Position numbers and translations under genes: made by a program | Part shown: one piece after another, positions 1 through 64,000 of the stretch | Numbering within the stretch: the first letter of the stretch is position 1 | Layout: the number at the start of each line of letters is the position of its first letter | Notes under the pieces: model-generated | The model's input: only the letters and a program-made list of their open reading frames with translations | Databases searched by the model: none | What the model was told of the DNA's origin: nothing | Source: a virus | Virus record (IMG/VR): IMGVR_UViG_3300044617_002308 | Location: 7,268 to 71,267 of that record | Direction: 5' to 3' (one strand) | DNA length: 64,000 bases

Positions 1-224
1 CTGCCTGGGTCTTTGCGCTCGTCCATGTTGCCCATGTATTGCTGCATGGCGCGGTTGCGCTTCTCCAGCCAGCCGCTCTTGGAATAACTCTGCACCGCGC
101 TGCCCATGCGCAACTTGACAAGGCGCATGAGTTCGCGCTCCTGCGCCCCGGTGAGTTTGAGCGCCCCGCGCAACGGGGTCGTGGGCGGATCGAGGCTTTC
201 GGCGAGTTCGGGAAGTGCGGTCAT
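1..224 (-). CDS. Probable portal protein, N-terminus (runs off the window edge)
   Basis: Not in the ORF track. ATG at 224 reads MTALPELAESLDPPTTPLRGALKLTGAQERELMRLVKLRMGSAVQSYSKSGWLEKRNRAMQQYMGNMDERK..., resembling podoviral portal N-terminal helices. It follows the 19-bp box at 241-259, and no other portal is seen in the window. Confidence 0.55.
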   Translation of the reverse strand, partial: MTALPELAESLDPPTTPLRGALKLTGAQERELMRLVKLRMGSAVQSYSKSGWLEKRNRAMQQYMGNMDERKDPG

Positions 225-240
225 GGCGGTGGGTTACTAA

Positions 241-259
241 TTGTCTATTGTCTCGGCAA
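241..259 (-). promoter_or_regulatory. 19-bp box (minus-strand consensus YTGCCGARACRATHGACAA), upstream of the portal-like gene
   Basis: + strand ttgtctattgtctcggcaa; overlaps the giant-gene stop codon. Confidence 0.7.
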
Positions 260-3200
260 GGTCAAATTGGCTTGCGGTTGGTTGAACATGAGTTCCGGCG
301 TGAGCGTGGAGGGTTGCTGGCGCAGGGACTTGGGCTTCGGGAACGGTCGGATGTTGACGCCCGTGGCGATCTTGAAGAGCGAAAGGAAGGGATCGCGCAC
401 GGCCACATTGTCGGGATCGGGGTAGGTGATGTAGGTGCGCGTTTCGCCGGACGGGAGTTTTTCATCGTAAACCCGCACGCTCTCCGGGCCAGCGCCCATG
501 GCTTGCAACCGGGCTAGATCGCCTGCGATGTTGCGGGTGGTCTGGCCTGCGTCGGAAACCTTCGCGGGGTTTACGCCCATGCCGAAAAGAAGTTCGCGCA
601 GATCAATGGGCGCACCGCTGGAAGAAACCGGCGTGGCGACTTGCGCGGAGAGGTTTGCCAGCGCGGCGTCTTTCTCGGCGGTGGTGAGTTTTTCGTTCGC
701 GCGGATTTTCTTCGCCTCGCGGGCCATGTAGCCGGCGCGGTCGAAATTGAGCGTGAGGCGGGCCGGGGTGATGGGATCGCCGGCGACGGGGAGGTTTTTG
801 CGCAGGCCGGGGACTTTGGCCATAATGCTTTCCAGCGGCCCCATCGTGAAGTCGAGGCTCTTGTTGCTCGTCGTGCGGCGCACCACCGGATCGGTCATGT
901 TGTTGATGTATTCGGTGAGGGCGCTGGGGTTGATCGGCGAACTGAGCGCCTCGAAAAACGCCTCGCTGGCCAAATTCACCGGGCTCTTCTTTGCATCAAT
1001 GCTGCCCACTTTGGCGATGCCCACCATGCGGCTCAGGATGCCGAGCGCGGTGAGGTCGGAAATGTAGGCTCCGGCATCGCGCAGGAAACCGGGCATGTCG
1101 CCCCGCACGGCGCGGCCCATGAGAAGACCTTCCTTCATCCAGGTCATGTTTTGGTAATACATCCAGTAGTCGTCGCCGCGATGGTTCGTGAGATCGTCGT
1201 TGATATTCACGCCCGCCATGCGAAGAGCAGTAGCCACCATGCGGCCAAGTTGGGTTTTGCGCCCGAGCGCGGAGAGGTTCATGCGGCTGCTGGTATCCTG
1301 ATCGCGGTCCTTGGCCTTGCCTTCGGCGTCGAAGCGGGAGCCGATGATCGGGTCTTCCTCGTCGTCGCCAGAGAGTAGGGCCGCGCCACCGTAGGCGATG
1401 GCGGCGAGCGTGAGCATGTTGGCCAGTCCGCGCGCGCGCTCCTGCTTGGTGGAGGAAGGCGAGAAGGTTTCAATCGCTCCATCGAGGCCCATGCGCTTCA
1501 TAAAGCGCACAAAGTTGTATGGCCACTTGATGAACCACAGGCCGTGTTCCTTGAGGAATTTTTTTCCTTTCTCTTCGGGCAGGCTCGCGGAGGGGTCCAT
1601 CCACGCCGGCACATTCGCGTAGTCCATGAAGTAAAGCCGCGCGGCGTCCATCACCTCGCGGTGGATCGCGGTGTTTTCGCGCACCTGCTTTTGAATCCAG
1701 TTGCGCATCCACTCGGAGCGCCCGCTCTTCACCTTGGCTTCGTTGGCGGCCACCTCGGCGCGGGCGCGGTAGGCCGCATAGGCGCTCTGCTGCTTCACCG
1801 CCGCATCGCCGCCGGAGTAGTGCACGGCGTAGAGGATGCTCGCGGAGATGCCACCTTGTTTGAAGGCGTTCACCAGGCCTTGCGCGGGGCCGCGCAGGAT
1901 GCCGTTGCGTTTGATGTCATCCACCATGTTGCCGTAGTCGGTGCCCGCATCGAGGCTGGAAAGCGCGGTGGTGTTGTCGAACAACTCGCGCGGGATGAGA
2001 TCGCCGATGCGCGATTGATTGAGCGTGTTCGGCGCGCGGTCGGTAATGAGGCCGCGTAGGAGGAACAGAGCCTCCATCGTATTCACTGCCGCGCCCTTGG
2101 AGTCCAGCACCATCAGGTGGGTGATGCCTGCAAACATCCGGTTCATGGCCTGCGTGAGCGTGAGAATTTGGTTGCCGATCCAGTTGATGCCTACGGAACC
2201 GGCGGCAAGTTTTCCGAGCTTCGCGCCGCGCAGGAAGAAATTGAGCGTGCGCAGGAGAATGCCTTCGGTCTGCGCGCGGGCCATGGAGAGCATGAGTTCG
2301 CGGTAAACATTTTTGTGAACCATCTGCTCGATGCCGTTGAGCCGCGCGGCGTCGCCCACCAACTTCATGAGTTGCACCTGATCCTTCGGGTTGAGCCCCT
2401 TTGAGAGGTGCGGGTAGGCTTTTTTGTCGAGCAGGCGGGCGGCTTCCACGGCCTTCACGATGCTGCTGAAGACATCCTCCAGCGCCACATAGTCGCCGAT
2501 GTTCTCGGCAGGCACATCGTCGCGCAGCACGACGGCTTTTTCGATGATGCCCTCGCGCATGCGCATACGGATTTTCTCGCGGTGGGCCTCCATCGCACGG
2601 GTGCTGAACCCATCGACAAGGTTCTTCACATTGCCGGCCTCGCGGAGCGCGCCGGTCTTGAAGCGGCGGCCAGGGGATTTGTAGATGCCCAGCAGGCGGG
2701 CGATCGTGGCGATGATCGAGCGCTGCGCGGCGATGTCGGGCGTGTAGCCCTCCACGCGCGGCACCTCGGGAAGAAGATCGCCGAAGGCATCCTTCAAATC
2801 CTGCGGCCACTCGTTCATGAAGGAGAGAAGCGCCTCGCGGTTGAACTCCACGCTCATCGTGCTGCCAAGGCCCACGGTGTAGGCATCCTTCAAGTCCGGC
2901 GTGATCCAGCGGTCGAGGATCGGGAGCGCCTCGGGGAAGTTCTGCCAGAATTCCTCGTAGATCGCCTGCTGCATTTCCACGCTGATCGGCTCCAGAAGAA
3001 CAAAGGCTTTTTCATCGGGCAGGAAGTCGCCCAGGCGGTAGGTGCGGCCATCGTATTGGAACCACTCGCCGTCGCGGAGCCGGAGCTTGCGGGCCTCCAC
3101 TTGGGAGATCGTGCCGGATCGGCGCTCGAATTCACGCCACTCGAAGCCGCCATCCACGCCCGTGCGCTGGGGTTGGAGATAGCTGGCTGTCGGGAGGAGC

Positions 3201-6200
3201 AGGCGCGTGGCTTCTTTCAGGCGAGTGCGGTTTTTGCTCCAAAATGCGGGATCGCCGAAAGCCTTTTGAAGTTCGCGGCGCAGGCCGTCCACCACGGCAT
3301 TCACGCCGATCTGGGCAAGTGCCTCCTCTTGCTGCGCGGCTTGCAGAATATTTTTCACGCCGGGGGCGAGGGCGTCGGCCACATCCAAGCGGCCACGGAA
3401 AAGGTTTTGGTAGCCGCGCCAAAGTTCGTAAGGCATGGCCTCGCGGATTTCGCCGGCGACTTTGCGCACGCTGCCCGCGGGCTTCTCCTCCGCCGCGCGC
3501 AGGACATTGTTCCAGTTCTCGATCGAGTCCAGGCTCGCCTCGATGCGCTTCTCCATCGGAGGAAGCGCGGGGCGGCGTTTGGCCCCTAATACAGCCCCGG
3601 GCTGTCTCCCCTTGGGAGTTGCTGGAACCACTCCGGCAGTTCGGCCAGCGCCTCCTCGTCCTCCAGAAGGTCGTCCAGTTCCGTCCCGATCCCGTCCGTC
3701 CGCAGGTAGCTCTCCTGCGTCATTGGCTTTTTCCGATGTTCCAAGATTATTTTCGCCGCTCCTGGCAACCTTTGCCCAGTCCGGTCGGCCCACTCCTGAA
3801 CCATCCGCAATTGCTTCTGACGCAGTTCTTCCGCGTCGCCCTTGGAGGGTGTCGCGGTTGCTCCATTCGTCGGTGAGTCGGAATATGAGATCATGGGCTT
3901 CTTTGGTGGTGATAATGCCTTGTTCGTGCTTTTTCCAGATCGCTCGGACCTTGTTGACATTCGCTTTCTGGCTCTTGAACTTCGCTGGGAAAAGTAAACG
4001 GACAGACTCCCATGTGATACTCTGGACTTCACGCGGAAGCAAGTTGAATTCCTTGGCAACGATGCGGTAGGCTTCCGCAAAGGCGGGGTAGAGTCCGCTA
4101 ATGCCGAGGTTTGCGCTGCCAGCGGCTCCGCCTTGGCCGAAATTCTGGCTGACCTCCGGGCTGTTGCCGGAGAGGGCTTGCCACAGGATGGCGGCGATGG
4201 CGTGGGTATCCATGGTGACATGGCCGTCCGGGTTCGCGGGGTCCACAATGTTGTTGTAGAACGATCGCACCTTGTGCTGAACGCCGAGTTCGGCGCTGAT
4301 CGTCTGTATCTCCGCCTCGGCTGGAGCCGAAAGGATGTTGATCGCTTTTTCAATCGTGTTGTAGCTGCCCCATGCGATGGAGCGTTGCTCGCCTTTTTCT
4401 GTGAGCATCGGGTTGCCGAAGCGGCCATCGGGTGAGACGACGGGGAAGGAGGGTGAGTCGTAAACCTCGCTCCACATGCGGATGAAGCGGGCTTGGAATT
4501 CCAGCGGAAGGTCTTTGAGTTTTTTTCCTTTGAGTTCTTCAATATCCGCCTTGGCTTCCTCAAGTTTCTCCCGCGCCTTGGCGTTGTCCCAATTCTCCCA
4601 ATCCACGATATCGCCCGCGTCGTTGGTAACCGGCTTCGCGCCTTTTTCGTAGAGGATGTTTCCTTGGGCGTCGCGCTTGTAGTCGTCTAGCTTCTTGTCC
4701 CATTGCGGCTGGGGCTCGCCGCTGCGGCGGATGTATTGGGCCGCCATGGCATCGTCGAAGATGGTGTCCTGGTGGTTGCGCCAGACATTCATCATGCGCT
4801 CGGCCAGGGCCACATTCATGAACCAATCCTTCTGCGGGCTGAACACGGCCAGCACGGCGGCGGAGCGGTTGAGCGTGGTGCCGAAGCGGGTGGCGAAATC
4901 CTGCGCGATGATGTTTGCGCCATCATACCAAAGGCGGGCGATGTCGCGGAGGTCGGCGGGGAAAAGATCGATGAGGCGCTCCAGATTGTCCACGGCCATC
5001 TCGGTGAGGGCTTGGTAAACGCTTTCGGCCATCGAAGTCGGGAACCGGCGCTCGTTGGCGAGGATGGCCTTCACCTCGTTGTCGAAGGCTTTCTTGGCGA
5101 CATCGACCTCCGTCTTGGCTTTCTCGGCGGCGGTGCGGGCGGCGTTGATGCGTGAGACCAGCCCGCGCACCTTGCGGGAGTTCTCATCCGGCTTGGCTTC
5201 GATGGCGGCATCCACGGCGGCCATCTTCACCTTCGCCTTGCGCACGCCCTGCTGGCGGGCGAGTTCGACCTGGAGCGCCTCGCGGGCTTTCTTGTGCTCG
5301 TCGGTCTTAATCTCCAATCGGGCCTGCGCCCTCACAAGCGGAGCGCGCACCTTGCGGACAAGCGCGGCGGCCTCGGGAAGGCGGCCAGCCACCAGCGGGT
5401 AGTCGGCCAGGAGCATGGCGTTCTTGCGGAACAGCGCGGGGTCTTGGCGCATGGCGTCGAGGCCCACCAGCATCGAGGCGTCCGTGCCGGAGCCGTCTGG
5501 ATTTTTGCCGGTCGGGTTGCGTGTGCCAACCGCCGTGCCTGCGACCACTTTGCCTTTTGTCTCGGCAAGGATACGCGCGGGGCGCGATTTGGCGAAGAGC
5601 GCGCCCTGTTCAATCACAGGGGCTGCTGGCGCGGGATCAAGCAAGCCTTCGCGTTGCAACTCGTTGACAATTTCGCCCGAGATCGGTTGGTTGCCTTGCA
5701 CTTGCCGCGCTTGTTGTGCGATCTGCTGCGCTTCTTTTTGCTCCACGAACCGGCCTGTGGTGGTGACAAAGCCGAAGTTCTGCGTGGGCGGGAATTCTCC
5801 GCCATCCAAGTCATACTTCGTCTCCTCCATGAGTTCTGCGTGCGTTTTGGCGGGTGAGCTTAGAACAGTGCCGTCCTTGTCGATCACGGCGGTGGCGGCT
5901 ATGCGCTCGGGCATGGCTTGTGTAGCCGGGGCAGGCTGTGCAAACAAATCCCCCACATCTTTTGTGTTGATGGCTGGCGCTGTGCTGGCTTCAACACTCG
6001 CAATCTCTCGGCTGAAGTTTTCCAGAACCGCGCTTGGGTCGTCTTCTTGGAAGAGCGCATCGGTAATCGCTTGTTCTCGCGTCTTTCCAGCAGCCACGCC
6101 ATTGAGAATCTCGCTTCTTACTTTGCTGGCGTCTGCCGTGACCATGGTGTCCGGGGCGCTTTTTGCAACAACCGCGAGCAATGGGTTGATGTTGACATCA

Positions 6201-9200
6201 GCCGCCGCTCCGAGGAAATGAATGCGCGGCGGTTTTGCTTCGGATAAAAACTCCGCAAGTTTTTCCCTGCTGACAGCCTGCGCGTTTGAAGGAATGCCAA
6301 CAATAAATTTGGATGGATCAATTGTTATTCCTTTGGAGTTGGAGTTCAGTATCTCAAGAATTTTATTGTAAGCCTGCGCAAGAGATAGTTCGCCAAGCGG
6401 AATAGGAATAATCGGAGTAAGTGCCTGCGCTTCTGTTTCGACTGCGATCCTGTCTTTGTATTTGTCTGTCAAAAGCAAGGATGCCTTTTGGTTGCCGATA
6501 ATGTCCGGCATGACCATAAGGGGCGAAGGATAGTCTTTTTCTACGGCGTTTTCTTTTTGAATCGCATCTAAAATAGAATCGTATTTTTCAAAAATTTTAT
6601 CAAAACTCAATGGCTTCAAGGTATTCCCCTTTTCAGCCTCCTTTTGAGACTTGATGAAGTGACTGAATGCCCCGGAATCGATAAAGACTTGCGCGTCGAG
6701 ATTCACCACCGCGTTGGCCAGCGCCTCTATTGCATTTTTAGACAGAAGGCCGACATCAAATCCGACTCCATAGTTCTGCATCCCGCCGCGAACAAATGTG
6801 GATGTAGCGAGGTCGCTTATTCCGCTCATGCCCGAGGCAAAGCGAACCATGTCTTTTTTGATTTTTTCTATCGGCGCATCGATTTCCCTTGTAAAACCAA
6901 ACTCTGTGGCTGTCGGCGAAGGAGCCGGGGATGATGCATCTCCAAACAAATCCTCCACATCCTCGCGCCCGCTGCGGCGGAAGGCTTCTTCGCGGGCTTG
7001 GGCGTCCACCACCGTGTCGGGCTTCACCGGCGCGGGCGGGAGCGTTTCGCCGACTAGGTTGAACGGCGTCTCGTCGCCGAAGAGTTCGCCCGTGGTGTCT
7101 GATGAGCGGCGGGGCTTGGCGAAGAGCGGAGTCTCTTGTCTTCTTTGGGCGTATTCCAACACGGGGCCAAAAACATTGCGCACCAACGGTGGAGGAACTC
7201 CATTTCCAATAATTGTGAAAGCAACATCTTGGTCGGCGGGCAAAGGATAGTCATCAGGAATACCAGTCATTCTGGCTTTTGCTCTTGGTGTCAGCCTTTT
7301 AACTATACCGCCTGGAAGAAGTATTCGATCTACGGTATTCGGAGACGCCTTAAATGTAAATGCGGGCTGGGTAGCTCTGGCAAAAGCGACCTGCTTGAAA
7401 AGAGTCGTGCCGCTCACCAACACAGGCTCGCTCACATTTAGCGGATCGGGAAAAGCGCTGCTGAATCCGTTGCCCTCTCTCCAAAGGTATTCTTGACCGG
7501 GTTTTGGTTTGTTCTCAATTACATCATCAGGCAAGTCGTCAATCAAATCAGCAATCGTTTCATACCATCCCGGCCCTTTGACCGGCGTAGGATCGGGGAG
7601 AAAAGCGGCTCCGCGAACAGCGCGGAGCAGATAGCGCCTGCGGGCGGTGGGTGCGCCGTAGTCCGCGGCGTTGTAGATGCCTTCGTCAAAGGTGTAGCCC
7701 TCGCGCTCTAGAGCCTCGCGGATGATTCCGGCAGAAATGGTCTTGCGGTATTCCCAGACATTTTCAATCGTGACCACTTGTGGCTGGATTTCCTTAATGT
7801 GGCGGGCAACCGCGCGGGCGGACTCCACATCGAGGTCTTTCTCGCCGCCGCCCTTCGCTGCGCTGTTCATAAGCGAGGAATTTTTGCAGACCGGCGAGGC
7901 GTGGTAGTGGAACGCGCCCTTGTGTTTCTCCAGCGAAACCTCGCGGATGTCGGAGACCTGGACATGATCGCCGTGCGCGGCGCGGTAGGCTTGGGCGATG
8001 GAGGCGTCGTATTCGACGGCGGCGACGGGATTCACCAAACCGCGAAGGCCGATTTCCACAAGCCCGCCACCAGAAAAGGTGGTGATGCCGCTCGGGAGTT
8101 TGGCGAGATTCGGAACTAAGTCGCTTGAGCCTCGCGCTGGCTTTGCGCCGAGAATTTGCGGTCCAGAGCTTGGTCGATTGCGCTCTGCATCCATGCGGCT
8201 TCGTGCCGCGAAAATTCCTGCTCGGTTGCGAAATCTTTCCTTGAGTAATTGCGAACCGGACCAGTTGCGCTCAAGATTGGCGATTCGGTAGATTTCACTG
8301 CCTGTAAGGGCTTCGATGGGGAATCCAAGTTCACGCTGGAATGTTTCGCTTGTGAGGCCCGCGCGGTCAAGGAGTTTTTGGGTGTCCTGCGGGCGCGGTT
8401 TGAGGTAGTTCTGGGACTGGCTGTCGGCCAGGGCGGCGGCGGCGACAACCTCGGCTCCGTTGGAGACCAGGTGGTCGATCAAAGCCGTGAGCGTGTTGCC
8501 GCTGGTGTAAACATCGTCCACCACCACATACTGCGCCGAGGGATCGACCTCGCCCTCGAAGGTCTGGATGTTGCCCATGCGCTGGGCCGCCGAGACTCCC
8601 GTGTTCGACATTCCGCCGCTCTTGACGATGCCGGTATCCACGCGGCTATTGGGGATGCGGCGTTGGAGGCTGCCAGCCAGCGCGGCGGGTAAGGCGTTGT
8701 GGAACACGCCGGGATCGGAATGCCGGACGGGGACGAAGATCACATCTTGGTCAGCATTGAGTCTGGCTTTGACTTCATCAACCATTTTCTGGGTGATGAG
8801 GGACTCGCTGATATCCACGGCGGCCACGGGGTCTCCGCCTTTCTTGGCGGCTTGGTAGGCGGGGCTGACCATGGCCAGATCGGGGGCGCGGCCTGCGATG
8901 ACGGGCGCGGGGTCAAGCTCTACGAGTTGCTCGCCTGGCTTCAGCCCGGTGGTGCGGAGTTTCGCCACTTTCGTGGACCGGGCGACGATATCAAGTGTGT
9001 CGGGGTAGTTCCCAGGAAGGGAACTGGCCGGAGCAGCGTTGCGGCGCGCCTTGGCGAACAGTGCCACGCCTTGGTCGGTCTCGCGGGTATCAAGCGTGTC
9101 GAACAGGATATCGTAGGCTTGGCGGATGCCTCCTTCCATTTCCTGCGGGAGCGGGTAGGCTTCGCCGCTGGGGTCGATGTTGGCGAGGTAGTCGTTGGTG

Positions 9201-12200
9201 ACGCTGCTCTTGGCGAGGCGTTCGACGACATAGGTTTCAAACGCGCGGGCGGCTTTCTCGATGGTGGTGCCGTAGTAGGGCGTGGAGCGGGTGGCATCGA
9301 GCTTCTTGCTGCGCTCGGCGAAGGTTCCCGTGCCCACGGCGTTGCGGATGGCGCGGAAGGCGTCCATCACGGCGGGGCGCACATTCTTGGGGTTGCGGAT
9401 CGAGTCGGTGGCGTATTCGTCCACGGCCTTGGGCGCTGTGCTTCCGGTGCGCTCCACGCGGGCGAAGTAGTTGTCGAGCGCGTGGAACCATTCGTGGGCC
9501 AAGCTGCCAGGGCCTGCGTTTTTTGTGAGGTTGATGACAACTTGGCCGGGTTCGTAATGCGCGGCGGCGGGGCGCTTGCCTCCTGTGCCTCGCGCGCCAA
9601 AGGCCATTCCAAGAGCGCCATCAAGCGAGAGCGCTTTGGTGGGGACGTTGAGCGCCTCGGCCAAGTCCATAAGGGCGTCGAAGGCGTTGTTCAAATCGCG
9701 CTGGCGGCGCTCGCCTTCCACATAGTTGCCAAATTGGACTCCACGGAAGCCGAATGCCTCGGTGAACATCTCGGGCGAGACATCGCCTTCGCGGCGGGCT
9801 GGGCCGGTGCGCGGATCGTTGAGGGCTTTGCGAAGGATCGGCTCCTTGCGCATTTCCTCCCATTGGAAGCGCAGGTTGTCGTAGTTGTCGGTGAGCCAGT
9901 TGCTCGCCTCCTTCACACTCTTGAATCCGGGCTTGAGGCGAATCACGCCGCTCGCGCCTTTTTTGCCAATGAAGATGTCTCCAGTCGTGCGGTCGCTGTA
10001 GAATTGGAAGTCGATCTTCTTGGCCTCGGCGGGCTTCGCGGCCTGCGCTTGGAGGTGGGCGCGGAATTTTTCAAGCGTTTGGCTGTAGCCGCGCCTCCAG
10101 TCGCCATCAGGGACGACGGAGGAAAGGTTCCATGCCATGCGATAGTCCTTCTCCATGTAGGAAACGATGTCGCTGGCTTTGGTGGGTTGGCCGTTGAAGG
10201 TGGTGTAGCCTTGCTTCTGGCGCAGTTTCCAGCCTTTGGCCTCCAGCATGAGCGGGTAGCCAAGAGCATCGTAAAGTTCCACTTGGTCGCGCATCTCGGG
10301 GGCGTCGGCGAGCAACAGGTTGAAGCGTTCGATGGCGATGGGGTTTGAGGGATCGACGAGGCGCTGGATGATCGTGCGCGTGCTGATCAAGCCCTCGGTC
10401 CAGCGGCGGAGCTTCCAGCCGGTCGATGGTTTTCTCGGGATCAAGTCGCGCAGGGCGCGCACGGCGGCGACACGGCGCGGCTCCATGCCGCTGGCCAACA
10501 TGGCTTCGTAGTCCGGCTCGGGGAGGAATTTCGCCAAGGTGATGTCGGCGGAATCTTCGGGCAGGTCGGCCATGATGGCGTCGGTGTATTTTTGCCAGAG
10601 GTCTTTGCGCGCGCCTTCGATCTTCTCGCCGAAGTCTTCGATGCGGGCGGTGTTCTCGGTCTGCGGCTCCAGCTTGAGTTCGGGAGCGTTCTCCACCTTC
10701 GTGTCGGCCTTGGCCTGCCAGCTTGGAGTCCAGGGTTTCGCGGTCTGGTTATAGGCGTCAGCAAAGAGATCGAGTTGCTGGGCTTGGCGGGGCTTGGCTC
10801 CCAAGTAGGTGGCCGGTTCTTCAAGAAGTCCGGCTTCTTTGAAGGAGAAATAGTTGCTGCCGTCTTCTTTCACGGCATCGATAAAGGTCACTTGCATTCT
10901 TCCTGTGACTTCGCGCAATTGCTGAACCAATCTGCCTTGCGCGAATCCAGGATCGACTCCCGCGCCTTTCAGCGTGGGCAGCAATACGGTGAAAGCATGT
11001 GCGCCTTCCCTTGAAACGGTCTGGAAAATTTGCTGGCCGAGTTCCTGTGCGGTCGGGTTTTTCTTATTAAACTGCTCGACGGCCAGAACGCGCAACTTGG
11101 TGTTGAGATAGACAATGTGTCCGGCGTCGGGATTGGACTGGCTTAATTCCTTGGCGATGGCTGCAAACTGGAAAGGCAACTCCGCCGTAGCAAGTGTATC
11201 GAATGAAACCTTTTCCCACTCCGCCTGTGTAGGGGTTTCAAACGAGCCTGATCCGAAACCCTTGAGCGAATAATACTTTGTTCCGTTGGTGATGACATGA
11301 TCGATCAGATTGAAATCCAGCGCGCTTGCGAGTTCCTCGAAGTTTTTTTGAACTCTGTAATCCGCCTGCGAGGGCGTGGGGTCGCCGCTCGGATGGTTGT
11401 GCGAGATGATAATGTTTTCGTATTTTTTGCCATACCGCTCCGAGACCCTTGCCAAAAACCCAAGAACATTGCGGGGATGCGCCATGGCTTCGTTGAGCGA
11501 GCCGACGCTGACGATCTGCGCGCTGACAATGTTCAAGTCGTCGTCCAGCACGGCCACCTTGATCATCTCATGGTAGGGCGAGCGGATCGGCATCATCAGG
11601 GCCGCGAAGTCTTTTGTCTCGGTGATCTTCGTGCCGACTGGGTTCCATGCGGGAATAGTTGAATCAACAAGCTGCGGGAGGATCGCGGAGGCGCGTCCGC
11701 GCATCGCTACGGCGTTGGCAAGTGCTTTCCAGTCGCCAGCCAGGCCGCGCTCGACGAGTTGTTCGTATTCGTCCTCGGCAACTTCCACTGGCTCGTTGGC
11801 TGGAGCGGAGCGGTCGAAAAGATCGAGTTGGTAGGTAGTCTGCCGGAATGGCGATGCGACTTGGGCAAGCTGCATGGCCACGGCATCTTCGGCGACATTG
11901 GCGGGTTGGCTGCCGTTGGCTTCGGTGTAGGCTTTCGCAGAGGCGCGCTGGGCGGCTGTGGGCTTGGCCCCAAGCACCCTGGCGTTGCCGATCTCCTCGC
12001 CGTTTTCCGCGATGATGCGGATGAGGTTTTCGTCGAAGATCACATAGTTGTAGGTGCGCTCTGGAAAATTCCGCAGGAGGTCTGCGCGCATTTTTTCCTT
12101 GGCTTTTGGCGCGTCATAGACACTCCGCATGAAGTCATCGACGGCAGCTTCCTTGTTGCCGTTATTCTTCGTGGCAAGCTCCAAAAGTCGCTCGTCCGTG

Positions 12201-15200
12201 GCGTTGAATTGCCGGCTGCCTTGGTCGGCGTAGCGGATGCCGGGGATGCCTGCGGCGAGGAGGGCTTCGGAGGCTTTCTTTGAAGCGTCAACGCCATCGC
12301 GTGAAAACTCCGCATCGGGAAATGTGGCGCGAAGTGTGCTGTATAATGCCCCGCCAACCTGCTCCCCACTTTTCCCAAAAATTGCGTCCTGCCACAACCA
12401 ATTGCCGGAGATTGATTGCAATGCTGCCTGCACCTTTGGACTTTGGTCGGAGAGCGGCTTGTCCCAATCGAGCATGTCAGCATCATCCACATCGAGTTCG
12501 ACGGCGTAGAGGTTGCCGGGTTGAGTTGTTTCTCTGCCTACGCGCGGGATAACCGCATCATAAGCAGCGATGATTCTTTCTTTGTTCGCGTAGTTATCAT
12601 CGTATTTGGTTGCATTGTCGCGTTGCTGAATAAGCCACGCTTTTAGATCGCTGGTTCCATTTGCGGGAAATGCGCCGATGTCGTTAAATACCAACCGGAC
12701 ATTTTCATCTGAACTTGATTTGAGTTTTTTGGCCAGCGTTGGAGTGATCGTTTGCCCATCAAGTGTATTCTTCTTCCGTAAATCTCCAGCCAGCCTTCTG
12801 CGGTATTCCTCCGCAGCAGCCCGCGCCTCCGCAAAATAAAGCCCCCAGCCATAAGCCTGCGCGCCCTCGCCGGTTCCGATCTTGTCGAGGCGGAAGCGGT
12901 CCACCTTGTGCGGCGTGCCGTGGTGGGCTTTTTTGAGGAACAGGATGCCGGGTTCGGTGGTAACCTCGGCGTTGGCCAAACGCACGCGGGGCTTTGCGGC
13001 TACGGCGCGTTCGCCCATGCCGTCATCGAAGTCCGTGGTGGTGCCATACATCGGGCGGTTTTCGGTGAACCGCGCATCCACCAAGTCGAGCACGTCGCTG
13101 GGCGTGAAGGTGTCGAACCCATGCCCGCGCAGGCTTTGGGCGAGCCGATCCAAGTCGGGCGCGTTTTTGCGGAAGATGCGGGAAACAAAAATGCCCTTGC
13201 CGCCGTAGGCTCCCTTGCCCATGGCTTTGGCGCTTTCAAAGAGCGTGGTGAGTTCGCCGCGGTGGCTTTCGGCGCTTTCAGAAGTGGGCGAGGGCAGTCC
13301 GCCCGCCATTTGGATGGCGTCCAAAAGCTCGAAGCCGCTGGCGCTGGCGTCTTCCATGGCTTTGTCGAGGTTGCCCGCCTCGGCTCGCAGATCGTCGAGA
13401 TACTCGCGCTGCATGGCCTCCAACTCGGCCTGCTCAGCGTCGGTTTTCATTTGCTCGGGCGTCTTGCCCATGCGCACGCGCAGGGAGCCATCCGGGCGCG
13501 GCGTGGCTTTGAGCGCGCCGAGTTGGATCATTTGCGCCCAGGAGAGCGGAGCGGAGTCGCGGTTGGTGAACCCGGCGGGGCTGGCGATGCCGGCCTTCAA
13601 TGTCAAGTCGGCGGGGGCGATGTCGCGGGTGCCATCCTGCAAGACGTCATGCACGGCGTCGATGAAGGCGGCCTGCGAGCGCAGGAGCGGGCCTTCCGGC
13701 AAGCGGCTCATGTTCATGAGGAGTGTGCCGGGGTGGAGATTCGCCATGCCGAGGCGCTTGGCCACAGCCACAGCCTGCGTGACAAGGCGGTCGAGACTCT
13801 CGGGCGTGGACTCGCCGCGCTCGCGGGCCTCGCGGAAGTCGCGCATCTGGCTCACAAAAAGCTGGTAGAATTTCGGGACGAGCTTGGCGTCTTTGTCGCT
13901 CAACTCCGGCATGCCCTCGTCCTCGGCGGCTGGATCGGCCTCCTGCTCCATCTCGGCGGCGCGGGCTTCCAGTTCGGCCTCCTTCGCGTCGAATTCGGCG
14001 GCAACGCGATTGGCCTCGGTGCGGGCCTGCGCATCGTCCGTGATCGGAATCTGCGCGGGCGTGCCTCCCTGCGGGCCGCGAACGAGGTAAAGCCGGCCAC
14101 TCTTGGTGACGCGCGGGTGGAGCGGGATGTCGGACGCGGGTTTTTCCACCGGGCCGAGTTGGGCATCGATCTCCTCCACACGCTCATTGCGGGTGAGGCG
14201 CGGGGCGATGCCCGCCTTGGCCATGAGGTCGTAGCCTTTCTGGTTGATCACGCGCTGCCCGCGGTAGATGTCCACCATGCCGCGCTGGCGCAGATCGGCG
14301 ACATCGGCCTCGCTGGCGGTGTTGCCCGCCACGGCGGCGAGTTTTTCCAAAACCGGAGCCTGCTTGGCGGCGCGCTCGGCGGCGTAGGCATCGAGCGCTT
14401 CCTGCGTGAAGAGGTAGTTGTTGCCGCGCTTCTCGGCGGGAATCACGGCGGCTTTCACTAGGCGCAGGAGTTCCTTCGGCGTGACGCCAAGGGTTTTCGC
14501 GGCTTGGGCCATTTTGATCGTGGGCGCGGCGGCTGGCTCTGTAGGCTCCGGCGGCAATGGCGGCGGGGTCGCCTCGTCTGTCACGACTTCCTGCTTCGGT
14601 GTCACGACTTCTTCCGGCGGGAGCGGGGGCGGTGTGGCTTCGACGCTCTGCACCGGCTGCACGGGCAAAGTGGTAGCAGGAGCGGGAGTCGAACCCGCGT
14701 CTCCAGGATATGAGCCTGGCAACTTAACCTCTCGTCCATCCTGCGGTGTGGAAAATTCTTGGGAAACTGGTGCAACGGCTGTCGGCGCGGCCACACGCTC
14801 GAAGAGATCGCGCACGGCTTGGGGCTTTTTGTTAAATTCTTGGATGCCTTTTTTGAACGCCGCCTTCACCTGATCAAGGTTCGTGACGAGGATCGCGGTA
14901 TCGGCTAGGCCTGAGAGGATCAGGAACGGCTGGGCCGTCATCACGCCGGAGACGAGTTTGAGCCCGATGCCCACGGTGGCGAAGATCACCTGTGGCTTGC
15001 TGAGTTTTCCGCCTTGGGCAGCGCGGTAGAGCTTGTAGGTGCCAAGGAACGAGAGTCCGCCGCCGAAAACCTCGCCGATGTTGGTCGAGAGCCAGTCGGT
15101 GGCCACGCGGTCGCTCACTGCGCCGCTCTGCACCAAAAGCTCCACGCCGGGGAGCGGCAGGCCGCTGCGGGTGAGGCTGTCTTTGAAAAGTTGGATGATG

Positions 15201-18200
15201 TAGCTCGGGACTTCGCTCCAGCCGAACTCGGCGGCCACATTGTCCACATTGGTGAAAAAGTCGTGTCCATACCACACGCGGTGCAGTCCGGGTTCGCTCG
15301 CGGCTTGGATGATCGCGTTACCGGCGGGGTTGGTGTCCGCGTTCATGGCGTCGATCCATTTCCCGATTTCGTTTCCGGGGTTGAGCTTGTCGTAGAGCGC
15401 GGTGCCGTAGTTCAGCGTCTCGCCGTAGGCCGTGTATTGGCTCGGGATGCCGGTATCGACGATCTTGTAGCCGAAGGAGCCAGCAGCGGAAGTGAGGGAG
15501 GTATTGAGGGCTTCTTGCGTCCACTTCTGCGCCCCGCGAGCGGGCTTGGGAACGAAGGCTTGGTTGCGCGGTGCGGCCTTCTCGGGCAGGCGGGTGAGCG
15601 GCGCGGCGGGAGTGTCGATTGTCTCGGCAGGCTCAACAGCAGAAACCGGCGGCGCGTTGGCCTGCTCCACGGGAGCCTCCATGGGCGAAGCAGCCTCGGC
15701 GGCGGGAGTCGCGGGCTGCGGGGTGATGCCAAGCATGGCGTCGAGTTTGGCCACTTCGGCATCGATCTTGGCGGCGGTTTGCTCAAACTCGGCGCGGGTG
15801 TCGGGATCAAGTTGGCCGAGAAGCTCCTCGCGCAGCCAGCGGGCGATGTCTTGGAGCGCTTCCTTGATGCGCTGGGCGAAGGAAGGATCGCTTTCCGCAA
15901 GTGAAGCCACCTCGGAGGCCATGTCCACCTGCTCGGTGGTGCGGCCCTCGGTGACGGCGTTCAAATACATGCGCCAGAACTCGGCTCCGGCTTGGAACTC
16001 ATCCACTTCGACTTGCGTCCAGTCGCCGCCCACGGCTTCGAGTTCGGCGGTGAAGTAGGTTTCCACCACACGCTGCTTGGCGGTGTCGGGCAGGGTTTGC
16101 CAGTCTTGGATCACCTCGGCGCGCTTGCGCACGTTCATGGTGGCGACATGGATCACCTCCTCGCGCAGGGCGGCTTTGAGTTTTTCTTGGCGGGCTTCGG
16201 GGGCGACTCCGCCCAAGTATTCCACCAGCGCGGTTTCATCGATGTAAACCTTGCCTTGATGGGCAAACATGGGCGATGGGCTCGGCGTGTAGCGGGCGCG
16301 CTCTTGCTTAGGAAGCTCGGCGTAGGTTTTGGCATCCACCACCCGGTTGCCGCGCGTGAAAAAGCGTGGCGAACGAACCACCAGAGGTGCGCTGGAAACC
16401 CACGGCGCGGCGGTTTGAAGCATGAGAAGCGCGGTGCCGCGGTTGACGGGTTGGGTGAAGACATCGGCGGTTTCCGTCTCGGGAAGCGGCGGGGGCGTTG
16501 TGTCTGCGGTTGGATCGAGGGTAGTGGTGACGCTCTCGGAAGTCGTGTCGGTAGCGCTGCCTGCCGGGGTGGTGGCCGTGTAACCTTCTTGGCCAAACTC
16601 GCCGGGTTGCACGGCATCAGGAGTCTGCGGGTTGAGCGCGTAGGCGGCCTTGTCTTCGAGCGTCTGGAAAAACTGCGTGTTCTCCGGCGTGATGGTGAAG
16701 ATCGGAGCCTCGGGGCTGGTTTGCTGCCAAGTGCCATCGGGTTGCTTCTCAAAAGTTCCGGTGACTTGCGCGCCGTCCGGGGTTTGGAAGTTTTGCGTGA
16801 CGGGCGGCGTGACAGAGATCGGAGCGGGGATTTGCGGGCCGGTGGTATTGGTTGGGGTGCTTGGCGTGACTGGCGCGGGCACTGGAGTCTCGCCAACAGG
16901 AGTCTGCGGCGTGGCAGGAGCAGGCGTTGTTGGCTGCACCGGAACAGTCGGCGTGGCGGGCGCGCTGGGGGCAGGAGCGGAAGGCGTGGTGCTGGCGGCT
17001 GGCGGTTGCGTGGAGACGCTTGGCGTGGTCGGTGTGGGCGCGGAGGGCTGAACGGGAGTTGTCGCGCTGGCGGGTTTCTTGTCGGCGATCAAAACAGGAC
17101 GGCCATTCACCATGCGAAACACGCCGCCATACTTGGCGCGGAGTTCGGCGTCGCGCTCGGCTTGCGTTTTGCGAAGCACGGGGGCTTTGGCCGTCTCGGG
17201 CGCGGCTTGTTTGATCTCCTCGCGGAATTCATCGGTGAGCACGATGTCGTCGCCGTAGGTGTAGGCGGCGGGCTTGCCGCTCGCGGTCTGGTGGCCGAGG
17301 AGCGTGGACTCCTGCGAGACGCTCAAGGGCACGCCGTTGGCGGCGCGCAGGGCGGCATCCACCACCTCGCGCTGGCCGGGGGGCAGGGCGTTGATCTCGC
17401 GGGCGGTGTTGATCGACATCTCGCTCACGGCGGCGGTGTCGAGCAGGTTGGCTTGGAGGGAGTTCTCGATGCGGGATTTTTCCGAGAGGAGTTGTTGGCG
17501 CTGCGGGTTCGGCGTGAACGGGATGTTGCCCGGGCGCACTTGCGGATCGGCGGGAAGGGCGTTGAGACGGGCATTGACATCGGCCAATTGCACCATCAAG
17601 TCCTTGCGCTGGGTGTTGAGCGTGGCAACGAACTGCGGGCTTTGGTAGTTCTGGGCCTGGCGGGCGACTTCCACCGTGAGTTGGGTGCCGGTGTTGTTGT
17701 GTTTGTTGTAGTTGGCAACGAACTTGGTGAGCGCCTTGGTTTGCGCCCGCTCGTTTAGCATTTGCTTGGTGGCGTCGTAGCCCAGGCTGACGGCTCCGCC
17801 GCCAATGGCATGAACTGGCCCCATGCCGACGCCGAGGATCGCTCCATGGATGCCTTGGTTGATGGCATCTCCGAATGATGCTCCGGCTTCGCCAAACGAG
17901 GCCACGGCTTCTTGGAAAAACTCGCCGCCGCCGGAGACGAGGGACTGCTTGCCGAAGTCCACGCTGGAGTTCCAGATTTGCTGCCCTCGGGTGAGGGAGA
18001 TGCCGGGTGTGGTTTCGATCTTGCCAAGGGTGCGCCAACTATCGGCGATGTTGTCGCCGATGCGTGAAAAGGAAGACACGGCATTGGCGGCCTTATTGAG
18101 GTTCGAGCCCACGCGGGTGGCCGCGCCCACGGCTTTCACGCCGTAAAGTGCGCCGCCTGAAACAATGCCAAGGAGGTTGACTCCCAGTTCGATGGCTTGC

Positions 18201-21200
18201 TCTGTCAGAGGGGCGACATAGCCGCCGCGAATGGCGGACTTGAAGCCGCCGAATGGCGTTGTCTCATTGATCGCGCCGTTCATGGTGGCGTAGTCGGCGG
18301 CGGCGCGCTGAATTTCGAGTTCGGACTGGCTGCTGAACGAGGCGGCGCGGGCCTGCGCGGCGAGGCGGGGATCGCGGGTCTGCTGGTAGGCGGCGGCGAA
18401 TTGCGCGATGGCCGAGCGAGGATCGCTCATGCTGTTCTCGTAGCTCATGCGGTAGCCCGCGCCGTCTTCGAGGCCGAGCGCGGAAGTCCAGCCGCTGGCA
18501 TTCGCGCGCATCTGGTTGAATTCCCCAGTGAGTCGGGAAATTTTTTCCTCATGGGCCTTGTATTTGACTTTCGTCAGGTTGCCGGAATCGACATCGCGCA
18601 GGTAGTCGTCCCACGCGCGGTTAAGCGCGCCGGCGGTTTTTCCGTCCCAGACATCTTTCATGGCATCGTCCACGGCGTAGGTGCCAGTGAGGGCTTGCAG
18701 GGCAATGCCGGTGGGTGATGTCAAAAATGAAAGGTTACGGATCGGGGTGATGCGATCGGCCACGGCAGCCGACATATTGCGCACGCTGGCCATCGTCTGG
18801 CTGCCGATGATTTGCTTTTCCTGATCGGTTAAAAGATTTCTGCCCCCCTCGGGAAGCCACGCATTGACTTTGGAGGAAACCGTCTCTCCGGCCAGGTTGG
18901 CCAGCGGGCGGGCCACAGAGCCAAAAACATCGGTGACTTTGTTGTAAAGTCCGTCGCCCAGAATCGCGCCTGTGCCTTGTAATATGCCGACAACCGATCC
19001 GCCCATGTCGACGATGTCCCAGAAACCTTTATTCACCCACTCGGTGAATGGCACATCCTTGAGTGCATTGTCGCGGGCGGCAGTAAAAGCCGGGTCGGTG
19101 AAGTCCACGCGGGTGCGGTTCTGATCAAGATATTCGGAAAGGAAGGCTTGGCGGGCGTCGGCGGTGAGGTTGGTGGCGCGGCGCTGGGCTTCGCCGCCTT
19201 TGAACAGGCTCCCCACAAAGTCGATCGTGCTTTGTCCGAAAAGATCAAGCTGCTTGTCTTTTAGGATGCCACCGAGTTTCTGTGTGTATTCTTGGCCTTT
19301 GGCGGTGTTTTTCTGCCAGTCCTGCCAAGCCTCGTTCACGCTCGGCATCACGGGATCGGTGCCGTAGAACGCGCGCTCCAGCAGTCGGCCTTCCTGCGCG
19401 CTGATGATGCCATTCTCGAAAAGAGCACGGGTATCAAGGCGGCGGTTGGCCGGGGCGATGTCCTTCTGGCGCGGGTCCAACTCCGCGATCATCTCTTGGC
19501 GCTGGGCGGGCGTGGCCACGGTCCAGCGGGTGAGCGTGTCGTTGAAGCGCTCGGCGTCCATTTTCTGGCCAGCCCAGGCGTCCTTGGCGGTTTGCTCCCA
19601 AGTGGCGAGTTCGTTCTTGTAGTTGTTCATCACCTCGCGGCGCTGGTCGGCCGGGAGCATGGAAAGGGAGAGATCGCTGGGCTTGCGGGGCTTGAACTGC
19701 GAGGCCCACTCATCTGACATCGGCAGGTATTCCTTCACGCCGTCGAGCGGGCTGCCGCTGAGTTGGGAGGGGGAGAGGCGGTTGTCCTTGTTGAGTTCGA
19801 TAAATGGCACGCCGTTGCGGTCGAACTGGTAGGTGCCGACATCCACGGGCTTGCCCTTGGAAGTCCACGGCATGGGGATGCCCCAGATGCTCGACTGCTC
19901 GTCGCGGGTGGTGGTGATCGCGCCTTTGTTCAGAACGAAGTTCTGCGGAAGTTTGACGTCGTAGAGGCCGAACTGGTTGGCGTTGGCGCGGGCTTCCTGC
20001 GCCTCGGGCGTCATCCAGGAGCGGGGAATCTCGGTGATGCCGGTTTTGTTGACGAAGTCTTGGATTTTGGCCTTGATGGCGGGCGAGGCGTCGGGATCGT
20101 GCAGGAGGCCGGTGGGCTGGCCTTTGGCGTTCGTGCCGGTGAGCTTGTAGGTGCCGGTGGCGTCCATCTTGGCCAGCAGGGCGTTGGTTTGCTCGATGGA
20201 CTTGTTGCGGCCCCAGGCGTCGATCTTGGCGTCGGTGCGGGCTTTTTGGTTGGCGTTCCAAGCGTTCGTGATCGAGTCCGCGATCTTGAGGGAGTCGGGC
20301 GCGAGGTTTTTGGCAGTCGCGATGCTGCGATCTGTGATCGCGCCCATGAGGGCGGCGACGGGATCGTTGTTGTAAGTGGTGGCGGACTGCTGGGACTTGG
20401 AGATGCGATCAAGCGCGCTTTGCAGGCCGAGGCCGCCTTTGGGATCGCCCTGGTAGGCGAGCTTCTGGCGGGAGGCGAGGTCGTCGGCGAGGCGCTGGTC
20501 GTTGGCGCTTTCGACCTGCTGGCGGTAGGCGGCTTTCTTGTAGGCATCGATCTGTTCGAGTTCCAGGCGCTCGCGCAGGCCCTTGTTCTTGCCGTTGAGT
20601 TGGTCGATCTCGCCTTGGAGGCGCTTGTGCTCCTCGCTGTTGGACTGGCGTTGTTGCTTTTCCAGCGCGCGGATCGCCTTTTCGTTGTCGGCAATGAGCT
20701 TGCGGGTGGCCGCGGCCTTGTCGCTGGCTTGGTCGGCCTCGCGCTTGGCATCGGCGGTCTTGGCGGCGAGTTCCTTGGCCAGCGCGGGATCGTTGCCGAC
20801 TTTGGAAGGATCGAAGCCCACCCATTTCCACGGGAGCCCTTCGACAACTTTGTAAACATGGCCGTCCTTGACGACGGTTTTCCCATCCGCATCGGGATCG
20901 ATCGGCGTCATGGCCCTCGTCTTGGGGTCCATGGCGTAGGGAAGGCCAGTGTCGCCGTCCCAAAGCACACCGCTGTTGCCCCACTTCTTCATCACGCCGC
21001 CGGAGGGGGCGGTGATCGGGACAATGCGCCGCGAAGCTCCGCTGCCCTCGGTGAAAAATGCAATGGCATCGCCCTTGTAGTCGCTGGCTTGCTGGCGGGC
21101 GGCGCGCTCGGCATCGCGGGCTTGCTGGCGGGCTTGGCGCTCTTGTTCACGCTGGGCGCGGATGAGTTCGCGTTGGGCTTTTTCCTGCGCCTTGGCGTAT

Positions 21201-21334
21201 TCGCGCAAACCGCGCTCGGCTTGCCGCATGATGTCGCGGGAACCAAAGCGCGCCGCTTGGCTCGCCACTTCCTGCATTCCGCTCACATCACCGCCGCGCA
21301 TGGCGCGCTGGAGTTTTTGGTTGAGGTAATTCAT
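245..21334 (-). CDS. Giant 7029-aa polyvalent (DarB-like) protein, probably virion-ejected
   Basis: Uninterrupted ORF. Domains recognised N to C: coiled-coil/helical region; Pro/Thr linker; zincin-like (REEVIH); HRxxxGHD membrane domain; excisionase-like HTH; ADP-ribosyltransferase-like (HHGT...YGWGLYF...NYVIFD); tandem RadC/JAB (HNHPSG); LPD1-like HEWFH; PRTase (VVDDVYTSGNT); C5 DNA MTase; TGT-like; HhH glycosylase-like; helical C-terminus. Confidence 0.9.
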   Translation of the reverse strand: MNYLNQKLQRAMRGGDVSGMQEVASQAARFGSRDIMRQAERGLREYAKAQEKAQRELIRAQREQERQARQQARDAERAARQQASDYKGDAIAFFTEGSGASRRIVPITAPSGGVMKKWGNSGVLWDGDTGLPYAMDPKTRAMTPIDPDADGKTVVKDGHVYKVVEGLPWKWVGFDPSKVGNDPALAKELAAKTADAKREADQASDKAAATRKLIADNEKAIRALEKQQRQSNSEEHKRLQGEIDQLNGKNKGLRERLELEQIDAYKKAAYRQQVESANDQRLADDLASRQKLAYQGDPKGGLGLQSALDRISKSQQSATTYNNDPVAALMGAITDRSIATAKNLAPDSLKIADSITNAWNANQKARTDAKIDAWGRNKSIEQTNALLAKMDATGTYKLTGTNAKGQPTGLLHDPDASPAIKAKIQDFVNKTGITEIPRSWMTPEAQEARANANQFGLYDVKLPQNFVLNKGAITTTRDEQSSIWGIPMPWTSKGKPVDVGTYQFDRNGVPFIELNKDNRLSPSQLSGSPLDGVKEYLPMSDEWASQFKPRKPSDLSLSMLPADQRREVMNNYKNELATWEQTAKDAWAGQKMDAERFNDTLTRWTVATPAQRQEMIAELDPRQKDIAPANRRLDTRALFENGIISAQEGRLLERAFYGTDPVMPSVNEAWQDWQKNTAKGQEYTQKLGGILKDKQLDLFGQSTIDFVGSLFKGGEAQRRATNLTADARQAFLSEYLDQNRTRVDFTDPAFTAARDNALKDVPFTEWVNKGFWDIVDMGGSVVGILQGTGAILGDGLYNKVTDVFGSVARPLANLAGETVSSKVNAWLPEGGRNLLTDQEKQIIGSQTMASVRNMSAAVADRITPIRNLSFLTSPTGIALQALTGTYAVDDAMKDVWDGKTAGALNRAWDDYLRDVDSGNLTKVKYKAHEEKISRLTGEFNQMRANASGWTSALGLEDGAGYRMSYENSMSDPRSAIAQFAAAYQQTRDPRLAAQARAASFSSQSELEIQRAAADYATMNGAINETTPFGGFKSAIRGGYVAPLTEQAIELGVNLLGIVSGGALYGVKAVGAATRVGSNLNKAANAVSSFSRIGDNIADSWRTLGKIETTPGISLTRGQQIWNSSVDFGKQSLVSGGGEFFQEAVASFGEAGASFGDAINQGIHGAILGVGMGPVHAIGGGAVSLGYDATKQMLNERAQTKALTKFVANYNKHNNTGTQLTVEVARQAQNYQSPQFVATLNTQRKDLMVQLADVNARLNALPADPQVRPGNIPFTPNPQRQQLLSEKSRIENSLQANLLDTAAVSEMSINTAREINALPPGQREVVDAALRAANGVPLSVSQESTLLGHQTASGKPAAYTYGDDIVLTDEFREEIKQAAPETAKAPVLRKTQAERDAELRAKYGGVFRMVNGRPVLIADKKPASATTPVQPSAPTPTTPSVSTQPPAASTTPSAPAPSAPATPTVPVQPTTPAPATPQTPVGETPVPAPVTPSTPTNTTGPQIPAPISVTPPVTQNFQTPDGAQVTGTFEKQPDGTWQQTSPEAPIFTITPENTQFFQTLEDKAAYALNPQTPDAVQPGEFGQEGYTATTPAGSATDTTSESVTTTLDPTADTTPPPLPETETADVFTQPVNRGTALLMLQTAAPWVSSAPLVVRSPRFFTRGNRVVDAKTYAELPKQERARYTPSPSPMFAHQGKVYIDETALVEYLGGVAPEARQEKLKAALREEVIHVATMNVRKRAEVIQDWQTLPDTAKQRVVETYFTAELEAVGGDWTQVEVDEFQAGAEFWRMYLNAVTEGRTTEQVDMASEVASLAESDPSFAQRIKEALQDIARWLREELLGQLDPDTRAEFEQTAAKIDAEVAKLDAMLGITPQPATPAAEAASPMEAPVEQANAPPVSAVEPAETIDTPAAPLTRLPEKAAPRNQAFVPKPARGAQKWTQEALNTSLTSAAGSFGYKIVDTGIPSQYTAYGETLNYGTALYDKLNPGNEIGKWIDAMNADTNPAGNAIIQAASEPGLHRVWYGHDFFTNVDNVAAEFGWSEVPSYIIQLFKDSLTRSGLPLPGVELLVQSGAVSDRVATDWLSTNIGEVFGGGLSFLGTYKLYRAAQGGKLSKPQVIFATVGIGLKLVSGVMTAQPFLILSGLADTAILVTNLDQVKAAFKKGIQEFNKKPQAVRDLFERVAAPTAVAPVSQEFSTPQDGREVKLPGSYPGDAGSTPAPATTLPVQPVQSVEATPPPLPPEEVVTPKQEVVTDEATPPPLPPEPTEPAAAPTIKMAQAAKTLGVTPKELLRLVKAAVIPAEKRGNNYLFTQEALDAYAAERAAKQAPVLEKLAAVAGNTASEADVADLRQRGMVDIYRGQRVINQKGYDLMAKAGIAPRLTRNERVEEIDAQLGPVEKPASDIPLHPRVTKSGRLYLVRGPQGGTPAQIPITDDAQARTEANRVAAEFDAKEAELEARAAEMEQEADPAAEDEGMPELSDKDAKLVPKFYQLFVSQMRDFREARERGESTPESLDRLVTQAVAVAKRLGMANLHPGTLLMNMSRLPEGPLLRSQAAFIDAVHDVLQDGTRDIAPADLTLKAGIASPAGFTNRDSAPLSWAQMIQLGALKATPRPDGSLRVRMGKTPEQMKTDAEQAELEAMQREYLDDLRAEAGNLDKAMEDASASGFELLDAIQMAGGLPSPTSESAESHRGELTTLFESAKAMGKGAYGGKGIFVSRIFRKNAPDLDRLAQSLRGHGFDTFTPSDVLDLVDARFTENRPMYGTTTDFDDGMGERAVAAKPRVRLANAEVTTEPGILFLKKAHHGTPHKVDRFRLDKIGTGEGAQAYGWGLYFAEARAAAEEYRRRLAGDLRKKNTLDGQTITPTLAKKLKSSSDENVRLVFNDIGAFPANGTSDLKAWLIQQRDNATKYDDNYANKERIIAAYDAVIPRVGRETTQPGNLYAVELDVDDADMLDWDKPLSDQSPKVQAALQSISGNWLWQDAIFGKSGEQVGGALYSTLRATFPDAEFSRDGVDASKKASEALLAAGIPGIRYADQGSRQFNATDERLLELATKNNGNKEAAVDDFMRSVYDAPKAKEKMRADLLRNFPERTYNYVIFDENLIRIIAENGEEIGNARVLGAKPTAAQRASAKAYTEANGSQPANVAEDAVAMQLAQVASPFRQTTYQLDLFDRSAPANEPVEVAEDEYEQLVERGLAGDWKALANAVAMRGRASAILPQLVDSTIPAWNPVGTKITETKDFAALMMPIRSPYHEMIKVAVLDDDLNIVSAQIVSVGSLNEAMAHPRNVLGFLARVSERYGKKYENIIISHNHPSGDPTPSQADYRVQKNFEELASALDFNLIDHVITNGTKYYSLKGFGSGSFETPTQAEWEKVSFDTLATAELPFQFAAIAKELSQSNPDAGHIVYLNTKLRVLAVEQFNKKNPTAQELGQQIFQTVSREGAHAFTVLLPTLKGAGVDPGFAQGRLVQQLREVTGRMQVTFIDAVKEDGSNYFSFKEAGLLEEPATYLGAKPRQAQQLDLFADAYNQTAKPWTPSWQAKADTKVENAPELKLEPQTENTARIEDFGEKIEGARKDLWQKYTDAIMADLPEDSADITLAKFLPEPDYEAMLASGMEPRRVAAVRALRDLIPRKPSTGWKLRRWTEGLISTRTIIQRLVDPSNPIAIERFNLLLADAPEMRDQVELYDALGYPLMLEAKGWKLRQKQGYTTFNGQPTKASDIVSYMEKDYRMAWNLSSVVPDGDWRRGYSQTLEKFRAHLQAQAAKPAEAKKIDFQFYSDRTTGDIFIGKKGASGVIRLKPGFKSVKEASNWLTDNYDNLRFQWEEMRKEPILRKALNDPRTGPARREGDVSPEMFTEAFGFRGVQFGNYVEGERRQRDLNNAFDALMDLAEALNVPTKALSLDGALGMAFGARGTGGKRPAAAHYEPGQVVINLTKNAGPGSLAHEWFHALDNYFARVERTGSTAPKAVDEYATDSIRNPKNVRPAVMDAFRAIRNAVGTGTFAERSKKLDATRSTPYYGTTIEKAARAFETYVVERLAKSSVTNDYLANIDPSGEAYPLPQEMEGGIRQAYDILFDTLDTRETDQGVALFAKARRNAAPASSLPGNYPDTLDIVARSTKVAKLRTTGLKPGEQLVELDPAPVIAGRAPDLAMVSPAYQAAKKGGDPVAAVDISESLITQKMVDEVKARLNADQDVIFVPVRHSDPGVFHNALPAALAGSLQRRIPNSRVDTGIVKSGGMSNTGVSAAQRMGNIQTFEGEVDPSAQYVVVDDVYTSGNTLTALIDHLVSNGAEVVAAAALADSQSQNYLKPRPQDTQKLLDRAGLTSETFQRELGFPIEALTGSEIYRIANLERNWSGSQLLKERFRNRAGIFAARSRMDAERNRPSSGPQILGAKPARGSSDLVPNLAKLPSGITTFSGGGLVEIGLRGLVNPVAAVEYDASIAQAYRAAHGDHVQVSDIREVSLEKHKGAFHYHASPVCKNSSLMNSAAKGGGEKDLDVESARAVARHIKEIQPQVVTIENVWEYRKTISAGIIREALEREGYTFDEGIYNAADYGAPTARRRYLLRAVRGAAFLPDPTPVKGPGWYETIADLIDDLPDDVIENKPKPGQEYLWREGNGFSSAFPDPLNVSEPVLVSGTTLFKQVAFARATQPAFTFKASPNTVDRILLPGGIVKRLTPRAKARMTGIPDDYPLPADQDVAFTIIGNGVPPPLVRNVFGPVLEYAQRRQETPLFAKPRRSSDTTGELFGDETPFNLVGETLPPAPVKPDTVVDAQAREEAFRRSGREDVEDLFGDASSPAPSPTATEFGFTREIDAPIEKIKKDMVRFASGMSGISDLATSTFVRGGMQNYGVGFDVGLLSKNAIEALANAVVNLDAQVFIDSGAFSHFIKSQKEAEKGNTLKPLSFDKIFEKYDSILDAIQKENAVEKDYPSPLMVMPDIIGNQKASLLLTDKYKDRIAVETEAQALTPIIPIPLGELSLAQAYNKILEILNSNSKGITIDPSKFIVGIPSNAQAVSREKLAEFLSEAKPPRIHFLGAAADVNINPLLAVVAKSAPDTMVTADASKVRSEILNGVAAGKTREQAITDALFQEDDPSAVLENFSREIASVEASTAPAINTKDVGDLFAQPAPATQAMPERIAATAVIDKDGTVLSSPAKTHAELMEETKYDLDGGEFPPTQNFGFVTTTGRFVEQKEAQQIAQQARQVQGNQPISGEIVNELQREGLLDPAPAAPVIEQGALFAKSRPARILAETKGKVVAGTAVGTRNPTGKNPDGSGTDASMLVGLDAMRQDPALFRKNAMLLADYPLVAGRLPEAAALVRKVRAPLVRAQARLEIKTDEHKKAREALQVELARQQGVRKAKVKMAAVDAAIEAKPDENSRKVRGLVSRINAARTAAEKAKTEVDVAKKAFDNEVKAILANERRFPTSMAESVYQALTEMAVDNLERLIDLFPADLRDIARLWYDGANIIAQDFATRFGTTLNRSAAVLAVFSPQKDWFMNVALAERMMNVWRNHQDTIFDDAMAAQYIRRSGEPQPQWDKKLDDYKRDAQGNILYEKGAKPVTNDAGDIVDWENWDNAKAREKLEEAKADIEELKGKKLKDLPLEFQARFIRMWSEVYDSPSFPVVSPDGRFGNPMLTEKGEQRSIAWGSYNTIEKAINILSAPAEAEIQTISAELGVQHKVRSFYNNIVDPANPDGHVTMDTHAIAAILWQALSGNSPEVSQNFGQGGAAGSANLGISGLYPAFAEAYRIVAKEFNLLPREVQSITWESVRLLFPAKFKSQKANVNKVRAIWKKHEQGIITTKEAHDLIFRLTDEWSNRDTLQGRRGRTASEAIADGSGVGRPDWAKVARSGENNLGTSEKANDAGELPADGRDRDGTGRPSGGRGGAGRTAGVVPATPKGRQPGAVLGAKRRPALPPMEKRIEASLDSIENWNNVLRAAEEKPAGSVRKVAGEIREAMPYELWRGYQNLFRGRLDVADALAPGVKNILQAAQQEEALAQIGVNAVVDGLRRELQKAFGDPAFWSKNRTRLKEATRLLLPTASYLQPQRTGVDGGFEWREFERRSGTISQVEARKLRLRDGEWFQYDGRTYRLGDFLPDEKAFVLLEPISVEMQQAIYEEFWQNFPEALPILDRWITPDLKDAYTVGLGSTMSVEFNREALLSFMNEWPQDLKDAFGDLLPEVPRVEGYTPDIAAQRSIIATIARLLGIYKSPGRRFKTGALREAGNVKNLVDGFSTRAMEAHREKIRMRMREGIIEKAVVLRDDVPAENIGDYVALEDVFSSIVKAVEAARLLDKKAYPHLSKGLNPKDQVQLMKLVGDAARLNGIEQMVHKNVYRELMLSMARAQTEGILLRTLNFFLRGAKLGKLAAGSVGINWIGNQILTLTQAMNRMFAGITHLMVLDSKGAAVNTMEALFLLRGLITDRAPNTLNQSRIGDLIPRELFDNTTALSSLDAGTDYGNMVDDIKRNGILRGPAQGLVNAFKQGGISASILYAVHYSGGDAAVKQQSAYAAYRARAEVAANEAKVKSGRSEWMRNWIQKQVRENTAIHREVMDAARLYFMDYANVPAWMDPSASLPEEKGKKFLKEHGLWFIKWPYNFVRFMKRMGLDGAIETFSPSSTKQERARGLANMLTLAAIAYGGAALLSGDDEEDPIIGSRFDAEGKAKDRDQDTSSRMNLSALGRKTQLGRMVATALRMAGVNINDDLTNHRGDDYWMYYQNMTWMKEGLLMGRAVRGDMPGFLRDAGAYISDLTALGILSRMVGIAKVGSIDAKKSPVNLASEAFFEALSSPINPSALTEYINNMTDPVVRRTTSNKSLDFTMGPLESIMAKVPGLRKNLPVAGDPITPARLTLNFDRAGYMAREAKKIRANEKLTTAEKDAALANLSAQVATPVSSSGAPIDLRELLFGMGVNPAKVSDAGQTTRNIAGDLARLQAMGAGPESVRVYDEKLPSGETRTYITYPDPDNVAVRDPFLSLFKIATGVNIRPFPKPKSLRQQPSTLTPELMFNQPQANLTLPRQ
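14671..14745 (-). tRNA. tRNA-Met(CAT), initiator-type, nested inside the giant ORF on the same strand
   Basis: CGCAGGA TG GAC GAGAGGTTAA GTT G CCAGG CTCATAT CCTGG AGAC GCGGG TTCGACT CCCGC TCCTGCT A CCA. All four stems pair. It has a canonical T-loop, anticodon CAT (14712-14710), encoded CCA, an unpaired 1:72 position and an A11:U24 pair. Confidence 0.9.
15612..15630 (-). promoter_or_regulatory. 19-bp box inside the giant ORF, about 870 nt upstream of the nested tRNA
   Basis: + strand gtgtcgattgtctcggcag; close match to the intergenic copies. Confidence 0.5.
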
Positions 21335-21346
21335 CCAGCGATGGGG

Positions 21347-22900
21347 TTAGGCAATTAAAACTTTGCGTCCTTTGATCGTGCGCCATGTTCCTCCGCCGCC
21401 GGCAGATGCGGATGAACCGATTTGTGGCAAGGGAACATCCGGCATCGGTATTGGACCTCCGAATCCATCGCTTTGCGGGACATTGTATTGCCAAGGATCA
21501 GCGGCAGGAACACTGGGTTGGTTTTTCGGATCGGACATTTTTGGGGTGTTTTTCCACTGAGCGTCACGCTGTTTCTGGGCGTAGGCGGAATCTGAAAGTC
21601 CGCCCATATCTTCGCGGCGGGCGGCTTCGGCGGCGCGTTTGGCCGCCAGATCGTTGCGCTCCTTGGCGGTCATCTGTGGGCTGCGGTTGCCGCCGCGCTT
21701 GCCCCCCCCACCCCCGCCACCTCCGATTGGTAATTTATCTCCGATATTGCCGATCTTGGCTCCGGCTTTTTCCGCTTCGGCGGCATTTGGGAAGCCCATC
21801 TTTCTGGCGGCGGCATCGCGGGCGGCTTGGTTTTCTGCGGCCTTGCGGGCGGCCTCGCGTTGTGCTGCCGCTTGCGCCGCCATTTCTCTTGCGCGGTTGC
21901 GTTTGTCCATCTCGGCGGCCATCTCCTCGGCGGTTGGAGGCTTGGAGGGACTGGCGGACGATTTGATTTGCTGGTTTGGCGGCGGCGAACCTGAAGGTCT
22001 GCTTGGCGTGCTTGGCCGTTTTTCTTGAAGCGTCTTCACAGCTTCGGCAGCTTGAGGGTCGCCTGCGGCTGCGCGTTGTTGGAGTTGAGTTAGCGCACCA
22101 GCGTTTCCGGCGCTGGCGTTTTGAGCAAGATTGTTCAGCGAGCTTTTCCCGCTTTTGGCGAATTCCGCAGCCTCACGAATTGCTGGCGAGTCCGTTTTTC
22201 CATGTAGGCGATCCAGCGCGGGGCGGCTCATGCTTTTGGTTCCAAGTCCCAACTCAAGACGACGCGCAATTTCGTTTTTGGCTTTTTGATCCCCGCGCGC
22301 TGCGGCTTTTTCCATCTCCCAAGATTCCTCGGGGGTTGTGCGCTGATAAAGCGATTTTCCTGTGAAGTTGTTTTCTTTGCGGTTTGGCCCGCCTTGGTTA
22401 AACCAGCTTTCAAAAGTCCTCTGATTTCCGAATACCCACTCCTTGTTGTTTTTATAGAATTCTTTGGAGTTCGTGTCTGGCGGTAGCTGCGGCTTTGGAC
22501 TGCTTTTTGTAGTGGAAGGGCTTGGGGATTTTGATCCTTTTATGGCCCACTCATTGGTTGGATATTGGAAGTTAGAATTCGGGTTGCTGATCGGGTTGCT
22601 GCCGACCGCTCCGCTGCGCCATTGTTGTTGATCGCGAGGATTGTTGCTTGGCGCTTCATGTAAACGCGGTGGCATGTTCGACCATGAGTTGGTGCTTGGG
22701 TCGCGATACAGCCCGGGTCGTGGCGCATTGATGTCTTCAAGTGTATTGGAAAATCTTGGATCAATAGGCGGGTTTTGAGGAGGGATTCGGACAGGTCCCC
22801 CGGGAATGTTGCGCGGGCCGTCGTCGCGTGGCTGTTCTCGCGCGCCTCCATTATTCCACCACGGGCGCGGACCCATGTCTTCAATTTTTGGTTTTTTCAT
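21347..22900 (-). CDS. Low-complexity P/N/S/A/G-rich protein, putative internal virion/ejection protein
   Basis: 517-aa ORF directly upstream of the giant gene, preceded by a 19-bp box. Function inferred from position and composition only. Confidence 0.6.
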   Translation of the reverse strand: MKKPKIEDMGPRPWWNNGGAREQPRDDGPRNIPGGPVRIPPQNPPIDPRFSNTLEDINAPRPGLYRDPSTNSWSNMPPRLHEAPSNNPRDQQQWRSGAVGSNPISNPNSNFQYPTNEWAIKGSKSPSPSTTKSSPKPQLPPDTNSKEFYKNNKEWVFGNQRTFESWFNQGGPNRKENNFTGKSLYQRTTPEESWEMEKAAARGDQKAKNEIARRLELGLGTKSMSRPALDRLHGKTDSPAIREAAEFAKSGKSSLNNLAQNASAGNAGALTQLQQRAAAGDPQAAEAVKTLQEKRPSTPSRPSGSPPPNQQIKSSASPSKPPTAEEMAAEMDKRNRAREMAAQAAAQREAARKAAENQAARDAAARKMGFPNAAEAEKAGAKIGNIGDKLPIGGGGGGGGKRGGNRSPQMTAKERNDLAAKRAAEAARREDMGGLSDSAYAQKQRDAQWKNTPKMSDPKNQPSVPAADPWQYNVPQSDGFGGPIPMPDVPLPQIGSSASAGGGGTWRTIKGRKVLIA

Positions 22901-22927
22901 GCTTGGGATGTTGGCTTGCGGTTTACT

Positions 22928-22946
22928 CTGTCAAATGTCTCGGCAG
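22928..22946 (-). promoter_or_regulatory. 19-bp box
   Basis: + strand ctgtcaaatgtctcggcag, 27 nt before the ATG at 22900. Confidence 0.65.
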
Positions 22947-22976
22947 TATCAATTGAAAAGTTGATTCATTTTTTGC

Positions 22977-23504
22977 CTATCCCGCATCTTCGGTGGCTTG
23001 GGCGCGGGCGGCTTCGCGTTGAAGTTGTTTTTCGGTGGGTTGCTTGGGACCGATGGATTTGACGCCGGGAGTTGTGGGGTTCACGCGCTTCACAGCCTTG
23101 TCCATGCGATATTGGATGGCATCGACGATGTATTGCGGAGTTTTCTTCATGCCGGCGATGCCGCCTTTGTTGAGCACATCATTGATGTCGAGCATGCGGC
23201 CATCGACGCTGCGCACGGCTTTTTCTTCTCCGCGCAGGGTGAGGCGGTCCTTGCGGTTGTAGTCCTTGGTGAGTCGGCGCGGCTTGCGGAAGGTGCGCTT
23301 TTTCACGGCCTCGGGGTTGGGCGGGACGACTTTGGTGAGGGCGACGAGCGCATTGCGGGCTTCGAGGTTCCCATCCTGCGCGGTCTTGATGAGTTGCACG
23401 CGGGCCACCATGGCTTCCGGCGTGGTGCCTGCGGCGGTCGCCGTCAAAGCGGCGAGGCTTTTCTCGGGCTCGGGGAAGAAGACTTGGCTGGGAGGGTTGG
23501 GCAT
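22977..23504 (-). CDS. Hypothetical basic protein (possible virion protein)
   Basis: 175-aa ORF whose start overlaps the stop of the upstream gene. Confidence 0.6.
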   Translation of the reverse strand: MPNPPSQVFFPEPEKSLAALTATAAGTTPEAMVARVQLIKTAQDGNLEARNALVALTKVVPPNPEAVKKRTFRKPRRLTKDYNRKDRLTLRGEEKAVRSVDGRMLDINDVLNKGGIAGMKKTPQYIVDAIQYRMDKAVKRVNPTTPGVKSIGPKQPTEKQLQREAARAQATEDAG

Positions 23505-25507
23505 TATCGCATTCCTGCCCGGGTTTTTGCTTTAGTTGGAGCCGATGGGCGAGTTGGCTGGGTTTGCCCCATGGACTGCGGCAAATCGGCCTCGTTGGGG
23601 GACTTGGGACCGGTTGTGCCGACAACTCGAACTTGGCCGCCGAGCGCGACAACCCTTCCCTTGATATTTCGGAAGGTGGGTTTTGCGCCACCTCCTGCGG
23701 TTGGCGGAGGAGTTTGGGCAGCGGGCTTTCCTTTGAAGGAGAAAGTCGTTGGGCCTGCGGAAACCTGCATATTGCCATCGCCGCCATAGGACATTTGGGT
23801 ATTAAACGAGTCTGGAGTCAGCGTGGTTGATCCGACAGCGCCGGGGCGGTTGTGGCTAATCGTGATCGAGGGCGCGGAACCTTTCTTGGCATTGAGTGCG
23901 GAGAGTTTGTCCAGCGGGCTAGGAAGAGTCTGGCCTCCTCTGGGCGGTTTGCTTGCTGTTCCACGGACTTTGCCTCTGACGGGTTGTGCGGGTTGTCCGC
24001 CAGCGGATTGCTGCGCTTCTTGCTCGGCAATCAACTGTTTCGCATACGGCGTGAGTTGATCCGGGGACTGTGCGCCTCGTCTTTTGTATTCGGCTTGCCG
24101 CTCCTCAAACTGTTGCTTGGCAGCCTCGTAATACATTGGATTGATTTTTGTAAGCCTAAAAGCCCCTTGGTAGTCTGGCTGTTTGCCGGTCCTAACCTGC
24201 TCGCCGATTTTCAAGAGTTCTTGAGCTGTCTTGGAATCGGGGCGTGGCATGTTTTTGATTTGCTCGCGCTGCCATTCTTCCTCCATGGCGTCGGGATTTC
24301 CTCTGGCTGCCGCAAGCATCAACGCATTGGCTTGCTCTTGGGTGATCGGCATCTTGGCCCGCTCTTGCGGGGTGCTTGGTTGGGATTGGGTTTGAGGGGC
24401 TGGCCTTGGTTTGCTGGACGGCTTGGTTGGTGAGGCTCCTGCGCCAGCGGGGAGTTGCGTGGCACGCAATGCGGATGGTTGAGCATAAACCAATTGTATT
24501 TCGCCACCGGATGCGAAATCTATGGCTCCGGTTTTTGGATCTCTTGCAAAAACTCGTTGGGTTTTCCCGTCGTCAAGCATGTAACGCCCGTCCGGCATAA
24601 TGCTTCCCCTAGGTTGTGGGTCTACGATGGGACGGCCTGGACGGATAACGGACTCTCTGACGCCACCTGGTTGCTGGTAAAAATGCCTCATGTTTGGAGG
24701 AATGGCCTCAAGTGGTCGATCTCGATATGGAACACTGCTGTAGTCGGGAACATCGCCAGGTCGTATTGGGCTTGGCCTTACAGGATAACCAGGGCCGGGG
24801 TTGACTGGGTATCCTCCGGGCTTGACTGGGGTGCCGGGTCTTGGCCTTCCTCCGGGCTGGACTGGGGAGCCGGGCTGCGATTCATCGTTTGGCAGGAATG
24901 ACTGGTTAGGGTTGGGGGGCAGCGGAGGTTTTCCTGTTCCTTGCGCTTGATTCAGTTCCTCTTGAGCCTTGCGGGCGGCTTCGTTTTGTTTTGCTTGTTC
25001 TCGAAGGTTGATGTCTTGTTGATCGAGTTTGTTTAATTCGTATCTTCCCGGTTGATTGCCAACTACTTTATATCCCAAATCCCAGAGCTGGTTTTCCAGG
25101 GCTTTGCGGCGTGCTCGGATTTCGTTATTCTTTTCCATCTGGCCTGGATACATGGTGTTAAGGTTATACCCCCCTTTTCGCACAATATTATTCGGTATTG
25201 GCAAAGCGTTTAACTGCTCCAAAATTCGGATATGCTCAGTCTTTTTTAGTTCAATATCGTGAAGCTCTCCTCGTTTTTTCGCATACTCCTCGTCTTGCTT
25301 TTTTATCGTAAGGTATTGAGTGGGATTTTCATTGAATCTCTTTAAGTTTCGCAGTATTTCTTCCCGCTGGGAACCGGTGGGCGCTTTGTAATCACCGCCC
25401 GTTCCGTATCTTAACTGGTTTTCTAGGGTTTTTCTATAGGCTTTGATTTCAGCGTCAGAAAAAACTGGATTGGAGACGTTCTGTGAAGTCTGTTGAGTCT
25501 GGTTCAT
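23504..25507 (-). CDS. Pro/Gln-rich putative internal virion/ejection protein
   Basis: Start moved to ATG 25507 (MNQTQQ), just after the 19-bp box. Coiled-coil N-terminus and PG-rich repeats near 24760-24880. Confidence 0.6.
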   Translation of the reverse strand: MNQTQQTSQNVSNPVFSDAEIKAYRKTLENQLRYGTGGDYKAPTGSQREEILRNLKRFNENPTQYLTIKKQDEEYAKKRGELHDIELKKTEHIRILEQLNALPIPNNIVRKGGYNLNTMYPGQMEKNNEIRARRKALENQLWDLGYKVVGNQPGRYELNKLDQQDINLREQAKQNEAARKAQEELNQAQGTGKPPLPPNPNQSFLPNDESQPGSPVQPGGRPRPGTPVKPGGYPVNPGPGYPVRPSPIRPGDVPDYSSVPYRDRPLEAIPPNMRHFYQQPGGVRESVIRPGRPIVDPQPRGSIMPDGRYMLDDGKTQRVFARDPKTGAIDFASGGEIQLVYAQPSALRATQLPAGAGASPTKPSSKPRPAPQTQSQPSTPQERAKMPITQEQANALMLAAARGNPDAMEEEWQREQIKNMPRPDSKTAQELLKIGEQVRTGKQPDYQGAFRLTKINPMYYEAAKQQFEERQAEYKRRGAQSPDQLTPYAKQLIAEQEAQQSAGGQPAQPVRGKVRGTASKPPRGGQTLPSPLDKLSALNAKKGSAPSITISHNRPGAVGSTTLTPDSFNTQMSYGGDGNMQVSAGPTTFSFKGKPAAQTPPPTAGGGAKPTFRNIKGRVVALGGQVRVVGTTGPKSPNEADLPQSMGQTQPTRPSAPTKAKTRAGMR

Positions 25508-25521
25508 AGGTTCCACCACAC

Positions 25522-25540
25522 TTGCCAAGTGTTTCGGCAA
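25522..25540 (-). promoter_or_regulatory. 19-bp box
   Basis: + strand ttgccaagtgtttcggcaa, 14 nt before ATG 25507. Confidence 0.6.
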
Positions 25541-25571
25541 ACGCAACTGAAATGTTGTGCCCTTTTGCGCC

Positions 25572-27326
25572 TCAACGGCATTCGGCGACGAGTTGGCGGG
25601 CGGGGCGGTAGTAGGCGCTGCGGCGGGCTTGGCGGGCGAGTTTGGTTTCTTCGCTCTCCATCACGCGGGCGGCGGGGAGAACATGGGCGAGGATGGCGAG
25701 GGCCATCACCCAGTCGTCGTGCGCGCCTTCGGCGGCGGCTTCGGTGCCGTCGGAATGAACGATGAAGTTGCGCAGTTCGGCGAGAATGCGCGGGCAGGGG
25801 ATTTCGAGTTCCTGTTCGCGGATCAAGGTGGCGAGTTCGCCGATGATCTGGCGCTTGGTGCTGGTGTTGGTTTGGAAGCCGGGGACCATCACGGTTTTGC
25901 CGGTGCCTTGCTTCTTGCGCATCCAGAGGTTTGCGCCGTGCCGGCGGATGAGTTCGATGATGCCGTGGAGGTTGTTGACTTCCGGGGCCATCAAGCACCC
26001 GCCGTAGAATTTGGAGAGGAGTGCGATGCGCTCGGCCACGATGTCCAAGTCTTTCTGGCGGTCGTCGGGCATGAAGGCGGCGACGATCGCGGCCTTGTGG
26101 GGTTCTTGGCTGTCGTCGATGTAGGCGGCGCGCGCGATGAGCGTGGCATGGCAGTCGCTTTCGCGGCGGGAGCCTGCGGCCTGCTCGCCGGTCATGAAGT
26201 CGTCGGCCCCGATGTAGCGGCGGCCTTCCTTGGGGAATTCCCAAATGCGCACCCAGGCTTCGTGGCGGGCGGTTTGGATGAAGGTGGGGGCGGCGGCTCC
26301 TTCGGGCTGTTCGAGGATGCCGTATTGAGGTTCTTGGCGCAGGGCGATCTGGTCGCTGAGGACATCGAGGCCTTCGGCGTCGAAGCGTCCAGAACCGCTT
26401 TGCAGAAAACAACTTATGGAGTCACTCGGATATTCTTGTTGAAACTTTCTTGGATCGCCGCCGCAGGCCGGGGAGTCGATGATTTGCCTGCGCCACTTGA
26501 GTTTGTCGGCGGTGACGCCGTGGCGTTCGACAAGGGCGATCTCGCCGTTGTAGCGGCTTTCGCTGTCGAGATCATCGAGGATCGCCTTCTCCTCGCCGGG
26601 GTGGAGCGGAGCGCGGCTGTCGTCGAATTCGAACCACGGGGCAAAGATGCGGATGTAGCCGTTGCCCTCGCGGCCCGCTTGGAATTCGGAAAAGTCCACG
26701 GCGTTTTGCCAGGTGTTGTAGAACACGCCCTGCGTTCCATTGGGTGTGGACTCGATGATCACGCAGGAGGAGGGGAGGTTCGGCACCGAGTTCATCACCG
26801 ACTGCATCACATACTCGCCGCTGGTTTTTCCTTTGGATCGGTAGTGCGCGGCTTCGGAGGCGAGGAGGAAATGGATGTCGCCGCCCATACCGGCGCGGGG
26901 ATCGTTGGCGGTTTCCTCGTAAACCTTGCTACCGTGACTGAACGCTCGCTTGCTCAAGGAGGGTTCATTGCCCCAATGCTTGAATTTGTCGTGCTCGACA
27001 TAGCGGTTCCAGGTCTCCATGAGCTTGGCGGTGGTGCCGAGGTCGTCGCCAAGCACGGCTCCGTAACCCATGTGGTTGCGTAGATGGGTGTAGGCCAGCG
27101 CGAGGGAGACGGTCGAGGAGCCTTTGCGCCGGGGTTTGAGGATGATGATCCGGCAGGGTTTCTGGTGGTCGCGGCACCAGCGGTAAACTCCGAAGACGCG
27201 CGCTTGGAAGCTATTGGCCGTTGGTCTGATCAACTCGCCAGCGCGGTTCAAAATCGTTCCGAAAACCTCGAACCAGAGTTGCGGGTCGGTGCGGATTTCG
27301 TAGGCGGCTTGTTCCTCTGGGGTCAT
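25572..27326 (-). CDS. terL: Terminase large subunit
   Basis: Walker A (IIILKPRRKGSST), Walker B (FLLASEAAH), coupling motif (IIESTPNG), RNase H-like nuclease motifs (YIGADDF...HDDWVMA). Confidence 0.93.
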   Translation of the reverse strand: MTPEEQAAYEIRTDPQLWFEVFGTILNRAGELIRPTANSFQARVFGVYRWCRDHQKPCRIIILKPRRKGSSTVSLALAYTHLRNHMGYGAVLGDDLGTTAKLMETWNRYVEHDKFKHWGNEPSLSKRAFSHGSKVYEETANDPRAGMGGDIHFLLASEAAHYRSKGKTSGEYVMQSVMNSVPNLPSSCVIIESTPNGTQGVFYNTWQNAVDFSEFQAGREGNGYIRIFAPWFEFDDSRAPLHPGEEKAILDDLDSESRYNGEIALVERHGVTADKLKWRRQIIDSPACGGDPRKFQQEYPSDSISCFLQSGSGRFDAEGLDVLSDQIALRQEPQYGILEQPEGAAAPTFIQTARHEAWVRIWEFPKEGRRYIGADDFMTGEQAAGSRRESDCHATLIARAAYIDDSQEPHKAAIVAAFMPDDRQKDLDIVAERIALLSKFYGGCLMAPEVNNLHGIIELIRRHGANLWMRKKQGTGKTVMVPGFQTNTSTKRQIIGELATLIREQELEIPCPRILAELRNFIVHSDGTEAAAEGAHDDWVMALAILAHVLPAARVMESEETKLARQARRSAYYRPARQLVAECR

Positions 27327-27344
27327 GAGGAGTGTGGTGGAAGT

Positions 27345-28856
27345 CTATGCTGTGATCGGAATCACTTTGCCGTCGCGGGTGAAGAAGCCGGTGGCTCCAC
27401 CTCGGCCTCCAGTTCCACCGGCGGGAGCATAGGCCGAAGCATTGTTCATGGCGGGAATTCCCTCCATCAATTCTTGCATGGGATCGGTTGGCAAATTGCC
27501 ATTCAGTTTATTCTTATCGGCTTTGGACAAAGGCTTGATGCCGCTCAAGTCTTCGTTTTTCTTGTCGCTGATTTTCTTTTCGCGGTCCTTGGCCTTGTCG
27601 GCGTATTCGGCAGCCATCTGGAGGGCGTGTTCCTTTTGCTCGGGGGTGGTGGCCTTGGCGGCTTTGTCGCGCCAGCGTTGTTCGACTTCGCGAAAGTCTT
27701 TGACTTGATCGTTTAGGTCGCGGGTTTCGGCGTTGCGCTTGCCTTGATCCACGATGGATTTTCGTTTCGCCGCATCAGACTCCATCAACTGGTGGTTTTT
27801 CTTGATGTCGTCGGCGGTGACTTTGTCGTCGGCTTTTTTGACGGACTCAGAAGCCATCGCTGCGTTCATCATGTCGCTCCGGTATGCGGCGTCCTCGGCG
27901 GCATTGGTGGGGGGATTCATTGTCCAATCCCTGCCACTTGGTTTTGCGCTCGATGATGGCGTGGACGATGGCTTTGGGGACGAGGCCGCTGGCGGGCCGG
28001 GTTTCGGCTTGGCGTTTTCGTAAGGTTGGACGTTGGTGAAGTTCCCATTGTAGCCGAGTTGCTTGGCCTTCGCTCTTTGTTCGGAGGCCGTCTGGTTCCA
28101 CATATTGGCGGCCCAAGTGTCTCCTTTGGCTTTTGCCCGGTCGGCTTGTTGTTGAAACGCCTGCGCTCGAAACGCAGCATTGTGGGCTGGGCTGTTTTGA
28201 GCTTCCCGGGCGGCCACGTCGGCTTTGGATTTTTCTGTGACTTGGCGGGTGCGCGGGCTAACGTCGTATTTTCCTCTTGAGGCGTTAGCTGCTTCGGCTC
28301 GCGGGACATAACCCAAGCCTTCCTTGGTGGCGTCACTGATGTATGCGCCTGGGGCGGCTTTGGCGGCGGCTTGTTCTGTCGAATAAATTGAGATTTTCGA
28401 AGTTGGGTTGCTGGAAGAATTGGTTTTTGCTAGGTTGTTCGCTTGATTGGCCAGTGCCTGCCATTTGGCGGCGGATGTTGCGTTTCCTTTTTTCAATTCT
28501 CGTTCCGCTATGTCCGCATAAAGATCGGAGCGCTTGGCAGCATTCGATGCCGAAATATTAGGATCGTATTTTGATCCATCGCCGGATTTCGGCATTGGAT
28601 CGAATTTTATTTTCCTGTTTTTTTCTACAAAATTTTTAACTTTATCTGGAATTTTTCGACCAGCTTTTTCGTGGCTATCAATTAAGGTAATAAATTCATC
28701 CGTAGTTAGCCCATACGCTGTAGGGTGGGGCATTGTGGGAACAGGATTTGCGGTAAATTTTTTTCCCATCTCCGCGTTGGAAATATTGCCACCTGTCCAT
28801 TGGGCGGGCGTATCATTCCAAAAATCATTTGGAAGTGGTATTTGTCGTGTTGCCAT
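27345..28856 (-). CDS. A/K/N-rich putative internal virion protein
   Basis: 503-aa ORF with a lower-GC 5' half, preceded by a 19-bp box. Its C-terminus (FFTRDGKVIPITA) resembles FFTEGSGASRRIVPITA in the giant protein and WRTIKGRKVLIA in 21347..22900. Confidence 0.6.
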   Translation of the reverse strand: MATRQIPLPNDFWNDTPAQWTGGNISNAEMGKKFTANPVPTMPHPTAYGLTTDEFITLIDSHEKAGRKIPDKVKNFVEKNRKIKFDPMPKSGDGSKYDPNISASNAAKRSDLYADIAERELKKGNATSAAKWQALANQANNLAKTNSSSNPTSKISIYSTEQAAAKAAPGAYISDATKEGLGYVPRAEAANASRGKYDVSPRTRQVTEKSKADVAAREAQNSPAHNAAFRAQAFQQQADRAKAKGDTWAANMWNQTASEQRAKAKQLGYNGNFTNVQPYENAKPKPGPPAASSPKPSSTPSSSAKPSGRDWTMNPPTNAAEDAAYRSDMMNAAMASESVKKADDKVTADDIKKNHQLMESDAAKRKSIVDQGKRNAETRDLNDQVKDFREVEQRWRDKAAKATTPEQKEHALQMAAEYADKAKDREKKISDKKNEDLSGIKPLSKADKNKLNGNLPTDPMQELMEGIPAMNNASAYAPAGGTGGRGGATGFFTRDGKVIPITA

Positions 28857-28864
28857 CCCGCAAC

Positions 28865-28883
28865 TTGTCTATCGTCTCGGCAA
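28865..28883 (-). promoter_or_regulatory. 19-bp box
   Basis: + strand ttgtctatcgtctcggcaa, 8 nt before ATG 28856; TTGACA lies immediately upstream on the minus strand. Confidence 0.7.
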
Positions 28884-28885
28884 TG

Positions 28886-29098
28886 TCAACGCTTTTGGCG
28901 TGACAGTTTTTCGCCGTTTTGCATGGCAAGCCACGTTACGGCCTTGCCGGAGTCTCCGACCTCGGCGGCGGAAACGCAGTTGTCGCTGATGACGCCGTGG
29001 CCTTGGAGTTCGTTCATGGCTTCCACTTCATCGAGGCCGGTGGCGGCGAGATAGTCTTGGAGACTGTTAGTCTTTGCAGAAGGCGGTGTCGTGGGCAT
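28886..29098 (-). CDS. Hypothetical protein
   Basis: 70-aa ORF in a tightly packed operon. Confidence 0.6.
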   Translation of the reverse strand: MPTTPPSAKTNSLQDYLAATGLDEVEAMNELQGHGVISDNCVSAAEVGDSGKAVTWLAMQNGEKLSRQKR

Positions 29099-29759
29099 TG
29101 CGGCGGCTGGTTTCGGCGTGCCAGGTGTTCGGGGCCATCACGCGGTAGTCGAGCGGGTGGCCGGGTTTGACGAACGAATCGTCCTTCCAAAGGATTCTGT
29201 TGTTGGGCTGGGCCGCGATCTGACCAGAACCATCCTCCAATAGGAGGAGGTGGTAGCATTTGTGTTCCGGCGGGTATTGGCTGTAGCCGTTGTCCGAATG
29301 GTCGAGGGTGAACCAATAGCTGGCATTCACCAGCGAGCCGTCGCGTTTGCGGAAGGCGCAGCCCATTTCGCGCAGATATTCGTAGCGGCAGACGGCGAAA
29401 TCCCACCCGTGCGCGTCCCACATTTGCAGGTCGGTGAGCGGGTGGACCGGCGCTCCTGCATCGGGGAGTTCCCAGCGCAGCATGTGCAAGGGGATTCGTG
29501 CCCATTGGGCACCGGACTCGCAGAGGATCGAAAAATGCAGGGCGCGGGAGGGGATCGAGGTGACGCCGAAAATCACGCAGGGTTCATAGCGCTTCGGGCG
29601 CGGGATGCGTTTTCGGAAAATCCAGCACAGGATTCGTCGCCACAACGTCTCGGGATGGACCGCTGGCGGGTCGGGTTCCAGTCCTTGGAGGATCGTCCGC
29701 CGCACGAAACCATACAGGTGCTGTGGGACGCTGGCGTTCATGGCGTGGTGGTTGGTCAT
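29067..29759 (-). CDS. Conserved phage protein of unknown function
   Basis: Motifs CVIFGVTSIPSRA, LQMWD, YWFTLD, EHKCYH and AAQPNNRILW resemble a family I recall from aquatic phages. Start trimmed to ATG 29759. Confidence 0.65.
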   Translation of the reverse strand: MTNHHAMNASVPQHLYGFVRRTILQGLEPDPPAVHPETLWRRILCWIFRKRIPRPKRYEPCVIFGVTSIPSRALHFSILCESGAQWARIPLHMLRWELPDAGAPVHPLTDLQMWDAHGWDFAVCRYEYLREMGCAFRKRDGSLVNASYWFTLDHSDNGYSQYPPEHKCYHLLLLEDGSGQIAAQPNNRILWKDDSFVKPGHPLDYRVMAPNTWHAETSRRNAHDTAFCKD

Positions 29760-30007
29760 GGCGTGGGTTGGAAAAGGCGGCGGATGCGGTCGATCCAGTT
29801 TTCTGATGGCGGGGGCGGAAGGCGGAATTGGCGTTTGGGTTTGTATCGGCCACGGCGGGTGTCTTTGTGCAACCACTGATCCACGCTGGTTTCGGCGGTG
29901 TAGAACGCCTGTCGGCATTTCAGGCAGCGGCGGCGGCGGGCCACACCGTGCAGGAACCGGCGGGTATCGAGCACCTTTGTGCTGGCTTGGCAATTCGGGC
30001 AGGTCAT
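29756..30007 (-). CDS. NrdR-like zinc-ribbon protein
   Basis: MTCPNC...TKVLDTR...RRRRCLKCRQAFYTAE matches the NrdR N-terminal Zn ribbon; no ATP-cone. Confidence 0.75.
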   Translation of the reverse strand: MTCPNCQASTKVLDTRRFLHGVARRRRCLKCRQAFYTAETSVDQWLHKDTRRGRYKPKRQFRLPPPPSENWIDRIRRLFQPTP

Positions 30008-30025
30008 TGTCAATCGTCTCGGCAG
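30007..30025 (-). promoter_or_regulatory. 19-bp box abutting a start codon
   Basis: + strand ttgtcaatcgtctcggcag; its last base is the A of ATG 30007. Confidence 0.65.
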
Positions 30026-30234
30026 GTTGTTTTTTTCCGTTTCTTGGCGGTCTTGCGCTGGCGCGGGGCGTCGTCATACCACTCGGCAAAGTGGCCGAAG
30101 TCGCGTGGTTGTGTCACTTCGGCATTCTTTCCGCACACATCGCAGCGCCCGTAGTGCCAGCAGGAGACTTCCTTCTGGCGGGTGCCGTGTTCAAGACCGC
30201 AGGGCTGACAGGTCCAGTTCGGGTAGGGTTTCAC
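30010..30234 (-). CDS. Small CxxC...CxxC zinc-finger protein
   Basis: YPNWTCQPCG...WHYGRCDVCG...VTQPRDFGHF; paralog at 32290..32499. Confidence 0.7.
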   Translation of the reverse strand: MKPYPNWTCQPCGLEHGTRQKEVSCWHYGRCDVCGKNAEVTQPRDFGHFAEWYDDAPRQRKTAKKRKKTTCRDD

Positions 30235-30533
30235 GGGTTGAAAACACGGCGCAGTTTTTTCAACACGCGGCGGGTGATTCGGCGCTTTCCGGTTTCAAGG
30301 TCGCTCCAGTGAGGGCCGGAAATGCCGATGCGCTCGGCGGCGGCGCGCATCGAGAGGTTTTCGGTTTCGCGGATGGCATGGAGCACTTGCCCCATGGGGA
30401 CGCGCAGGCGCTCGGCGGTCTTTTGCGCGGCACTGATCGTGTTGAGGGCGACCTCGTATTCGAGGAAGGTTTCCGAGGCGGAGGATGAGGTGGTTCTTGC
30501 GCGGAACGCGGTGAGTATGTTGCGAAGGATCAT
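30231..30533 (-). CDS. XRE-family HTH protein
   Basis: IRETENLSMRAAAERIGISGPHWSDLETGKR. Confidence 0.8.
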   Translation of the reverse strand: MILRNILTAFRARTTSSSASETFLEYEVALNTISAAQKTAERLRVPMGQVLHAIRETENLSMRAAAERIGISGPHWSDLETGKRRITRRVLKKLRRVFNP

Positions 30534-30997
30534 GGTGTTTTTTTCAGGGTGATTTTGAGAGGAGGTTCGTGGAGGAGTTCGGCGATGGTTTCGCGCAGGC
30601 GGGCGCGCTCCTCGGTGAGTTTCTTGATTTTGTCGTGGAGTCCTTCCAGTTCCTTCACCATGCGGTCGTGGTGTTCCGCTTCGCGTTGGGCATCAAGGCG
30701 GAGGATGTCTCGCTCGGCTTGCGCTTCCTCACATCTCCGCTCCAAATCCCGAACGCGCTCGGTTGTCCACGCTTCCCATCCGATGCCCTCGCGCAGCCAA
30801 TGGGCGTGAACCCGGTGCGGGTCGTTGAGCATTGCAATCGCTTCATTGCGATCGCCTTCCATTGCTGAAAACTCTTCGCGAATAGTAGCCAGTTCAGATT
30901 CTGTGAGAATAAGCCAACCCTGTGGGGCTTTGTGTTTGTTCAGCCATTCGGCTCGGAGTTTGGCTTCTTCCAGGTTTGCTTCTGGCGTGTCGCTCAT
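30530..30997 (-). CDS. Coiled-coil phage protein (MSDTP-type)
   Basis: 155-aa ORF with 4-nt overlaps on both sides. Confidence 0.65.
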   Translation of the reverse strand: MSDTPEANLEEAKLRAEWLNKHKAPQGWLILTESELATIREEFSAMEGDRNEAIAMLNDPHRVHAHWLREGIGWEAWTTERVRDLERRCEEAQAERDILRLDAQREAEHHDRMVKELEGLHDKIKKLTEERARLRETIAELLHEPPLKITLKKTP

Positions 30998-31281
30998 TTC
31001 GCGCCCTCCAGTGCCTTCTTTGCTTTATTTCGCGCCCAATTTCCTATGTTGTCGAAGTGGCTTGCATTTGCAATTTCTCGCAGGGTAGCAATTGCCTCAT
31101 CGCGCTCGCCGCAGACTTTATTGATCGCTAGCATGTGTTCGGTAGCTTCGATGTCGAATTTCTCCAGCGCCGCGTCGCGTTCGCGTTCCAGTTTGCGGGA
31201 AAAGTCGGCATCCACCACCTCTCCACCCTGTCCGGCGAAGGGATCGAAGGCGGCGGTGTTGGTTTCGGGCGTGTCGCTCAC
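30994..31281 (-). CDS. Phage protein (MSDTP...ERERD type)
   Basis: GTG start at 31281 overlapping the upstream stop. Confidence 0.6.
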   Translation of the reverse strand: MSDTPETNTAAFDPFAGQGGEVVDADFSRKLERERDAALEKFDIEATEHMLAINKVCGERDEAIATLREIANASHFDNIGNWARNKAKKALEGAK

Positions 31282-31841
31282 AAGTCCCTCCATTTCTTGC
31301 CGGTGCGCTCGTTGTAAAACGCCGTGAGTCCGGCCATGCAGAGTTGCCATTGGCAGGTTTTCCCGTCCGTGATGCGAATCCCCATGAGGCCCACCTTGTC
31401 GATGAGGTCGTGCAGATCGCTCCAGTCCTCGGGCGCGTCGTGGGTTTTGGCTTTGCTTGCGGAGATCGCGGGCTTTGGCGGGGCGGTTGGTTCGCCGTAG
31501 CACACGCCCTCGGTGTCGTGGCTGTCGAGGCCCCAATACAGGCGGATGTAAACAAACGGACGGCGCTCGTCCTCGTCGATCCCGCTCTGGTAAATGGCGG
31601 TGAATCCTCCCGAGGACGATCCACAGCGGGTGCGAGCCGCTTCGCGGAGCATTTCGCGGGCGGCTCGGCGCAGGCGGCGCTCGTCGGGGAATTCCATTTC
31701 CTGCGCGCTCTCCTCGGTGCGCCATTTCCAGTCCACGGCCCGCATCATTTGCTCCACTTGGCCGAAATCAAAGGTGTCCATGATCTCGTCGATGATCTCG
31801 GTGCAAGCGTCGTCGTGGGTTTTGGGTGCGGTTTTGGTCAT
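31278..31841 (-). CDS. Hypothetical phage protein
   Basis: ATG 31841; IIDEIMDTFDFGQVEQMMRAVDWKW...SSSGGF pattern; 4-nt overlaps. Confidence 0.65.
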   Translation of the reverse strand: MTKTAPKTHDDACTEIIDEIMDTFDFGQVEQMMRAVDWKWRTEESAQEMEFPDERRLRRAAREMLREAARTRCGSSSGGFTAIYQSGIDEDERRPFVYIRLYWGLDSHDTEGVCYGEPTAPPKPAISASKAKTHDAPEDWSDLHDLIDKVGLMGIRITDGKTCQWQLCMAGLTAFYNERTGKKWRDL

Positions 31842-32293
31842 GGGTTTGTCGAAACAGGGGGTTCTTTGGGCAAGGGCTTTCCGTAATGCCGGCGGATCTT
31901 CTCGAAAAACCGCTCGCGGGCGGTGCCGTGTTGAAAATCCGGCCCGGTTTTTTCCACCTTGGCCCAGTAGTCGAGGATGCGGTCGCTCATGCGGCGGGGG
32001 CTTTCCTCCAGTAGGCTTTTGTAGGGCGAGAGCACGCCCTGCCAGTAGCCGGAGGCGAGGTCGGCGAGGATGTCCTCGGCCTCGGTGAGCCGTTGGCAGG
32101 CTTGGGCGCGTTCGCGCACGGCGCGCTGCTCGGTCAAAACGCTGTTGGCCCAGCCGTCTTGGCAGGGGTGGAGTTCGCGCAGGCGCTCGGCGGCTTCGCG
32201 TAGGCAAAGCGCGGGCACGTCGTCGGGGCTCTGGATGTCGCGGGCGAGGACATCGAGCGCGCCGGCCAGCGTGAGGGTGTCGCTTCGTTTCAT
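31838..32293 (-). CDS. Hypothetical protein
   Basis: ATG 32293 with ATGA overlap. Confidence 0.6.
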   Translation of the reverse strand: MKRSDTLTLAGALDVLARDIQSPDDVPALCLREAAERLRELHPCQDGWANSVLTEQRAVRERAQACQRLTEAEDILADLASGYWQGVLSPYKSLLEESPRRMSDRILDYWAKVEKTGPDFQHGTARERFFEKIRRHYGKPLPKEPPVSTNP

Positions 32294-32499
32294 TGGGCGG
32301 GGCTTTGGGGGTTGGGCGAGGGCCAGAACGGGAAATGCCGGAAGTCGCGGGGCTCGGTGACGGGTTTTTCCTGCCCGCACACGCCGCAAATTCCGGTGTG
32401 CCAGGTGGAGACATGGCCCTCGGGCATTCCGCGGCCATAGTCTTCGCCGCAGTCGCGGCATGTCCAGACGGGATAGGGTGGCGGTTCGGAGGCGTTCAT
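32290..32499 (-). CDS. Small zinc-finger protein, paralog of 30010..30234
   Basis: YPVWTCRDCG...WHTGICGVCG...VTEPRDFRHF. Confidence 0.7.
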   Translation of the reverse strand: MNASEPPPYPVWTCRDCGEDYGRGMPEGHVSTWHTGICGVCGQEKPVTEPRDFRHFPFWPSPNPQSPAQ

Positions 32500-32687
32500 T
32501 CGCGCAGGATTCGCAGCACGTCGGGGTTGCTTTTCCAACCGAGGCGCTCGGCCAGCCCGCGGACGCGGCGTTTTTTCTTTGCCGGAGCGGGAGCGGGCAG
32601 GTTGTGCTTTTGGGACAGGTGGCGCACGGCGGACAGGGTGGCCTCGTAGTCGTAGGGTTGCGGGTGGATGGTTTTGGCGTGGTTCAT
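32496..32687 (-). CDS. Hypothetical protein
   Basis: ATG 32687 with ATGA overlaps. Confidence 0.55.
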   Translation of the reverse strand: MNHAKTIHPQPYDYEATLSAVRHLSQKHNLPAPAPAKKKRRVRGLAERLGWKSNPDVLRILRE

Positions 32688-33127
32688 CGATGCTTGGCGG
32701 TTTTGGCGGCGATTTTCTTGGGTTGGCTGGCGAATTGCTCCCCGGCGCGGGTCGCTTCGCGCTTGGCTTGGCTGGTGGCGCGGTATTCGGCGGGCGTGAG
32801 GGCGGCAATCGCGCGCTTGGGCAGGTAACGCTCGCCCGTGGCCTCGGGCCCTTGGGTGCTGGGCTTGCCGCTCTTGGTTCCCCATTTTTCGCGGGTCCAT
32901 TTGTCGAGGCTTTTCTGGGGCGCGGCCTTCCCGCTGCGGTAGCCGCCACCGGCTTTCTTGTATTCGGCGGCGAGCATCTGGGCCTTGCGGGCGCTCCATT
33001 GGCCCGGTGCCCCGCCCTTGTCGCCGGCGAGGAGGCGGTTTTTGAGGCGCTCTCGGAGCGCGGGCTGGGTGTAGGTGGGTTTTTTCATGTCACAGGCTTT
33101 GCATCCGCAGGGTTTCCCGGCTTTCAT
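32684..33127 (-). CDS. Basic phage protein, DUF5872-like
   Basis: YTQPALRERLK...GDKGG.PGQWSARKAQMLAAEYKKAGGGY...QKSLDKWTREKW...GERYLP; family name recalled from memory. Confidence 0.7.
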   Translation of the reverse strand: MKAGKPCGCKACDMKKPTYTQPALRERLKNRLLAGDKGGAPGQWSARKAQMLAAEYKKAGGGYRSGKAAPQKSLDKWTREKWGTKSGKPSTQGPEATGERYLPKRAIAALTPAEYRATSQAKREATRAGEQFASQPKKIAAKTAKHR

Positions 33128-33447
33128 GGTTCCTTCACAAAGGTTCCCTCGGGCGTGAGATAGCCTTTGCGGTCCTTGATCTCCTCGTAGGCGCTGGCGA
33201 GGCAGTCGGTGAGCTTCAGTCCGCGGATCGCGGCGTAATTGATCAGGCACACCAGCACGTCGCCGAGGCCGTCGATCACTCCGGCGGTGTCGTGCTTGGC
33301 GTGGGCGTCGGCCAGTTCGCCCATCTCGGCGATGGCTTTCAAAAGCTGGCTGGTTGTGGTCGAGTTCTGGATGATCTGGCGGGCTTTCGCCCAGGCGATC
33401 ACGCTGGCTTCGAGGGTTTCGTAGGTGGTTGGGTTCATGGTTTGCAT
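33124..33447 (-). CDS. MazG-like NTP pyrophosphohydrolase
   Basis: VIAWAKARQI...QLLKAIAEMGELA...DGLGDVLVCL...AYEEIKDRKG...GTFVKE. Confidence 0.85.
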   Translation of the reverse strand: MQTMNPTTYETLEASVIAWAKARQIIQNSTTTSQLLKAIAEMGELADAHAKHDTAGVIDGLGDVLVCLINYAAIRGLKLTDCLASAYEEIKDRKGYLTPEGTFVKEP

Positions 33448-33911
33448 TAAAAAACTTCCTGCGGATCGCAAAACCGCACATGCTTCACCGGCACGGTGTA
33501 GTTGCGGCATTTGCGGCCCTGCTTGGCGTCGAAAACCTCTTCGATCTGCCAGTGCCGGCGCGTCCACCCGTAAACCACCGCGGCGGCGGTGCGCTCCGCG
33601 TTCTCGATCACATAGGCGAAAACCGGATCGCCGGCCTTGGTTTCCACCTTGTAGGCTTCGTCCACGATCACGGTCGGGTAGGGGTAGTCTTCGCGGGAGC
33701 GGAAATGCAGGTTGCGCACCTTGTGCTCCACGCGGCCCTGCACCATCAGGTCTCCGGCGTCCGCATACTCCTCCCGCTGCGCCGCATCCGGGCGCGTCCG
33801 CTGGGGCGGCAGCCAGACCTTCAAGCCCTTTTGCCGCAATTTGTCGGCAAAGTCGTTCACCGCCCTGCGGCTGGAATCCAAATCGTTGAGAAAATCCTTG
33901 TCGCTTTTCAC
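33447..33911 (-). CDS. Putative PD-(D/E)XK nuclease
   Basis: DAGDL...RVEHKVR pattern. Confidence 0.6.
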   Translation of the reverse strand: MKSDKDFLNDLDSSRRAVNDFADKLRQKGLKVWLPPQRTRPDAAQREEYADAGDLMVQGRVEHKVRNLHFRSREDYPYPTVIVDEAYKVETKAGDPVFAYVIENAERTAAAVVYGWTRRHWQIEEVFDAKQGRKCRNYTVPVKHVRFCDPQEVF

Positions 33912-34135
33912 TTGGGCGTCTCAGCGGGGTGGTATTTTTCAAGCATCGCGTGCGCGATGTCCTCGATGGCGTGGGCGAGGTGAAAAAGCGCCCAGTCCTG
34001 GCGGGTAAGGGGCTCGGGCGGCTGGTTCTTCCCGGCGCAGATGTCGCGGGCGATCGAACAGGAGAGTTTTGCGCGGTAGAGTTCCGCGCTGCGGGCGAGT
34101 TCGCCGAGCTTTTTGGGTGAGCGGGGTTGGCTCAT
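33908..34135 (-). CDS. Hypothetical protein
   Basis: 75-aa ORF downstream of a 19-bp box. Confidence 0.6.
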   Translation of the reverse strand: MSQPRSPKKLGELARSAELYRAKLSCSIARDICAGKNQPPEPLTRQDWALFHLAHAIEDIAHAMLEKYHPAETPK

Positions 34136-34166
34136 GGAGCCGGGAAGTTTTCACAGCCCCCGGTAA

Positions 34167-34185
34167 TTGTCAAATGTTTTGGCAA
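34167..34185 (-). promoter_or_regulatory. 19-bp box
   Basis: + strand ttgtcaaatgttttggcaa. Confidence 0.55.
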
Positions 34186-34310
34186 TTCATGGCGGGTTGT
34201 TCACACGCGTGTGAATTGTTCACGATGGGGCTCCGCCCCAGGGCCCCGATGCTCGCCGCATAGGCGTTCGGGGGTAACGCGATACTAAGGCACGGGCGTG
34301 CCCCTGTTTT

Positions 34311-34514
34311 TCAAGGCTTCGCGGGGCGGATGGAAAAGCCGATCTCGCCCACCGGAATGGCCTGCCCTCGGCATCCTCTCCAGTAGCCTTGGGCCTCCAA
34401 AAGCACCACGCGCTTGTCGATCACCGAAAACGCCTCGCGCAGCCCCACAGGTTCAGGCGTCAACGGGATTTCCGGCTCTCCCTCCACAATCGGGAAAATG
34501 TCGTATTTTGTCAT
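34311..34514 (-). CDS. Hypothetical protein
   Basis: ATG 34514 (MTKYDIFP...). Confidence 0.5.
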   Translation of the reverse strand: MTKYDIFPIVEGEPEIPLTPEPVGLREAFSVIDKRVVLLEAQGYWRGCRGQAIPVGEIGFSIRPAKP

Positions 34515-34583
34515 GGGCGCGCTCGGTGCTTCCGGTGAATCCACCGAATCGATCCGCGCTTCAATCAAAAACTCGCCGGCGGA

Positions 34584-34823
34584 TTACTTTTTCTTCCGCT
34601 TCTTGCTTTTCTTCGGGCGCTGGGGCGGATCGTCGGGACCGAAATCATCGTAGCTCCAGATCGGCTTTCCGGTGTCTTCAAGGAACGGAAAATGCCGTGT
34701 GCAGGATCGCACCCGCTGCCGCATCTCGGCCACCGTCTTCGGCCTCTTCTGCGGGTCCATCAAATCCCACAGAAAATCCCGCGTCTTGCGCAGGGCCCCG
34801 TATTGCTCAAAGCGCAGGCTCAT
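34584..34823 (-). CDS. Conserved small phage protein
   Basis: MSLRFEQYGALRKTRDFLWDLMDPQKRPKT...CTRHFP; ATG 34823. Confidence 0.65.
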   Translation of the reverse strand: MSLRFEQYGALRKTRDFLWDLMDPQKRPKTVAEMRQRVRSCTRHFPFLEDTGKPIWSYDDFGPDDPPQRPKKSKKRKKK

Positions 34824-34833
34824 AGGGAAAGAA

Positions 34834-34978
34834 TTCGGGCGGGCGGGACGCTGCCCCCGCTGGTGCCGGTTTCCGTCGCGGCCCCGGCGTTGCCGCTCGC
34901 TGGGTGAGAGCATTGGTGTTCGCGGGTTTTCGGCCTCCGCGTGGCCCTGTGTCTGCGGCTTCCACAGCGCCGCCCGAA
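34834..34978 (-). ncRNA. Structured tRNA-like element C (~145 nt)
   Basis: Closing stem TTCGGGCGG/CCGCCCGAA; D-like hairpin CTGTG-GAAGCCGCAGA-CACAG; internal stems; T-like hairpin GCGGG-GGCAGCGT-CCCGC stacked directly on the closing stem. Confidence 0.6.
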
Positions 34979-34980
34979 AA

Positions 34981-35118
34981 TGGATTCCCCGCCGCTGGAG
35001 TCCCCCGAGAATTCCCGAAGGTGGTGATGCCCTCCTTGCGCTTGATGCTTTTCCGGCCCGACCACCATACGGTAGCCCTTTTCAGAGGCATCATCTCGTC
35101 CGGCAAAGGAACGGGGAA
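34981..35118 (-). ncRNA. Structured element B (~138 nt) ending in a 7-bp stem plus T-CCA
   Basis: Closing stem TTCCCCG/CGGGGAA followed by TCCA; internal stems CGAGA/TCTCG, TGATGCC/GGCATCA and GGCTACC/GGTGGTC. Confidence 0.55.
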
Positions 35119-35123
35119 AACTC

Positions 35124-35264
35124 TCGCAGGAACGGGCGCGCGCTCCCTTTTCAGGCGTGGGCGTTCGGGAGTCCAGGGCCATCGAGGGCCGCCCAGTCCC
35201 ACCAGTCGATAGTGTGCGTCGTTGCCGAGAGGCCCGCCTGGTCGTGTCATCCACCTGCCTGCGA
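35124..35264 (-). ncRNA. Structured tRNA-like element A (~141 nt)
   Basis: Closing stem TCGCAGG/CCTGCGA; GTG-GATGA-CAC hairpin; stems CAGGCG/CGCCTG and GGGCG/CGCCC; T-like hairpin before the 3' strand. Confidence 0.55.
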
Positions 35265-35280
35265 AATTCTGGAAAATGTT

Positions 35281-35553
35281 TCACCATAAGTTCTTACAAG
35301 CCCAGTAGCCGGGCTTTGTCTTGTCGGTTTTCTCCGCGCAATTGTGGCGGGCATGGAAATTCTTCCGGCGCTTCTCGTTCTTGTGCTTCGTGAAATCACT
35401 CATCGAGGCATCGCCGAAATGCACCACCCGCACTTTCCCGCTCTCTGGATCGCGCACATACACCGTTCGTTTCTTTCCTGCCGGCGTGACTCCCGCGATC
35501 TTGCGCGGTTTGTTGAGCGTGACGGCCTTTCCTTGGTGTTCGGCGACTGGCAT
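35281..35553 (-). CDS. Small basic phage protein, DUF5754-like
   Basis: KKRTVYVRDP...VHFGD...KHKNEKRRKNFHARH...PGYWACKNLW; family name recalled from memory. Confidence 0.7.
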   Translation of the reverse strand: MPVAEHQGKAVTLNKPRKIAGVTPAGKKRTVYVRDPESGKVRVVHFGDASMSDFTKHKNEKRRKNFHARHNCAEKTDKTKPGYWACKNLW

Positions 35554-35557
35554 GGCG

Positions 35558-36187
35558 TTACCCCTCCCCTCCCGTGGTGAGGAGTTTGTTTTCCTCAAGC
35601 TCCAGGCTCGCGCGGCGGGCTTTGCTCTCTTCAATCCTGCGCCGAAGCTCGTCCAGCGGGATGAAGTCGGTTTTGACTTCATGCTCGATCTTGTCGCCGT
35701 AGCGCTTCGCGTTCCATTTTCCGATGAGCCGGATGCGCGTATCAATCCGCACCCGCTTGTCCGCGGGGTCCATGAGCGGGTCGTCGGCGATTTCGATGCA
35801 CTGATCGGCCAAAACGTGCGTTCCGTGCTCCCTCGCGCGCGCGGACAATTGCGCGAATTCCCCGATTTTCGACTCCCATTCAAACACGGTGGTGATGCAC
35901 GGCATGTGGTTCATCATGCAAATGCTCTTGAGCGTTTGGCCCTGCGCGAGCCGCCAGCAAATTTCCTCGGCGATTTCGCGCGAGTAGGTGCTCGGAGCGC
36001 CCGGGCCTTTCTTTGGCGGCGGAGTGGCCGCGTCGTCGGCGAGCAGGCTTTTCTTTGGCGCGCCGTTGTCGTTTTGGGAAAAATCCCCCGCCTTTTTTGG
36101 CGTGCCGGAGCCGTCCTCCGGGGCCGTGCTTTTTTTGCGGCCACGCGGTTTTTCCACGCTCTCGGTGCTGGTGTTTTCCGTTGTCAT
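35558..36187 (-). CDS. terS: Terminase small subunit (Sf6 gp1-like)
   Basis: GAPSTYSREIAEEICWRLAQGQTLKSIC...MPCITTVFEW...ARE...LADQCIEIAD...RIDTR...KRYGDK. Confidence 0.85.
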   Translation of the reverse strand: MTTENTSTESVEKPRGRKKSTAPEDGSGTPKKAGDFSQNDNGAPKKSLLADDAATPPPKKGPGAPSTYSREIAEEICWRLAQGQTLKSICMMNHMPCITTVFEWESKIGEFAQLSARAREHGTHVLADQCIEIADDPLMDPADKRVRIDTRIRLIGKWNAKRYGDKIEHEVKTDFIPLDELRRRIEESKARRASLELEENKLLTTGGEG

Positions 36188-36777
36188 TTCGTGGGTTGTT
36201 TTTTGGAGTGTAAACTTTGTCGATTGTCTCGGCAATTTTTTTCTTGACGCCTTTTCGGAATCGTCGTTAAAATGGGCTCACTGGTGTGAGCGGAGCAGGA
36301 AGTTTGTGTGGTGTTGCTCTTTTGTTTTTTGGGTTTCGCGTCGATGTGCCTTCGGATGAAACCCGGCACCAATCCTGACTCTTCGGGCGATTCGACAAAC
36401 ACGGGCAGATGTCCGATTCGGATGGTTTCGTTGAGATATTCCACGCAGTCGGCGAATGTGTGGCAGCGTTTCCAGCAATGCTTTTCGACGCCGGCTTTTT
36501 TCGCTTCCTCGTTGTCGATCGTCTCGAAAATTTCGCGCGGGTGCTGGGTGGTTGTCTCGTCGAATTTCGCGCGCTCCAGGTGGAGTGTCACGGTGGTTTT
36601 GGTTCCGTGCACGGTTCGCGTGAAATACACGGCGTGGTGGCTTTTGAGCGCATCGGCGGCGGCGGCGAAAAGCCACTGGCTTTCGTTCGCGCGGTAGGGA
36701 CCGGCGAAGGGTTCGAGGTTCGGGGGGATGTTCTTTTTGTCGAGGATTCGGAGGTGGAGCAGCGGGTTGAGTGTCAT
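36184..36777 (-). CDS. Hypothetical protein
   Basis: ATG 36777 with ATGA overlap. Confidence 0.55.
   Translation of the reverse strand: MTLNPLLHLRILDKKNIPPNLEPFAGPYRANESQWLFAAAADALKSHHAVYFTRTVHGTKTTVTLHLERAKFDETTTQHPREIFETIDNEEAKKAGVEKHCWKRCHTFADCVEYLNETIRIGHLPVFVESPEESGLVPGFIRRHIDAKPKKQKSNTTQTSCSAHTSEPILTTIPKRRQEKNCRDNRQSLHSKKQPTK
36217..36235 (-). promoter_or_regulatory. 19-bp box upstream of terS
   Basis: + strand ttgtcgattgtctcggcaa, identical to the copy upstream of the MCP gene. Confidence 0.75.
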
Positions 36778-37034
36778 GGTTGGTTTTTGAGTTTTTGGTA
36801 GTGGGCGAGTGCGGCGTTTTCGGGGTTCTGGGTTTGGAGGACGGCGGCGAGTTGCTCGGCGCAGTCCTGCCATCGGGAGAGTTTTGCGGCGTCGTCGCGC
36901 AGCCAGAGCCGGAGCGTGCGGGCCTCGGTGGTGAGGTGCTCGATGCTGGCGCGCAGGGCGTCGTTTTCTTTTCGCAGATGCCGGAGTTCGCTGATCAGCG
37001 CGTCGATCGCGGCGGGGTTGCTGTCGGATGTCAT
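36774..37034 (-). CDS. Coiled-coil hypothetical protein
   Basis: ATG 37034 with TAATG overlap. Confidence 0.6.
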   Translation of the reverse strand: MTSDSNPAAIDALISELRHLRKENDALRASIEHLTTEARTLRLWLRDDAAKLSRWQDCAEQLAAVLQTQNPENAALAHYQKLKNQP

Positions 37035-37315
37035 TAGGCGTAGGCGGTGGTTTGGTTTTTGAGGTTGCGGTGGGCGTCCTGGAGCGCGGCCCAAAGCATT
37101 TGGGCGAGCGGTTGGAGGGTTTGCGGGCGGTGGCGGCCGATCACGGTTGGCCAGGCCCAAATGCGGGCCTCGATCAGGTTGCCCGTGTGATCGAGGCTCC
37201 AGCCGAGCCGGAGGTTTTCGATCTTGCCCACCATGTAGTCGGGCGTGACCGCGGGATCGTCCGCGGGGAAGGGTTGCAGGAATTCGGCGAGGGCTTCGGG
37301 TGGTGGGTGTGTCAT
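37034..37315 (-). CDS. Hypothetical protein
   Basis: 93-aa ORF directly after the 19-bp box at 37319-37337. Confidence 0.6.
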   Translation of the reverse strand: MTHPPPEALAEFLQPFPADDPAVTPDYMVGKIENLRLGWSLDHTGNLIEARIWAWPTVIGRHRPQTLQPLAQMLWAALQDAHRNLKNQTTAYA

Positions 37316-38640
37316 AAAATGTCAATCGTTTCGGCAGAGTTCGGAAAAGAGGGTTCGGTAGGCGAGTTCTCCGGTGGTAACGCACACGCCGTTGCCAAGC
37401 AGCCGGAGTTCGTCGGTGCGGTTCGTGCAGCGCTCCATCCACTCGTAAATTTCGGCCAGTTCCGAATCACCGAGGGCGGGCAGTCCGGGCTCGTCCAGCC
37501 GAGCGGGACCGCTTGGAGCATCTCCACCCAGCGAGGGTTGAGTTTGCCGCTCTGCGTCCTCTCCACCATCGGCGTGAGTTCCTTGTATTCCCGCTCCTCG
37601 TTGCCCCGTCCGCTCTTGTGGTCGCGGGCTGTTGGGGTGCCCCAGCACTTCACCTGCGCCGTCAGCGGCATGGTCGCCACATCGCCCTTGGCCTGCCTCG
37701 CTGCCCATGTCTCGGGGTTCTCGTCCGTGGTCTTGCCGCTGCGGGGCGTTGCCCATTGGGCCGTCTTCTCGACCTGTATTGTCAGACTTGGGCTGCAATG
37801 CTGGCCTCGGTCGCCGTTCCTCGACACAAAGGTCGAGTCTCCGGTTGGCTCGTTGGCTCTTGGCGTCAACCACAACCCTTGGCGGCTCCCATCCGTGCTG
37901 GGGTTCGCCGGGGCGGCTTGGCCATATGTTGGCATGGCAACTTGTATCTCCAGCCTGCCGTCTCCCGTTGGTCCCTGTTTGCTCGGTCTGGTCGGTGATC
38001 CGTCCATCTGGGCGCAGGGTGTCGCCCAATTCGCCGCATCCTGCATCAGCGCCATCGTTCCAAGCGGAATCGAATTGCGATGCTCCTGCGATTTGCCAAC
38101 CGAGTTCTTCGACTCGTTGACGCTGATCGTGGGCCAAGATAAAGACCCGCTTGCGTTGGTGCGGTGCGCCGACTTCAGACGCGCTGAATATTCCCCACGC
38201 CGTTTGGTAACCGATTGATTCCAGCTCTCCAATGACTTCTCGGAGTCCAAGGCTAATGTGTCCTTCGACATTCTCGAAATAGCAGAGTCGGGGGCGAAGA
38301 AGTCGAATTCCGTCTGCGATGAAAGGCCAGAGGTGCCGAGGGTCTTCTGTGCCGAGGCGCTTTCCGGCTGCGCTGAAGGGCTGGCAGGGATAGCCCCCAG
38401 TGAGGATGTCCACGCGGTCACGAAACTCTGCCCATGGGAAGGATTTAAGATCCGTCCAGATAGGAGCGCAGTCCATGAGTCCCGCTTCCATTTTGCTGAC
38501 CAGGTTCGCGCAGGCGAAGGCTTCGATCTCACAAAGAGCGACCGTGCGCAGATTTCGGATAACTCGGTGCAGTCCAATCTCAATGCCGCCGTATCCGGCA
38601 CAAAGGCCGATGTGTGTAATTGTTTTGGGATTATCCACAT
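37312..38640 (-). CDS. Overlapping alternative-frame methyltransferase partner (W-x-T-P repeats, motif IX-like)
   Basis: 442-aa ORF on the same strand in a different frame; repeats WPTI/WATP/WLTP/WATP/WGTP and LNPRWVEMLQAVPLGWT. Confidence 0.7.
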   Translation of the reverse strand: MWIIPKQLHTSAFVPDTAALRLDCTELSEICARSLFVRSKPSPARTWSAKWKRDSWTALLSGRILNPSHGQSFVTAWTSSLGAIPASPSAQPESASAQKTLGTSGLSSQTEFDFFAPDSAISRMSKDTLALDSEKSLESWNQSVTKRRGEYSARLKSAHRTNASGSLSWPTISVNESKNSVGKSQEHRNSIPLGTMALMQDAANWATPCAQMDGSPTRPSKQGPTGDGRLEIQVAMPTYGQAAPANPSTDGSRQGLWLTPRANEPTGDSTFVSRNGDRGQHCSPSLTIQVEKTAQWATPRSGKTTDENPETWAARQAKGDVATMPLTAQVKCWGTPTARDHKSGRGNEEREYKELTPMVERTQSGKLNPRWVEMLQAVPLGWTSPDCPPSVIRNWPKFTSGWSAARTAPTNSGCLATACALPPENSPTEPSFPNSAETIDIL

Positions 38641-38656
38641 AATTTTGGGGTTTCAT
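37322..38656 (-). CDS. C5-cytosine DNA methyltransferase (catalytic, alpha-type frame)
   Basis: Motifs I (LCAGYGG), IV (GYPCQPFS), VI (FENVEG), VIII (HQRKRVFI) and X (RLLGNGV). Confidence 0.9.
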   Translation of the reverse strand: MKPQNYVDNPKTITHIGLCAGYGGIEIGLHRVIRNLRTVALCEIEAFACANLVSKMEAGLMDCAPIWTDLKSFPWAEFRDRVDILTGGYPCQPFSAAGKRLGTEDPRHLWPFIADGIRLLRPRLCYFENVEGHISLGLREVIGELESIGYQTAWGIFSASEVGAPHQRKRVFILAHDQRQRVEELGWQIAGASQFDSAWNDGADAGCGELGDTLRPDGRITDQTEQTGTNGRRQAGDTSCHANIWPSRPGEPQHGWEPPRVVVDAKSQRANRRLDLCVEERRPRPALQPKSDNTGREDGPMGNAPQRQDHGREPRDMGSEAGQGRCGDHAADGAGEVLGHPNSPRPQERTGQRGAGIQGTHADGGEDAERQTQPSLGGDAPSGPARLDEPGLPALGDSELAEIYEWMERCTNRTDELRLLGNGVCVTTGELAYRTLFSELCRND

Positions 38657-38661
38657 AATGT

Positions 38662-38680
38662 TTGCCAATCGTCTCGGCAA
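38662..38680 (-). promoter_or_regulatory. 19-bp box upstream of the MTase
   Basis: + strand ttgccaatcgtctcggcaa, 5 nt before ATG 38656. Confidence 0.7.
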
Positions 38681-38682
38681 GA

Positions 38683-38994
38683 TCAAAACGGAATGTCGTC
38701 GCCGGCGTCGTCCTGGGCGCGGCCTTCGTAGCGTTGGGCGGGGGGTTTGGAGCGGGCGGGTTGCTCGTTTTCCCAGCCGAATTTTTTCTTGGCGCTGCCG
38801 ATGTAAATTTTCGGAGACTTGGCGGTGCGCTCCTCTTTGGTTTGCGCCATGCTCACGCTGGCATCGTTGCCGAATTTGTCCGGCTCGTCGTTGAGCCAGA
38901 TGTCGGCATCGAGGTAGGTGCCTTTTTCGCCCTTGAAGAGGCGGTTTTTGTCGATTTTGGTGACGTCGATTTTGATGGTGATGAGTTTGCTCAT
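38683..38994 (-). CDS. Single-stranded DNA-binding-like protein
   Basis: KIDVTKIDK...GEKGTYLD...DKFGND..., acidic tail DDAGDDIPF; next to dnaB. Confidence 0.7.
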   Translation of the reverse strand: MSKLITIKIDVTKIDKNRLFKGEKGTYLDADIWLNDEPDKFGNDASVSMAQTKEERTAKSPKIYIGSAKKKFGWENEQPARSKPPAQRYEGRAQDDAGDDIPF

Positions 38995-39176
38995 GGTTGG
39001 TTTTGATTTTGGTTTTTGGTTGGTTCGGGGTTGGGAAAATAGGTGTCGCGGAGTTCCACGGCGCGGCGGTAGGCGGCTTCAGCCTGCGGGTAGCGGGCGG
39101 TCTCCTTGGACTCCCAGATTTTTGCGCAGAATTCCAAGTCCAGACTGGCGGCCTCGTAGACGAGATCGGTGTTCAT
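38991..39176 (-). CDS. Hypothetical protein
   Basis: ATG 39176 (MNTDLVYEAA), overlaps on both sides. Confidence 0.55.
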   Translation of the reverse strand: MNTDLVYEAASLDLEFCAKIWESKETARYPQAEAAYRRAVELRDTYFPNPEPTKNQNQNQP

Positions 39177-40441
39177 GCTTCGGGGGCCTCCTCGAAGCGG
39201 CTGATTTCGCCGCGCATGGTGACCGGGATCGTGACTCCGCGCTGACCGCGGCGGTTTTTGTCCACGACGATGATCGGGGAGCCGTCGTGCCAGATGTTCA
39301 CCACGGCGTCGGCATGGTGGCCGATCGCGCGGCTTTCGCGCAGGCGGCCTTCCTCGTTGAGTTGGCTGGCCGTCAAAACGACGCTGCGGGTTTTCAGCGC
39401 CGTGAGTTTCAAGCGGCGGGCGAGTTCGCTGATCGCTTGTTCCCGGCTGTCGGCCTTCGGCATGGTGACGATTTGCAGGTAGTCCACGACGATCATGTCG
39501 GCCTTGCCGGTTAAGGCGAGCCGGTGGGCCTCGGCGTCGATCTCGCCCACCTCGGAGAGTGTGTCGTGGATCGTGAGGGGCATCCGCATCAGGCGGCCCA
39601 GGGCGTTGGAAAGTTCGTGGCCGGTCGCGATGTTGCGCTGGTCTGTGGCTTGAAGGATGTCCCGCGCGCCTTCCACTCGCTTGCCGATCAGGTTCGCGGC
39701 CATGCGTCGCAGGATCGCCTTCGCGGGCATTTCCAAGGAAAAGATCGCCACGTTTTTGTTGTCCTCCAAGGCTTTCAACGCGGCTTGGTAGAGCAGAATG
39801 CTCTTGCCGCCGCCGGTGTCGGCCCCGACGACGAGCATTTCGCCGCGCATCATTCCGCCGTGAAATGCCTTGTCGAGCGCCGGGATGCCGGTGCTGAAAG
39901 TTTCCAGCGGGGTTTTCTGCTCCAGGTCGTCGATGAGTTCGGCCAAGTGCTCCTTGATCGTTTTGGCTTCGGCCACGTTGTCTTGGGCGGCTGTGGCGAT
40001 TGTCTCGGCAAGGGTGGAGAGTTCCGTGCGCATCCGGCGGATGTCGGGTTCGGCCTCCTCCCATGCGGCCAGCGCGTCGCGGTAGCCTTTGGCCTTGGCT
40101 AGTTGCCGGCGGTAGTCCGCGGCCACGGACTGCGCGATCGTGCCGGGACCATGGAGCGCTGTGCGGAAAATCTCCATCACGCCCTCGGTGCCGCCGCAGA
40201 AGTCCAGCTTGCCGGTCGTCTCAAGCTCGGAAATGGCCTGTATCGCACTGCAAGTGCCGCTCCGCTGGTGGACCCTTTCTATGGCCCCGAAAAGCGTCCT
40301 GTGGGCATCCAGCGCGAAAAGCGAGGCATCCCACGGAAGGGAGGAAAAGATATCGGGATCGGTGACGATGAGCCCCAGGGCCGCGGCCTCGGCGGTTTTG
40401 GCGATGGGGACGGATTTTGTGGTGTCGGGTTGGGTTTTCAC
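39173..40441 (-). CDS. dnaB: Replicative DnaB-like helicase
   Basis: GADTGGGKS, FSLEM, IVVDYLQ, SQLN, LRESRAIGHHAD, KNRRG; GTG start overlapping the rep stop. Confidence 0.93.
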   Translation of the reverse strand: MKTQPDTTKSVPIAKTAEAAALGLIVTDPDIFSSLPWDASLFALDAHRTLFGAIERVHQRSGTCSAIQAISELETTGKLDFCGGTEGVMEIFRTALHGPGTIAQSVAADYRRQLAKAKGYRDALAAWEEAEPDIRRMRTELSTLAETIATAAQDNVAEAKTIKEHLAELIDDLEQKTPLETFSTGIPALDKAFHGGMMRGEMLVVGADTGGGKSILLYQAALKALEDNKNVAIFSLEMPAKAILRRMAANLIGKRVEGARDILQATDQRNIATGHELSNALGRLMRMPLTIHDTLSEVGEIDAEAHRLALTGKADMIVVDYLQIVTMPKADSREQAISELARRLKLTALKTRSVVLTASQLNEEGRLRESRAIGHHADAVVNIWHDGSPIIVVDKNRRGQRGVTIPVTMRGEISRFEEAPEA

Positions 40442-41142
40442 AGGCAGGAGGCGGCGCGGGGTTTCACAAAGGGAGTTCTGACAATTGTTCCGGCAGGGGT
40501 GGTTTTGGGCGGGAAGATTCCCTGCCAGCCGTTGGCGATGGTTTCGGTGATCGCGGCGATGGCCATGTCGTGGCCCCACTCGGAGAGTTTTTTGAGTTGG
40601 GCGGTGATGCTGGCGGTTTGGAGGGGTTTCATGCGTGCCGTCTTGCGGTAGGCGATGTAGCCGTCCCATGCCTTGCGGAAAGCGATTGTCTGGAGGTTCA
40701 CCGGGAATTCCACCTCTGCCTCTCTTTTATTATTATTATCTTCTCTTATCTTATCTAGTAACGCTTCATCCGTTACCTCGGTAACTTTTCGAGCGTTACT
40801 TTTCGCCTTGGATTTTCGGACTCGTTCTTTCGTAAGAGTTCTAGTTTTAGCCCCTTCGGAAAGATGCCGATCAAAGTGGGGGATTTCGAGAGAGCCTGAG
40901 CGGTCTCGAAGCCAGCCAACCTTGAGGAGCGCATCCGTCATACCAGTGTGCCCGATGACAAAATCGAGCGTTACCTTGGTAACGCCGCGAGCGTTACCGT
41001 CGAGGATCTGGTCGTCACACCACATCCAAAATTTTACACACAGTCCAAAGGCGTGGACAGGGTGGATATTCAGCTCCTCGGAAAGAGCCAGCACCTCGGG
41101 TTTGTGAAGGGTGGCTTTTTCCACTTTGATCCAGTCGCTCAT
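40438..41142 (-). CDS. Phage replication initiator
   Basis: MSDWIKV...KPEV N-terminal domain, linker, and C-terminal AWDGYIAYRK...IANGWQGIF domain; directly upstream of dnaB; contains iterons. Confidence 0.8.
   Translation of the reverse strand: MSDWIKVEKATLHKPEVLALSEELNIHPVHAFGLCVKFWMWCDDQILDGNARGVTKVTLDFVIGHTGMTDALLKVGWLRDRSGSLEIPHFDRHLSEGAKTRTLTKERVRKSKAKSNARKVTEVTDEALLDKIREDNNNKREAEVEFPVNLQTIAFRKAWDGYIAYRKTARMKPLQTASITAQLKKLSEWGHDMAIAAITETIANGWQGIFPPKTTPAGTIVRTPFVKPRAASCL
40721..41000. repeat. Putative replication origin: GAGCGTTAC/GTAAC iterons plus an AT-rich tract within the rep gene
   Basis: gagcgttac at 40791, 40966 and 40989; near-palindromes cgttacctcggtaac (40771-40785) and cgttaccttggtaacg (40969-40984); AT-rich tract at 40721-40757. 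Confidence 0.65.
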
Positions 41143-41594
41143 GGCGCAACCTCCGCCGCCGGCGCTTCGGCCTCGGCCCCGCGCTTCCAGGAGAAAGGCA
41201 GACGCTCGCCCTCGGGCAGGAGCCAGAGGTGGCGCATGTTGGCGATTTTCACCTCGTCGCTCTGCGGAGGGAAGACTTCGATCGCCTCGCGCTCGGCAAA
41301 GCCGCATTCGTTTTTGATCCGCTGCATTTCCTCCCACGAAATCCCGTCCTGCCACATGCCGTCCTTGTTGAGAGCCGTGCGGCACAGAGAAATGCGGGTC
41401 ACGCCCGCGGGATCGTCGTGGATTTGGGCGCAGTAGTCGCGGGATCGCCAGACGGCGCTCACCGTGCCGGGGTTTGCCTCCTCGGCCTCCTCGGTCCAGT
41501 CCTCGCGGGGGATCGGCCGCATTTCGCGGCCAAATTGGCGGTTCTGGAGCTTCAGGAATTTGCGTTTCAGGGAAAGCTCTTGGTTTTTTTTCAT
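41139..41594 (-). CDS. Conserved phage protein
   Basis: RISL...DGISWEEMQRIKNECGF...AIEVFPP...NMRHLW pattern. Confidence 0.7.
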   Translation of the reverse strand: MKKNQELSLKRKFLKLQNRQFGREMRPIPREDWTEEAEEANPGTVSAVWRSRDYCAQIHDDPAGVTRISLCRTALNKDGMWQDGISWEEMQRIKNECGFAEREAIEVFPPQSDEVKIANMRHLWLLPEGERLPFSWKRGAEAEAPAAEVAP

Positions 41595-41598
41595 GGGT

Positions 41599-41931
41599 TC
41601 AGTTGTTTTGGGTTTGGGTTTTGATCAGAATGAGTTCGCTGAGTTTTTTCTGCGCCTCCACGGTCGTCACCTTGTCGAGGGCGGCGAGCGCGATCATTTT
41701 GCAGATCACCACCTCCTCCTCGGCCTTCTTGGCGCGGGTCTTCCAGTATTTGCGCCCGCGGGCGAGGCCGGTGGCGGCTTTGGACAGGCACTCCATGCGG
41801 TCGGCGGCGTCCAGGCAGAGAGCCTTGGTTTGGGCAACCATCTCCGCCATGGTGTCCTCCGGCGCGGGCACTTCGATGTTTTGCCCGAGCGTGCGCAGGG
41901 CAAGATAGATATTGTGGGTGGGGTTGTTCAT
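41599..41931 (-). CDS. Hypothetical protein
   Basis: ATG 41931 with ATGA overlap. Confidence 0.55.
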   Translation of the reverse strand: MNNPTHNIYLALRTLGQNIEVPAPEDTMAEMVAQTKALCLDAADRMECLSKAATGLARGRKYWKTRAKKAEEEVVICKMIALAALDKVTTVEAQKKLSELILIKTQTQNN

Positions 41932-42128
41932 GCTTCGTAATTCTTGTGGGTGAGGTGCCAGTATTTGCAAAATGGGCAGCGGTAAACGCGCAGGCGCAGG
42001 TTGCGGTTGCGGCGGGCGCGCTGGAGGCCCGCGCGGTGTCTTTCCGCGCTGCTGGGGCTCGGATACCGGCGTTTTGCGGCGCATTGGCTTTCGTAGGCTC
42101 CGGGGGCGGTAAATTCGGCGGCTTTCAT
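41928..42128 (-). CDS. Small zinc-binding phage protein
   Basis: CAAKRRY...RVYRCPFCKYWHLT. Confidence 0.7.
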   Translation of the reverse strand: MKAAEFTAPGAYESQCAAKRRYPSPSSAERHRAGLQRARRNRNLRLRVYRCPFCKYWHLTHKNYEA

Positions 42129-42772
42129 GGAATGTAGGATTCTTTGAGCCAAGGATTCTCCTCGCCGATCCGCTCCAACCGCTGGGCCGTGCCGATAAAT
42201 TGCTCGCCATCAAGATAAATGCTCAAGCGGCTGAACAGCCAATGGGCTGTGCGCTTGAGGGCGGCGAGTTCATCCTGCAACTCGTTGCATTTCTTCCTGT
42301 TTTCGTTCAACTGGGCTTCTTGAAACTTGAAAAGTTCCCGTCGAAATTCCAACGCCTCCCGCGCCTCGTCGCGCTCGCGCTCAAGGAGGCGGGCCACCTC
42401 AGTCGGCACCATGTATTCGCCAGAAAAAGCCATGCGCTCGGCTTGGTTGCTTACAGGCGTATCGGCGTTTTCGTCGGCGTCCAGTTCGGCGCACAAGCGC
42501 GTGGCTTCGGCGAGGGGAAGGTGGATCGTGTCGCTCATGGCTTTTTCTGCCATCATCGGCACATCGTCGCCCATCAACCATTCTGCCGAAAAACCCGTTA
42601 TACCTTGAAATAAAACAGCCTTTTCGTATTGAAGCTCTGTTTGACCGCAGGATACTTTTGTAAGCCACGAACGGCTAACGCCAGATTTATCAATTAAATA
42701 ACTTGGTTTTCCCTTCGGACCAAGTTTGTGGCGCATTATCGCAAACCGCGTTTTAAGTTTTGAAACGGCCAT
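42125..42772 (-). CDS. HTH-like domain fused to an MSDT...ERERD coiled-coil domain
   Basis: AT-richer N-terminal part (SGVSRSWLTKV...GFSAEWLMG) runs in frame into a GC-rich domain with an internal ATG. Confidence 0.55.
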   Translation of the reverse strand: MAVSKLKTRFAIMRHKLGPKGKPSYLIDKSGVSRSWLTKVSCGQTELQYEKAVLFQGITGFSAEWLMGDDVPMMAEKAMSDTIHLPLAEATRLCAELDADENADTPVSNQAERMAFSGEYMVPTEVARLLERERDEAREALEFRRELFKFQEAQLNENRKKCNELQDELAALKRTAHWLFSRLSIYLDGEQFIGTAQRLERIGEENPWLKESYIP

Positions 42773-43236
42773 CACTCCAGCCCTCCTTTGCGGTTGCGCC
42801 CAGAGGCATTCCATTTTTTTGCCTCCAAAAGTTGAAGTATTGCAATGACATCGGCCACGCCGTGGACGACATGGACGATCCAGCCGTCGTCGCGCATTTT
42901 GTCGTGCCGCTCCAGTTGCTCGGGCCGGGGCTTGCAGCCTTGGGCCTTCACCTCGAAAGCCAGCGCGTGCCCGCGGAAGGCCAAGGTGAAGTCCGGCCAG
43001 CCCTCGGGGAGCAGGCTGCGCTTGTTCATGGGTGGGCAGATGAATTGCAAGCCCCTCATTCGCAGGTAGCCGGCGATTTCCTTCTGCGCGTGCTTCTCGG
43101 TTTTCTTGTTGAGTTCTTGCCGGATTTCCTCGGCGGTTTTCCCGGCGTTCGGGTGGCCCACCGCCTTGGCGTGGGACGCGCGGTCCTCGGGGGACATGCA
43201 GCGCAAGATGTTGTCGGGCAGGACTTCGGATTTCAC
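42772..43236 (-). CDS. VRR-NUC / resolvase-like PD-(D/E)XK nuclease
   Basis: GWPDFTL...AFEVKAQG...PEQ...GWIVHVV. Confidence 0.8.
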   Translation of the reverse strand: MKSEVLPDNILRCMSPEDRASHAKAVGHPNAGKTAEEIRQELNKKTEKHAQKEIAGYLRMRGLQFICPPMNKRSLLPEGWPDFTLAFRGHALAFEVKAQGCKPRPEQLERHDKMRDDGWIVHVVHGVADVIAILQLLEAKKWNASGRNRKGGLE

Positions 43237-43448
43237 TTTTTCCCTTTCTCCTTGGCTTTGCGTTCTGCGGCCTCCTCCTTGAGGATGTCGGCCAAGTGTT
43301 TCATGCGCCAGAGATCAAGCTCCTCCCAGCCGACATCGAGAATTTGCGAGGCCGCGCGGATCGCCGCGAGGCTCTGGAAAATGCGTTCCAGTTGATCTTC
43401 CGCCGCCGAGAGGCGGGACTGGAGTTGTTGGTAGGTTGGTTTTTTCAT
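43233..43448 (-). CDS. Hypothetical protein
   Basis: 71-aa ORF with 4-nt overlaps. Confidence 0.6.
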   Translation of the reverse strand: MKKPTYQQLQSRLSAAEDQLERIFQSLAAIRAASQILDVGWEELDLWRMKHLADILKEEAAERKAKEKGKK

Positions 43449-43750
43449 GCGTATATTCCTGGCACCACGCCGCGTTTTGGGAGTTCAATGGTTTTCGGGA
43501 CTGTGTAGCCGCATTTTGTGCAAACGGCGTTTTCATGGCCAAATATCCAGTTGTGATCGTGTGTTCCTTTTCCGTTTTTGTTTACGGCATTTGAAAGAAA
43601 CCGGCCCTTTCTCTCTTGAATTGCGCCGATACTGCTTGAGCCCGGCAAACTGCCGGATTCTGTTTGTGCGCCAGAATCTGGGCGCATGGCCTTCCAATCC
43701 GAAGCCCAGCCTGTTCCGCCTTTTCGTTTTAACGGGGATGTTTTATTCAT
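43445..43750 (-). CDS. Hypothetical protein with a C-terminal H...CxxC motif
   Basis: ATG 43750; HDHNW...CTKCG. Confidence 0.5.
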   Translation of the reverse strand: MNKTSPLKRKGGTGWASDWKAMRPDSGAQTESGSLPGSSSIGAIQERKGRFLSNAVNKNGKGTHDHNWIFGHENAVCTKCGYTVPKTIELPKRGVVPGIYA

Positions 43751-43881
43751 GGCTTCGCTTCCTGTCCGCACAACGGGCAGAGGTTCAGGTTCGGTTGGGC
43801 GGCTTCGTGCCAGTAGAGGGCGCAGGCCCCGAGGTAGAGCAGCACCAGCATTGCGCCGGCGGCGATGGCGGAGGGTTTCAT
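43747..43881 (-). CDS. Small membrane protein (44 aa)
   Basis: Not in the ORF track: MKPSAIAAGAMLVLLYLGACALYWHEAAQPNLNLCPLCGQEAKP; ATGA overlaps on both sides. Confidence 0.55.
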   Translation of the reverse strand: MKPSAIAAGAMLVLLYLGACALYWHEAAQPNLNLCPLCGQEAKP

Positions 43882-44036
43882 AGTTCGTCAAATTCCTCCC
43901 GGCGCATCATGCGTTCGCGCTCCCGGCGGCGCATGTTTTGCCAGCGAATGCGTTCCTCCCATTTCCCGAGGCTGTAGCTCACAAAGGCGCTGGCCAGCGT
44001 GAGCAAAAGCAGGCCGATGGCGAATGACAGCGTCAT
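43878..44036 (-). CDS. Small membrane protein
   Basis: MTLSFAIGLLLLTLASAFVSYSLG... Confidence 0.6.
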   Translation of the reverse strand: MTLSFAIGLLLLTLASAFVSYSLGKWEERIRWQNMRRRERERMMRREEFDEL

Positions 44037-44338
44037 GGTTGGGCCTCCTTCACGGCGGGCACGGCGGGGTATTCCAGCCAATGGGTGACGGGTTCGTTCA
44101 CGGCGTCGCCGGAAATGAATTTCCACGCGCCGTCGTCGGCCAGGAAGCCGGTCCATTCCTCCCCGCACAGCAGGGCCATGAGGACATTCTTGCCCTCCTC
44201 GGGGAGTTCGTGGCGGGCGTCGCGCCAGCGGCAAATCGCGAGGTGGCTGCCGGACGGGGCGGTAATCGAACCAATCCAGACCGTCTCGCCATGGCCGCGG
44301 ATGAGTTCATCGGGCTTGTCGATAATGGGGTTTGTCAT
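44033..44338 (-). CDS. DUF551-like phage protein
   Basis: WRDARHELPE...VL...VTHWLEYPAVP. Confidence 0.65.
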   Translation of the reverse strand: MTNPIIDKPDELIRGHGETVWIGSITAPSGSHLAICRWRDARHELPEEGKNVLMALLCGEEWTGFLADDGAWKFISGDAVNEPVTHWLEYPAVPAVKEAQP

Positions 44339-44652
44339 TGGGCTCCTTCCCAAACGGCGACGGGCCGTGCGTGGCACTCGGGGCGGGTGCTGTTCACCCA
44401 TTTTCCCGTGCGGCGGATCACTCCGCTGCGGGCCAAGCTCATCATGGTGGCCCCGAGGGCGCGCGGCTCGGGCGGCTGGCCGTCCAGGCGGCTCCACACT
44501 TCGTCGGTGGTAAACTCGCCGCCGCGGCGGGCGAGAGTTTCGACGACATGCCGGAGCGCGGTGCGCCATTCGGGCGGGGTGCTTTTGGCCACTTTGGCCA
44601 CCGCCCGGTCGCGGGCGGCGGTGCTTTGGAAGAGGTCGAGTTGGGCGATCAT
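44335..44652 (-). CDS. Winged-helix-like phage protein with N-terminal QLDLF
   Basis: FTTDEVW...PEPRALGA...GVIRRTG...HARPVAVW. Confidence 0.65.
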   Translation of the reverse strand: MIAQLDLFQSTAARDRAVAKVAKSTPPEWRTALRHVVETLARRGGEFTTDEVWSRLDGQPPEPRALGATMMSLARSGVIRRTGKWVNSTRPECHARPVAVWEGAQ

Positions 44653-44807
44653 GAGCGAACCTCCAATTCTTTTGTGTCGAACTCCCGGTCGCGGACTTGG
44701 CCGTGCAAGCGCACCCAGGCTTTTTTGCCTTCGATGCGTTTCACAACGCCATGCCGACAAGACTGAGGTCGCGGGTGCTTGGTGCGAACGTAGGTTCCAA
44801 CTTTCAT
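44649..44807 (-). CDS. Small SH3-barrel-like protein (52 aa)
   Basis: Not in the ORF track: MKVGTYVRTKHP...GVVKRIEGKKAWVRL...ELEVRS; overlaps on both sides. Confidence 0.55.
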   Translation of the reverse strand: MKVGTYVRTKHPRPQSCRHGVVKRIEGKKAWVRLHGQVRDREFDTKELEVRS

Positions 44808-45088
44808 TTCAGTCCCTCCGGTTGGGCTGCGGCTTCGAGTCGGGTGATCTCGGCTTCGATCGCGGCGAGCCTGCGCCAGTCGGCGCGGGTGTAGGGGTTG
44901 CGCATGTCGAATTCCGCGCGTTGGAATTCGCCATTCGCGAAGTGAATTCGGGTGCCGCCTTCGTAGGCGAATTCATGCCGATGTTCGTGGGTGCTGATGC
45001 CGTTGTAGTGCGTCGTCACTTGTGTGTGCGTGCTGCTGATCAGTTCCATTTTGGGCAGGCTGATCCGGTAGGGCGTCGGGTCTTCCAT
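44804..45088 (-). CDS. Hypothetical protein
   Basis: ATG 45088 preceded by GGA. Confidence 0.55.
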   Translation of the reverse strand: MEDPTPYRISLPKMELISSTHTQVTTHYNGISTHEHRHEFAYEGGTRIHFANGEFQRAEFDMRNPYTRADWRRLAAIEAEITRLEAAAQPEGLK

Positions 45089-45099
45089 GGTGGTTCCTT

Positions 45100-45912
45100 T
45101 CAGGCGGCTTTCGCCCAGCGGGGCAGGGTGATGGTTTCGATTTCCTGCGAGTAACCAGCCCACTCGTTGGTCTTGAGGCAGAGTTCCAGCAGGTCGAGGT
45201 GCCGGTTGTTGCGCTCGCGGCCCAACGCGATCGATTCCTCGTCGAGGCAGTAAACAGCCACCTCGTAAGGGGCGGCCTTCTCCACGGCGATGAAGAGGAA
45301 GTAACTGGCTCCCACCAGGTCCATGTAGAATGCGGCCTGTTGCGCGTAGCCCCATTGAGCGATCGCGCGGGCAAAAGCATCCGGGCTCGCATCGTCGGTG
45401 GTCTTGATGTCCGCGATCGTGGTGAGCCCTTGCTCGTCCACGGTCACGCCATCGAGGCGGCCTTTCAGCAATAGATCGCTGGTGAGGCTGCGGCGCTTGA
45501 ACACGCTCACTTCCTTCTGCGCTCCCGCAAGCACGGCGCTGGCGCGGGGGTGGGCGAGCACCTTCGCCGCGGCTTCGGTGAGCGCGGTGGCTTGGCCTCT
45601 GTCAATGATCGGGGCGGTTTGTGCGTCGCGCCATTCCTTCCCGGCTTTGCTACGGAAGTCCATGTCCTCGGGTTTCACGACGAACGAACCGGCGAGTTTC
45701 TCGGGCTCCAGGCACGCGCGGTGCAGGAGGGTGCCGAAGATCATGGCGGGCGTGGGTTCCTGCTTCGGTCCCGTCACCCGCGCATGGTAGTGCGCGGGCG
45801 AGCGGCCCATGAGTTTGAGGTTGCTGATGTTCACTCCGGGGGCTTGGCGGTAGATGTCCTCCGGCAGGTTGTGGAAGACGCCCTCGGCGTTGGGTTCAAA
45901 GAGGTCGCTCAT
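45100..45912 (-). CDS. RecE/exonuclease VIII-like PD-(D/E)XK exonuclease (DUF3799-like)
   Basis: ISNLK...SPAHY...AMIFGTLLH...LEP...KGRLD...IADIKTT...YAQQAAFY; adjacent to recT. Confidence 0.88.
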   Translation of the reverse strand: MSDLFEPNAEGVFHNLPEDIYRQAPGVNISNLKLMGRSPAHYHARVTGPKQEPTPAMIFGTLLHRACLEPEKLAGSFVVKPEDMDFRSKAGKEWRDAQTAPIIDRGQATALTEAAAKVLAHPRASAVLAGAQKEVSVFKRRSLTSDLLLKGRLDGVTVDEQGLTTIADIKTTDDASPDAFARAIAQWGYAQQAAFYMDLVGASYFLFIAVEKAAPYEVAVYCLDEESIALGRERNNRHLDLLELCLKTNEWAGYSQEIETITLPRWAKAA

Positions 45913-47018
45913 TATTTGGCCTCCTCGATGTTGGCGATGATGTAGTCGATGTCCTTGAGCGCCTCGGCGGCGACATGGTCGGTGAGTTCCGAGAGCGTCG
46001 CGGCCTTCTTGGCGGCGGGGACGATTTTCTTGAGCGCCTTCATGAATTCGGCTTCGGGAACCGAAGCGTCGGAGAGAGCGAGTGCTAAATTTTTTTGCGG
46101 CGTGTCGGCTTCAAAAACCGGAAGCTCGTCTTCGGCGATCGGGGCCGCGGGCTTGCTGGCGCGGGGCGGCGGCGCGGCGCTGGCGCTGGCCTCCGGCGTG
46201 TCCATCGGGATCTCGTCCATTTCCATCTCCAGGGCCGGAGCCGGTGCGGCGGGGCGGGTGAAGACGGGTTTGGCCTGCGCAGCCTTCTCCACCACCATGC
46301 CCTGAATCGCGGGAAGTTGATCGGCGTCCTTGTCCAGCGCGTCGCGATATTCCGAGGAGATCGGGAGCCATTTTGAGAGGCGGCGGAAAACCGTCTTCTT
46401 CGCCATCTCGTCAAAGTCCGTCACCCACGGGCCAGAGTTGCCGGCGCGGCTGCGGTTGCGGATCGCCTCCACTTCCTCCAGCGTCATCACCTCGGCCTTC
46501 TCCGTCCCGTCCTTGAACCGGCAGAGCGCGTAGTAGGCATAGGCACGGCCGCGTGGGCGCTTGAAGTCGATCTGGTGCCGCCCGATCTGCCCGCGGTCGT
46601 AGTCGAAAATGTCGTTCTCGCAGATTTTATCCGCGTGGACATTGCTGATCTCCCCGGTGCGCATGGCCAGTTCCAGCAGGCCCATGTAGCTGATGATGAG
46701 TTGGCACTCGGTCACGCCGCGTTTGCGGTTATCAAACGGAATGAGGTAGGCGCGGCGTCCGTCCGGTTCGATGCCGCACTGCGAGAGCGTGAGGAGCGAG
46801 TTGAAGAAGCTCGCCTGATCGCAGTCCGCCAGCTTCGGCGTGCGCGTCATCGCGGTGATCGCCACGCGAATGAACCGCTCTGCGGGCAAATGTTTCGGCA
46901 AGGCCGCGGTGATGGCGTTCTTGAATTGTTCCCCCTCCAGCAAGCTGCGGAGGCCTTTTTTGGGCTGGCTGTTGACAACCGCCCCGTTTTGGGTAGTGAT
47001 TTCGGTGTTAGGATTCAT
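45912..47018 (-). CDS. recT: RecT-family single-strand annealing protein
   Basis: ALPKHL.AERFIR...AYLIPF...CQLIISYMGL...GPWVTDFDEMAKKTVFRRLSKWLPIS. Confidence 0.93.
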   Translation of the reverse strand: MNPNTEITTQNGAVVNSQPKKGLRSLLEGEQFKNAITAALPKHLPAERFIRVAITAMTRTPKLADCDQASFFNSLLTLSQCGIEPDGRRAYLIPFDNRKRGVTECQLIISYMGLLELAMRTGEISNVHADKICENDIFDYDRGQIGRHQIDFKRPRGRAYAYYALCRFKDGTEKAEVMTLEEVEAIRNRSRAGNSGPWVTDFDEMAKKTVFRRLSKWLPISSEYRDALDKDADQLPAIQGMVVEKAAQAKPVFTRPAAPAPALEMEMDEIPMDTPEASASAAPPPRASKPAAPIAEDELPVFEADTPQKNLALALSDASVPEAEFMKALKKIVPAAKKAATLSELTDHVAAEALKDIDYIIANIEEAK

Positions 47019-47033
47019 ATTCTTCGATAGGAG

Positions 47034-47068
47034 CCCCGCCGGTTTGCCCCGGCGGGGTTTTTGTTTTT
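47034..47068 (+). terminator. Intrinsic terminator-like hairpin, U-tract on the + (antisense) strand
   Basis: GC-rich inverted repeat ccccgccgg...ccggcgggg followed by tttttgttttt. Confidence 0.55.
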
Positions 47069-47081
47069 GGTTGGGTTTTGG

Positions 47082-47258
47082 TTATTCGCCTTGTCGATCG
47101 TCTCGGCAGGGCGAAGTTTCGCGGCTCTTGCGGCCTTCGCAGTAGTCGCGGAATTGTTCGATGATGTAGTTTTGGCCAGCCTCGTAGCCGAGCTTCCAGC
47201 AGGCCCACATGGAGCCAAAGCCCAGAACGGTGAGGGCGATCGCGAATTCGGCGCTCAC
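47082..47258 (-). CDS. Small membrane protein
   Basis: GTG 47258; hydrophobic N-terminus AEFAIALTVLGFGSMWACW. Confidence 0.5.
   Translation of the reverse strand: MSAEFAIALTVLGFGSMWACWKLGYEAGQNYIIEQFRDYCEGRKSRETSPCRDDRQGE
47091..47109 (-). promoter_or_regulatory. 19-bp box upstream of recT
   Basis: + strand ttgtcgatcgtctcggcag. Confidence 0.7.
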
Positions 47259-47479
47259 AGGAGACTGTCCTCCAGCACGCGAATGTCCTTGTTGACTCGG
47301 CAGATTTCCTCGGTGCTTGGAAACATCGGGTGGATGTTGTGTTGCAGGCACAGTTCCGCGCCGTGGACGTTAAAGGCGAACATGCCTTTGAATGCTGGGT
47401 GCAACATTTCCCATTCCACGCGCCGGCCGTTGAAGAACATGAAGGCACCATCCGCGCTCATCGTGCGGCGAGCCTCCAT
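47255..47479 (-). CDS. Hypothetical protein
   Basis: ATG 47479 (MEARRTMSADG...). Confidence 0.5.
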   Translation of the reverse strand: MEARRTMSADGAFMFFNGRRVEWEMLHPAFKGMFAFNVHGAELCLQHNIHPMFPSTEEICRVNKDIRVLEDSLL

Positions 47480-47618
47480 GTGATGACGCCCGCCACCAGC
47501 GCGGGGCCAAATGTCCAACCTGCGTCTAGCGTATAGCCAAGCAGGCGGAGAATTGATTCGGGGTTCATTTGTTTTTACATGGGTGGCCCGCCGCGAGCAC
47601 GGCAGCGGGCTGGTAGAG

Positions 47619-47876
47619 TTAGGCCGTGCCGCCTGGGGTAAACGCCGCCTGCGCTTCTTCAAGAGAAGCGAAGTAGGCTTTGAGACTTTTGAAGTTGACG
47701 ATGCGGGCCGCTTTGCGCATACCCGGTTCCCGAAGAGAAACGCTGCGGACAGGGGCGTTGTAGTTGTTCCGCTTGGAGGGAACACACAGGCGCTCCAGCA
47801 CGCTGCGTTTCAGGCCAGTGTGCGGACACACGCCACGGCTTGGCAGGCGGATGTAGAGGGGTTCGATGTCTTTCAT
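47619..47876 (-). CDS. Excisionase-like DNA-binding protein
   Basis: YIRLP...CPHTGLKRS.L..L...VRSVSLR.PG....RIVNFKSL..YF, a pattern I associate with integrase-linked small DNA-binding proteins of Verrucomicrobiota elements. Confidence 0.6.
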   Translation of the reverse strand: MKDIEPLYIRLPSRGVCPHTGLKRSVLERLCVPSKRNNYNAPVRSVSLREPGMRKAARIVNFKSLKAYFASLEEAQAAFTPGGTA

Positions 47877-48034
47877 TGGCGCAGTTTCGCGTCGGGTGCA
47901 TTGCACCTTTTTGCCAAAAAAAATCGGAGCAGGGCGCTGGGGTTGCTACCAGCTGCGGCAGCGAGTTTTTCAAGTTGCCTTTTCAGGCGACGATCCACGG
48001 CGAAGCTAGCGACGACGGTTGCCTGTTTTTCCAT
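47873..48034 (-). CDS. Ribbon-helix-helix protein
   Basis: VVASFAVDRRLKRQLEKLAAAAGSNPSALLRFFL. Confidence 0.7.
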   Translation of the reverse strand: MEKQATVVASFAVDRRLKRQLEKLAAAAGSNPSALLRFFLAKRCNAPDAKLRQ

Positions 48035-48257
48035 GTGTTGTTTTTTTCCTTTTTTGTTGCTGTTCGATTTCATCGGCGATCGTTCTATAATCTTCCGCCG
48101 TGAGTTCAACATGTTGGAGTTCTTCCATCAAAATTCGGTTCACCAAGCCGGTTGGAGTGATATTTTGAACTTTGGCCTCTTTTTCAATTTGGTGTTTCAA
48201 GGCCCGTTCCAACCGCACCACCAGTTGGGTTTTGTTAATGTCGGGGCTGTTAGGCAT
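48006..48257 (-). CDS. Ribbon-helix-helix (Arc-like) regulator, candidate repressor
   Basis: KTQLVVRLERALKHQIEKEAKVQNITPTGLVNRILMEEL; preceded by a promoter containing an operator. Confidence 0.7.
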   Translation of the reverse strand: MPNSPDINKTQLVVRLERALKHQIEKEAKVQNITPTGLVNRILMEELQHVELTAEDYRTIADEIEQQQKRKKTTHGKTGNRRR

Positions 48258-48263
48258 GGAGGT

Positions 48264-48291
48264 AGAATACAAGGTGCATTGCACCCGTCAA
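48264..48291 (-). promoter_or_regulatory. Sigma70-like promoter with the palindrome GGTGCAATGCACC in its spacer; probably leaderless
   Basis: TTGACG (48291-48286), 16 nt, TATTCT (48269-48264), then ATG 6 nt later. The same palindrome recurs at 47895-47907. Confidence 0.65.
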
Positions 48292-48496
48292 TGGATATTT
48301 GAAAAAAAATTCAATAGGGCGTTCACCTACCAGACAAAAAACTATTGACACCCGCATAAACAAAGGCGCAGCGGGCTAAAAAATATTTTCACCCGCTTAA
48401 ACACTGCATCCGCAGCCCGAATCATTTTGCGTGTCCCGCGTGTCACACTTTTCAACAGCCCGAAAAACCGCATGAATACTGAATCTGCGGGCGTTT

Positions 48497-49093
48497 TCAA
48501 TTTCTATACGAAAAGTGTTTTTTCTGTTTCGCGCGGCGCGCATCGAAGAAAAAATAAATTCCAAGCAGTGCCGTAAGCAGCACCCAATACGGGAAAATTC
48601 CAACCGCCCGCTCGATGGCTGCCGCGATCAAAACAGCCGCGATCGGGAAGTCTTTGGCTTGCGGAATATCTTTCCGGCTGGGTTCAAAGCCCGCCACCTT
48701 GGCCGTCTGCCAATACGCAAAGTAATGAAGCTCGCGATACCAATCGTCTTTCCGCGTTGGCTCGATGTTTTTCGACTCCATGCTACCGATCGGATACACG
48801 CGGCTTTGCTTGTCGTTTCCAAGGGAAACCGCCACATAGCGCGGCTCCATGAACTGCACCGGATGTTGTGCCATGTGATAAACCGGCAGGTAAATAATGA
48901 ACGCCATTAAAATCAGGGTTTCGCTGTCTGCTTCCAAGCGCACAAGCCATGGCAAAGCAAAAATGCAAACCACAGTTCCGACGCCACAAGCCAGCAAGAT
49001 CAAAGGCGCGCTCGGCGTCCAAGGGAACTGCGGGGAGGAAAGCAACTGCCAGGCCGCGATCACCGAACCAGCAAACCAGAGTCGTGTTTTCAT
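48497..49093 (-). CDS. Multi-pass membrane protein (possible moron or superinfection exclusion)
   Basis: Three N-terminal hydrophobic segments and one or two C-terminal ones; lies between attP and the regulators. Confidence 0.6.
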   Translation of the reverse strand: MKTRLWFAGSVIAAWQLLSSPQFPWTPSAPLILLACGVGTVVCIFALPWLVRLEADSETLILMAFIIYLPVYHMAQHPVQFMEPRYVAVSLGNDKQSRVYPIGSMESKNIEPTRKDDWYRELHYFAYWQTAKVAGFEPSRKDIPQAKDFPIAAVLIAAAIERAVGIFPYWVLLTALLGIYFFFDARRAKQKKHFSYRN

Positions 49094-49206
49094 GGAAGGC
49101 AATGGTAGGTTTCAAAAACTTTCCGGGAAGAATTTTGAAAGAAAACTATCCTTCGCCAAGTGCTTTTATTGCTGCTATGTGCAACAGATGCATCAGACGC
49201 CAGAAT

Positions 49207-49380
49207 TGTTGCCAGTCCAAAATAAAAACATTGATAAAACAAATACTTATGTAATGATAAAAGCACCCGTGGGTTCGAATCCCACCCTCTCCGCCATGCC
49301 TCTTCCCTCTAGTGTTGATGCACCAGAAACAATAAAAACACATAAAAAAATAGGTGACTGTTGCCAGTGATGTTGCCAGT
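49207..49380 (+). repeat. Integrase arm-type sites TGTTGCCAGT x3
   Basis: Exact copies at 49207-49216, 49359-49368 and 49371-49380 flank the core; aataaaaaca is also repeated at 49221 and 49331. Confidence 0.75.
49258..49296 (+). other. attP core: 3' portion of a tRNA-Ser gene
   Basis: ...aaaagcacccGTGGGTTCGAATCCCACCCTCTCCGCCA gives the T-arm, acceptor 3' strand, G discriminator and CCA. No 5' half lies upstream. About 90 nt from the integrase start. Confidence 0.85.
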
Positions 49381-49388
49381 ATTTAGGC

Positions 49389-50549
49389 ATGGCTAGCGTA
49401 AGAAAAAAGCGGGCTTCGGCGTATTGGTTTGGATGCTTTGTGATGCCGGACGGGAGGCGGGTGCAACGCTCAACCAAGTCAAAAGACAAAATGGAGGCTC
49501 TTCAAATTGCCCTGACTTGGGAGAAGGCGGCGCGCAAACGGGTGACGGTGGAGCAGTCAAAAAAAGTTGTCGCGAGCATTGTGAAGCTCGTCCACGGCGA
49601 TGTGGTTTCCGAGGAGACGGTGAGAACCTATTTCCTGCGTTGGGTGCAGAGGAAGACGATCGAGGTGGGCAAGAACACGGCGGATCGCTACCAGAACTGC
49701 CTGGATAGTTTTTCGGAATATCTCGGAACCAAAGCGGACGGGCCGCTGGCCGAGGTGCAGGCGACACAGGTGGCGCAGTGGCGGGACGGCTTGGCCAAGA
49801 AGCTGGCGGCGGGAACCGTGAATGTTTATTTGAAAGTGGTGCGCTCGGCGTTCCGCGATGCCCATGCCGAGGGCGCAATCACCGAGTCGCCGGTGGGCGC
49901 GATCAAACTGCTCAAGCGTTCGGTGGCGGAGAAAAGCGCGGCGGCTTCGTCGCGGCGGGCGTTCACTGCGGACGAGTTGAAAAAGACGGCCGCCATCATT
50001 CCCGAGGACTCCGAGTGGCGCGGGATGTTCCTTGCAGGGCTCTACACGGGCCAAAGGCTCTCGGATATTGCCACCATGCAGAAAGGCGAGTTGAAAAGCG
50101 GTTGGTGGCGTTTCCGCGTGAAAAAAACCGGACGCTCGGCTGCGGTGCCGCTTGCGAAGCCGCTTGCAGAGTGGCTCGCCAAACACTCCAAAAAAACGAT
50201 CGGGCCAAATGTTTTTCCTGCGGCGGTGAAAACCTTGGAGCGTTCCAAAGGAACTCCAGGAACATTATCAAACCAGTTTCGCCGGTATTTGGAACTGGCC
50301 GGCGTGGTGGAATATCGCATGCACCGCTCGAAAGGCGTTGGCCGCGACGGCAAGCGCTCCACGGGCGGGCTCTCTTTCCATTGCCTGCGCCACACCACCA
50401 ACTCGCTCCTGAAGGCCGCTGGCGTGCAGGAAAGCGTGGCGATGGACTTCGTAGGCCATGAGAGCGAGCAGATCTCCCGCCTCTACACGCACGTTCCCGA
50501 GGAGTCGCTGCTGGCTGCGGCGAGGAAGCTGGAGGATGTGCTGGGGTGA
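49389..50549 (+). CDS. int: Tyrosine integrase
   Basis: YTGQRLSD, KKTG, FHCLRHT, VGH and RLYTH supply the R-K-H-R-H-Y set; N-terminal arm-binding domain. Confidence 0.95.
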   Translation: MASVRKKRASAYWFGCFVMPDGRRVQRSTKSKDKMEALQIALTWEKAARKRVTVEQSKKVVASIVKLVHGDVVSEETVRTYFLRWVQRKTIEVGKNTADRYQNCLDSFSEYLGTKADGPLAEVQATQVAQWRDGLAKKLAAGTVNVYLKVVRSAFRDAHAEGAITESPVGAIKLLKRSVAEKSAAASSRRAFTADELKKTAAIIPEDSEWRGMFLAGLYTGQRLSDIATMQKGELKSGWWRFRVKKTGRSAAVPLAKPLAEWLAKHSKKTIGPNVFPAAVKTLERSKGTPGTLSNQFRRYLELAGVVEYRMHRSKGVGRDGKRSTGGLSFHCLRHTTNSLLKAAGVQESVAMDFVGHESEQISRLYTHVPEESLLAAARKLEDVLG

Positions 50550-50613
50550 ATGCCCCATCTGTTTTGCCGAAACAATTGTTGTCAATATTTCCGGCTTGCG
50601 CTTTTGTTGCTGC

Positions 50614-50994
50614 ATGAAGAATTCAAAATCCGATTCGGACTACAACCGGGAATGGCGTCTGAGAAATGCGGAATACGATCGTGAGCGCAAACGCCAGTGG
50701 TATTTGGACAACCGGGCGAAGCTGGTTGAAAAGGCCAAGGCCAGACTCTCCAAAGTGCGCCAGCAGGACGGGCCAAAGTATCGGGTGGATACAACCAGAA
50801 GCTATGTGATCGCGGACGGGCGCGTGTATTTCAATTCCAAGCTCGGCTTCTCGGAGGAGGAAATTTTGCAGATCGCGCTCAAAATGCGCCAAGCCGCGCG
50901 GGATGAGGCGAGGCGCTTGATTAGCGAGTCTTCTGTCGGTCGTATCCCAGCACGGCGTCGCGCAAAACAAAAGGCCGGTTCGCCGACAACGTGA
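50614..50994 (+). CDS. Basic hypothetical protein
   Basis: ATG 50614; YNREWRLRN.EYDRERKRQWY..N repeats resemble HNH N-termini but there is no nuclease motif; its 3' end overlaps the nozzle gene convergently. Confidence 0.5.
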   Translation: MKNSKSDSDYNREWRLRNAEYDRERKRQWYLDNRAKLVEKAKARLSKVRQQDGPKYRVDTTRSYVIADGRVYFNSKLGFSEEEILQIALKMRQAARDEARRLISESSVGRIPARRRAKQKAGSPTT

Positions 50995-53665
50995 CTTCCA
51001 TGGCGAGCCGCACGGCGTAGCCGGAAAGCATAAACGCACATTTGTTGCGCTCGCCGCGGAGTTGGCCGTAGTTGAAAGTTTTTGTGCGGCCCTCGTCGGT
51101 TTCGAGGGTGATCACAATGTTCTCGGCGTAGCTGCCGCGCACCGTGTTGAAGAGGAATTCGAGATAGGCTTTTTGTTCGTGCGGGACTCCGAAGTCCATG
51201 AATTGGGTTTGGAAAAAAAGTTTGTTTGGCGAGACGGACAGAAAATTTCCTTCAAATGTTTCGGCAGGTTGGAATTCGTCTCGGTTGATGTCCTTGGAGT
51301 CGATGACGACCAGGTTGCCGTCCTCGGTTTGGCCGACGATGCGGGGATCGATGGCCGAGAGTTTTGTGGTGCTGATGAGCCCCGGCCAGGTGATCGGGCC
51401 GGAAAAGCCCTTTGTTTCGTAGTCGAACAGGAAACCGGCGAGGCGGGTGGTCCCGTCGATCTTGCACGGCAGCCACACCCAGACGAGTTGGTTCGTGAGA
51501 TCGCCGGCCACATTGGCGCGCCAGGGGTTGCGCTCCAGTTCGGCTATGTCCGCAAAGGAGCGGATGAATTCCCAACTCGCCGCGCTGGCGATGTTGCTTT
51601 TGAGCGCTTGCTGGTTGGACATTTCGTAAAGCACGCCGTCCGCGCCAAGGTATGGGGAAATGTGGTGGCTCCAGCTTGTGGCGGCGGCGGGGTTCATCGC
51701 GCCGAAGTCCGAGCGAGAAAACGCGCGAACAAAAGTAGATCCATGAATGAGCGTGATGCCGCGGGAAGTGTGAACCTGGAGGCGTTGCTCCATGGCTTTG
51801 AGGTGCGTCACCTTGGCGTTGCTGCCCTCTTCCTTGCGCGCGGGCATGTCGATGTATTTTTTGGAAAGGTTGAAACCCTCGGGGAGGAGTTCGGTTTTGT
51901 GGACGGGCTGGGAATACCAGATGCGCGTCGGATTCGCCGGGTTGCCGCTGGCAAAAATTTTCCCCTCGCAGAGTTCAAACATCGTGCAAGGCGGGAGGCG
52001 ATTGATATCGGTGCCGTCGAAAAAGATTGAGTCGTTGGTGAGTTGGCGTGGAAGCGAGGCTCGGAATGTTGCGCCGGGAGCATTGTTGCATTCGCCGAGG
52101 AGGAGCCAGGTGTTCGCGGGAAGGCCGTTGGTTTGGTTTGGGGTGGGCTGGCGATACCACACGCGGAATTTCGAGTAGCGGGCAAATTCTCCAGCGGTGT
52201 TGCTGCCGGGTATGATTGTTTTAATGTCTGAAGTTCTGATTCTCGTTGGAATGCTCAAGCCAGAGCTAAAACCAAGCCCATTCACCCCAGGATCGAAAAA
52301 ACTGGTAGCAATTTCTCCGGTGCCCTCCAGCGGGTCTTCAGTTCGAGTTCCAGTGCCGAGGCCGCCTGTAAGCGCTGTTGCGGCCAAGTCACCAATTGCT
52401 GGCGCTCCGCCTGGCGATAGCGATTGCAACTGCACTGTAAGAATACCTTGAATCACTTCATCGCGATCAATGTATTCAATAATTTTATCACTCGTAGTCG
52501 AGCCGACTCCATAAACCGTATAAATGAGCGGACTAGCGGCTGTCCCTTCTCCCGAACGGCTAGAGCTAAGTGTTGCACCTGCGGAAACAAAAGCTATGCG
52601 CAGATGGTTTCCAGTTTCCCCAAGAAACGAGACTCCGGCGGTCGCCTTGAGCGTGGTGAAAATGTCAGTGGTGCCGTTGATCGGAGTTTGAGTTGGCTCG
52701 CCCAAATTATTTCCATTTGTTTGAGTCGCAGACATGGTGCGATTGACGCCCGCATCAGAATTTCCAGAAATGTTCGCATCGTATTTGGCTCGCACTCGGT
52801 AGTAGTAAAGTGTGCTAAAACTCAGCCCTTCAAAAGTGTGCGATGTGGCCGATGTGGAAATGGTTGTTGGTGCCGTGAACGCCGAAGTTGCGGATATATC
52901 TACCTCGTATTCGCTGGCCGTATCCGCGGGCGTCCACTTTACCTTGAGCCATGGAGCGGCTGGTGTGCCGGCGATTCCTGTTTCGGAAAGCGGGCGCGGC
53001 GGCGGGTTGTAGCGTTTGCCGGTAAAAACCAAATTCGCTTCAGCTTGGATTGTTGGCGTGATGGTAACGCTTGCGCTGCTCACAATCGGCGCTTCCGGCT
53101 GCGCATCACTCCCCATCGTGCGCAGGCGCATCGATGTTCGGGCATGCTGGTAGATCAGATTTTCATCCACGCCATTGCCCATCACGATCGCGTCGTAGAA
53201 ACGGTAAAAGAACCAGCGCTTGTTTTCGGCCAGGCCTTTTTTGAGGACTTGGATGGTCGTGGTGATGGAGGGCGGTGAGGCGTTCTGGGGAAGGAAATGA
53301 TAGAGGCTTTCAAGCGAGATGTCTTGGTTGCTTGCGGCCAAGTCCACCGCGCAGAAGAGGCCCATGGCCTTGTTGTTTTTGAAGTCGTGGGCAACGAGGA
53401 AGACGGCGGGAGTGTTGTTGGTTCCTTGGGGCTGGCTGATGGAGAGTAGACAGGTTTTATCCACGGCGGGATCGATGCCGAGTTGCGTGGCGTAGGTGCC
53501 GAGCGCGTTGAGGTTCCAAAGTTTTCGGAAGGGCGGCATGCGACTCACTGAGCCGCGCGGGCGCAGGACGACATTCTCGGCAATCCGCAGACTCTGCTCG
53601 CTGGCATCCGTGCTTTCTTCGGAGACATCGATCCCTTTGAAGCGGTTCAGCCGTTTGTATTCCAT
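50921..53665 (-). CDS. Tail nozzle / DNA-stabilisation protein (P22 gp10/T7 gp12-like) with an FN3 insertion
   Basis: N-terminal FKGID...AENV...GSVSR, beta-propeller-like body, position after MCP and adaptor, FN3 signature (LKVKW...Y.V...GL...TLYYYRVRA). Confidence 0.7.
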   Translation of the reverse strand: MEYKRLNRFKGIDVSEESTDASEQSLRIAENVVLRPRGSVSRMPPFRKLWNLNALGTYATQLGIDPAVDKTCLLSISQPQGTNNTPAVFLVAHDFKNNKAMGLFCAVDLAASNQDISLESLYHFLPQNASPPSITTTIQVLKKGLAENKRWFFYRFYDAIVMGNGVDENLIYQHARTSMRLRTMGSDAQPEAPIVSSASVTITPTIQAEANLVFTGKRYNPPPRPLSETGIAGTPAAPWLKVKWTPADTASEYEVDISATSAFTAPTTISTSATSHTFEGLSFSTLYYYRVRAKYDANISGNSDAGVNRTMSATQTNGNNLGEPTQTPINGTTDIFTTLKATAGVSFLGETGNHLRIAFVSAGATLSSSRSGEGTAASPLIYTVYGVGSTTSDKIIEYIDRDEVIQGILTVQLQSLSPGGAPAIGDLAATALTGGLGTGTRTEDPLEGTGEIATSFFDPGVNGLGFSSGLSIPTRIRTSDIKTIIPGSNTAGEFARYSKFRVWYRQPTPNQTNGLPANTWLLLGECNNAPGATFRASLPRQLTNDSIFFDGTDINRLPPCTMFELCEGKIFASGNPANPTRIWYSQPVHKTELLPEGFNLSKKYIDMPARKEEGSNAKVTHLKAMEQRLQVHTSRGITLIHGSTFVRAFSRSDFGAMNPAAATSWSHHISPYLGADGVLYEMSNQQALKSNIASAASWEFIRSFADIAELERNPWRANVAGDLTNQLVWVWLPCKIDGTTRLAGFLFDYETKGFSGPITWPGLISTTKLSAIDPRIVGQTEDGNLVVIDSKDINRDEFQPAETFEGNFLSVSPNKLFFQTQFMDFGVPHEQKAYLEFLFNTVRGSYAENIVITLETDEGRTKTFNYGQLRGERNKCAFMLSGYAVRLAMEVTLSANRPFVLRDAVLGYDRQKTR

Positions 53666-53678
53666 GAGAGAGAAAGTA

Positions 53679-54881
53679 TCAGTAAACGATACGAACGCGG
53701 CCCACGCTGATGGGTTGGGGCTTGAGCTTGGCGAGGATTTGCCAGGCTTCGTCGTATTGAGTTTTGTATTCGTTGCCTTGGTTGCCGAGGTTCACATGTT
53801 TCCAAGTGGAAAACTGGTAGCGGAGGATCGGGAGAAAAACCGAGTGCGCGTAATTCTGCGGGATAGGAATTTCCGTGGTGGTGTTGAGCGCGGTGATCTC
53901 TGGCGCACCGAGGCGGACATCGAAACGCAGGGCGTATTCTTTGTCGGGAAGCGGCGAGACGCGCAGGCGCAGGGTGGTTTTGCCGGAGGCGCGGCGGTAG
54001 TTTTCTACATAGAAACCTACCGGCACATCGATGTCGCGGTTCTCAGCGATGACGGTGGAGCCCGGGCCGACAACAGTATCGGCGTAGGAGTGGAAGTTGT
54101 AAGCGTCGCTGAAAAGCATGACATCGCGCTGGCTGCGGAGCGGTTTCAACTCATGCTCGCCGTGGATGAGCACGGGCGGGATCACGCTCATCACGGCATC
54201 AGGCAAAATAATGCTGTCCGTGAATAATGTTCCGGTGCCTGCAGTCGTAGTGGTGCCGGCGTAGGGGCGCACCAGCGTGGCGGTTTTTGTCGCCACATCG
54301 TAGGCGGCCAGTTCGTTGTCGAAGGGATCGTCGCCGAGGCGCACGGTTTGGCCAAGCATCGAGGGGTTGAAAACTTCATCGGGGTAAATTGTCTCTTGAG
54401 CAACAGCGGGACTGGGGCTTACTCCAGAGACATTCGTGTATCCGCTAGCCGGAGGCATCGCTGCGCTGCTGGTAACTTGGTAATAATGCGCGATGCGCCA
54501 GATTGTGCCGCCCGAATCTGAATTTATTGAAAGCGGCCCCTTCACCCACACGGGCTTTCCGTCCACAGTAGTGTTGTGGAGCGTGTAAACTCCGTTCGCA
54601 GCGGCTGTGCCAGCACCGCTCACGATTAAATTGCCGGTTGGCACCTGCACCTGAATTGAAGATGAGCCTTTCGTAAGCGGGAATCCGCTGATCGGCTGCG
54701 GCCCGCGGAGCACGCCGCCGCTTTTGCCCGCGCTCCACCAAGGTGAGGCCATCGTCCAGATTTTTTGGAGGACGAGGTTGATGTCGCTCTGGATGCGGCG
54801 GAGGATCGAGTCGCTGGCGTGGGCCGGGTCTTCGATGCCGATCATGCTTAACAGATCGTCGCGGGCTTCGGCGCTGGTCAT
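53679..54881 (-). CDS. Head-tail adaptor-like protein with an inserted domain
   Basis: Helical N-terminus (ILRRIQSDINLVLQKIW...WW), LRVSPLPDKEY and PIPQNY C-terminal pattern; AT-richer insertion near 54400-54680. Confidence 0.6.
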   Translation of the reverse strand: MTSAEARDDLLSMIGIEDPAHASDSILRRIQSDINLVLQKIWTMASPWWSAGKSGGVLRGPQPISGFPLTKGSSSIQVQVPTGNLIVSGAGTAAANGVYTLHNTTVDGKPVWVKGPLSINSDSGGTIWRIAHYYQVTSSAAMPPASGYTNVSGVSPSPAVAQETIYPDEVFNPSMLGQTVRLGDDPFDNELAAYDVATKTATLVRPYAGTTTTAGTGTLFTDSIILPDAVMSVIPPVLIHGEHELKPLRSQRDVMLFSDAYNFHSYADTVVGPGSTVIAENRDIDVPVGFYVENYRRASGKTTLRLRVSPLPDKEYALRFDVRLGAPEITALNTTTEIPIPQNYAHSVFLPILRYQFSTWKHVNLGNQGNEYKTQYDEAWQILAKLKPQPISVGRVRIVY

Positions 54882-55288
54882 TGGTCGATGGGTTCCTTGT
54901 GGGCGGGTTTACGCCGGCGTGGGCGGGCGGTTTTTTTGGAGGACTTGGCTTTGGCGAGCGCGGCTTCGAGTTCCGCGACGCGGGCCTCCAGCGCGGGGAC
55001 GAGGCTTTGCTCCTCGCGCTCCTCGCCCTCTTCATAAATAAATTCCAAGTCTGGGATGAGGTGGAAGAACCGGCGGCGGGCGGTGAAGAGATTCTCTTTA
55101 TGTCGCCGGAAGACATCCACCGGCATTCGCAGACAATGCCGGTTGCGGATCGGGCAGAATGTCATCAGCCCGATCTCGCTGCCGTCCGCTCCGGGAACCG
55201 GGAAGACGGGGCTGGTGGGCTGCTCGGTGAGTTCAAGGACGACGACGACTTCCTTGATGCATTTTGGTTTTTCGGTGGTGTTTTCCAT
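54878..55288 (-). CDS. Hypothetical protein
   Basis: 136-aa ORF after the MCP gene. Confidence 0.6.
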   Translation of the reverse strand: MENTTEKPKCIKEVVVVLELTEQPTSPVFPVPGADGSEIGLMTFCPIRNRHCLRMPVDVFRRHKENLFTARRRFFHLIPDLEFIYEEGEEREEQSLVPALEARVAELEAALAKAKSSKKTARPRRRKPAHKEPIDQ

Positions 55289-55323
55289 TGGGGTAAAAAT
55301 ATGGCGGGGCGCTTACCTGACTG

Positions 55324-55351
55324 GAGGGGGCGAGTCGAAACCCGCCCCCTC
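55324..55351 (-). terminator. Strong hairpin downstream of the major capsid gene
   Basis: Minus strand GAGGGGGCGGG-TTTCGA-CTCGCCCCCTC inside a longer CTGACT/AGTCAG stem; no immediate U-tract. Confidence 0.45.
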
Positions 55352-55379
55352 GTTGTCAAGTCAGTTACCCCTAGCTGAC

Positions 55380-56864
55380 TTAAACTGTCGGGAAGCCCGG
55401 GATGGGCAGGGCGCACTCCACGACGGCGTAGCCGCCGACTTGGCCATCGATACGCTCGAAGGCGCGGGAGCCGAAGGTGGTTTCCAGGCCGATGGCGTGA
55501 TCCATGTCGTGGTTGCGGTGCTCTTCCGTGCGCTTGGCGATGGCGGATTTGCCGTCGATCGATCCGTGGCCCATGACTCCGGCCATCTCGCCGAGGGCGA
55601 GGACATAGCCGAAGGGCACGCCGAAGCTGTTGACTTCGACGATGAGCGCGCCTTCGTGGGCGGCGTCAGCAAGGGCAACGCCACCGTAGGAGGCAGAGCC
55701 CCAGGTGATGTTGCCGATCTGGGTGGCTTGGTCGCCGGAGTTCGAGGCACCGAGGCGCTTGAACATGGTGAGCTTGTTGCCGTTGTTCACCTTGTAGGAG
55801 GCAAACATCACTTTTCCGGCGTTGGCACCGGTGTGGTTGAGGATCGCGACGAAACGCTCGGTCGAGGCATCCGCGGCGCGCTTCTGGCCTTCGCAACCCA
55901 CAATGGGCGAGTTGGAGAAGTAGCCGAAGAATTGCACGTCGGTATCAGCCGCGTTCGCGCTGGAACCGCCGCCTTTGATGTCCGTGGCGCTGGTGCCGCT
56001 GGCAATCGCGTTGCCGAGGTAGGCACGGGCGACGAGCGGGCAGCCCGCGGGAGCGAGGTCTTCAGGGTCTTCGACATTCCACTGGTAAATGGCGTTGCCA
56101 TTCCAGGGTGTGATGTCGCCCGTGAAGAGGGAGTTTTCAGAACCGCGGACTTCGGCGTTGTAGGCTGCCTCCAAGTAGGTGGAGGAGTTTTTGAGCGCCT
56201 CCATGGCAAACTGGGTGCCGAGGAAGGTGAACATGCGGATGTCCGCTCCGGCATTGCTCTTGGCGAGCTTGACGGGTTTCGCGCCGAGGCTCGTCAGCGT
56301 GGCTTGGCCACGGAGGACGGTGCTGGTGCTGAACACGTCAGCGGTGCGGAGCGCATCGCGGGTGCCCTTGTTGTTCGGGCGCACGGTGTTGCGGGCGTTT
56401 GAGCGGACGAGGAGTTCGAGCAGCATGTCGTCGGTTTTCTTGATACCGAGGTTGCGCTGGAGGAACTGGCTCGCGGCGCGATCCCACTTGGAACCGATCA
56501 CCGTCTCGTTGAGGGCCACGCTGTTGATGGCGAAACCATCCCACCAGCGTCCGATCTTGAAGTCGAAGTCTTTGGGGACGAGTTTCTTTTCCTTACCGAT
56601 GCGGTCGCCGCTACCTTGGACGCCGCCGCCGCGCGCTCCGCCGACGAGGGGGAGGACGACTCGGTTGCCCGCGGTGACGCGGAGGTCGGAATGTTCGATG
56701 AACGCCTTGCCGGAGCCGAGAGGCCCGACGAGGTAGCGATAGAGCTCGCTGTAGTCGTTGGATTTGCGGATCGCAAGCTCACCCCAGGCGACGCGTTGCG
56801 CCTCCGGGGAGCGAGCCAGCACTTCCGCCACTGTCTGTGCGTTGATTTTTTCGTAACTAGCCAT
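55380..56864 (-). CDS. Major capsid protein (N4-gp56/DUF4043-like)
   Basis: W...IEHSDL...AGNRVVLPLV...GGGVQG....GKEKKL pattern; strongly biased codon use; follows the scaffold gene. Confidence 0.85.
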   Translation of the reverse strand: MASYEKINAQTVAEVLARSPEAQRVAWGELAIRKSNDYSELYRYLVGPLGSGKAFIEHSDLRVTAGNRVVLPLVGGARGGGVQGSGDRIGKEKKLVPKDFDFKIGRWWDGFAINSVALNETVIGSKWDRAASQFLQRNLGIKKTDDMLLELLVRSNARNTVRPNNKGTRDALRTADVFSTSTVLRGQATLTSLGAKPVKLAKSNAGADIRMFTFLGTQFAMEALKNSSTYLEAAYNAEVRGSENSLFTGDITPWNGNAIYQWNVEDPEDLAPAGCPLVARAYLGNAIASGTSATDIKGGGSSANAADTDVQFFGYFSNSPIVGCEGQKRAADASTERFVAILNHTGANAGKVMFASYKVNNGNKLTMFKRLGASNSGDQATQIGNITWGSASYGGVALADAAHEGALIVEVNSFGVPFGYVLALGEMAGVMGHGSIDGKSAIAKRTEEHRNHDMDHAIGLETTFGSRAFERIDGQVGGYAVVECALPIPGFPTV

Positions 56865-56883
56865 TGTGGTTGTGTGGTTGTGT

Positions 56884-56902
56884 TTGTCGATTGTCTCGGC
56901 AA
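56884..56902 (-). promoter_or_regulatory. 19-bp box upstream of the MCP gene
   Basis: + strand ttgtcgattgtctcggcaa, 19 nt before ATG 56864. Confidence 0.75.
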
Positions 56903-56977
56903 ACTAGGTTTTTGGTTGTGTGGTGCGGTCGGGCGGCTGGCCTGCGGGAGATCGCGGGGGAGCGGAGAGGGAGTCCT

Positions 56978-58171
56978 TTAGATGCGCAGCAGGACATCGC
57001 GTCCTGACATGCCGTATAAAGCTTCCTCGATCGCGGCGAGGTCTTCCTGGCTGGCTTCCCGAACCATTTGGCCCATTTGGGCCGGGTTGAGGGTGCTCAT
57101 GTCGGGTTGTGCGGTCCGGGCCGTCGCAGCTACGGGCAGCGCGCGCATCGTGGGAACGGGCGGCGCGGTCGGGAGCGGCGGGGCTTCGCTTGTCTTTTGG
57201 ACTGGTGGTTTGGGTTGTGCCACCGGGGCCTTTGGTTGGTGCTTGGGCGGCTCCCGACGGGGAGCCACGGGCACACGGGCCTCTGGCGGCAAAAGGATGT
57301 TCGCTTTGGAGAAAATGAGTTCCGGCGCGTTGGGCGCGGAGAGATCGGGATGGTTCTGCGCCTGGTATTGCTCGATGAGTTGGCTCATCGCGCGGCCGAT
57401 CGGGGTGTTCGCGTCACCGGCCTCCGGGCAGATGTCGAGCACACGGGCGCGGCTTTCGGCCATGCTGGCGAGGAGTTGCTCGCGGTGGCTGGCGGCTTGG
57501 CGGGCGGCGTTGTCGGCCTCGCGCTCTTGGTGGATACGGGCTTCGGCCTGTTCCACGGCGTGCTGGGAAAGCAGGCGGGCGTGTTCTTTGGTGAGTTCGG
57601 CGATCTTTGCCGTGAAGAGCCCTTCGTTTGCCCCTTCCTCTTCCAGGGCGGCTTCCAGCGCCTCGATCTTCTCGGCGGTGGTGGGTTCGGGATCGCCTTC
57701 GGGCTCTGACTCGGTGGCGGCGTCCTCGGCTGGGAGATCATAGCCGAGGCGCACCTTGGCCATGGCGAGCGCGGTATCGAGGAAGATGTCGGGGTTGCGC
57801 TCGCGGATCTCGGCGGCGAGGCGCTCGTAGTCCTGCCAACCGGCTCGGGGATCGTAGGCCTCCTCGGCGGGTTGTTCTTCGTAGGCCTCCTCGGCGGCGG
57901 GCTCTTCCTCGCCTTCGGAGGCCGGGGAGTCCTCGGAGTATTCGTCCAGGGTTTCGGGCTCCGGCTCCCCGGCCTCGCTGGGTTCGGGAGAGTTGTCATC
58001 AGCGGCGGGCGCTTCGGCGGGGGTTTCGGGCGCGGGACTCGCGGGCTGGGGTTCGGCCTCAGCCTGCGGGGCGGCAGGTGTGGTGGGCACATCCACTCCG
58101 GTGGCAGCGGCTTCGAGAGCGGCTTCCAGCGTGGCGGTGTCCACATTTGCGAACGAGTCGGTGGTTGTCAT
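56978..58171 (-). CDS. Capsid scaffolding protein
   Basis: Acidic E/P/A-rich N-terminus and coiled coil, directly upstream of the MCP gene. Confidence 0.75.
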   Translation of the reverse strand: MTTTDSFANVDTATLEAALEAAATGVDVPTTPAAPQAEAEPQPASPAPETPAEAPAADDNSPEPSEAGEPEPETLDEYSEDSPASEGEEEPAAEEAYEEQPAEEAYDPRAGWQDYERLAAEIRERNPDIFLDTALAMAKVRLGYDLPAEDAATESEPEGDPEPTTAEKIEALEAALEEEGANEGLFTAKIAELTKEHARLLSQHAVEQAEARIHQEREADNAARQAASHREQLLASMAESRARVLDICPEAGDANTPIGRAMSQLIEQYQAQNHPDLSAPNAPELIFSKANILLPPEARVPVAPRREPPKHQPKAPVAQPKPPVQKTSEAPPLPTAPPVPTMRALPVAATARTAQPDMSTLNPAQMGQMVREASQEDLAAIEEALYGMSGRDVLLRI

Positions 58172-58200
58172 CAACGCCCTCTTTACGGGCGTCAAGCAAA

Positions 58201-58219
58201 TTGTCTAATGTTTCGGCAG
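58201..58219 (-). promoter_or_regulatory. 19-bp box upstream of the scaffold gene
   Basis: + strand ttgtctaatgtttcggcag. Confidence 0.65.
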
Positions 58220-59213
58220 TCACTTTTTGCGCCATTTTTCAGTCAATGGTTTTGTTGGTAACTGTCGCCGCATGACAGTTTCGCGCGTGTTGAGGTGCCA
58301 GCTTGGAACCTCAAGCCAAACGCTACAACCGCTACAAACGCTACAAACGCGCGGTGTAGGGTTTGCCCTGGGTGTATGGAAAATGCGAAGGGAAAAGTGG
58401 CTTTTCGCCGACAATTGGGGAAGTGGGCGAGCGGCGACAATTGGGCCGCTTCGTGCGGCACTATTCCGGTTTAATGTGGCGCGATGTTTACCGAATGCGC
58501 CACTATTCACTCATGAGTAAGAAAACTCGCGTCCGGTAAAAACAAAGTGCATACACTTGTGAAGAAGTGTATGCGGTTTGTAGCGCTTTCCGCGTCGGTG
58601 CGCGAATAGAATACCGCAAGGTAAAAGGTTTTATCTTGCGGTTTTTACGCTGGCCGTGAATAGAAAACGGCCAAGATAGACAGTCATTTTGTTTATAGGG
58701 AATCGTCAGATTCCGTGCCGGGTATTGTCAGAAAAACGCCTACATTTTTCCGACACAATGCTCATAGAATTTACGCTGTTGGTGAAGGCTGGCTTGAGGT
58801 TTGCATTAAAAAGTATGCGGTTGGGGGTATAAATTTGAGATATACGGCAAAAGGTATATCCGGCGTGGTATAGCGCGGAGCGCTATGGATCGGGCGCGGC
58901 AATTACTAACTAACTACCAACTCATGCGAAATTGGTAGTTTGAAATTTTAGTTTGAACGGGCGGCTGGAAACCAAGCGGTTTTCGGTTTGCGGGCGCGGA
59001 ATGTTCTGGGCGGGGAGGGCTTGGAAAAGTTTGTGCCTACTATCAGAGAATTTTTGCGGTTTTCTGGAGATAGTAGGTTCGGGGAGTTGTAAACCACTGA
59101 TGAACACTGATGCACACTGATAGGGGCGGCTGGCGGGGCGGAATTTTCTTTTTTGGCAAAGAAAGTTTGCGTTTCGGGCGGTTTTTGGAAAGAAAAAGAA
59201 ACTATCTTTTCTT
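58220..59213. repeat. AT-richer non-coding region with short direct and inverted repeats
   Basis: cgctacaa x3 (58321-58349); cgacaattggg x2; several hairpins; cactgat x3 (59091-59121). Confidence 0.6.
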
Positions 59214-59444
59214 TCAAGGCTCGCGGTCGCCGAAGATCGGGCCGAAGATGTCCCGGAAAAGCGGATCGCGAGGAAGTGTTTTGCGGGTGGTGCGTTGCGC
59301 GGACTCGCGCCCGAAGGTTTCGCCGCGATCCCAGGCTTGATCGAATATCTTGCGCAGGCCGCGGGCGGAGAGCGTGACATTGCCATCGCCGTCGAAACTT
59401 GGATTGCGCTCCACAAATTTGGCCCAGAGTTCGGATCGCGTCAC
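59214..59444 (-). CDS. Hypothetical protein
   Basis: 76-aa ORF, last of the operon. Confidence 0.6.
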   Translation of the reverse strand: MTRSELWAKFVERNPSFDGDGNVTLSARGLRKIFDQAWDRGETFGRESAQRTTRKTLPRDPLFRDIFGPIFGDREP

Positions 59445-59830
59445 AGGAGTTTAGTGGTTGGCGGGCTAACTTCGCTCGAATTCAGTCCGCATTTGTTTAT
59501 CGTTTTTGATAACTTGTGTGGAGTCGTTTTCCCGCTCGGGAGCTTTTGGGCATTTTTGCGGGGCCGGCGGGGCGGTTTTTCCTGCTCGGGAAGGCGGCGG
59601 TAGCCATCCACCCACAAGATGCGCGCCAAGTTCACGGCATCGCGGGCCACCGTCTCCTCATCATGGTGCGGTTGCAGGGCGTGCAGACTCTCATGCAAGA
59701 GAACTTCCAGGTGCTCTTCGCCTTCCAAGCGCTCGTCCAACTCAATGACATTGAGCGCGGGGAGGAATTGCCCGCGCGCCTGTTCCCGGCCGAGCTTGCG
59801 GTAGCGAATTTGGAGGCTCTTGCGCGGCAT
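59441..59830 (-). CDS. Small HExxH zincin-like protein
   Basis: IELDERL...LEVLLHESLHAL...EETV. Confidence 0.7.
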   Translation of the reverse strand: MPRKSLQIRYRKLGREQARGQFLPALNVIELDERLEGEEHLEVLLHESLHALQPHHDEETVARDAVNLARILWVDGYRRLPEQEKPPRRPRKNAQKLPSGKTTPHKLSKTINKCGLNSSEVSPPTTKLL

Positions 59831-59839
59831 GAGTGTGAA

Positions 59840-60109
59840 CTAGAGTTTCGGGCGGTAAACCCAAGCCGCGCGTGCGCCATGATTGGTGGGGAGTCGGGTT
59901 TTTTTCTGTTCAAACTTGCCGGACTCGGCGTTGCGCGAGCAAAGCGTGCGGGCAGCGTTAATGGTTGTCCCAAGAGTTTCGGCGATTTCTTGCGGAGTCC
60001 GCCAGCCTTCGGCTCGGAGTTTTTTGGGATCATCCAGCTTTTGGGAATCGAAAAAGGCTCCCCAAGCGGCGTCGAGTTTTGAGGCGGCAGGCGCGGGTTT
60101 TCTCTTCAT
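59840..60109 (-). CDS. Small winged-HTH protein
   Basis: GWRTPQEIAETLG...ARTL...GKFE. Confidence 0.65.
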   Translation of the reverse strand: MKRKPAPAASKLDAAWGAFFDSQKLDDPKKLRAEGWRTPQEIAETLGTTINAARTLCSRNAESGKFEQKKTRLPTNHGARAAWVYRPKL

Positions 60110-60837
60110 AGGGGAAGGAGCCAAGGCATGTCGGGACGGCGTTCAATGAGGTGAACGGAGCAGGCGCGGTCGTTGTAGTAGCCGTAGGCGAAGCCCTGGC
60201 TCCAGGCAAAGGTGGCGCGGCGGGTGGCGGCGTAGCCCATGTCGAGGCGAGCGAGGGTGCCGGTGCAGTAGCCGCTGGCGTGGTCGCTGCGGCGGGCGCG
60301 TTCCCAGCCGACTCGGTGGAGGTGGGCCATGACGACGTTGCCGTATGTCTCGGCATGGTCGCGGATCGCTGAGACATTGAACATGAAGCCGTGGAGAAAC
60401 TTTGTATCTCCGAGCGTGAAGTGGCTGCGGATGGTGTAGGGCAGGCTTTTGGCTCGGAGTTTTTTGAGCGCCTCCTCGATCCGCTCGATGGTGAGCGTGG
60501 CAGCGTGGGCGAGGAGGGCGTTCGGGCTGCTGGCGAAATGGTAGAGGCGGGCTTCGTGATTCCCCATGAGCACATGGGTGGGGCGGAGTTCGTGTAAAAA
60601 CTCCAAACCGGCGCTGAGATCTTCGCTCACGCTTGCGGCGTGATCCGGATCGTTGCTATCGCGCACGGCCCCGCCGCGAAAGCTGACGAGATCAAGGAAG
60701 TCGCCAAGGTGGATGACGGTATCGGGTTTCCACTTTTCGCGGAAGGTGAGCACCGCTTTGCGGGCCTCGGGGCAGAGTTCCGCGCCGTGGGAGCAACCAA
60801 CGGCGAGGAATTTTTTCCAGCCTTTGAGTGGGGTCAT
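60106..60837 (-). CDS. Calcineurin-like metallophosphoesterase
   Basis: GCSHG (DxH variant), HLGDFLD, GNHE, FLHG, AHLH. Confidence 0.85.
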   Translation of the reverse strand: MTPLKGWKKFLAVGCSHGAELCPEARKAVLTFREKWKPDTVIHLGDFLDLVSFRGGAVRDSNDPDHAASVSEDLSAGLEFLHELRPTHVLMGNHEARLYHFASSPNALLAHAATLTIERIEEALKKLRAKSLPYTIRSHFTLGDTKFLHGFMFNVSAIRDHAETYGNVVMAHLHRVGWERARRSDHASGYCTGTLARLDMGYAATRRATFAWSQGFAYGYYNDRACSVHLIERRPDMPWLLPL

Positions 60838-60848
60838 GGTGTTTGGTT

Positions 60849-61442
60849 TTAGGTAGTGAACTGAAAGTGCATGGCATCGCGGCTCCACATGGCTCCGGCT
60901 GGGAGCCAGCCGTGGCTAGCGAAGACTTCCATGGTTTCCAGCGGCATGGAGGCGGCGGTGGGCCAATGGGTGTGGTTGCCGTTGCGGGAGGCGTCGAAGT
61001 CGAGCGCGGCGGCGCGGGCGTGGAGGCTGGGGAGCGTGCCGCCGCGCATCCGCCGGGGGTTGTAGCAGCCGAAGAACAAGTTGAGTCCGGCGGCGGTGCG
61101 GGCTTGCTCGCTCCATCCTGCAAAGTCGGCGAGGACGGCGTGAAGGCTGGGCGCGCAGCGTTCGTGGACGCGGATGTTTTTCACGCGCTGGCCGGCGGGC
61201 TGGTAGAGGAACATAGGGAAGGGGACTTCGACGGCTTCCATTGGGGGTTCGTAACCATCACGCTCTCCGGGAGGACCGTAAAATGTGGTGAGGCTTTTTT
61301 GGTCTGATGCTGGCGCGTTAAAGGGATGCGGCATGAGGGCGCGCAGGTAGGCGCGGCAAGCGGCCTCACTTTTGGGTCCCCAAAATCCATCGGGGATGGT
61401 GCCAATTCGCGTTTGGATGGATTTGATTTGTGTGGAAGTCAC
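60849..61442 (-). CDS. Endolysin, M15-type peptidase with a peptidoglycan-binding N-terminus
   Basis: IQTRIG..PDGFWGPKS; YNPRRMRGG...SLHA..AALD; W.RDAMHFQ. Confidence 0.88.
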   Translation of the reverse strand: MTSTQIKSIQTRIGTIPDGFWGPKSEAACRAYLRALMPHPFNAPASDQKSLTTFYGPPGERDGYEPPMEAVEVPFPMFLYQPAGQRVKNIRVHERCAPSLHAVLADFAGWSEQARTAAGLNLFFGCYNPRRMRGGTLPSLHARAAALDFDASRNGNHTHWPTAASMPLETMEVFASHGWLPAGAMWSRDAMHFQFTT

Positions 61443-61519
61443 CCGTTAAAAATGAAAGCGAGCCAGAGGAAGATTCCGGCGAGGAGAACCATGACGGCGA
61501 TGGTGTGCTCGGGGTTCAT
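61439..61519 (-). CDS. 26-aa single-TM peptide in the lysis cassette
   Basis: MNPEHTIAVMVLLAGIFLWLAFIFNG; its stop overlaps the endolysin GTG. Confidence 0.45.
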   Translation of the reverse strand: MNPEHTIAVMVLLAGIFLWLAFIFNG

Positions 61520-61520
61520 G

Positions 61521-61766
61521 TTAAAAATCCGCGCCTCCTCTCACGTCGCGGTGGTAAAAGTCGTATCGGAGGGAGAGGAGCAGGCGGATGAGGAATGGCC
61601 TTGGGTCGTCGCGCTTGACGGGGACGGCCCATTTGGCGAGCGGGGTGGGCTGGCCTGGAGGCGGGATCGTTTTGTTGAGGTCGGCAAAACGATCGACGGC
61701 AAAACACGCGCCCGCGCCGAGGTAGATGGCGAGCAAAAGCGCGGCGGTGAGTTTTGCGGGCTTCAT
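61521..61766 (-). CDS. Secreted or membrane-anchored lysis-region protein
   Basis: Signal-like N-terminus MKPAKLTAALLLAIYLGAGAC. Confidence 0.55.
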   Translation of the reverse strand: MKPAKLTAALLLAIYLGAGACFAVDRFADLNKTIPPPGQPTPLAKWAVPVKRDDPRPFLIRLLLSLRYDFYHRDVRGGADF

Positions 61767-62026
61767 GGTTTCTTGGCTTTGCGGACTTCGGCGTGGGGGT
61801 TGTAGGCTGCGCCGGGGAAAGTGCGTTTGATGGCTTTGCGGGCGGAGAGGCGACCCCAAATGGCGAGCGATGCGCCGAGGGTTTCCATGGCGAGGGTGAG
61901 GATAGCGGTCAACTCTTCGTTCAAAATGTCCACGCCGGATGCGCGGAGGCCCATGCCGAGGAAGACGACGAGGGCTCCGATGATGGTTTTGCTCATCCAC
62001 CAGGGTTTGGATTCGGTGTCGCTCAT
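61763..62026 (-). CDS. Holin-like protein
   Basis: KPWWMSKTI, two TM helices, IWGR and a basic tail. Confidence 0.7.
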   Translation of the reverse strand: MSDTESKPWWMSKTIIGALVVFLGMGLRASGVDILNEELTAILTLAMETLGASLAIWGRLSARKAIKRTFPGAAYNPHAEVRKAKKP

Positions 62027-62322
62027 TTGGTTTTCAAATTTTGAACGGCCAACTCGATGGCCAAATTCGCGGCGCTGGTGCTGGCGCGGATTCCTGCTTG
62101 GACGGCTCTGGTTTGGATTTCGCGGAGGGCGGCTTCGCGTTTTTGGGCTCCGCTGTGGGGGGAGTCGGCGAGGCTGCGCACGACTTCGAGGGCGATGGGG
62201 GCGAGGTCGGCGAGGAGTTTGGCGGCGGTGTCGGCCAAGAGGGGGAGGATGAGGTCGATCAACTGGCGCGATGCGCCGGTGAGTTTCATCAGGATTTTTA
62301 GGAGGGTGGATTTCATTTTCAT
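62023..62322 (-). CDS. Holin-associated / LL-H-holin-like protein
   Basis: ...SGAQKREAA...NLAIELAVQNLK pattern. Confidence 0.55.
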   Translation of the reverse strand: MKMKSTLLKILMKLTGASRQLIDLILPLLADTAAKLLADLAPIALEVVRSLADSPHSGAQKREAALREIQTRAVQAGIRASTSAANLAIELAVQNLKTK

Positions 62323-62624
62323 GGTGTGTGCTTGTGGTAGTCGAGCTTCACTTCCAACCGATCCATAATGGCTATGGCGCGGTTGGTGGTTTGTTGGTTG
62401 CTGGAAATCACTTCGAGCATTTCTTTATTCGCTGTCTTCAAATGCATTACAAACTCCTCATTTTGCTGGTCCATGCGCTGCTCGACGCGCTCTAGGCGTT
62501 TGGTGAACCAGCGAAATAAAACGCTTGCGAAAATTAAACCTATGGCGACAAGCGCAATAAGATGCCAAGTGGCATCCTGTTGCGAGGCGTGGTTTACGAT
62601 TTTGAGTGCGGATTCAGGGTTCAT
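62319..62624 (-). CDS. Single-TM plus coiled-coil protein (BhlA/UviB holin-like)
   Basis: One TM segment followed by a coiled coil. Confidence 0.55.
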   Translation of the reverse strand: MNPESALKIVNHASQQDATWHLIALVAIGLIFASVLFRWFTKRLERVEQRMDQQNEEFVMHLKTANKEMLEVISSNQQTTNRAIAIMDRLEVKLDYHKHTP

Positions 62625-63007
62625 TGTTCGAATTGGGCTTGGAAGATGCGGTTTTGTGGTCGGCCTCGGAGGTTCTCGGCTTGTTGGGCTATGCCGTGCG
62701 CGTCGTGCCAGAAGGCGCGGGTGCGGTAGGAGCCCATGAAGTCGTAGGTCCACATTTGGTTTTGTCCTTGGGGGAACAAATAGGCGGTGATGGCGTGGCC
62801 GGTGAGGCGCTTGGTCTCGGGGTTCGGGTAGTTGTAGGTGACGACCTTGGCCTGAATGTTTTGGCGCTCTAGCCCGCGCTGCATGGCGATGGCGGTGGGG
62901 AGGCAGGCGTTGCGCTCGAAGGCCATCCAGCTTTCGGGATTGCGGGGGGCGCAGGCGGCGAGGAGGGCGGCTGCGGCGAGGAGTGGGAAAATTAGTCGGC
63001 GACCCAT
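62621..63007 (-). CDS. Lipoprotein with a Cys-His-Asp (transglutaminase/papain-like) pattern
   Basis: Lipobox LLAAC; NACLPTA...GHAI...WTYD. Confidence 0.6.
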   Translation of the reverse strand: MGRRLIFPLLAAAALLAACAPRNPESWMAFERNACLPTAIAMQRGLERQNIQAKVVTYNYPNPETKRLTGHAITAYLFPQGQNQMWTYDFMGSYRTRAFWHDAHGIAQQAENLRGRPQNRIFQAQFEQ

Positions 63008-63219
63008 TGCATGACTCCTTCGATGGCTTTGAGGGTGTGGGTGCCGGTGGTGGGCGGGGCGGGGATAAGGCGGGAGATGACGAGGGGGTGGCCGTCGATT
63101 TTTTGGAAAATGAGGCCGTCGGCGGTGTTTACCGCCATCTCTTTCTCATGCCAGGCGTCCGCCGCCGGGGTTCTCCCGGCGACGGCACTGGTGAGGGGCA
63201 GTATGTGCCCGAGGTCCAT
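62992..63219 (-). CDS. Small virion-associated protein
   Basis: GRTP...EMAVNTADGLIF.K resembles tail-fibre N-terminal motifs. Confidence 0.55.
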   Translation of the reverse strand: MDLGHILPLTSAVAGRTPAADAWHEKEMAVNTADGLIFQKIDGHPLVISRLIPAPPTTGTHTLKAIEGVMQWVAD

Positions 63220-63944
63220 TAGGCGAATGGATGCTCTTTGCCTGCTCCGGCGTTGTAGAGTTCGGCGACTTCGGCGCTGGTGAGGGCGCGGGACCAGAGT
63301 CCAGCTGCGTCGATACTTCCTTGGAGTTTAGCTCCCCAACCAGATGGAGGACCGCCTAATCCAAAATTTGGCGCGTCTGAGATCGGCAATGTTGCAGCAA
63401 CCGAGTTTCTGGAACTTTCTTCAGTTCCATCAAAATACACTTTTGCAACAGAGGAAGCTCCATCGTAGACGCACGCCAGATGGTGCCACTGGTTATCTGT
63501 GATCGTGCTGCTGGACTGAATTGGGTCCCAACCACTCATGAAGTTAAATGTGGCTTTGTTATCATGGGTCGAAATAACCAAGAAAACATTGTTCGTAACA
63601 GTGTCCTCGCCGTAAATATAAGTTGTCGAAGATGTGCATTTTACATAACAAGCGAAAGAAAACGCGCTGGCTCCAGACATAAATAGCTGTGGATAGGTAA
63701 GATGGTTTGAGCCGTCAAACACAGCAGCATTTCCAATCTTGCCAGAAGCAAACGAGACATTGCCGTTGTTGGTGAGAGTGCGGTTGTTGCCCGAAGCGTC
63801 GGTGAGGTCGCTCAGGTTGTAGAAGGCGAGGAGACCGGAGAGGAGACCTTCGCCGCCTCCGCCGCCTCCACCGCCGCCGCCTCCGTTGTTGGCGGGTTCA
63901 GGGATTTCGATGCGTAGGTTTCCGAGTTTGATGTAGTTTGGCAT
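63219..63944 (-). CDS. LamG/concanavalin-A-like virion protein with a poly-Gly linker
   Basis: GKIGNAAVFDG, DNQWHHLACVYDG, VYFDG, GSID...WSRALTSAEVAELYN. Confidence 0.85.
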   Translation of the reverse strand: MPNYIKLGNLRIEIPEPANNGGGGGGGGGGGEGLLSGLLAFYNLSDLTDASGNNRTLTNNGNVSFASGKIGNAAVFDGSNHLTYPQLFMSGASAFSFACYVKCTSSTTYIYGEDTVTNNVFLVISTHDNKATFNFMSGWDPIQSSSTITDNQWHHLACVYDGASSVAKVYFDGTEESSRNSVAATLPISDAPNFGLGGPPSGWGAKLQGSIDAAGLWSRALTSAEVAELYNAGAGKEHPFA

Positions 63945-64000
63945 ATGAGTGATGTGTTTAGGTATTGATTATTTGTTTGGTTTTAGGGTGCCGGGGAGCG

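Follow-up and report, generated by a model that had tools for sequence, protein, structure and literature searches.

A 19-bp box recurs on one strand of the phage genome

The window, i.e., the whole 64-kb stretch of DNA analysed here (bases 7268-71267 of a 71,267-b record), belongs to a temperate phage whose minus-strand genes include those for the portal, a giant 7029-aa protein, TerS, a methyltransferase, a DnaB-like helicase, RecT, the major capsid protein and the scaffold, all gene calls being heuristic ones made for this analysis. Its lineage consists of uncultivated 50-70-kb phages with SU10-like portals and polyvalent proteins of 5,800-8,200 aa. An earlier sequence-only reading had listed 13 copies of a 19-bp box, and 13/13 of their coordinates were confirmed on the plus strand, antisense to the minus-strand genes. 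The degenerate 19-mer written down in that reading gave 6 matches versus 0 in 100 shuffles. When the best copy was used with up to 3 mismatches, 11 matches were obtained, on a single strand only, against 0.03 expected, and this count was reached in none of the 100 shuffles. The frequency of the box is therefore above that in shuffled sequence, where sites of at least 20 bits were absent.

When the entire record of 71,267 b was scanned with a weight matrix, 17 sites of at least 20 bits were returned, 17/17 on the gene (minus) strand. These are the 13 listed copies, three extra window copies that each lie inside a gene (5550, 36512 and 39993), and one copy outside the window (record position 5017). 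Two more sites, 40478 (19.4 bits) and 60338 (22.8 bits), both within called genes, were added with an iterated matrix, and 19 sites were counted in the record at a threshold of at least 16 bits. The copies of the window are as follows.

241..259, minus strand: box, 31.2 bits; 16 nt before the portal ATG (224), overlapping the stop of the 7029-aa ORF
5550..5568, minus strand: box inside the giant ORF, 23.6 bits; read in the frame ..GCC GAG ACA.. and common to G002
15612..15630, minus strand: box inside the giant ORF, 25.0 bits; the orthologous position of G001 also has a copy
22928..22946, minus strand: box, 26.5 bits; 27 nt before the ATG of a 517-aa gene
25522..25540, minus strand: box, 26.1 bits; 14 nt before the ATG of a 667-aa gene
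28865..28883, minus strand: box, 30.2 bits; 8 nt before the ATG of a 503-aa gene
30007..30025, minus strand: box, 30.1 bits; ends on the A of the ATG of an NrdR-like 83-aa gene and shares bases with the stop codon of a 74-aa ORF upstream
34167..34185, minus strand: box, 27.9 bits; 31 nt before a 75-aa gene, with a -10-like AAAACT 16 nt past its TTGACA half
36217..36235, minus strand: box, 30.7 bits; 29 nt before the terS ATG
36512..36530, minus strand: weaker intragenic box, 20.9 bits
37319..37337, minus strand: box, 26.8 bits; 3 nt before a 93-aa gene, overlapping the methyltransferase stop; the junction also has a box in G001 and G002
38662..38680, minus strand: box, 28.5 bits; 5 nt before the methyltransferase ATG
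39993..40011, minus strand: box inside the DnaB-like helicase gene, 21.3 bits; the DnaB-like gene of G002 likewise contains a copy
47091..47109, minus strand: box, 28.7 bits; 72 nt before the recT ATG, not in promoter geometry
56884..56902, minus strand: box, 30.7 bits; 19 nt before the ATG of the major capsid protein, conserved in all relatives
58201..58219, minus strand: box, 28.5 bits; 29 nt before the scaffold ATG

A correction concerns the copy at 15612, which lies within the 7029-aa ORF and not before a gene. The copy at 47091 precedes recT as the first box downstream of a box-free early and lysogeny region, and a conserved GC hairpin is located between this copy and recT.

Box orientation follows the genes. 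Over five genomes, 78/79 sites lie on the gene strand, a count made up of non-independent sites since orthologous copies and the near-duplicate genomes G003 and G007 are included, as they are in the pooled counts below. The sequence-only reading had also pointed to a partial copy of opposite orientation before a plus-strand gene, which proved real but weak:

50564..50582, plus strand: partial box in the opposite orientation, 14.7 bits; unaltered over its 5' 15 nt but not at its 3' end; the plus-strand ATG at 50614 follows after 31 nt
50614..50994, plus strand: conserved 126-aa gene adjoining the integrase gene; candidate box-binding regulator, as we infer

In homologues, longer called N-termini translate the same variant of the box at 50564.

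Anatomy of the box

On the gene strand the box reads YTGCCGARACRWTHGACAA, with sharp bounds at 19 bp and an information content of about 28 bits. No position outside the 19 bp is conserved across all copies; the box is a self-contained 19-bp unit. A quasi-palindrome, TTGYCRA-N5-TYGRCAA, spans it. The putative recognition core, to which a protein would bind, consists of positions 1-12 (TTGCCGAGACAA in this phage), whose conservation does not differ between the classes of copies. Positions 13-18 complete the dyad and resemble the -35 hexamer TTGACA, the mean match being 5.1-5.6 of 6 in junction copies. A perfect TTGACA is found in 12/18 copies 25-35 nt from an ATG versus 5/20 intragenic copies. 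In addition, positions 8-13 fit nAnnAT.

The dyad was also considered at the RNA level. All 7 pairs of a sense-strand stem can form in only 4/49 group 1 and 10/38 group 2 copies (groups as defined below), pairs 4-16 and 6-14 being often mismatched. Because pairing is not conserved, and compensatory changes do not account for the mismatches, an RNA hairpin, a processing site and a protein-bound stem-loop were all rejected. Promoters of the sigma-54 and sigma-28 types were discarded as well, as the GG/GC dinucleotides and the -35 TAAA are missing when the logos are compared by eye with the consensus sequences.

The box is anchored to the downstream start codon

The distance from the end of the box to the next ATG is -1 to 31 nt in 11/12 junction copies of the window, as had been read from the window alone, and 72 nt at recT. 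For all genomes, 55/64 junction copies lie -2 to 33 nt before an ATG; the distance is never below -2, a bound that follows trivially from the sequence of the box, and rarely above 33. Where the gap between genes is wide, the box is nearer to the downstream start than to the upstream end in 13/14 cases. Thus, the box is anchored to the start codon that follows it.

In total, 58 junction copies and 20 intragenic copies were analysed. Of the former, 31/58 are at most 24 nt from the ATG, too close to accommodate a -10 element and a start site. Every genome retains the portal and capsid copies, at a distance of 1-19 nt or, for the capsid copy of G002, 29 nt. Within the 21-kb ORFs, copies are spaced 1.5-16 kb apart, with positions turning over: the intragenic copies of the giant ORF occupy non-orthologous positions and are always read in a single stop-free frame. 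Shine-Dalgarno (SD)-like sequences were scored in 5/48 box-preceded genes versus 74/303 others (p 0.04), a depletion too weak to use, the scored stretch being in part the box itself.

A subset of copies shows promoter geometry

Hexamers of the form nAnnnT peak exactly 16 nt past position 18, where they occur at 13/58 sites versus 4.5% expected, although 3 of these 13 are caused by the ATG itself. With spacers of 16-18 nt, they are present at 20/58 junction copies versus 12% of random positions, and at 9/18 of those 25-35 nt from the ATG. Among copies at 27-33 nt, to which the scaffold junction belongs in all genomes, the -10-like hexamer comes at 16 nt and the ATG follows 6-10 nt later; the scaffold geometry, TAGACA-16-TAAAGA-8-ATG, is kept in every genome. 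Agreement of the -10-like hexamers with TATAAT is weak, at 2-3 of 6 positions. For copies 15-19 nt from the ATG, a role of the left half of the box as the -35 was ruled out, since nAnnnT is not enriched at the matching offsets of 3-6. In G003, a perfectly palindromic box lies midway between divergent genes, 28 and 27 nt from their starts, with a -10-like hexamer on each side.

The phage also carries a box-free promoter of the same layout:

48264..48291, minus strand: early sigma-70-type promoter TTGACG-16-TATTCT, 6 nt before the ATG of a ribbon-helix-helix (RHH) gene (48006-48257)

As only 6 nt separate it from the RHH ATG, this promoter is leaderless. Its geometry, TTGAC(G/C)-16-TATTCT/TATCTT-6-ATG, equals that of the scaffold junction, and in place of the box its spacer holds another palindrome, GGTGCAATGCACC, of which a second copy lies at 47895-47907.

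With a TTGACA-like half and a -10-like hexamer at 16 nt, part of the copies are associated with promoters: those at 27-33 nt are probably the -35 regions of putative leaderless or near-leaderless promoters, so that the box overlaps the -35 of putative later promoters. They resemble the early promoter of this phage in having a TTGACA-like element, a 16-nt spacer, a -10-like hexamer and an ATG 6-10 nt further on. In contrast to ordinary sigma-70 promoters, 12 more conserved bases lie upstream of the -35, and most copies lack room for a -10 or a start site. The copies at the portal, capsid and recT genes and those inside genes cannot serve the adjacent gene as promoters; they nonetheless retain the 5' core. 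The earlier claim that these sites are not plain sigma-70 promoters thus holds for the set as a whole, given its 19-bp unit and the 31/58 copies too near the ATG, the 27-33 nt subset being probably promoter-associated.

Box versions shift in step among related phages

The box is present in relatives at the same gene junctions. Two syntenic relatives carry 12 and 21 copies, again on a single strand; with 17-19 copies here, we scored the stoperator-type trait of more than 20 copies of one dispersed site (PMC9283540) as present. Group 1 comprises G000, G001 (49% GC) and G002, and group 2 comprises G003, G004 and G007. In the more distant subgroup, an altered box, TWGTCRAAAGRATTGACAN, occupies the same portal, scaffold and capsid junctions, and the group 2 box has an A-tract at positions 6-12. 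Junctions common to both groups are the end of the giant ORF before the portal gene, where all relatives have a box, the one after an 84-aa gene, and those before the scaffold and capsid genes. The group-specific versions persist across phages of 49-60% GC. Since different versions occupy the same junctions, the box co-evolves with a factor, and this factor is probably phage encoded.

A motif of the host was considered and dropped, as it was not above control: 401 genomes of Verrucomicrobiota, a phylum hinted at as that of the host, gave 2 single matches versus 2 control matches. The hint is one capsid homologue of 32% identity in a Verrucomicrobia MAG. An attP-like tRNA fragment of the phage matches widely and unspecifically.

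Candidate binding proteins

Among the called ORFs, the regulator-type matches to Pfam and PHROGs are restricted to an XRE helix-turn-helix (HTH) protein, a weak Arc-like RHH protein and an NrdR-like zinc ribbon. The XRE protein (30231-30533), the NrdR-like protein and RHH proteins had been proposed as binders. The XRE protein, the NrdR-like protein and the one RHH protein identified are poor candidates because all are absent from G001, which carries the same box; furthermore, the RHH protein has its own separate palindrome in its promoter. We also rejected the HTH_17 domain of the giant protein, present in group 1 giants only, and, as a site-specific nickase, the VRR-NUC nuclease, whose family is structure specific. 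The only early gene common to G000/G002 and G001 is a small membrane-like 58-aa ORF. Other small proteins that every box-bearing genome encodes are those of a 70-aa gene (28886-29098) and of the 84-aa gene, which lies just beyond the window.

The candidate that we infer for the box-binding regulator is the 126-aa protein beside the integrase. It matched no Pfam family at E values up to 1, its homologues are all unnamed, and its structural model, of mediocre quality (pLDDT 67), gave no Foldseek match at E < 1. By eye, this protein gives the impression of an AP2-like beta-hairpin plus a helix. An 85-aa early protein has an AlpA-like look, likewise by eye, and gave no match in Pfam.

A phage operator as the favoured explanation

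We tentatively favour, at somewhat less than an even chance, the explanation that the box is the operator of a phage regulator, lying over the -35 of certain promoters and serving in other places as a block of the stoperator type. A sequence-specific protein, most probably phage encoded, would recognise the box and evolve alongside it. Since the 27-33 nt copies are putative -35 regions, a protein bound there would cover the -35. The copies outside promoters (those at 0-24 nt, the recT copy and those within the 21-kb gene and the helicase gene) would most likely be bound by that protein too, which would act on RNA polymerase as it passes. A repressor would then shut the box-associated promoters and block read-through at the remaining copies, and a one-directional lytic transcription unit of about 60 kb would be silent in the lysogen. 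This is a model in which the binding of a protein, the repressive sign of its effect, its action as a roadblock and the choice of protein are all proposals. The main immunity operator may be a system separate from the box, because the early promoter bears a different palindrome. The earlier proposal of an operator, a stoperator or an activator site remains the best class of explanation, modified in that a subset of the copies doubles as a promoter -35.

Some observations speak against a repressor. If positions 13-18 are the -35, the core is centred near -41.5, the textbook position of class II activators, and the weak -10-like hexamers would also suit activator-dependent promoters. The palindromic copy of G003 would, moreover, control a glycosyltransferase-like gene on the other strand, which lysogens should keep switched on if its role is in lysogenic conversion.

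Most of these points are what an activator or a sigma-appropriation factor would explain: a phage factor bound to the core near -41.5, directly upstream of the -35 hexamer, would turn on weak promoters of middle and late genes. Boxes stand before delayed-early and late genes, anchored to their starts, and are missing from the immediate-early region, where the promoter is an ordinary one. We nevertheless consider this unlikely, as it leaves most copies without a role (31/58 junction copies at most 24 nt from the ATG and the 20 intragenic ones) other than as relics or decoys, which the portal and capsid copies, conserved in every genome, and the newly gained intragenic copies do not resemble. 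A consensus -35 is usually independent of class II activators, and beyond the 58-aa ORF no shared early gene could encode the factor. The 19-mer could instead be a promoter in its own right, read by a divergent sigma factor of the phage or by a hidden RNA polymerase, for example within the N-terminal 2,200 residues of the giant protein; transcripts would begin at the 3' end of the box or just past it and have leaders of 0-33 nt. A sharp unit of about 28 bits in some 20 oriented copies recalls T7-type promoters; the bounded distance to the ATG, the nAnnAT at positions 8-13, the rarity, albeit weak, of SD-like sequences after the box and the leaderless design of the early promoter are in line with it. 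No polymerase or sigma family was found in the scanned ORFs by Pfam, PHROGs or PDB sequence searches, nor was a conserved DxDGD motif, although divergent forms are possible. The quasi-palindrome points to a dimeric DNA-binding protein, the -10-like signal at 16 nt and the 27-33 nt peak fit ordinary sigma-70 geometry, the intragenic copies are unexplained and the -2 bound is trivial; we regard a self-contained promoter as improbable, more so than an activator. A plain host promoter with an optimised -35 and an UP-like element, needing no phage regulator, is less probable again. The TTGACA right half, the group 2 A-tract and the subset geometry would suit it, but conservation over 19 bp far exceeds that of host-type promoters, the group-specific versions persist over 49-60% GC, over half of the copies cannot be promoters, and the early promoter does without the box.

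The strict orientation, the turnover of copies along the 21-kb ORFs, the copies just before SD-less starts and the recT copy preceding a conserved hairpin could also reflect control of elongation. In this case the box, sensed like ops or nut in the non-template strand or the nascent RNA, would load or re-load passing RNA polymerase with a phage factor that resists termination and possibly couples the polymerase to ribosomes on SD-less genes. Neither NusG/RfaH-like (NGN, KOW) nor Q-like or N-like proteins were detected among the scanned ORFs, the RNA hairpin is unconserved (7/7 pairs in the 4/49 group 1 copies given above), and the -35 and palindrome features would be left unexplained; known sites of the ops and nut types are shorter and occur once or twice per operon. 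We hold this to be very improbable. Placement on a single strand, in a genome perhaps replicated or packaged one way, would also fit a signal at the level of DNA, such as strand-specific nick sites, lagging-strand priming or recombination hot spots at module boundaries, and repeated 19-mers could serve RecT-type recombination in a phage that has RecT. Against this stand the anchoring of the box to the start codons that follow it, the palindromic copy located midway between the two starts of divergent genes, the partial copy that the opposite-strand gene bears on its own strand, and the fact that the sole nuclease common to all genomes is of the structure-specific VRR-NUC type. Of all the explanations weighed, this one appears the least probable.

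Comparison with known systems

T7-type promoters occur in about 17-20 oriented copies of a highly conserved 19-23-bp sequence before genes and co-evolve with the phage lineage. Here, unlike in those phages, no polymerase gene was detected, the box is quasi-palindromic and has intragenic copies, and the phage is temperate. The C1 operators of phage P1 and the CIRs of Streptomyces phage phiC31 are systems in which one repressor binds many near-identical intergenic operators of about 17 bp, and the likeness to the box lies in near-identical operators scattered over a genome. Each of those sites belongs to a particular promoter or terminator, and to our knowledge no strict co-orientation inside genes has been described for them. 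The 19-bp box of this study was not found described in the available portions of the literature on stoperators, oriented intergenic phage promoter motifs and phiC31 CIRs.

According to two reports on Cluster A mycobacteriophages (PMC9283540, PMC6550527), the repressors of L5 (gp71), Bxb1 and TipsytheTRex recognise tens of copies of one short site, dispersed over the genome of a temperate phage, oriented with transcription and located in promoters and short intergenic spaces, and related phages have diverged versions of the site. The phage studied here likewise has 17-19 copies, all oriented, at junctions and in group-specific versions, and their orientation follows transcription (17/17 here, 78/79 over five genomes). 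The Cluster A site is 13-14 bp long, lacks a dyad and is bound by a monomer with two DNA-binding domains, whereas the box is 19 bp long and quasi-palindromic, with a 3' half that is a -35. No homologue of the gp71-family repressor was found by Pfam or PHROGs among the called ORFs, and repression is presumed here. In L5, the stoperator sequence is also present at the early lytic promoter, whereas the early promoter of our phage has the other palindrome and no box.

Implications

Genome-wide control of a temperate phage through a single oriented site has so far been best documented in one group of mycobacteriophages. The unrelated lineage found here follows the same logic but builds its site differently, as a 19-bp dyad with a promoter -35 hexamer for its 3' half, and the version of the site shifts in step across all junctions of a genome. 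These phages and their host are also indicated to use leaderless, SD-poor gene starts.

A further idea, which we consider rather unlikely, is that the box is the full signal of an unrecognised transcription device, such as a factor that loads polymerase or is sigma-like but divergent, and that may come along with the giant polyvalent protein or be encoded in its vicinity. If true, the device would start or re-arm transcription at each junction and inside the 21-kb gene, and at leaderless or SD-less starts the RNA would go straight to ribosomes. A temperate phage with an uncultivated host would then have a single motif as the expression code of its whole genome. If instead the favoured reading of the box as a phage operator is true, many identical sites, whether used for silencing or for activation, would be a solution to which one-directional phage genomes have turned repeatedly, and in this lineage matching variants of site and factor could be studied as a clean natural pair.

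A 19-bp box repeated on the gene strand of the phage

The window spans bases 7268-71267 of a 71,267-base IMG/VR record rated complete by CheckV; it has a GC content of 59-60%, and its minus strand (the gene strand) carries nearly all genes. The sequence-only reading had reported 13 oriented copies of a 19-bp quasi-palindromic box, and 13/13 were present at their positions. On the gene strand its sequence is YTGCCGARACRWTHGACAA. The pattern as given in that reading matched 6 times versus 0.00 expected in shuffled sequence, and 0 shuffles reached this number; with up to 3 mismatches to the best copy, 11 matches were obtained versus 0.03 expected, a count again unreached by any shuffle. A weight matrix built from 12 copies, taken by coordinate, scored 17 sites in the record at 20 bits or more, 17/17 of them on the gene strand, bearing out the single orientation with transcription; the box matrices score the same sites that were used for training. 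At a threshold of 10 bits, shuffled sequences gave 1-16 matches, so only the strong sites form a meaningful class. The scans added the following copies.

5550, 36512 and 39993: box copies inside genes (weight matrix, at least 20 bits)
Record position 5017, outside the window: box copy (weight matrix, at least 20 bits)
40478 and 60338: box copies from the iterated matrix

Gene maps were drawn with a codon-usage heuristic of our own, not with a curated caller. Besides the genes listed here, we recognized terS, a terminase-like 584-aa protein, RecT, a RecE-like exonuclease, a DnaB-like helicase, a replication initiator, the capsid protein, and an endolysin.

Start at 224: SU10-type portal gene
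245-21334, minus strand: single giant ORF, 7029 aa, with HTH_17, ART-PolyVal, RadC, LPD5, LPD1, PRTase-like, C5 methylase, and DUF7178 domains
49389-50549, plus strand: tyrosine integrase gene

The giant ORF has counterparts of 5832-8159 aa in related phages, at the same location immediately ahead of the portal gene. ARAGORN calls a tRNA-Met (anticodon CAT) within it at 14671-14745 on the minus strand, its coding strand, a call that may be false or may mark a tRNA-like stretch embedded in the ORF. On the plus strand at about 49263-49292, some 100 nt ahead of the integrase gene, a stretch resembles by eye the 3′ end of a tRNA, comprising T-arm and acceptor. This is the probable attP core and, so taken, makes the phage temperate; since a 30-33-nt part of it is identical across many Verrucomicrobiota genomes, it is not diagnostic for the host.

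Conservation and joint change of the box in related phages

A degenerate-pattern scan of IMG/VR returned 45 stretches, 38 of which were the lone match on their contig, about the chance expectation by a rough estimate. Two contigs of 68-69 kb held 3 and 4 pattern matches. These records, G001 (49% GC) and G002 (58% GC), share synteny with the phage of the window (G000) and form group 1 with it. At a threshold of 16 bits they contain 12 and 21 sites, respectively, every one on the gene strand, and they give 5 and 14 matches with at most 3 mismatches versus 0 in the reversed control. The integrase segment (window 49389-50549) is inverted between G000 and G002, two genomes that are otherwise collinear (G0rc 13468-14794 aligns with G002 58114-56793). 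A distant subgroup, group 2, was reached through capsid-protein relatives and comprises G003 (51.9 kb), G004 (49.3 kb), and G007 (23.3 kb, nearly the same as G003), whose capsid proteins are 72-74% identical to that of the window. Here the box has the changed version TWGTCRAAAGRATTGACAN, with 20/22, 9/9, and 8/8 sites, respectively, on the gene strand. The box is conserved in these relatives. G005, a 65-kb phage whose capsid protein shows 37% identity, had one match, without a comparable repeat.

In logos spanning −30 to +60, information is confined to the 19 bp in both groups, and the group 1 form is retained at both 49% and 60% GC. Several junctions bear the box in both groups, each in its own version: the one where the giant ORF ends ahead of the portal gene, the site after the 84-aa gene behind the portal gene, and those before the scaffold gene, the capsid gene, and the gene preceding the giant ORF. 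Because the same junctions carry group-specific versions, the sites of one genome change jointly, which, judged from sequence, is the signature expected when a factor that diverges with the phage recognizes a cis site. A conserved RNA stem was rejected as an explanation, as only 4/49 group 1 copies make 7/7 pairs.

The sequence-only reading had also pointed to host genomes. In 401 Verrucomicrobiota genomes the box gave 2 single matches, not above the control (also 2); this phylum is only a host hint, based on a capsid homologue of 32% identity from one MAG and on the unspecific tRNA fragment. At both contig ends of G001 (loci L076/L079), a 29-bp unit, CCCCACACATTTGAGGGGTTTTCTAAATC, forms about 4 tandem repeats directly after a box copy, spanning the contig ends; this array may be an iteron array or origin. 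Directly after another box copy, at about 38630-38645 in the window and just within the start of the methyltransferase gene, lies a 9-mer, TGTGGATAA (gene strand), which is DnaA-box-like by eye.

Placement relative to genes

Placement was analyzed in six genomes for 86 sites scoring 20 bits or more, 65 at junctions and 21 inside called genes; orthologous sites and a near-duplicate genome are among those counted. The end of the box lies −2 to 33 nt before the ATG in 55/64 junction copies (those with an ATG within 100 nt), in line with the short spacing first seen in the window, and the distances cluster at 0-10, 15-19, and 27-33 nt. Longer distances are few, chiefly that of recT (61-72 nt). Distances to the upstream gene are broad, some copies being 60 to >200 nt away, and ten copies overlap the stop codon of that gene, whose TAG falls on box positions 13-15 or whose TGA falls on 14-16. 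Across wide gaps, the box is closer to the downstream start in 13/14 (P = 0.002 by a conservative measure, with some gaps orthologous). Together with the anchoring to the ATG, this indicates that the box belongs to the following gene.

Between the box and the recT ATG, a strong GC hairpin (window 47026-47065) is kept in G001 and G002 with compensatory changes. A T-run behind it on the plus strand makes a terminator-like site for antisense transcripts; on the gene strand, an A-run lies ahead of it.

Intragenic copies always use a single reading frame (..GCC GAG ACA AT..), the sole one in which a stop never arises. Most of those in the giant ORFs occupy non-orthologous positions between genomes, which argues for repeated origin rather than a conserved peptide.

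A constant core and a −35-like half

Positions 13-18 resemble TTGACA, with group 2 base frequencies of T 100%, T 100%, G 95%, A 79%, C 100%, and A 87%. At exactly 16 nt past position 18, nAnnnT hexamers reach a peak, occurring in 13/58 junction copies versus 4.5% expected; 3 of the 13 are due to the ATG itself, and 7 of the remainder belong to the 27-32 nt class. The scaffold junction of all genomes reads T(T/A)GACA-16-(TAAAGA, ATTAAA, AAAGGT, AAAAGT, or CAAAGT)-7 to 10-ATG. Between the divergent scaffold and glycosyltransferase-like genes of G003, the box is perfectly palindromic; the ATG on one side is 28 nt away (AAAAGT-7-ATG) and the GTG on the other 27 nt (TATCAC-6-GTG). The latter of these two genes, 359 aa long and on the opposite strand (loci L094; reverse-complement coordinates 26664-27743), is family 9 glycosyltransferase-like by eye.

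Perfect TTGACA is commonest in the 25-35 nt class (12/18) and rarest in intragenic copies (5/20), and positions 1-12 are equally conserved in every class of copy (16.7-18.3 bits). Since TTGACA varies by class while the core is constant, the box consists of a constant 12-nt core and a −35-like half. The left half was rejected as a −35, as no second −10-like peak fits it.

The early region lacks the box and has a classical promoter, TTGACG-16-TATTCT, instead.

48264-48291, minus strand: early promoter TTGACG/TATTCT, with 6 nt between the end of the −10 and the ATG of an Arc-like RHH gene
48273-48285 (promoter spacer) and 47895-47907 (before the next gene): two copies of a 13-bp perfect palindrome, GGTGCATTGCACC

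The early promoter of G002 has the same design (TTGACC-16-TATCTT-6-ATG), and this layout indicates that 16-nt spacers and leaderless starts are part of the phage's promoter design. The spacer palindrome of the window's promoter is GGTGCAWTGCACC, and the palindrome pair appears to be a second, local operator system with a leaderless start, apart from the box and conserved in G002.

From their geometry, a subset of box copies are predicted to be leaderless promoters. Other copies, although kept in every genome, lack the space for a −10 plus a start site: the portal copies (1-16 nt), 4/5 capsid copies (17-19 nt; the G002 capsid copy is at 29 nt), the recT copy, those lying 0-10 nt from the start of small genes, and every copy inside a gene. 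The earlier view that the box is not a plain sigma70 promoter therefore stands for the portal, most capsid, recT, and intragenic copies, and the subset with −35/−10 geometry at 16 nt is putatively promoter-associated.

Candidate binding factor

The XRE protein, the NrdR-like protein, and the one RHH protein identified, originally suggested as binders, are absent from G001, which bears the same box, and the HTH_17 domain of the giant protein was rejected as it is restricted to group 1. None of the ORFs scanned yielded an RNA polymerase, sigma factor, or NusG-like protein, and the unannotated thirds of the giant protein gave no match of these kinds in a sequence search against the PDB. There was no conserved DxDGD motif, and the nuclease common to all genomes is a VRR-NUC.

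A gene of 98-126 aa adjoining the integrase is kept in G000, G001, G002, G003, and G007 with 52-67% identity, and in group 1 it lies on the opposite strand.

50614-50994, plus strand: 126-aa gene beside the integrase, encoding a basic protein of no known family with 18 unnamed homologues in public data

The partial copy in opposite orientation that had been noticed before a plus-strand gene proved to be a variant box, 5′ part intact and 3′ end changed, 31 nt before the ATG of this gene in G000. G002 has a variant box 30 nt before the ATG in the gene's orientation, G001 a weaker one, and G003 and G007 a full box 29 nt before the ATG. Longer called N-termini in 3/18 homologues of the 126-aa protein translate the same variant box. 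The protein gave no Pfam family and no fold match (model pLDDT, 67). On this genomic context, it is a candidate box-binding factor, a lead and not a finding.

Proposed mechanism and comparison with known systems

Copies conserved without promoter geometry imply that a protein on the box must act independently there. We propose that a phage regulator binds the box; at promoter copies it would occupy the −35, and at the remaining copies it would meet the elongating polymerase. Repression is the favored mode of action. It is the sole mode that would give each copy a role, a protein over a consensus −35 would compete with sigma, and the first copy is exactly where read-through from the box-free early/lysogeny region would enter lytic genes. 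Moreover, the layout matches L5-type repressor sites, which, according to PMC9283540 and PMC6550527, are located in promoters and short intergenic spaces and oriented with transcription. Counting against repression, no repressor was found among the phage proteins, the early promoter carries a different operator, the −10 hexamers are weak, and the core is centered near −41.5, a position that suits an activator.

The box system would work like L5 stoperators, but it differs from the L5 family in having a 19-bp box with dyad symmetry, and no L5-type repressor homologue was found in the phage ORFs scanned; with such a site and no homologous repressor, it is not a member of that family. T7-type promoter sets are alike in number, length, and orientation and differ in that no polymerase was found in the ORFs scanned here. 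The literature on stoperators, oriented intergenic phage promoter motifs, and phiC31 conserved inverted repeats yielded no published description of the box. The dispersed C1 operators of P1 and the phiC31 conserved inverted repeats resemble the box system, whose lineage is one of uncultivated phages.

What the first reader, a model, noticed from the sequence alone, without database searches (positions are those of the whole stretch)
3572..13000. Recurring L(G/F)AK(P/x)R motif at enzyme-module boundaries of the giant protein
Seen: VAAKPR (~12990), VLGAKPT (~11965), YLGAKPR (~10795), ALFAKARR (~9050), ILGAKPAR (~8140), PLFAKPRR (~7115), ALFAKSRP (~5590) and VLGAKRRP (~3580). They bracket the ART, JAB, LPD1, PRTase, MTase, TGT-like and glycosylase-like modules almost one for one. 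Inference: these could be polyprotein cleavage sites, perhaps cut by the protein's own zincin/JAB domains to release individual effectors, and/or short homology junctions for cassette swapping.
Basis: partly seen in the sequence, partly recalled or inferred. Interest (0 to 1): 0.75.

Follow-up and report, generated by a model that had tools for sequence, protein, structure and literature searches.

The report
Junction peptide code in phage polyprotein
A 7,029-residue protein of an uncultured phage is built from swappable enzyme modules, and each module ends in the same short peptide (Leu-Gly/Phe-Ala-Lys), most likely a cutting signal that frees the enzymes, although no cut has been measured.

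Summary
The ORF at window 245-21334 (minus strand, 7,029 aa) is a phage polyvalent protein. L[GF]AK[PASR] occurs 7 times against 0.12 expected, with a degenerate eighth copy, VAAKPR. All eight lie in the variable cargo region and bracket seven modules one for one.

The motif is selected as protein, because its codons differ between sites. Two relatives carry it 8-9 times. Module swaps, insertions and identity jumps fall on it: 8 of 14 BLAST segment ends lie within 6 aa.

At two junctions it sits in low-confidence coil between folded domains. After the LPD1 module, VALFA forms the last beta-strand. The closest free-standing methylases lack the tail, whereas the closest free-standing zincin-LPD1 proteins end with it.

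Other lineages carry their own peptide at the same joints: [YF]ALDP, YSQFG, [YF]SVQ, INSR.

My best reading, at about 0.5, is protease processing sites, possibly cut by the protein's own zincin. Cleavage is inferred, not shown.

Earlier agents of this scan noted the same kind of junction code on other phage DNA. I found no description of it in the papers I searched.

The parts
245..21334 (-). Giant ORF of 7,029 aa (P0001), a phage-type polyvalent protein. It has a conserved N-terminal part (aa 1-2777), a variable cargo region (aa 2778-5921) and a conserved C-terminal domain (aa 5922-7029).
12986..13003 (-). Junction peptide 1, VAAKPR (aa 2778-2783), a degenerate copy. Relative R3 has AVASKTPR here, followed by a ~110-aa insertion.
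11975..12985 (-). Module M1 (aa 2784-3120), ART-PolyVal-like (Pfam E 0.005, below cut-off).
11957..11974 (-). Junction peptide 2, LGAKPT (aa 3121). Identity to P0003 jumps here from about 50% to 94-100%.
10805..11956 (-). Module M2 (aa 3127-3510), RadC-like JAB domain (Pfam 3.7e-25).
10787..10804 (-). Junction peptide 3, LGAKPR (aa 3511), followed 8 residues later by QLDLF.
9062..10786 (-). Module M3 (aa 3517-4091): LPD5, a zincin (HEWFH at aa 3947) and LPD1. It matches NCBIfam CLCA_X at 135 bits, below the 260-bit cut-off. The AF2 model has pLDDT 87.
9044..9061 (-). Junction peptide 4, LFAKAR (aa 4092). VALFA forms the last beta-strand of the LPD1 hairpin. This is a breakpoint against both P0003 and R3.
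8153..9043 (-). Module M4 (aa 4098-4394), phosphoribosyltransferase.
8135..8152 (-). Junction peptide 5, LGAKPA (aa 4395), in coil with pLDDT below 50 between M4 and M5.
7127..8134 (-). Module M5 (aa 4401-4736), C5 cytosine DNA methylase (Pfam 4.4e-22).
7109..7126 (-). Junction peptide 6, LFAKPR (aa 4737), 3 residues after the last methylase helix, where pLDDT collapses. This is a breakpoint against P0003.
5600..7108 (-). Module M6 (aa 4743-5245): a leader with ELFG and DLFG, sub-module M6a (aa ~4800-5128, weak DpdA lead), DLFA, and small sub-module M6b (aa 5136-5245).
5582..5599 (-). Junction peptide 7, LFAKSR (aa 5246). This is a breakpoint against P0003.
3590..5581 (-). Module M7 (aa 5252-5915), DUF7178.
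3572..3589 (-). Junction peptide 8, LGAKRR (aa 5916). P0003 has a ~200-aa extra module after it that ends in its own LSAKPS.
248..3571 (-). Conserved C-terminal domain (aa 5922-7029). In 99 library proteins it sits at the C-terminus of proteins of 1.1 to 7 thousand aa. The Atlas gives an LPD38-like lead.
15650..16423 (-). Conserved N3 domain (aa 1638-1895) with EEVIH where three relatives have HExxH. It looks like a zincin-derived domain, possibly inactive.
5939..5950 (-). DLFA (aa 5129-5132), one of five [DE]LF[GAD] sites inside the cargo region. It acts as a second kind of junction: breakpoints against P0003 and R3 fall on it.

Best explanation
The giant protein is a cargo polyprotein. It has a conserved N-terminal part and a conserved LPD38-like C-terminal domain, and between them a string of unrelated enzyme modules that the phage most likely packs into its head and injects. 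Each module ends in a private junction peptide with the consensus [VPIA]-L-[FGSA]-A-K-[PAS]-R-[PR].

I read this peptide as the recognition site of an endoprotease that cuts the string into free enzymes, either after packaging or after injection. The most likely enzyme in this lineage is the protein's own zincin in module M3. Its own C-terminal tail is the archetype of the motif, and copies of that tail have been added to modules whose free-standing relatives lack it.

Because every module carries the same tail, recombinants that join modules at the tail stay functional. That would explain why swap breakpoints sit there.

Shown here: the motif, its enrichment, its position at module ends, selection at the protein level, breakpoints on it, lineage-specific versions at the same joints, and coil context at two junctions. 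Inferred: that it is cut, by which enzyme, and when.
For: (1) The motif occurs 7 times against 0.12 expected, and only in the cargo region.
(2) Codons differ between sites. Leu uses CTT, TTG, CTG, CTC and TTA, and Gly and Phe alternate, so the peptide rather than the DNA is conserved.
(3) Relatives P0003 and R3 keep it at 24-25 sites in all three proteins together. Among the 26 sites tabulated, K is present in 26, A in 25 and L in 23.
(4) 8 of 14 BLAST segment ends lie within 6 aa of a site (chance 4.5% each, binomial 4e-8, ends not fully independent). Four more lie within 12 aa of a DLF site. Extra modules in R3 (two) and P0003 (one) each bring their own copy.
(5) In the AF2 model, sites 4395 and 4737 lie in coil with pLDDT below 60, between domains with pLDDT above 90.
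(6) None of the 45 free-standing methylase homologs printed has the tail, out of 92 that align to the module end. They stop about 9 residues before it. A regex for the tail hit 4 of 105, and all four hits are an internal LAAK(I/V)xGN box.
(7) 13 of the 14 best free-standing zincin-LPD1 homologs end 3-8 residues after GVxLF[AT]KPRR.
(8) Other lineages place a different peptide at the same joints, around the same Pfam domains: [YF]ALDP x6, [YF]SQFG x5, [YF]SVQ x5, INSR x6. This is the pattern of viral polyprotein cleavage codes.
(9) M3 has an intact HExxH and a sub-threshold match to CLCA_X. The self-cleavage of CLCA proteins is recalled from memory, not read here.
(10) Iyer et al. 2017 (PMC5512222, passages read) predicted that zincins process polyvalent proteins into units.
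(11) A homolog-bearing 2,811-aa protein is found in phi24B virions by mass spectrometry (preprint 10.64898/2026.04.10.717836, passages read).
Against: No cleavage has been observed for this or any related protein. The phi24B preprint reports no processing of gp47 in the passages I read.

In the AF2 model, the hydrophobic half of site 4092 is a structured terminal strand, not a free linker.

Free-standing zincin-LPD1 proteins carry the tail only 3-8 residues from their own end, including one in an ordinary bacterial chromosome context. A cutting site would have little to release there, which fits a non-proteolytic tail function equally well.

The M3-type zincin core was found in only 17 of 124 proteins searched. 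It is absent from the motif-bearing giants P0014, P0010, P0011, P0082, P0078, P0009 and P0025. Of P0078, P0009 and P0103, none has any HExxH at all. The zincin therefore cannot be the universal reader.

The fold search gave no PDB match at E<=0.001 for M3.

Only three genomes carry this exact motif.
Confidence: 0.5

Rival explanations
1. The peptide is a module-end tag that is not cut. It would be a short terminal strand plus a basic patch that each module needs for some shared step, such as being threaded or unfolded for ejection, docking to a common partner, or capping the fold.
For: VALFA is the last strand of a hairpin in the M3 model. Thirteen free-standing zincin-LPD1 proteins end with the tail, and one of them lies among cellular genes. 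LPD1 and ART-PolyVal modules of many lineages end in a common [LR]-[FY]-[AS] core, seen in 11 M3 ends and most of 17 ART ends.
Against: The tail is added to a methylase whose free-standing relatives lack it. It lies in low-confidence coil at two junctions. The residues after the core are lineage-specific, which points to a co-evolving reader rather than a fold requirement. No partner is known.
Confidence: 0.25
2. The motif is cut, but by a separate phage head-maturation protease or by a host protease, not by the protein's own zincin.
For: Motif-bearing giants of other lineages lack the M3 zincin, and some have no HExxH at all. Known packaged phage proteins are trimmed by head proteases, such as T4 gp21 (recalled from memory).
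Against: No peptidase family was found in this complete genome. Pfam and PHROGs scans covered 34 other ORFs. Six-frame searches for Peptidase_Prp, S78 and ClpP found 0 matches. A relaxed motif hits only 4 times in 15,975 aa of the other 65 ORFs, and never at the start of the capsid, portal or putative scaffold proteins. Divergent proteases could still have been missed.
Confidence: 0.2
3. The motif exists only as a recombination junction. It would be short shared DNA at which modules are exchanged, with no function as a peptide.
For: Breakpoints map to it. The phage encodes a RecT and PDDEXK-nuclease pair (window 45100-47018).
Against: The 18-nt cores share only 8-15 of 18 bases, synonymous codons vary and Gly/Phe alternate, while the peptide is kept. 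Flanking sequence is unrelated. No promoter-like or terminator-like signal is enriched in the region: 4 against 2.6 expected and 12 against 15.8 expected.
Confidence: 0.07

Closest known systems
Phage-type polyvalent proteins (Iyer, Burroughs, Anand, de Souza, Aravind 2017, J Bacteriol, PMC5512222; passages read)
   Same: Many unrelated effector domains in one polypeptide. The LPD1, LPD5, ART-PolyVal, PRTase and methylase domains and an internal zincin are all present. The gene lies among head genes. Processing into units by the zincin was predicted in that paper.
   Different: No junction or cleavage-site peptide appears in the passages I searched ('linker', 'interdomain' and 'boundar' each occur 0 times). 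The supplements were not visible. RadC is listed there as found only in conjugative-element proteins, but here it sits in a phage protein.
Polyproteins of RNA viruses with protease-specific junction codes (general knowledge, recalled)
   Same: A short peptide recurs at every joint, differs between lineages and tolerates module exchange, and a protease domain lies inside the same chain.
   Different: This is a DNA phage. The products would be injected effectors rather than replication or capsid proteins, and cleavage is not demonstrated.
phi24B gp47, a 2,811-aa LPD5/LPD1/LPD38 virion protein (bioRxiv 10.64898/2026.04.10.717836; passages read)
   Same: It has a homologous zincin-LPD1 module. The related Stx2 phage 86 gp35 has GVAFYSRK at the equivalent module end. 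It is detected in virions and proposed as an ejection protein.
   Different: I found no recurring junction peptide in the Stx2 phage 86 homolog, and no processing of gp47 is reported in the passages read.
Head-protease processing of packaged proteins (T4 gp21, phiKZ-like gp175; recalled, and abstracts of PMC10052503 and PMC5694885 seen in the listing)
   Same: Packaged and injected proteins are trimmed at a short consensus.
   Different: Those sites end in Glu and are read by a dedicated head protease. Here the motif is L-x-A-K, no head protease was found, and capsid and portal do not carry the signal at their ends.

Membership tests
Polyvalent proteins (Iyer et al. 2017) | Several unrelated effector domains in one polypeptide | tested here: met
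   Pfam finds RadC, LPD5, LPD1, PRTase, DNA_methylase, DUF7178 and HTH_17 above cut-off in one ORF.
Polyvalent proteins (Iyer et al. 2017) | LPD domains and a zincin-like metallopeptidase | tested here: met
   LPD5 scores 90.6 bits and LPD1 48.2 bits against cut-offs of 27. HEWFH lies between them. CLCA_X scores 135 bits, below its cut-off.
Polyvalent proteins (Iyer et al. 2017) | Encoded among virion or packaging genes of a phage | tested here: met
   A portal-like gene lies directly downstream (L001:5320-7491). A terminase-like gene is at window 25572-27326 and the capsid protein at 55380-56864.
Polyvalent proteins (Iyer et al. 2017) | Delivered into the host with the DNA | not testable with these tools
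   The only support is by analogy with phi24B gp47, which is found in virions.
Protease-processed viral polyprotein | A recurring site at each junction, outside folded domains | tested here: met
   Eight sites bracket seven modules. Two sites are in coil. One is the terminal strand of its module.
Protease-processed viral polyprotein | A protease that reads the site | tested here: inconclusive
   A candidate zincin is present in cis. Other lineages with junction peptides lack it. No other peptidase was found in the genome.
Protease-processed viral polyprotein | Observed cleavage products | not testable with these tools
   No proteomic data exist, and no cultured relative was found: 0 matches in the phage collection for the C-terminal domain and for the capsid protein.
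Head-protease substrates (T4 gp21 type or HK97 S78 type) | A head-maturation protease gene in the genome | tested here: not met
   PF04586, PF00574 and PF04327 each gave 0 matches in a record rated 100% complete.

The most novel reading that the evidence does not exclude
Giant injected phage proteins use a private, fast-evolving cleavage code of the kind RNA-virus polyproteins use. In this lineage the code is copied from the C-terminal tail of the processing zincin itself, giving a self-templated specificity. The linkers released with each module carry a second signal, QLDLF or DLF[GA]. QLDLF equals the bacterial sliding-clamp-binding consensus as I recall it, and it could steer freed enzymes to the host replisome.
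Probability: 0.15. Interest if true: 0.8.

Novelty: new variant of a known kind. Interest (0 to 1): 0.6.

Why it matters
Polyvalent proteins are thought to be the first weapons a phage delivers, but how a 770-kDa chain of enzymes with different targets becomes active has only been guessed at.

A defined junction peptide turns the 2017 processing hypothesis into a direct experiment: mutate L, A or K, or the HEWFH motif, and look for fragments. It also gives a rule for cutting such giants into their functional units in annotation. It would explain why modules can be exchanged so freely between related phages.

If the code is lineage-specific, as the other motifs suggest, it also offers a handle on which protease reads it.

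Tried and rejected
1. A complex prediction of M3 (aa 3556-4104, with alignment A1) against the 41-aa M5/M6 junction peptide gave 'no answer', with scores 0.00 and 0.00. It counts neither for nor against binding.

2. A Foldseek PDB search with the M3 model found no match at E<=0.001. The top rows were a zincin toxin protease at E 1.7e-3 and TM about 0.2, too weak to use.

3. The capsid protein contains SLGAKPV at aa 193. It is conserved in 11 relatives (as SLAAKPV, or SNGGKPM in the distant ones). It lies in the middle of the capsid-family match (Pfam Phage_capsid_3, residues 165-257), so I treat it as part of the fold and not as a site.

4. The six-frame hit at window 30885 is not in the reading frame of the called gene.

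5. A DEAD-box helicase next to the free-standing homolog P0130 ends in FGAKKKRR. I take this as a chance basic tail.

6. My crude one-wildcard 5-mer enrichment screen over 63 giants was too insensitive: it did not even flag P0001. The lineage motifs therefore come from exact 4-mer enrichment and from aligned module ends. TQFG (3 against 0.03 expected) and YSVQ (3 against 0.013) would not survive correction for multiple testing on their own.

7. I recalled a resemblance to the Prp/L27 cleavage motif. No Prp family match exists in the genome, so I dropped it.

9. PDB sequence searches for M6a and M7 found nothing.

10. Searches failed on a size limit. I repeated them with shorter proteins.


Full report
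WHAT IS THERE

The window is most of a 71,267-bp phage record rated 100% complete. Its longest ORF runs on the minus strand from 21334 to 245 and encodes 7,029 residues.

Pfam places HTH_17, a weak ART-PolyVal, RadC, LPD5, LPD1, a phosphoribosyltransferase, a C5 DNA methylase and DUF7178 along aa 2276-5600. NCBIfam adds a sub-threshold CLCA_X match over the HEWFH zincin between LPD5 and LPD1.

A portal-like gene follows the ORF directly. A terminase-like gene lies upstream and a capsid gene lies further round the genome. This is a phage-type polyvalent protein in the sense of Iyer et al. 2017 (PMC5512222, passages read).

THE MOTIF

- L[GF]AK[PASR] occurs 7 times. In 5000 shuffles the mean was 0.12 and the maximum 3.
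- VAAKPR is a degenerate eighth copy.
- The sites are confined to aa 2778-5921 and divide that stretch into seven modules of 297-664 residues, each holding one Pfam enzyme family or none.
- A relaxed pattern finds 4 hits in the 15,975 aa of the other 65 ORFs. None is at the start of a head protein.

PROTEIN OR DNA?

The eight 18-nt cores share only 8-15 bases pairwise. Leu is written with five different codons and Gly with three, and Gly alternates with Phe. Promoter-like and terminator-like patterns are not enriched in the region. The conserved object is therefore the peptide.

RELATIVES

A search with aa 2770-5930 among proteins of 3,865-12,301 aa gave 24 hits. Only P0003 (82% identical over 42% of the query) carries the strict motif, 5 times. 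The other 22 have none. With position 2 relaxed to G/F/S/A, P0003 has 8 copies.

A third relative, R3, was read from two overlapping loci of one IMG/VR contig. It is at least 7,753 aa long and has 8 junction copies. Over the 26 sites tabulated, K is present in 26, A in 25 and L in 23. The consensus is [VPIA]-L-[FGSA]-A-K-[PAS]-R-[PR].

BREAKPOINTS

- P0001 aligns to P0003 in four blocks, 2228-4098, 4736-5135, 5242-5922 and 5918-7029. The ends fall on sites 4092, 4737, 5246 and 5916.
- Inside the first block, identity rises from about 50% to 94-100% at site 3121.
- P0003 replaces the PRTase and methylase by one ~180-aa module. After site 5916 it carries an extra ~200-aa module that ends in its own LSAKPS.
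- R3 has two extra modules between M3 and M4, each ending in LFAKAR, and a ~110-aa insertion right after the first site.
- In all, 8 of 14 segment ends lie within 6 aa of a site (chance 4.5% each, binomial 4e-8, ends at one joint not independent).
- Four more lie within 12 aa of a [DE]LF[GAD] site. The last two lie 9 and 11 aa from an L-x-A-K site.

INSIDE OR OUTSIDE FOLDS?

An AF2 model of aa 4085-4800 was built with 58 alignment rows. It gives the methylase pLDDT of 94-98. It puts LGAKPA (4395) in a stretch of coil with pLDDT below 50. LFAKPR (4737) lies three residues after the last helix, where pLDDT drops from 94 to 59 and then 46.

An AF2 model of aa 3511-4120 was built with 68 rows and has mean pLDDT 87. 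Here VALFA (4090-4094) is the second strand of a terminal hairpin, and order is lost from about aa 4105. The preceding junction and the QLDLF at its N-terminus have pLDDT around 40.

At one site the hydrophobic half is the last structural element of the module.

IS THE TAIL INTRINSIC TO THE MODULES?

For the methylase it is not. Of 105 free-standing homologs, 92 align to the module end. The 45 printed stop at or within about 10 residues of ...GPLLEAA, and none has the tail. A regex for the tail hit 4 of 105, all in the internal LAAK(I/V)xGN box.

For the zincin-LPD1 module it is. Thirteen of the 14 best free-standing homologs (P0126-P0139; P0131 did not align to the end) finish 3-8 residues after GVxLF[AT]KPRR. 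One of them lies between a DEAD-box helicase and molybdopterin genes.

The junction peptide thus looks like a copy of the zincin module's own tail, placed behind other enzymes.

OTHER LINEAGES

The C-terminal 1,110 aa recur at the C-terminus of 99 library proteins. By Atlas features they resemble LPD38, which is a lead only.

Several of these giants, and some, have their own enriched peptide with unrelated flanks:
- [YF]ALDP, 6 times in P0066 and 4 in P0062.
- [YF]SQFG, 5 times in P0014.
- [AY]TQFG, 3 times in P0010 and P0011.
- [YF]SVQ, 3 times in P0082 and 5 in P0078.
- FSLA, 3 times in P0103.
- INSR, 6 times in P0009.

Where I ran Pfam, these peptides bracket domains. In P0066, LPD1 ends at 2309 and the motif is at 2321, and ART spans 2593-2732 between motifs at 2558 and 2759. 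In P0011, ART spans 3201-3356 between 3151 and 3383. In P0082, ART spans 391-500 between 353 and 526. In P0078, ASCH spans 462-515 between 445 and 579.

Homologous module ends show it directly. The LPD1 end reads LFAKAR here, L[FY]ALDP in P0062 and P0066, and LFSQS, LYAPP or IYEP elsewhere. The ART end LSxRF[DN]...[DS]I is followed by LFAKAR, RFALDP, RYSQFG, RYTQFG, RYSVQ, LYASSP and others across 17 cases. A common [LR]-[FY]-[AS] core thus carries lineage-specific continuations.

WHICH PROTEASE?

The M3 zincin is the obvious candidate in this lineage. However, its core was found in only 17 of 124 proteins, and it is missing from P0014, P0010, P0011, P0082, P0078, P0009 and P0025.

A second conserved domain, N3 (aa 1638-1895), carries EEVIH where P0036, P0005 and P0054 have HExxH. 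It is found in 14 giants.

No other peptidase was detected in the genome by Pfam or PHROGs on 34 ORFs. Six-frame searches for Prp, S78 and ClpP families also found none.

LITERATURE

Iyer et al. 2017 predict zincin-mediated processing into functional units but give no site in the passages I searched. The supplements were not visible.

The phi24B preprint finds the 2,811-aa LPD5/LPD1/LPD38 protein gp47 in virions and calls it an ejection protein. It says nothing on its cleavage in the passages read.

Four full-text searches turned up no paper describing junction peptides in polyvalent proteins.

Notes from earlier agents of this scan describe the same kind of code on other phage genomes: L-x-[SA]-Q, RARN, LSSG and VEExxx. 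These are unchecked AI notes and are not independent evidence, but my own lineage comparison agrees with them.

VERDICT

The reading as cassette boundaries is shown. The reading as cleavage sites is the best-supported mechanism, at about 0.5, but it is untested. A non-cleaved module-end tag is the main rival.

Noticed in passing
window 10760-10771, 11813-11824 and aa 694-698 of the giant ORF: QLDLF occurs 3 times (0.005 expected), twice in the linker just after a junction peptide. It equals the bacterial sliding-clamp-binding consensus as I recall it. P0003 and R3 keep it at the same places.
   Followed up: partly
window 5939-5950, 6941-6952, 7076-7087: [DE]LF[GAD] occurs 7 times against 0.66 expected and acts as a second junction. 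The small module M6b follows DVGDLFA in both P0001 and R3 but sits on opposite sides of M6a.
   Followed up: partly
window 15650-16423 (aa 1638-1895): A conserved domain present in 14 giant proteins carries EExxH in 11 of them and HExxH in 3. It looks like a zincin-derived domain that has mostly lost its first histidine.
   Followed up: partly
window 56268-56288 (capsid protein aa ~193): SLGAKPV, matching the junction pattern, is conserved inside the capsid fold of 11 related phages. It is probably structural.
   Followed up: yes
G000 1-203 and 71065-71267: The first 50 and last 100 bases recur about 203 bp from the other end, but longer probes do not. This is an imperfect terminal direct repeat. 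The record is classed as linear but 100% complete.
   Followed up: partly
window 45100-47018: A RecT and PDDEXK (DUF3799) recombination pair. A second, free-standing C5 methylase lies at 37322-38686, a DnaB-like helicase at 39173-40669, and a MazG-like ORF at 33124-33942.
   Followed up: no
giant ORF, aa 2223: The public protein collection holds this gene only as a 4,807-aa product that starts at an internal Met (P0002). P0003 likewise starts at the equivalent of aa 2228. Gene callers seem to truncate these giants.
   Followed up: no
L097:9890-11422: A free-standing LPD5-zincin-LPD1 protein ending in LFTKPRRKML sits in an ordinary bacterial gene context, among a DEAD helicase, an oxidoreductase, MoaE and MoaA.
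   Followed up: partly
L019:1049-16144: Another uncultured phage has a 5,032-aa giant followed by a 740-aa ORF. Its LPD1 module ends in TALYSRG, and a second QALFSRR is followed by DLFE.
   Followed up: partly

What the first reader, a model, noticed from the sequence alone, without database searches (positions are those of the whole stretch)
14671..14745. Complete initiator-type tRNA-Met nested on the sense strand inside the 7029-aa ORF
Seen: a full 75-nt cloverleaf with CAT anticodon, TTCGACT T-loop and encoded CCA lies in a Pro-rich linker and is also read as protein (PQDGREVKLPGSYPGDAGSTPAPAT) with no stop. The unpaired C1/U72 and the A11:U24 pair are initiator hallmarks. Intact pairing in all stems suggests selection on the RNA or a very recent capture. 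Inference: RNase P and 3' processing would cut the 21-kb mRNA between the structural N-terminal third and the enzyme cassettes. That would trade full-length protein against tRNA supply, or yield a separate downstream message. The tRNA could also replace or decoy host tRNA-fMet attacked by VapC-type nucleases (position 38 is U rather than the usual A). A 19-bp box lies ~870 nt upstream inside the ORF. I do not know of a described system like this, but cannot check the literature here.
Basis: partly seen in the sequence, partly recalled or inferred. Interest (0 to 1): 0.92.

Follow-up and report, generated by a model that had tools for sequence, protein, structure and literature searches.

The report
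Initiator-type tRNA nested in giant phage gene
A complete, initiator-like methionine tRNA gene lies in frame inside the flexible linker of a phage's 7029-residue virion-type protein gene, and related phages keep both the tRNA and the open reading frame, so the same 75 bases very probably serve as tRNA gene and as protein code.

Summary
ARAGORN and Rfam (57.6 bits, cut-off 29) call one tRNA(CAU) at 14671-14745 on the minus strand. It lies on the sense strand inside the uninterrupted ORF 245-21334 (7029 aa), a polyvalent protein, and is the only tRNA of this complete 71-kb temperate phage. Two other complete phages (71-75% identical in the neighbouring domain) carry the same tRNA at the same place and in the same frame. 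So do contigs laid from three further studies. Synonymous sites differ at 0.09 inside the tRNA and at 0.57-0.76 next to it, so selection acts on the RNA. All nearby indels keep the frame. The tRNA has the bacterial initiator hallmarks in their alpha-proteobacterial form (unpaired 1:72, G2:C71, C3:G70, A73, A11:U24, au/GC/GC stem), plus unusual U38 and U72. A classic attP-like tRNA 3' fragment lies next to the integrase 34 kb away, so the nested tRNA is not needed as attP. Processing, charging and any trade-off with the mRNA are inferred; no RNA data exist. A printed precedent exists: selC nested in selB (Mukai 2021). This scan noted the same feature on another genome, and other nested phage tRNAs. 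Verdict: a new variant of a known kind, well supported, with untested mechanism.

The parts
14671..14745 (-). tRNA(CAU), 75 nt with encoded CCA; initiator-type features (C1.U72, G2:C71, C3:G70, A73, A11:U24, A29:U41/G30:C40/G31:C39), U38
   Evidence: ARAGORN; Rfam 57.6 bits; pair counts; comparison with alpha-proteobacterial tRNA-Met(CAU)
245..21334 (-). Uninterrupted 7029-aa ORF of a polyvalent protein. Every Pfam domain found (HTH_17, ART-PolyVal, RadC, LPD5, LPD1, PRTase, C5 DNA methylase, DUF7178) lies C-terminal of the tRNA
   Evidence: The source collection holds both a 7029-aa gene call and a 4807-aa call that starts just after the tRNA
14810..15547 (-). Last conserved domain of the N-terminal 'chassis' (about aa 1930-2175, ends ...TNLDQVKAAFKKG). 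It is shared with relatives whose C-terminal domain sets differ
   Evidence: alignment A2
14747..14803 (-). Upstream Pro/Ala-rich linker (19 aa here, 16 and 21 aa in the two relatives), read in the same frame
14510..14670 (-). Downstream Pro-rich linker with repeated EATPPPLPP motif. From the tRNA to the PKELL motif inside the HTH it is 64 aa here and 63 and 82 aa in the relatives. Frame kept, 0 stops
14372..14509 (-). HTH_17 (excisionase/AlpA-type) domain, the first domain after the tRNA
   Evidence: Pfam PF12728, 27.3 bits
15613..15630 (-). Oriented box CTGCCGAGACAATCGACA inside the ORF, 868 nt 5' of the tRNA; possible internal regulatory or promoter element
   Evidence: L001 has a box 866 nt upstream of its tRNA at the homologous place. 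L002 has one about 1020 nt upstream at a different place

Best explanation
The 75 bases are dual-coding. They form a functional, phage-specific initiator-type tRNA(CAU) gene. It probably derives from an alpha-proteobacterial tRNA-fMet, and lies in frame in a disordered linker at the junction between the conserved N-terminal part and the variable enzyme cassettes of a giant polyvalent protein gene. Ribosomes read the stretch as a 25-residue Pro/Gly/Ser-rich linker. RNA copies that are not being translated fold into a pre-tRNA, which host RNase P and 3'-end nucleases mature. Such copies could be full-length messages at the end of their life or transcripts from the internal box. A given RNA molecule then yields either the tRNA or the downstream 4800 codons, not both. 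Shown: a real tRNA by covariance model; RNA-level purifying selection; frame maintenance; initiator determinants; it is the sole tRNA of three complete phages. Inferred: expression, processing, charging and formylation, the either/or trade-off, and the benefit. The likeliest benefit is supply of an initiator tRNA for late phage translation, possibly one that resists anticodon-loop nucleases, given U38.
For: (1) Real tRNA; relatives score 57.8 and 52.4 bits.
(2) Conserved nesting: of 4 loci found with the flanking domain, the 2 closest (L001 75%, L002 71% aa identity) have the tRNA at the same place inside an open ORF of more than 4100 codons. It is read in the same frame.
(3) RNA-level selection: 5-8 differences per 75 nt while the linkers barely align. 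pS is 0.09 in the tRNA segment, 0.57-0.76 in the adjacent domain and 0.39-0.80 gene-wide. pN/pS is about 0.9-1.3 in the tRNA and 0.17-0.28 in the domain.
(4) No stem change breaks a pair. U25C and C28U keep G10:Y25 and Y28:G42; the other changes are in loops. The anticodon loop is invariant.
(5) Frame kept: frame 0 has 0 stops across linker, tRNA and linker in 3 of 3 phages, while the other frames have 1-4 stops. Linker lengths differ, always by whole codons. The motif EA[TL]PPPLP is conserved in frame downstream.
(6) Population variants: contigs laid from three other studies bridge the tRNA in the same context (X3 57 and X7 52 differences over 0.8-1.06 kb). None of the 40 listed differences lies within 14658-14753. 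The nearby indels are AGG (+3) and 4+5+1+2 = 12 nt.
(7) Initiator features are present in 3 of 3 copies. They match the criteria quoted in PMC5389676. The anticodon stem is identical to those of Rhizobium, Devosia and Bosea tRNA-Met(CAU).
(8) It is the sole tRNA in each of three records rated 100% complete, one of them with terminal repeats.
(9) Control: among 130 other viral tRNA(CAU) copies with this anticodon arm, the longest stop-free frame spanning the tRNA is 314 codons.
Against: There is no RNA evidence at all: no RNA run holds the sequence.
No pair shows a change on both sides (0 of 21), so structure-specific covariation is not shown. Only three full sequences exist, and they are 89-93% alike.
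The tRNA is atypical: U72 and U38 in place of the A seen in all 4 compared initiator-type tRNAs, a very different D arm, a G.A or A.A 13:22 pair and a 4-nt variable loop. L001 has G55 and A18 and scores lower (52.4 bits). L002 does not encode the last A of CCA.
Isotype-specific models (tRNAscan-SE) could not be run, so Met elongator or Ile2 (lysidine) identity is not formally excluded.
The tRNA is dispensable for the wider family: 0 of 8 more distant loci have it.
RNase P cleavage would leave a non-stop upstream message and an unprotected downstream one, which is a real cost.
The host is unknown. No bacterial genome among the species representatives matched the tRNA's 3' half, so no comparison with the host initiator is possible.
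Confidence: 0.6

Rival explanations
1. The tRNA-shaped stretch is a cis-acting RNA processing signal only. It would be an RNase P 'punctuation' site that splits or down-tunes the 21-kb message, for example to set the amount of full-length polyvalent protein or to release the N-terminal part. The excised RNA would not be used for decoding.
For: Its position is exactly at the junction between the conserved N-terminal part and the variable cassettes. Odd features for a decoding tRNA are U72, U38, G55/A18 in L001 and the missing terminal A in L002. The family manages without the tRNA in 0 of 8 more distant loci.
Against: RNase P needs mainly the acceptor and T arms. Yet the anticodon arm is the best-kept part: loop invariant, and one pair-preserving change in 17 nt. 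The T loop varies at 3 positions. MetRS and formylase determinants (CAU, A73, G2:C71, C3:G70, unpaired 1:72) are all kept in 3 of 3 copies. It is the sole tRNA of each phage.
Confidence: 0.13
2. The giant ORF is really two genes, an N-terminal gene of about 2200 aa and a C-terminal gene of 4807 aa, with an ordinary tRNA gene between them. The lack of a stop codon would be an accident. One source annotation splits it this way.
For: The JGI/IMG gene call starts at the TTG right after the tRNA (4807 aa). Two of the three frames of the tRNA are stop-free, so openness across 75 nt is cheap (read directly from the sequence). The HTH_17 domain begins with Met in the window and L001.
Against: There is no stop in frame 0 over 327-399 nt of diverged linker plus tRNA in 3 of 3 phages, while the other frames have 1-4 stops. 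Upstream and downstream frames coincide in all three despite indels. A peptide motif is conserved in frame downstream. The Met is CTC (Leu) in L002. Relatives without the tRNA are continuous across the same linker. An N-terminal gene without a stop codon would be a non-stop message.
Confidence: 0.08
3. Neutral passenger: a tRNA gene recently captured into a permissive linker, or spread among these phages by gene conversion. It would not be expressed as tRNA, and its similarity would reflect recency, not selection.
For: A 75-nt insert (25 codons) with 2 of 3 frames open is easily tolerated in a disordered linker. The giant gene is mosaic: the window and L002 are 90-100% identical over aa 3100-4000 but far less elsewhere. 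There are no double compensatory changes.
Against: Low divergence is confined to the tRNA in all three pairwise comparisons, and also in the roughly 7%-diverged population variants. That would need repeated conversions with ends exactly at the tRNA borders. The 5-8 differences avoid breaking any pair.
Confidence: 0.08
4. The tRNA is integration-related: the phage attP (a copy of a host tRNA-Met gene), or a decoy target for other integrating elements.
For: Temperate phages often integrate into tRNA genes. The phage has a tyrosine integrase.
Against: The integrase (49389-50549) is 34.6 kb away. A typical attP-like fragment (T arm, acceptor 3' strand and CCA, 49268-49296) lies 93 nt upstream of it. 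No bacterial genome among the species representatives matched the tRNA 3'-half pattern or the flanking domain. The whole tRNA is conserved, including the 5' half.
Confidence: 0.03

Closest known systems
selC (tRNA-Sec) nested inside the selB ORF of Alphaproteobacteria (Mukai 2021, Int J Mol Sci 22:4605, PMC8124441; text read, parts 1-2 of 3)
   Same: An entire tRNA gene on the sense strand inside a protein ORF. Its length is usually a multiple of 3. It is translated as an unstructured extension and conserved across relatives. The hypothesised mechanism is the same: once the tRNA folds and is processed, the message becomes non-stop, so tRNA and protein are alternatives. It too is bioinformatic only.
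   Different: There the tRNA lies at the very C-terminal extension of SelB, the stop overlaps the next ORF's start, and tRNA and protein are functional partners. Here it lies mid-gene with 4808 codons (14.4 kb) downstream. The setting is a phage polyvalent protein gene with no evident functional link to an initiator tRNA, and it is the phage's only tRNA.
Mitochondrial tRNA genes nested in protein genes (tRNA-Lys inside cox1 of Armadillidium vulgare; Doublet 2015, seen only as cited and summarised in PMC8124441)
   Same: A whole tRNA in direct orientation inside a coding region; processing and translation compete.
   Different: That is a compact organelle genome with a reduced 60-nt tRNA. Here the tRNA is a canonical 75-nt cloverleaf in a 71-kb phage.
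Polyvalent proteins of phages and conjugative elements (Iyer et al. 2017, PMC5512222; passages read)
   Same: A giant multi-domain protein with LPD1, LPD5, ART-PolyVal, RadC, methylase and PRTase domains, next to packaging genes (a weak terminase hit).
   Different: In that paper the 3 occurrences of 'tRNA' concern RNase targets or stand in the reference list. No nested RNA gene is described.
Bacterial initiator tRNA-fMet, alpha-proteobacterial au/GC/GC form (Shetty et al. 2016, PMC5389676; passages read)
   Same: Unpaired 1:72; G2:C71; C3:G70; A29:U41/G30:C40/G31:C39. The anticodon stem is identical to plasmid-borne Rhizobium, Devosia and Bosea tRNA-Met(CAU).
   Different: U72 instead of A72, U38 instead of A38, a divergent D arm, a 4-nt variable loop. 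It is at most 84% identical to any tRNA found in the phage and plasmid collections.
Phage-encoded tRNAs as counter-defence (van den Berg 2023, PMC10264068, passages) or for tRNA-dependent lysogeny (Guerrero-Bustamante and Hatfull 2024, PMC10865867, abstract)
   Same: A phage tRNA with an anticodon-loop change relative to host-type tRNAs (U38); a single tRNA in a temperate phage.
   Different: No nuclease or host is known here. The candidate attP carries a tRNA-like 3' end that would rebuild its target, so complementation of a disrupted host tRNA is not indicated.

Membership tests
tRNA (Rfam RF00005) | Covariance-model score above the gathering threshold over the full model | tested here: met
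   57.6 bits against 29, model 1-71 of 71. Relatives score 57.8 and 52.4 bits. ARAGORN calls all three.
tRNA (Rfam RF00005) | Cloverleaf kept in relatives, with covarying pairs | tested here: inconclusive
   57 of 63 pair cells (90.5%) are standard against 40-49% with slid partners. There are 2 one-sided pair-preserving changes and 0 two-sided changes among 21 pairs in 3 sequences.
Bacterial initiator tRNA-fMet | CAU anticodon and A73 | tested here: met
Bacterial initiator tRNA-fMet | No Watson-Crick pair at 1:72, with G2:C71 and C3:G70 (formylase determinants as stated in PMC5389676) | tested here: met
   C1.U72 in 3 of 3; G2:C71 and C3:G70 in 3 of 3. The mismatch is C.U, not the C.A seen in the 4 compared tRNAs.
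Bacterial initiator tRNA-fMet | Three consecutive purine:pyrimidine pairs 29:41, 30:40, 31:39 with G30:C40 | tested here: met
   A:U / G:C / G:C in 3 of 3. This is the form that PMC5389676 says is natural in all alpha-proteobacteria.
Bacterial initiator tRNA-fMet | A11:U24 (recalled criterion, from no call) | tested here: met
   A:U in 3 of 3
Bacterial initiator tRNA-fMet | Charged by MetRS, formylated, used in the P site | not testable with these tools
   Needs biochemistry. Isotype-specific covariance models were not available.
Nested tRNA inside a protein ORF (selB/selC type, Mukai 2021) | Whole tRNA on the sense strand inside an ORF that stays open in relatives | tested here: met
   3 of 3 phages, plus bridging contigs from three other studies
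Nested tRNA inside a protein ORF (selB/selC type, Mukai 2021) | tRNA forms the C-terminal extension, and the stop overlaps the next ORF's start | tested here: not met
   The tRNA-encoded residues are 2197-2221 of 7029.
Polyvalent protein (Iyer 2017) | Many unrelated effector domains plus LPD domains in one phage polypeptide | tested here: met
   Pfam LPD5 92.9 bits, LPD1 48.3, RadC 88.7, DNA_methylase 78.2, DUF7178 72.5, Pribosyltran 28.0, HTH_17 27.3. ART-PolyVal scores 21.6, below its cut-off of 31.2.
Phage attP in a tRNA gene | Attachment site beside the integrase, identical to part of a host tRNA gene | tested here: not met
   It lies 34.6 kb from int. Another tRNA-like 3' fragment lies 93 nt upstream of int. 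The 3'-half pattern has no match in genome contigs.

The most novel reading that the evidence does not exclude
The nested tRNA is a built-in switch, not a passenger. The phage would make a nuclease-resistant initiator tRNA (U38 at the site where VapC-type toxins cut, U72) from within its largest late gene. It would do so either from an untranslated internal transcript started at the conserved box about 0.9-1.0 kb upstream, or by sacrificing full-length messages. RNase P processing would then both supply initiator tRNA for SD-less or leaderless phage messages and set the dose of the full-length polyvalent protein relative to its N-terminal part. Together with the other nested tRNAs noted by this scan, this would make tRNA-in-linker dual coding a general, unpublished phage strategy.
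Probability: 0.2. Interest if true: 0.85.

Novelty: new variant of a known kind. Interest (0 to 1): 0.62.

Why it matters
If the RNA is matured, one stretch of DNA is under simultaneous selection as a tRNA and as protein code. One transcript then has two mutually exclusive fates, inside the largest gene of a phage. The only printed bacterial example I found (selB/selC) is a bioinformatic prediction for a C-terminal extension. A mid-gene case with 14.4 kb of coding sequence downstream makes the cost of processing far larger, so maintenance is harder to explain without a benefit.

It also matters for annotation. Pipelines that mask tRNAs split this gene (4807-aa call), while others hide the tRNA (7029-aa call). 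Both calls are held in the source collection for this same contig.

A phage-specific initiator tRNA with changed positions 38 and 72 is a concrete candidate for testing two ideas: that phage tRNAs escape host anticodon-loop nucleases, and that they favour phage translation initiation.

Tried and rejected
attP hypothesis: rejected (see rival explanations).

Separate C-terminal gene starting at the HTH Met: the Met is not conserved (CTC in L002).

Sigma-70-type promoter or terminator next to the tRNA: 0 promoter-like sites, and 4 terminator-like sites against 3.0 expected, none adjacent to the tRNA.

Expression: no RNA holder was listed among 24 runs, so nothing can be said about transcripts or ends.

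More tRNA-bearing relatives:
- The metagenome-contig scan gave 3 distant loci without the tRNA.
- The genome-contig scan gave none.
- The representative search gave 82 hits, none closer than 57% identity.
- Protein searches gave nothing closer: one search had no hit, one search had 17 hits, and one search had 2 hits. Apart from the window's own gene call, the closest was 62% identical.
- The exact-core scan of IMG/VR returned only the L001 and L002 contigs.

Remnant tRNA in L003 and L004: no tRNA-like match even at E up to 10.

Published phages: the 3.5-kb region has no match in the phage collection. The tRNA alone matches phage and plasmid tRNA-Met genes at 84% or less over the listed alignments.

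X6 contig: it shows small deletions at 14745-14761. Whether tRNA base 1 is changed cannot be told from the table. Its substitutions were among the 89 rows not shown.

Literature: searches for a nested tRNA in a phage coding sequence found none. Supplementary files were not opened. The supplementary tRNA tables of PMC10264068 may list phage initiator tRNAs with loop changes that bear on the U38 reading.
Full report
WHAT IS THERE. ARAGORN reports a single tRNA in the 64-kb window: tRNA-Met, anticodon CAT, 14671-14745, minus strand. Rfam's tRNA model scores it 57.6 bits (gathering 29, E 8.1e-10) over the whole model. The window is part of a 71,267-base IMG/VR virus record rated 100% complete, and this is its only tRNA match. 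The tRNA lies on the same strand as ORF 245..21334, which is uninterrupted for 7029 codons. The tRNA is read as residues 2197-2221, PQDGREVKLPGSYPGDAGSTPAPAT.

THE HOST GENE. Pfam places eight families in the protein: HTH_17, ART-PolyVal (below cut-off), RadC, LPD5, LPD1, PRTase, C5 DNA methylase and DUF7178. All lie C-terminal to the tRNA. The N-terminal 2196 residues match nothing in Pfam or PHROGs. This is a polyvalent protein in the sense of Iyer et al. 2017 (PMC5512222, passages).

T loop, encoded CCA, C1/U72, A11:U24 and U38 are correct. The 13:22 pair is also non-standard, so 19 of 21 stem pairs are standard. Folding energy alone is unremarkable (z -1.7).

IS IT KEPT IN RELATIVES? A scan of IMG/VR with the 385 residues just upstream of the tRNA found 4 loci. 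The two closest have a tRNA-Met(CAT) at the same place, inside ORFs open for more than 4100 codons to the end of the fetched DNA. These are L001 (75% identity) and L002 (71%). Both come from records rated 100% complete, and one has terminal repeats. In both, this is again the only tRNA of the record.

The tRNA is read in the same frame in all three: PQDGQEVKSLGSYPG[ND]AG..PAPAT. More distant relatives (40-54% identity) have no tRNA within the 5-6 kb fetched on each side. This holds for 0 of 8 loci: L003, L004 and L011-L016. L003 and L004 show no remnant even at E 10. In those relatives the conserved domain is followed directly by a Pro-rich linker.

The wider family shares the N-terminal part up to the motif TNLDQV and then carries different domain sets. 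So the tRNA sits at the junction between a conserved chassis and variable cargo.

SELECTION ON THE RNA. In the DNA alignment the tRNA block is almost invariant, while the linkers on both sides barely align and contain indels. The three tRNAs differ at 8, 6 and 5 of 75 positions. By Nei-Gojobori counting:
- The proportion of synonymous differences in the 26 codons holding the tRNA is 0.09 in all three pairs.
- In the 240 codons of the adjacent, best-conserved domain it is 0.57-0.76; across the two gene-wide parts it is 0.39-0.80.
- pN/pS is about 0.9-1.3 in the tRNA and 0.17-0.28 in the domain.

This is the reverse of protein-level constraint, and it is what selection on an RNA predicts.

The two changes in stems keep the pair (G10:U25 to G10:C25; C28:G42 to U28:G42). 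The rest lie in the D loop, variable loop, T loop, the non-standard 13:22 pair and the last base. The anticodon loop is invariant. There is no pair with changes on both sides (0 of 21), so classical covariation is not demonstrated.

SELECTION ON THE READING FRAME. I examined the stretch from the end of the domain (AVRDL) to the PKELL motif inside the HTH. Frame 0 has 0 stops in 3 of 3 phages, and the other two frames have 1-4 stops. The upstream linker is 19, 16 and 21 residues; the stretch from the tRNA to PKELL is 64, 63 and 82 residues. The motif EA[TL]PPPLP recurs in frame downstream of the tRNA in all three. The Met at the start of the HTH domain is ATG in the window and L001 but CTC (Leu) in L002. 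A separate start there is therefore not conserved.

INDEPENDENT POPULATION DATA. No RNA run holds the sequence. I laid Logan contigs of four DNA runs from four studies, labelled freshwater, aquatic and wetland metagenomes.
- Contigs from three studies bridge the tRNA in the same context. X3 covers 14200-15001 with 57 differences. X7 covers 14200-15262 with 52 differences. X6 covers 14628-15300 with 36 differences.
- None of the 40 listed differences falls in 14658-14753, though they are dense on both sides. 89 rows were not shown, among them probably X6's. X3 and X7 share many differences, so they are not independent of each other.
- The indels beside the tRNA are +3 (AGG behind 14666) and 4+5+1+2 = 12 nt at 14745-14761.
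- Other contigs match only the tRNA (14672-14745, 8-9 differences) and run on into unrelated sequence. A related tRNA therefore exists in other genomic contexts in these habitats. I could not retrieve them.

WHAT KIND OF tRNA. All three copies have C1.U72 (no pair), G2:C71, C3:G70, A73, A11:U24, and A29:U41/G30:C40/G31:C39. Shetty et al. 2016 (PMC5389676, passages) state three things. The 1:72 mismatch with the 2:71 and 3:70 pairs is the major formylase determinant. G30:C40 is the essential one of the three G:C pairs. The 'first AU' variant is natural in all alpha-proteobacteria.

I aligned the three copies with plasmid-borne tRNA-Met(CAU) of Rhizobium, Devosia and Bosea and with that of Erythrobacter phage R6L. 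The nested tRNA shares the CG... 5' end. Its anticodon stem (CCAGG/CCUGG) is identical to those of the three plasmid tRNAs; the R6L stem differs. It differs from all four by U72 (they have A), by U38 (they have A), in the D arm, and by a 4-nt variable loop.

I therefore read it as a diverged initiator-type tRNA of alpha-proteobacterial ancestry. The A11:U24 criterion is recalled, not from a call. Isotype-specific models could not be run, so elongator Met or Ile2 identity is not formally excluded.

The same anticodon arm with U38 occurs on 11 IMG/VR contigs, 2 of them L001 and L002. U38 is thus a minority phage variant.

IS NESTING JUST CHANCE? Among the 130 other copies of this anticodon arm in the fetched viral loci, the longest stop-free frame that spans the tRNA is 314 codons. 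Only 4 reach 200 codons. In the three phages studied here the spanning frame exceeds 4100 codons.

IS IT THE attP? The tyrosine integrase is at 49389-50549. 93 nt upstream, at 49268-49296, lies a T arm plus acceptor 3' strand plus CCA. It aligns with high posterior probability to the 3' end of the tmRNA model (19.1 bits overall, far below gathering). This is the classic layout of an attP that rebuilds its tRNA-like target. No bacterial genome among the species representatives matched the nested tRNA's 3'-half pattern or the flanking domain. The nested tRNA is thus not needed as attP. Complementation of a disrupted host tRNA (tRNA-dependent lysogeny, PMC10865867, abstract) is not indicated either.

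THE BOX. yTGCCGAGACrATnGACA occurs 14 times in the window, always on the minus strand, against 0.05 expected. In 9 of the 14 copies an ATG follows 0-35 nt downstream, and no Shine-Dalgarno-like sequence is evident. Four copies lie deep inside ORFs (5551, 15613, 36513, 39994), and the copy at 242 overlaps the last codons and the stop of the giant ORF.

The box is shared by the L001 and L002 records: 10 and 15 copies, all forward. Each of the three phages has one copy 0.87-1.02 kb upstream of the tRNA, inside the ORF. In L001 it is at the homologous place. In L002 it is at a different place, about 60 codons further upstream. This hints at a functional link, perhaps an internal transcript, but its nature is not established.

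HOW IT MOST LIKELY WORKS. Shown: a real, conserved tRNA; a kept reading frame; initiator determinants. Inferred: the RNA is matured by RNase P and 3' nucleases from RNA copies not covered by ribosomes, and processing destroys that copy as a message for the 4808 downstream codons. This is the model Mukai proposed for selB/selC (PMC8124441).

An origin by in-frame capture is plausible. The tRNA is 75 nt (25 codons), and two of its three frames are stop-free (sequence). It sits in a disordered linker at a module junction. It is followed by an HTH_17 (excisionase/AlpA-type) domain that starts with Met in two of three phages, as if a tRNA-plus-small-gene segment had been fused in.

The benefit is unknown. 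Two candidates are supply of initiator tRNA for late translation of SD-less phage messages, and resistance to anticodon-loop nucleases (U38; idea of PMC10264068, passages).

PRIOR KNOWLEDGE. Five full-text searches for a tRNA inside a phage coding sequence found nothing. [quoted passage not shown]

Earlier notes of this scan report the same feature on another genome (e1-6198845, which shares 6 of 19 short words with this tRNA). They also report nested tRNAs (CAT, Trp, Arg, Asp, Ile2) in other phage genes. These are unchecked AI notes. They gave me the lead to Mukai 2021, which I then read.

VERDICT. The finding is a new variant of a known kind. The dual-coding reading is well supported by comparative evidence, but expression and mechanism are untested.

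Noticed in passing
window 242-259, 5551-5568, 15613-15630, 22929-22946, 28866-28883, 30008-30025, 36218-36235, 36513-36530, 37320-37337, 38663-38680, 39994-40011, 47092-47109, 56885-56902, 58202-58219 (all minus): An oriented 18-nt box, yTGCCGAGACrATnGACA. It has 14 copies against 0.05 expected. In 9 of the 14 copies an ATG follows 0-35 nt downstream, without visible Shine-Dalgarno sequences. It is shared with the L001 and L002 records (10 and 15 copies, all forward). It looks like a phage-specific promoter or operator.
   Followed up: partly
window 49268-49296 (+), 93 nt upstream of int at 49389-50549: T arm, acceptor 3' strand and CCA of a tRNA- or tmRNA-like gene next to the tyrosine integrase: the likely attP. 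The target gene and host were not identified.
   Followed up: partly
window about 14520-14640 (minus); L001 and L002 downstream linkers: The motif EA[TL]PPPLP[PSD] is repeated 2-3 times in the linker after the tRNA in all three phages. Its function is unknown.
   Followed up: no
giant ORF aa about 3100-4000 (window about 9300-12000): The window and L002 are 90-100% identical in protein here, with mostly identical third positions, but only 39-81 of 100 residues are identical per 100-aa bin elsewhere. This indicates recent exchange of cargo modules within the giant gene.
   Followed up: no
window 14810-15547 (minus): The domain just before the tRNA also exists as many small stand-alone proteins. 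About 59 of the 82 hits in the representative search are under 400 aa and match this part of the query. It has no Pfam or PHROGs family.
   Followed up: no
L001 7143 and 7180 (tRNA positions 17 and 54 by count): L001 alone has A in place of the first G of the D-loop GG, and G in place of the near-universal U55 of the T loop. These are the two partners of the 18:55 tertiary contact (partner assignment recalled). This may be a tertiary covariation or the start of decay. Its Rfam score is lower, 52.4 bits.
   Followed up: no
runs X2, X3, X7 laid on window 14672-14747: Metagenome contigs, one of 3636 nt, match only the tRNA (8-9 differences) and continue into unrelated sequence on both sides. A related tRNA occurs in other genomic contexts in the same habitats.
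   Followed up: no
L071, L100, L113, L133: Four other viral tRNA(CAU) copies (A38 form) lie inside stop-free frames of 234-314 codons on their own strand. They may be further nested cases or chance.
   Followed up: no
whole giant ORF, window 245-21334: The public collection holds two gene calls for the same contig: 7029 aa (source NCBI) and 4807 aa starting at the TTG right after the tRNA (source JGI/IMG). tRNA masking splits the gene in one pipeline.
   Followed up: yes
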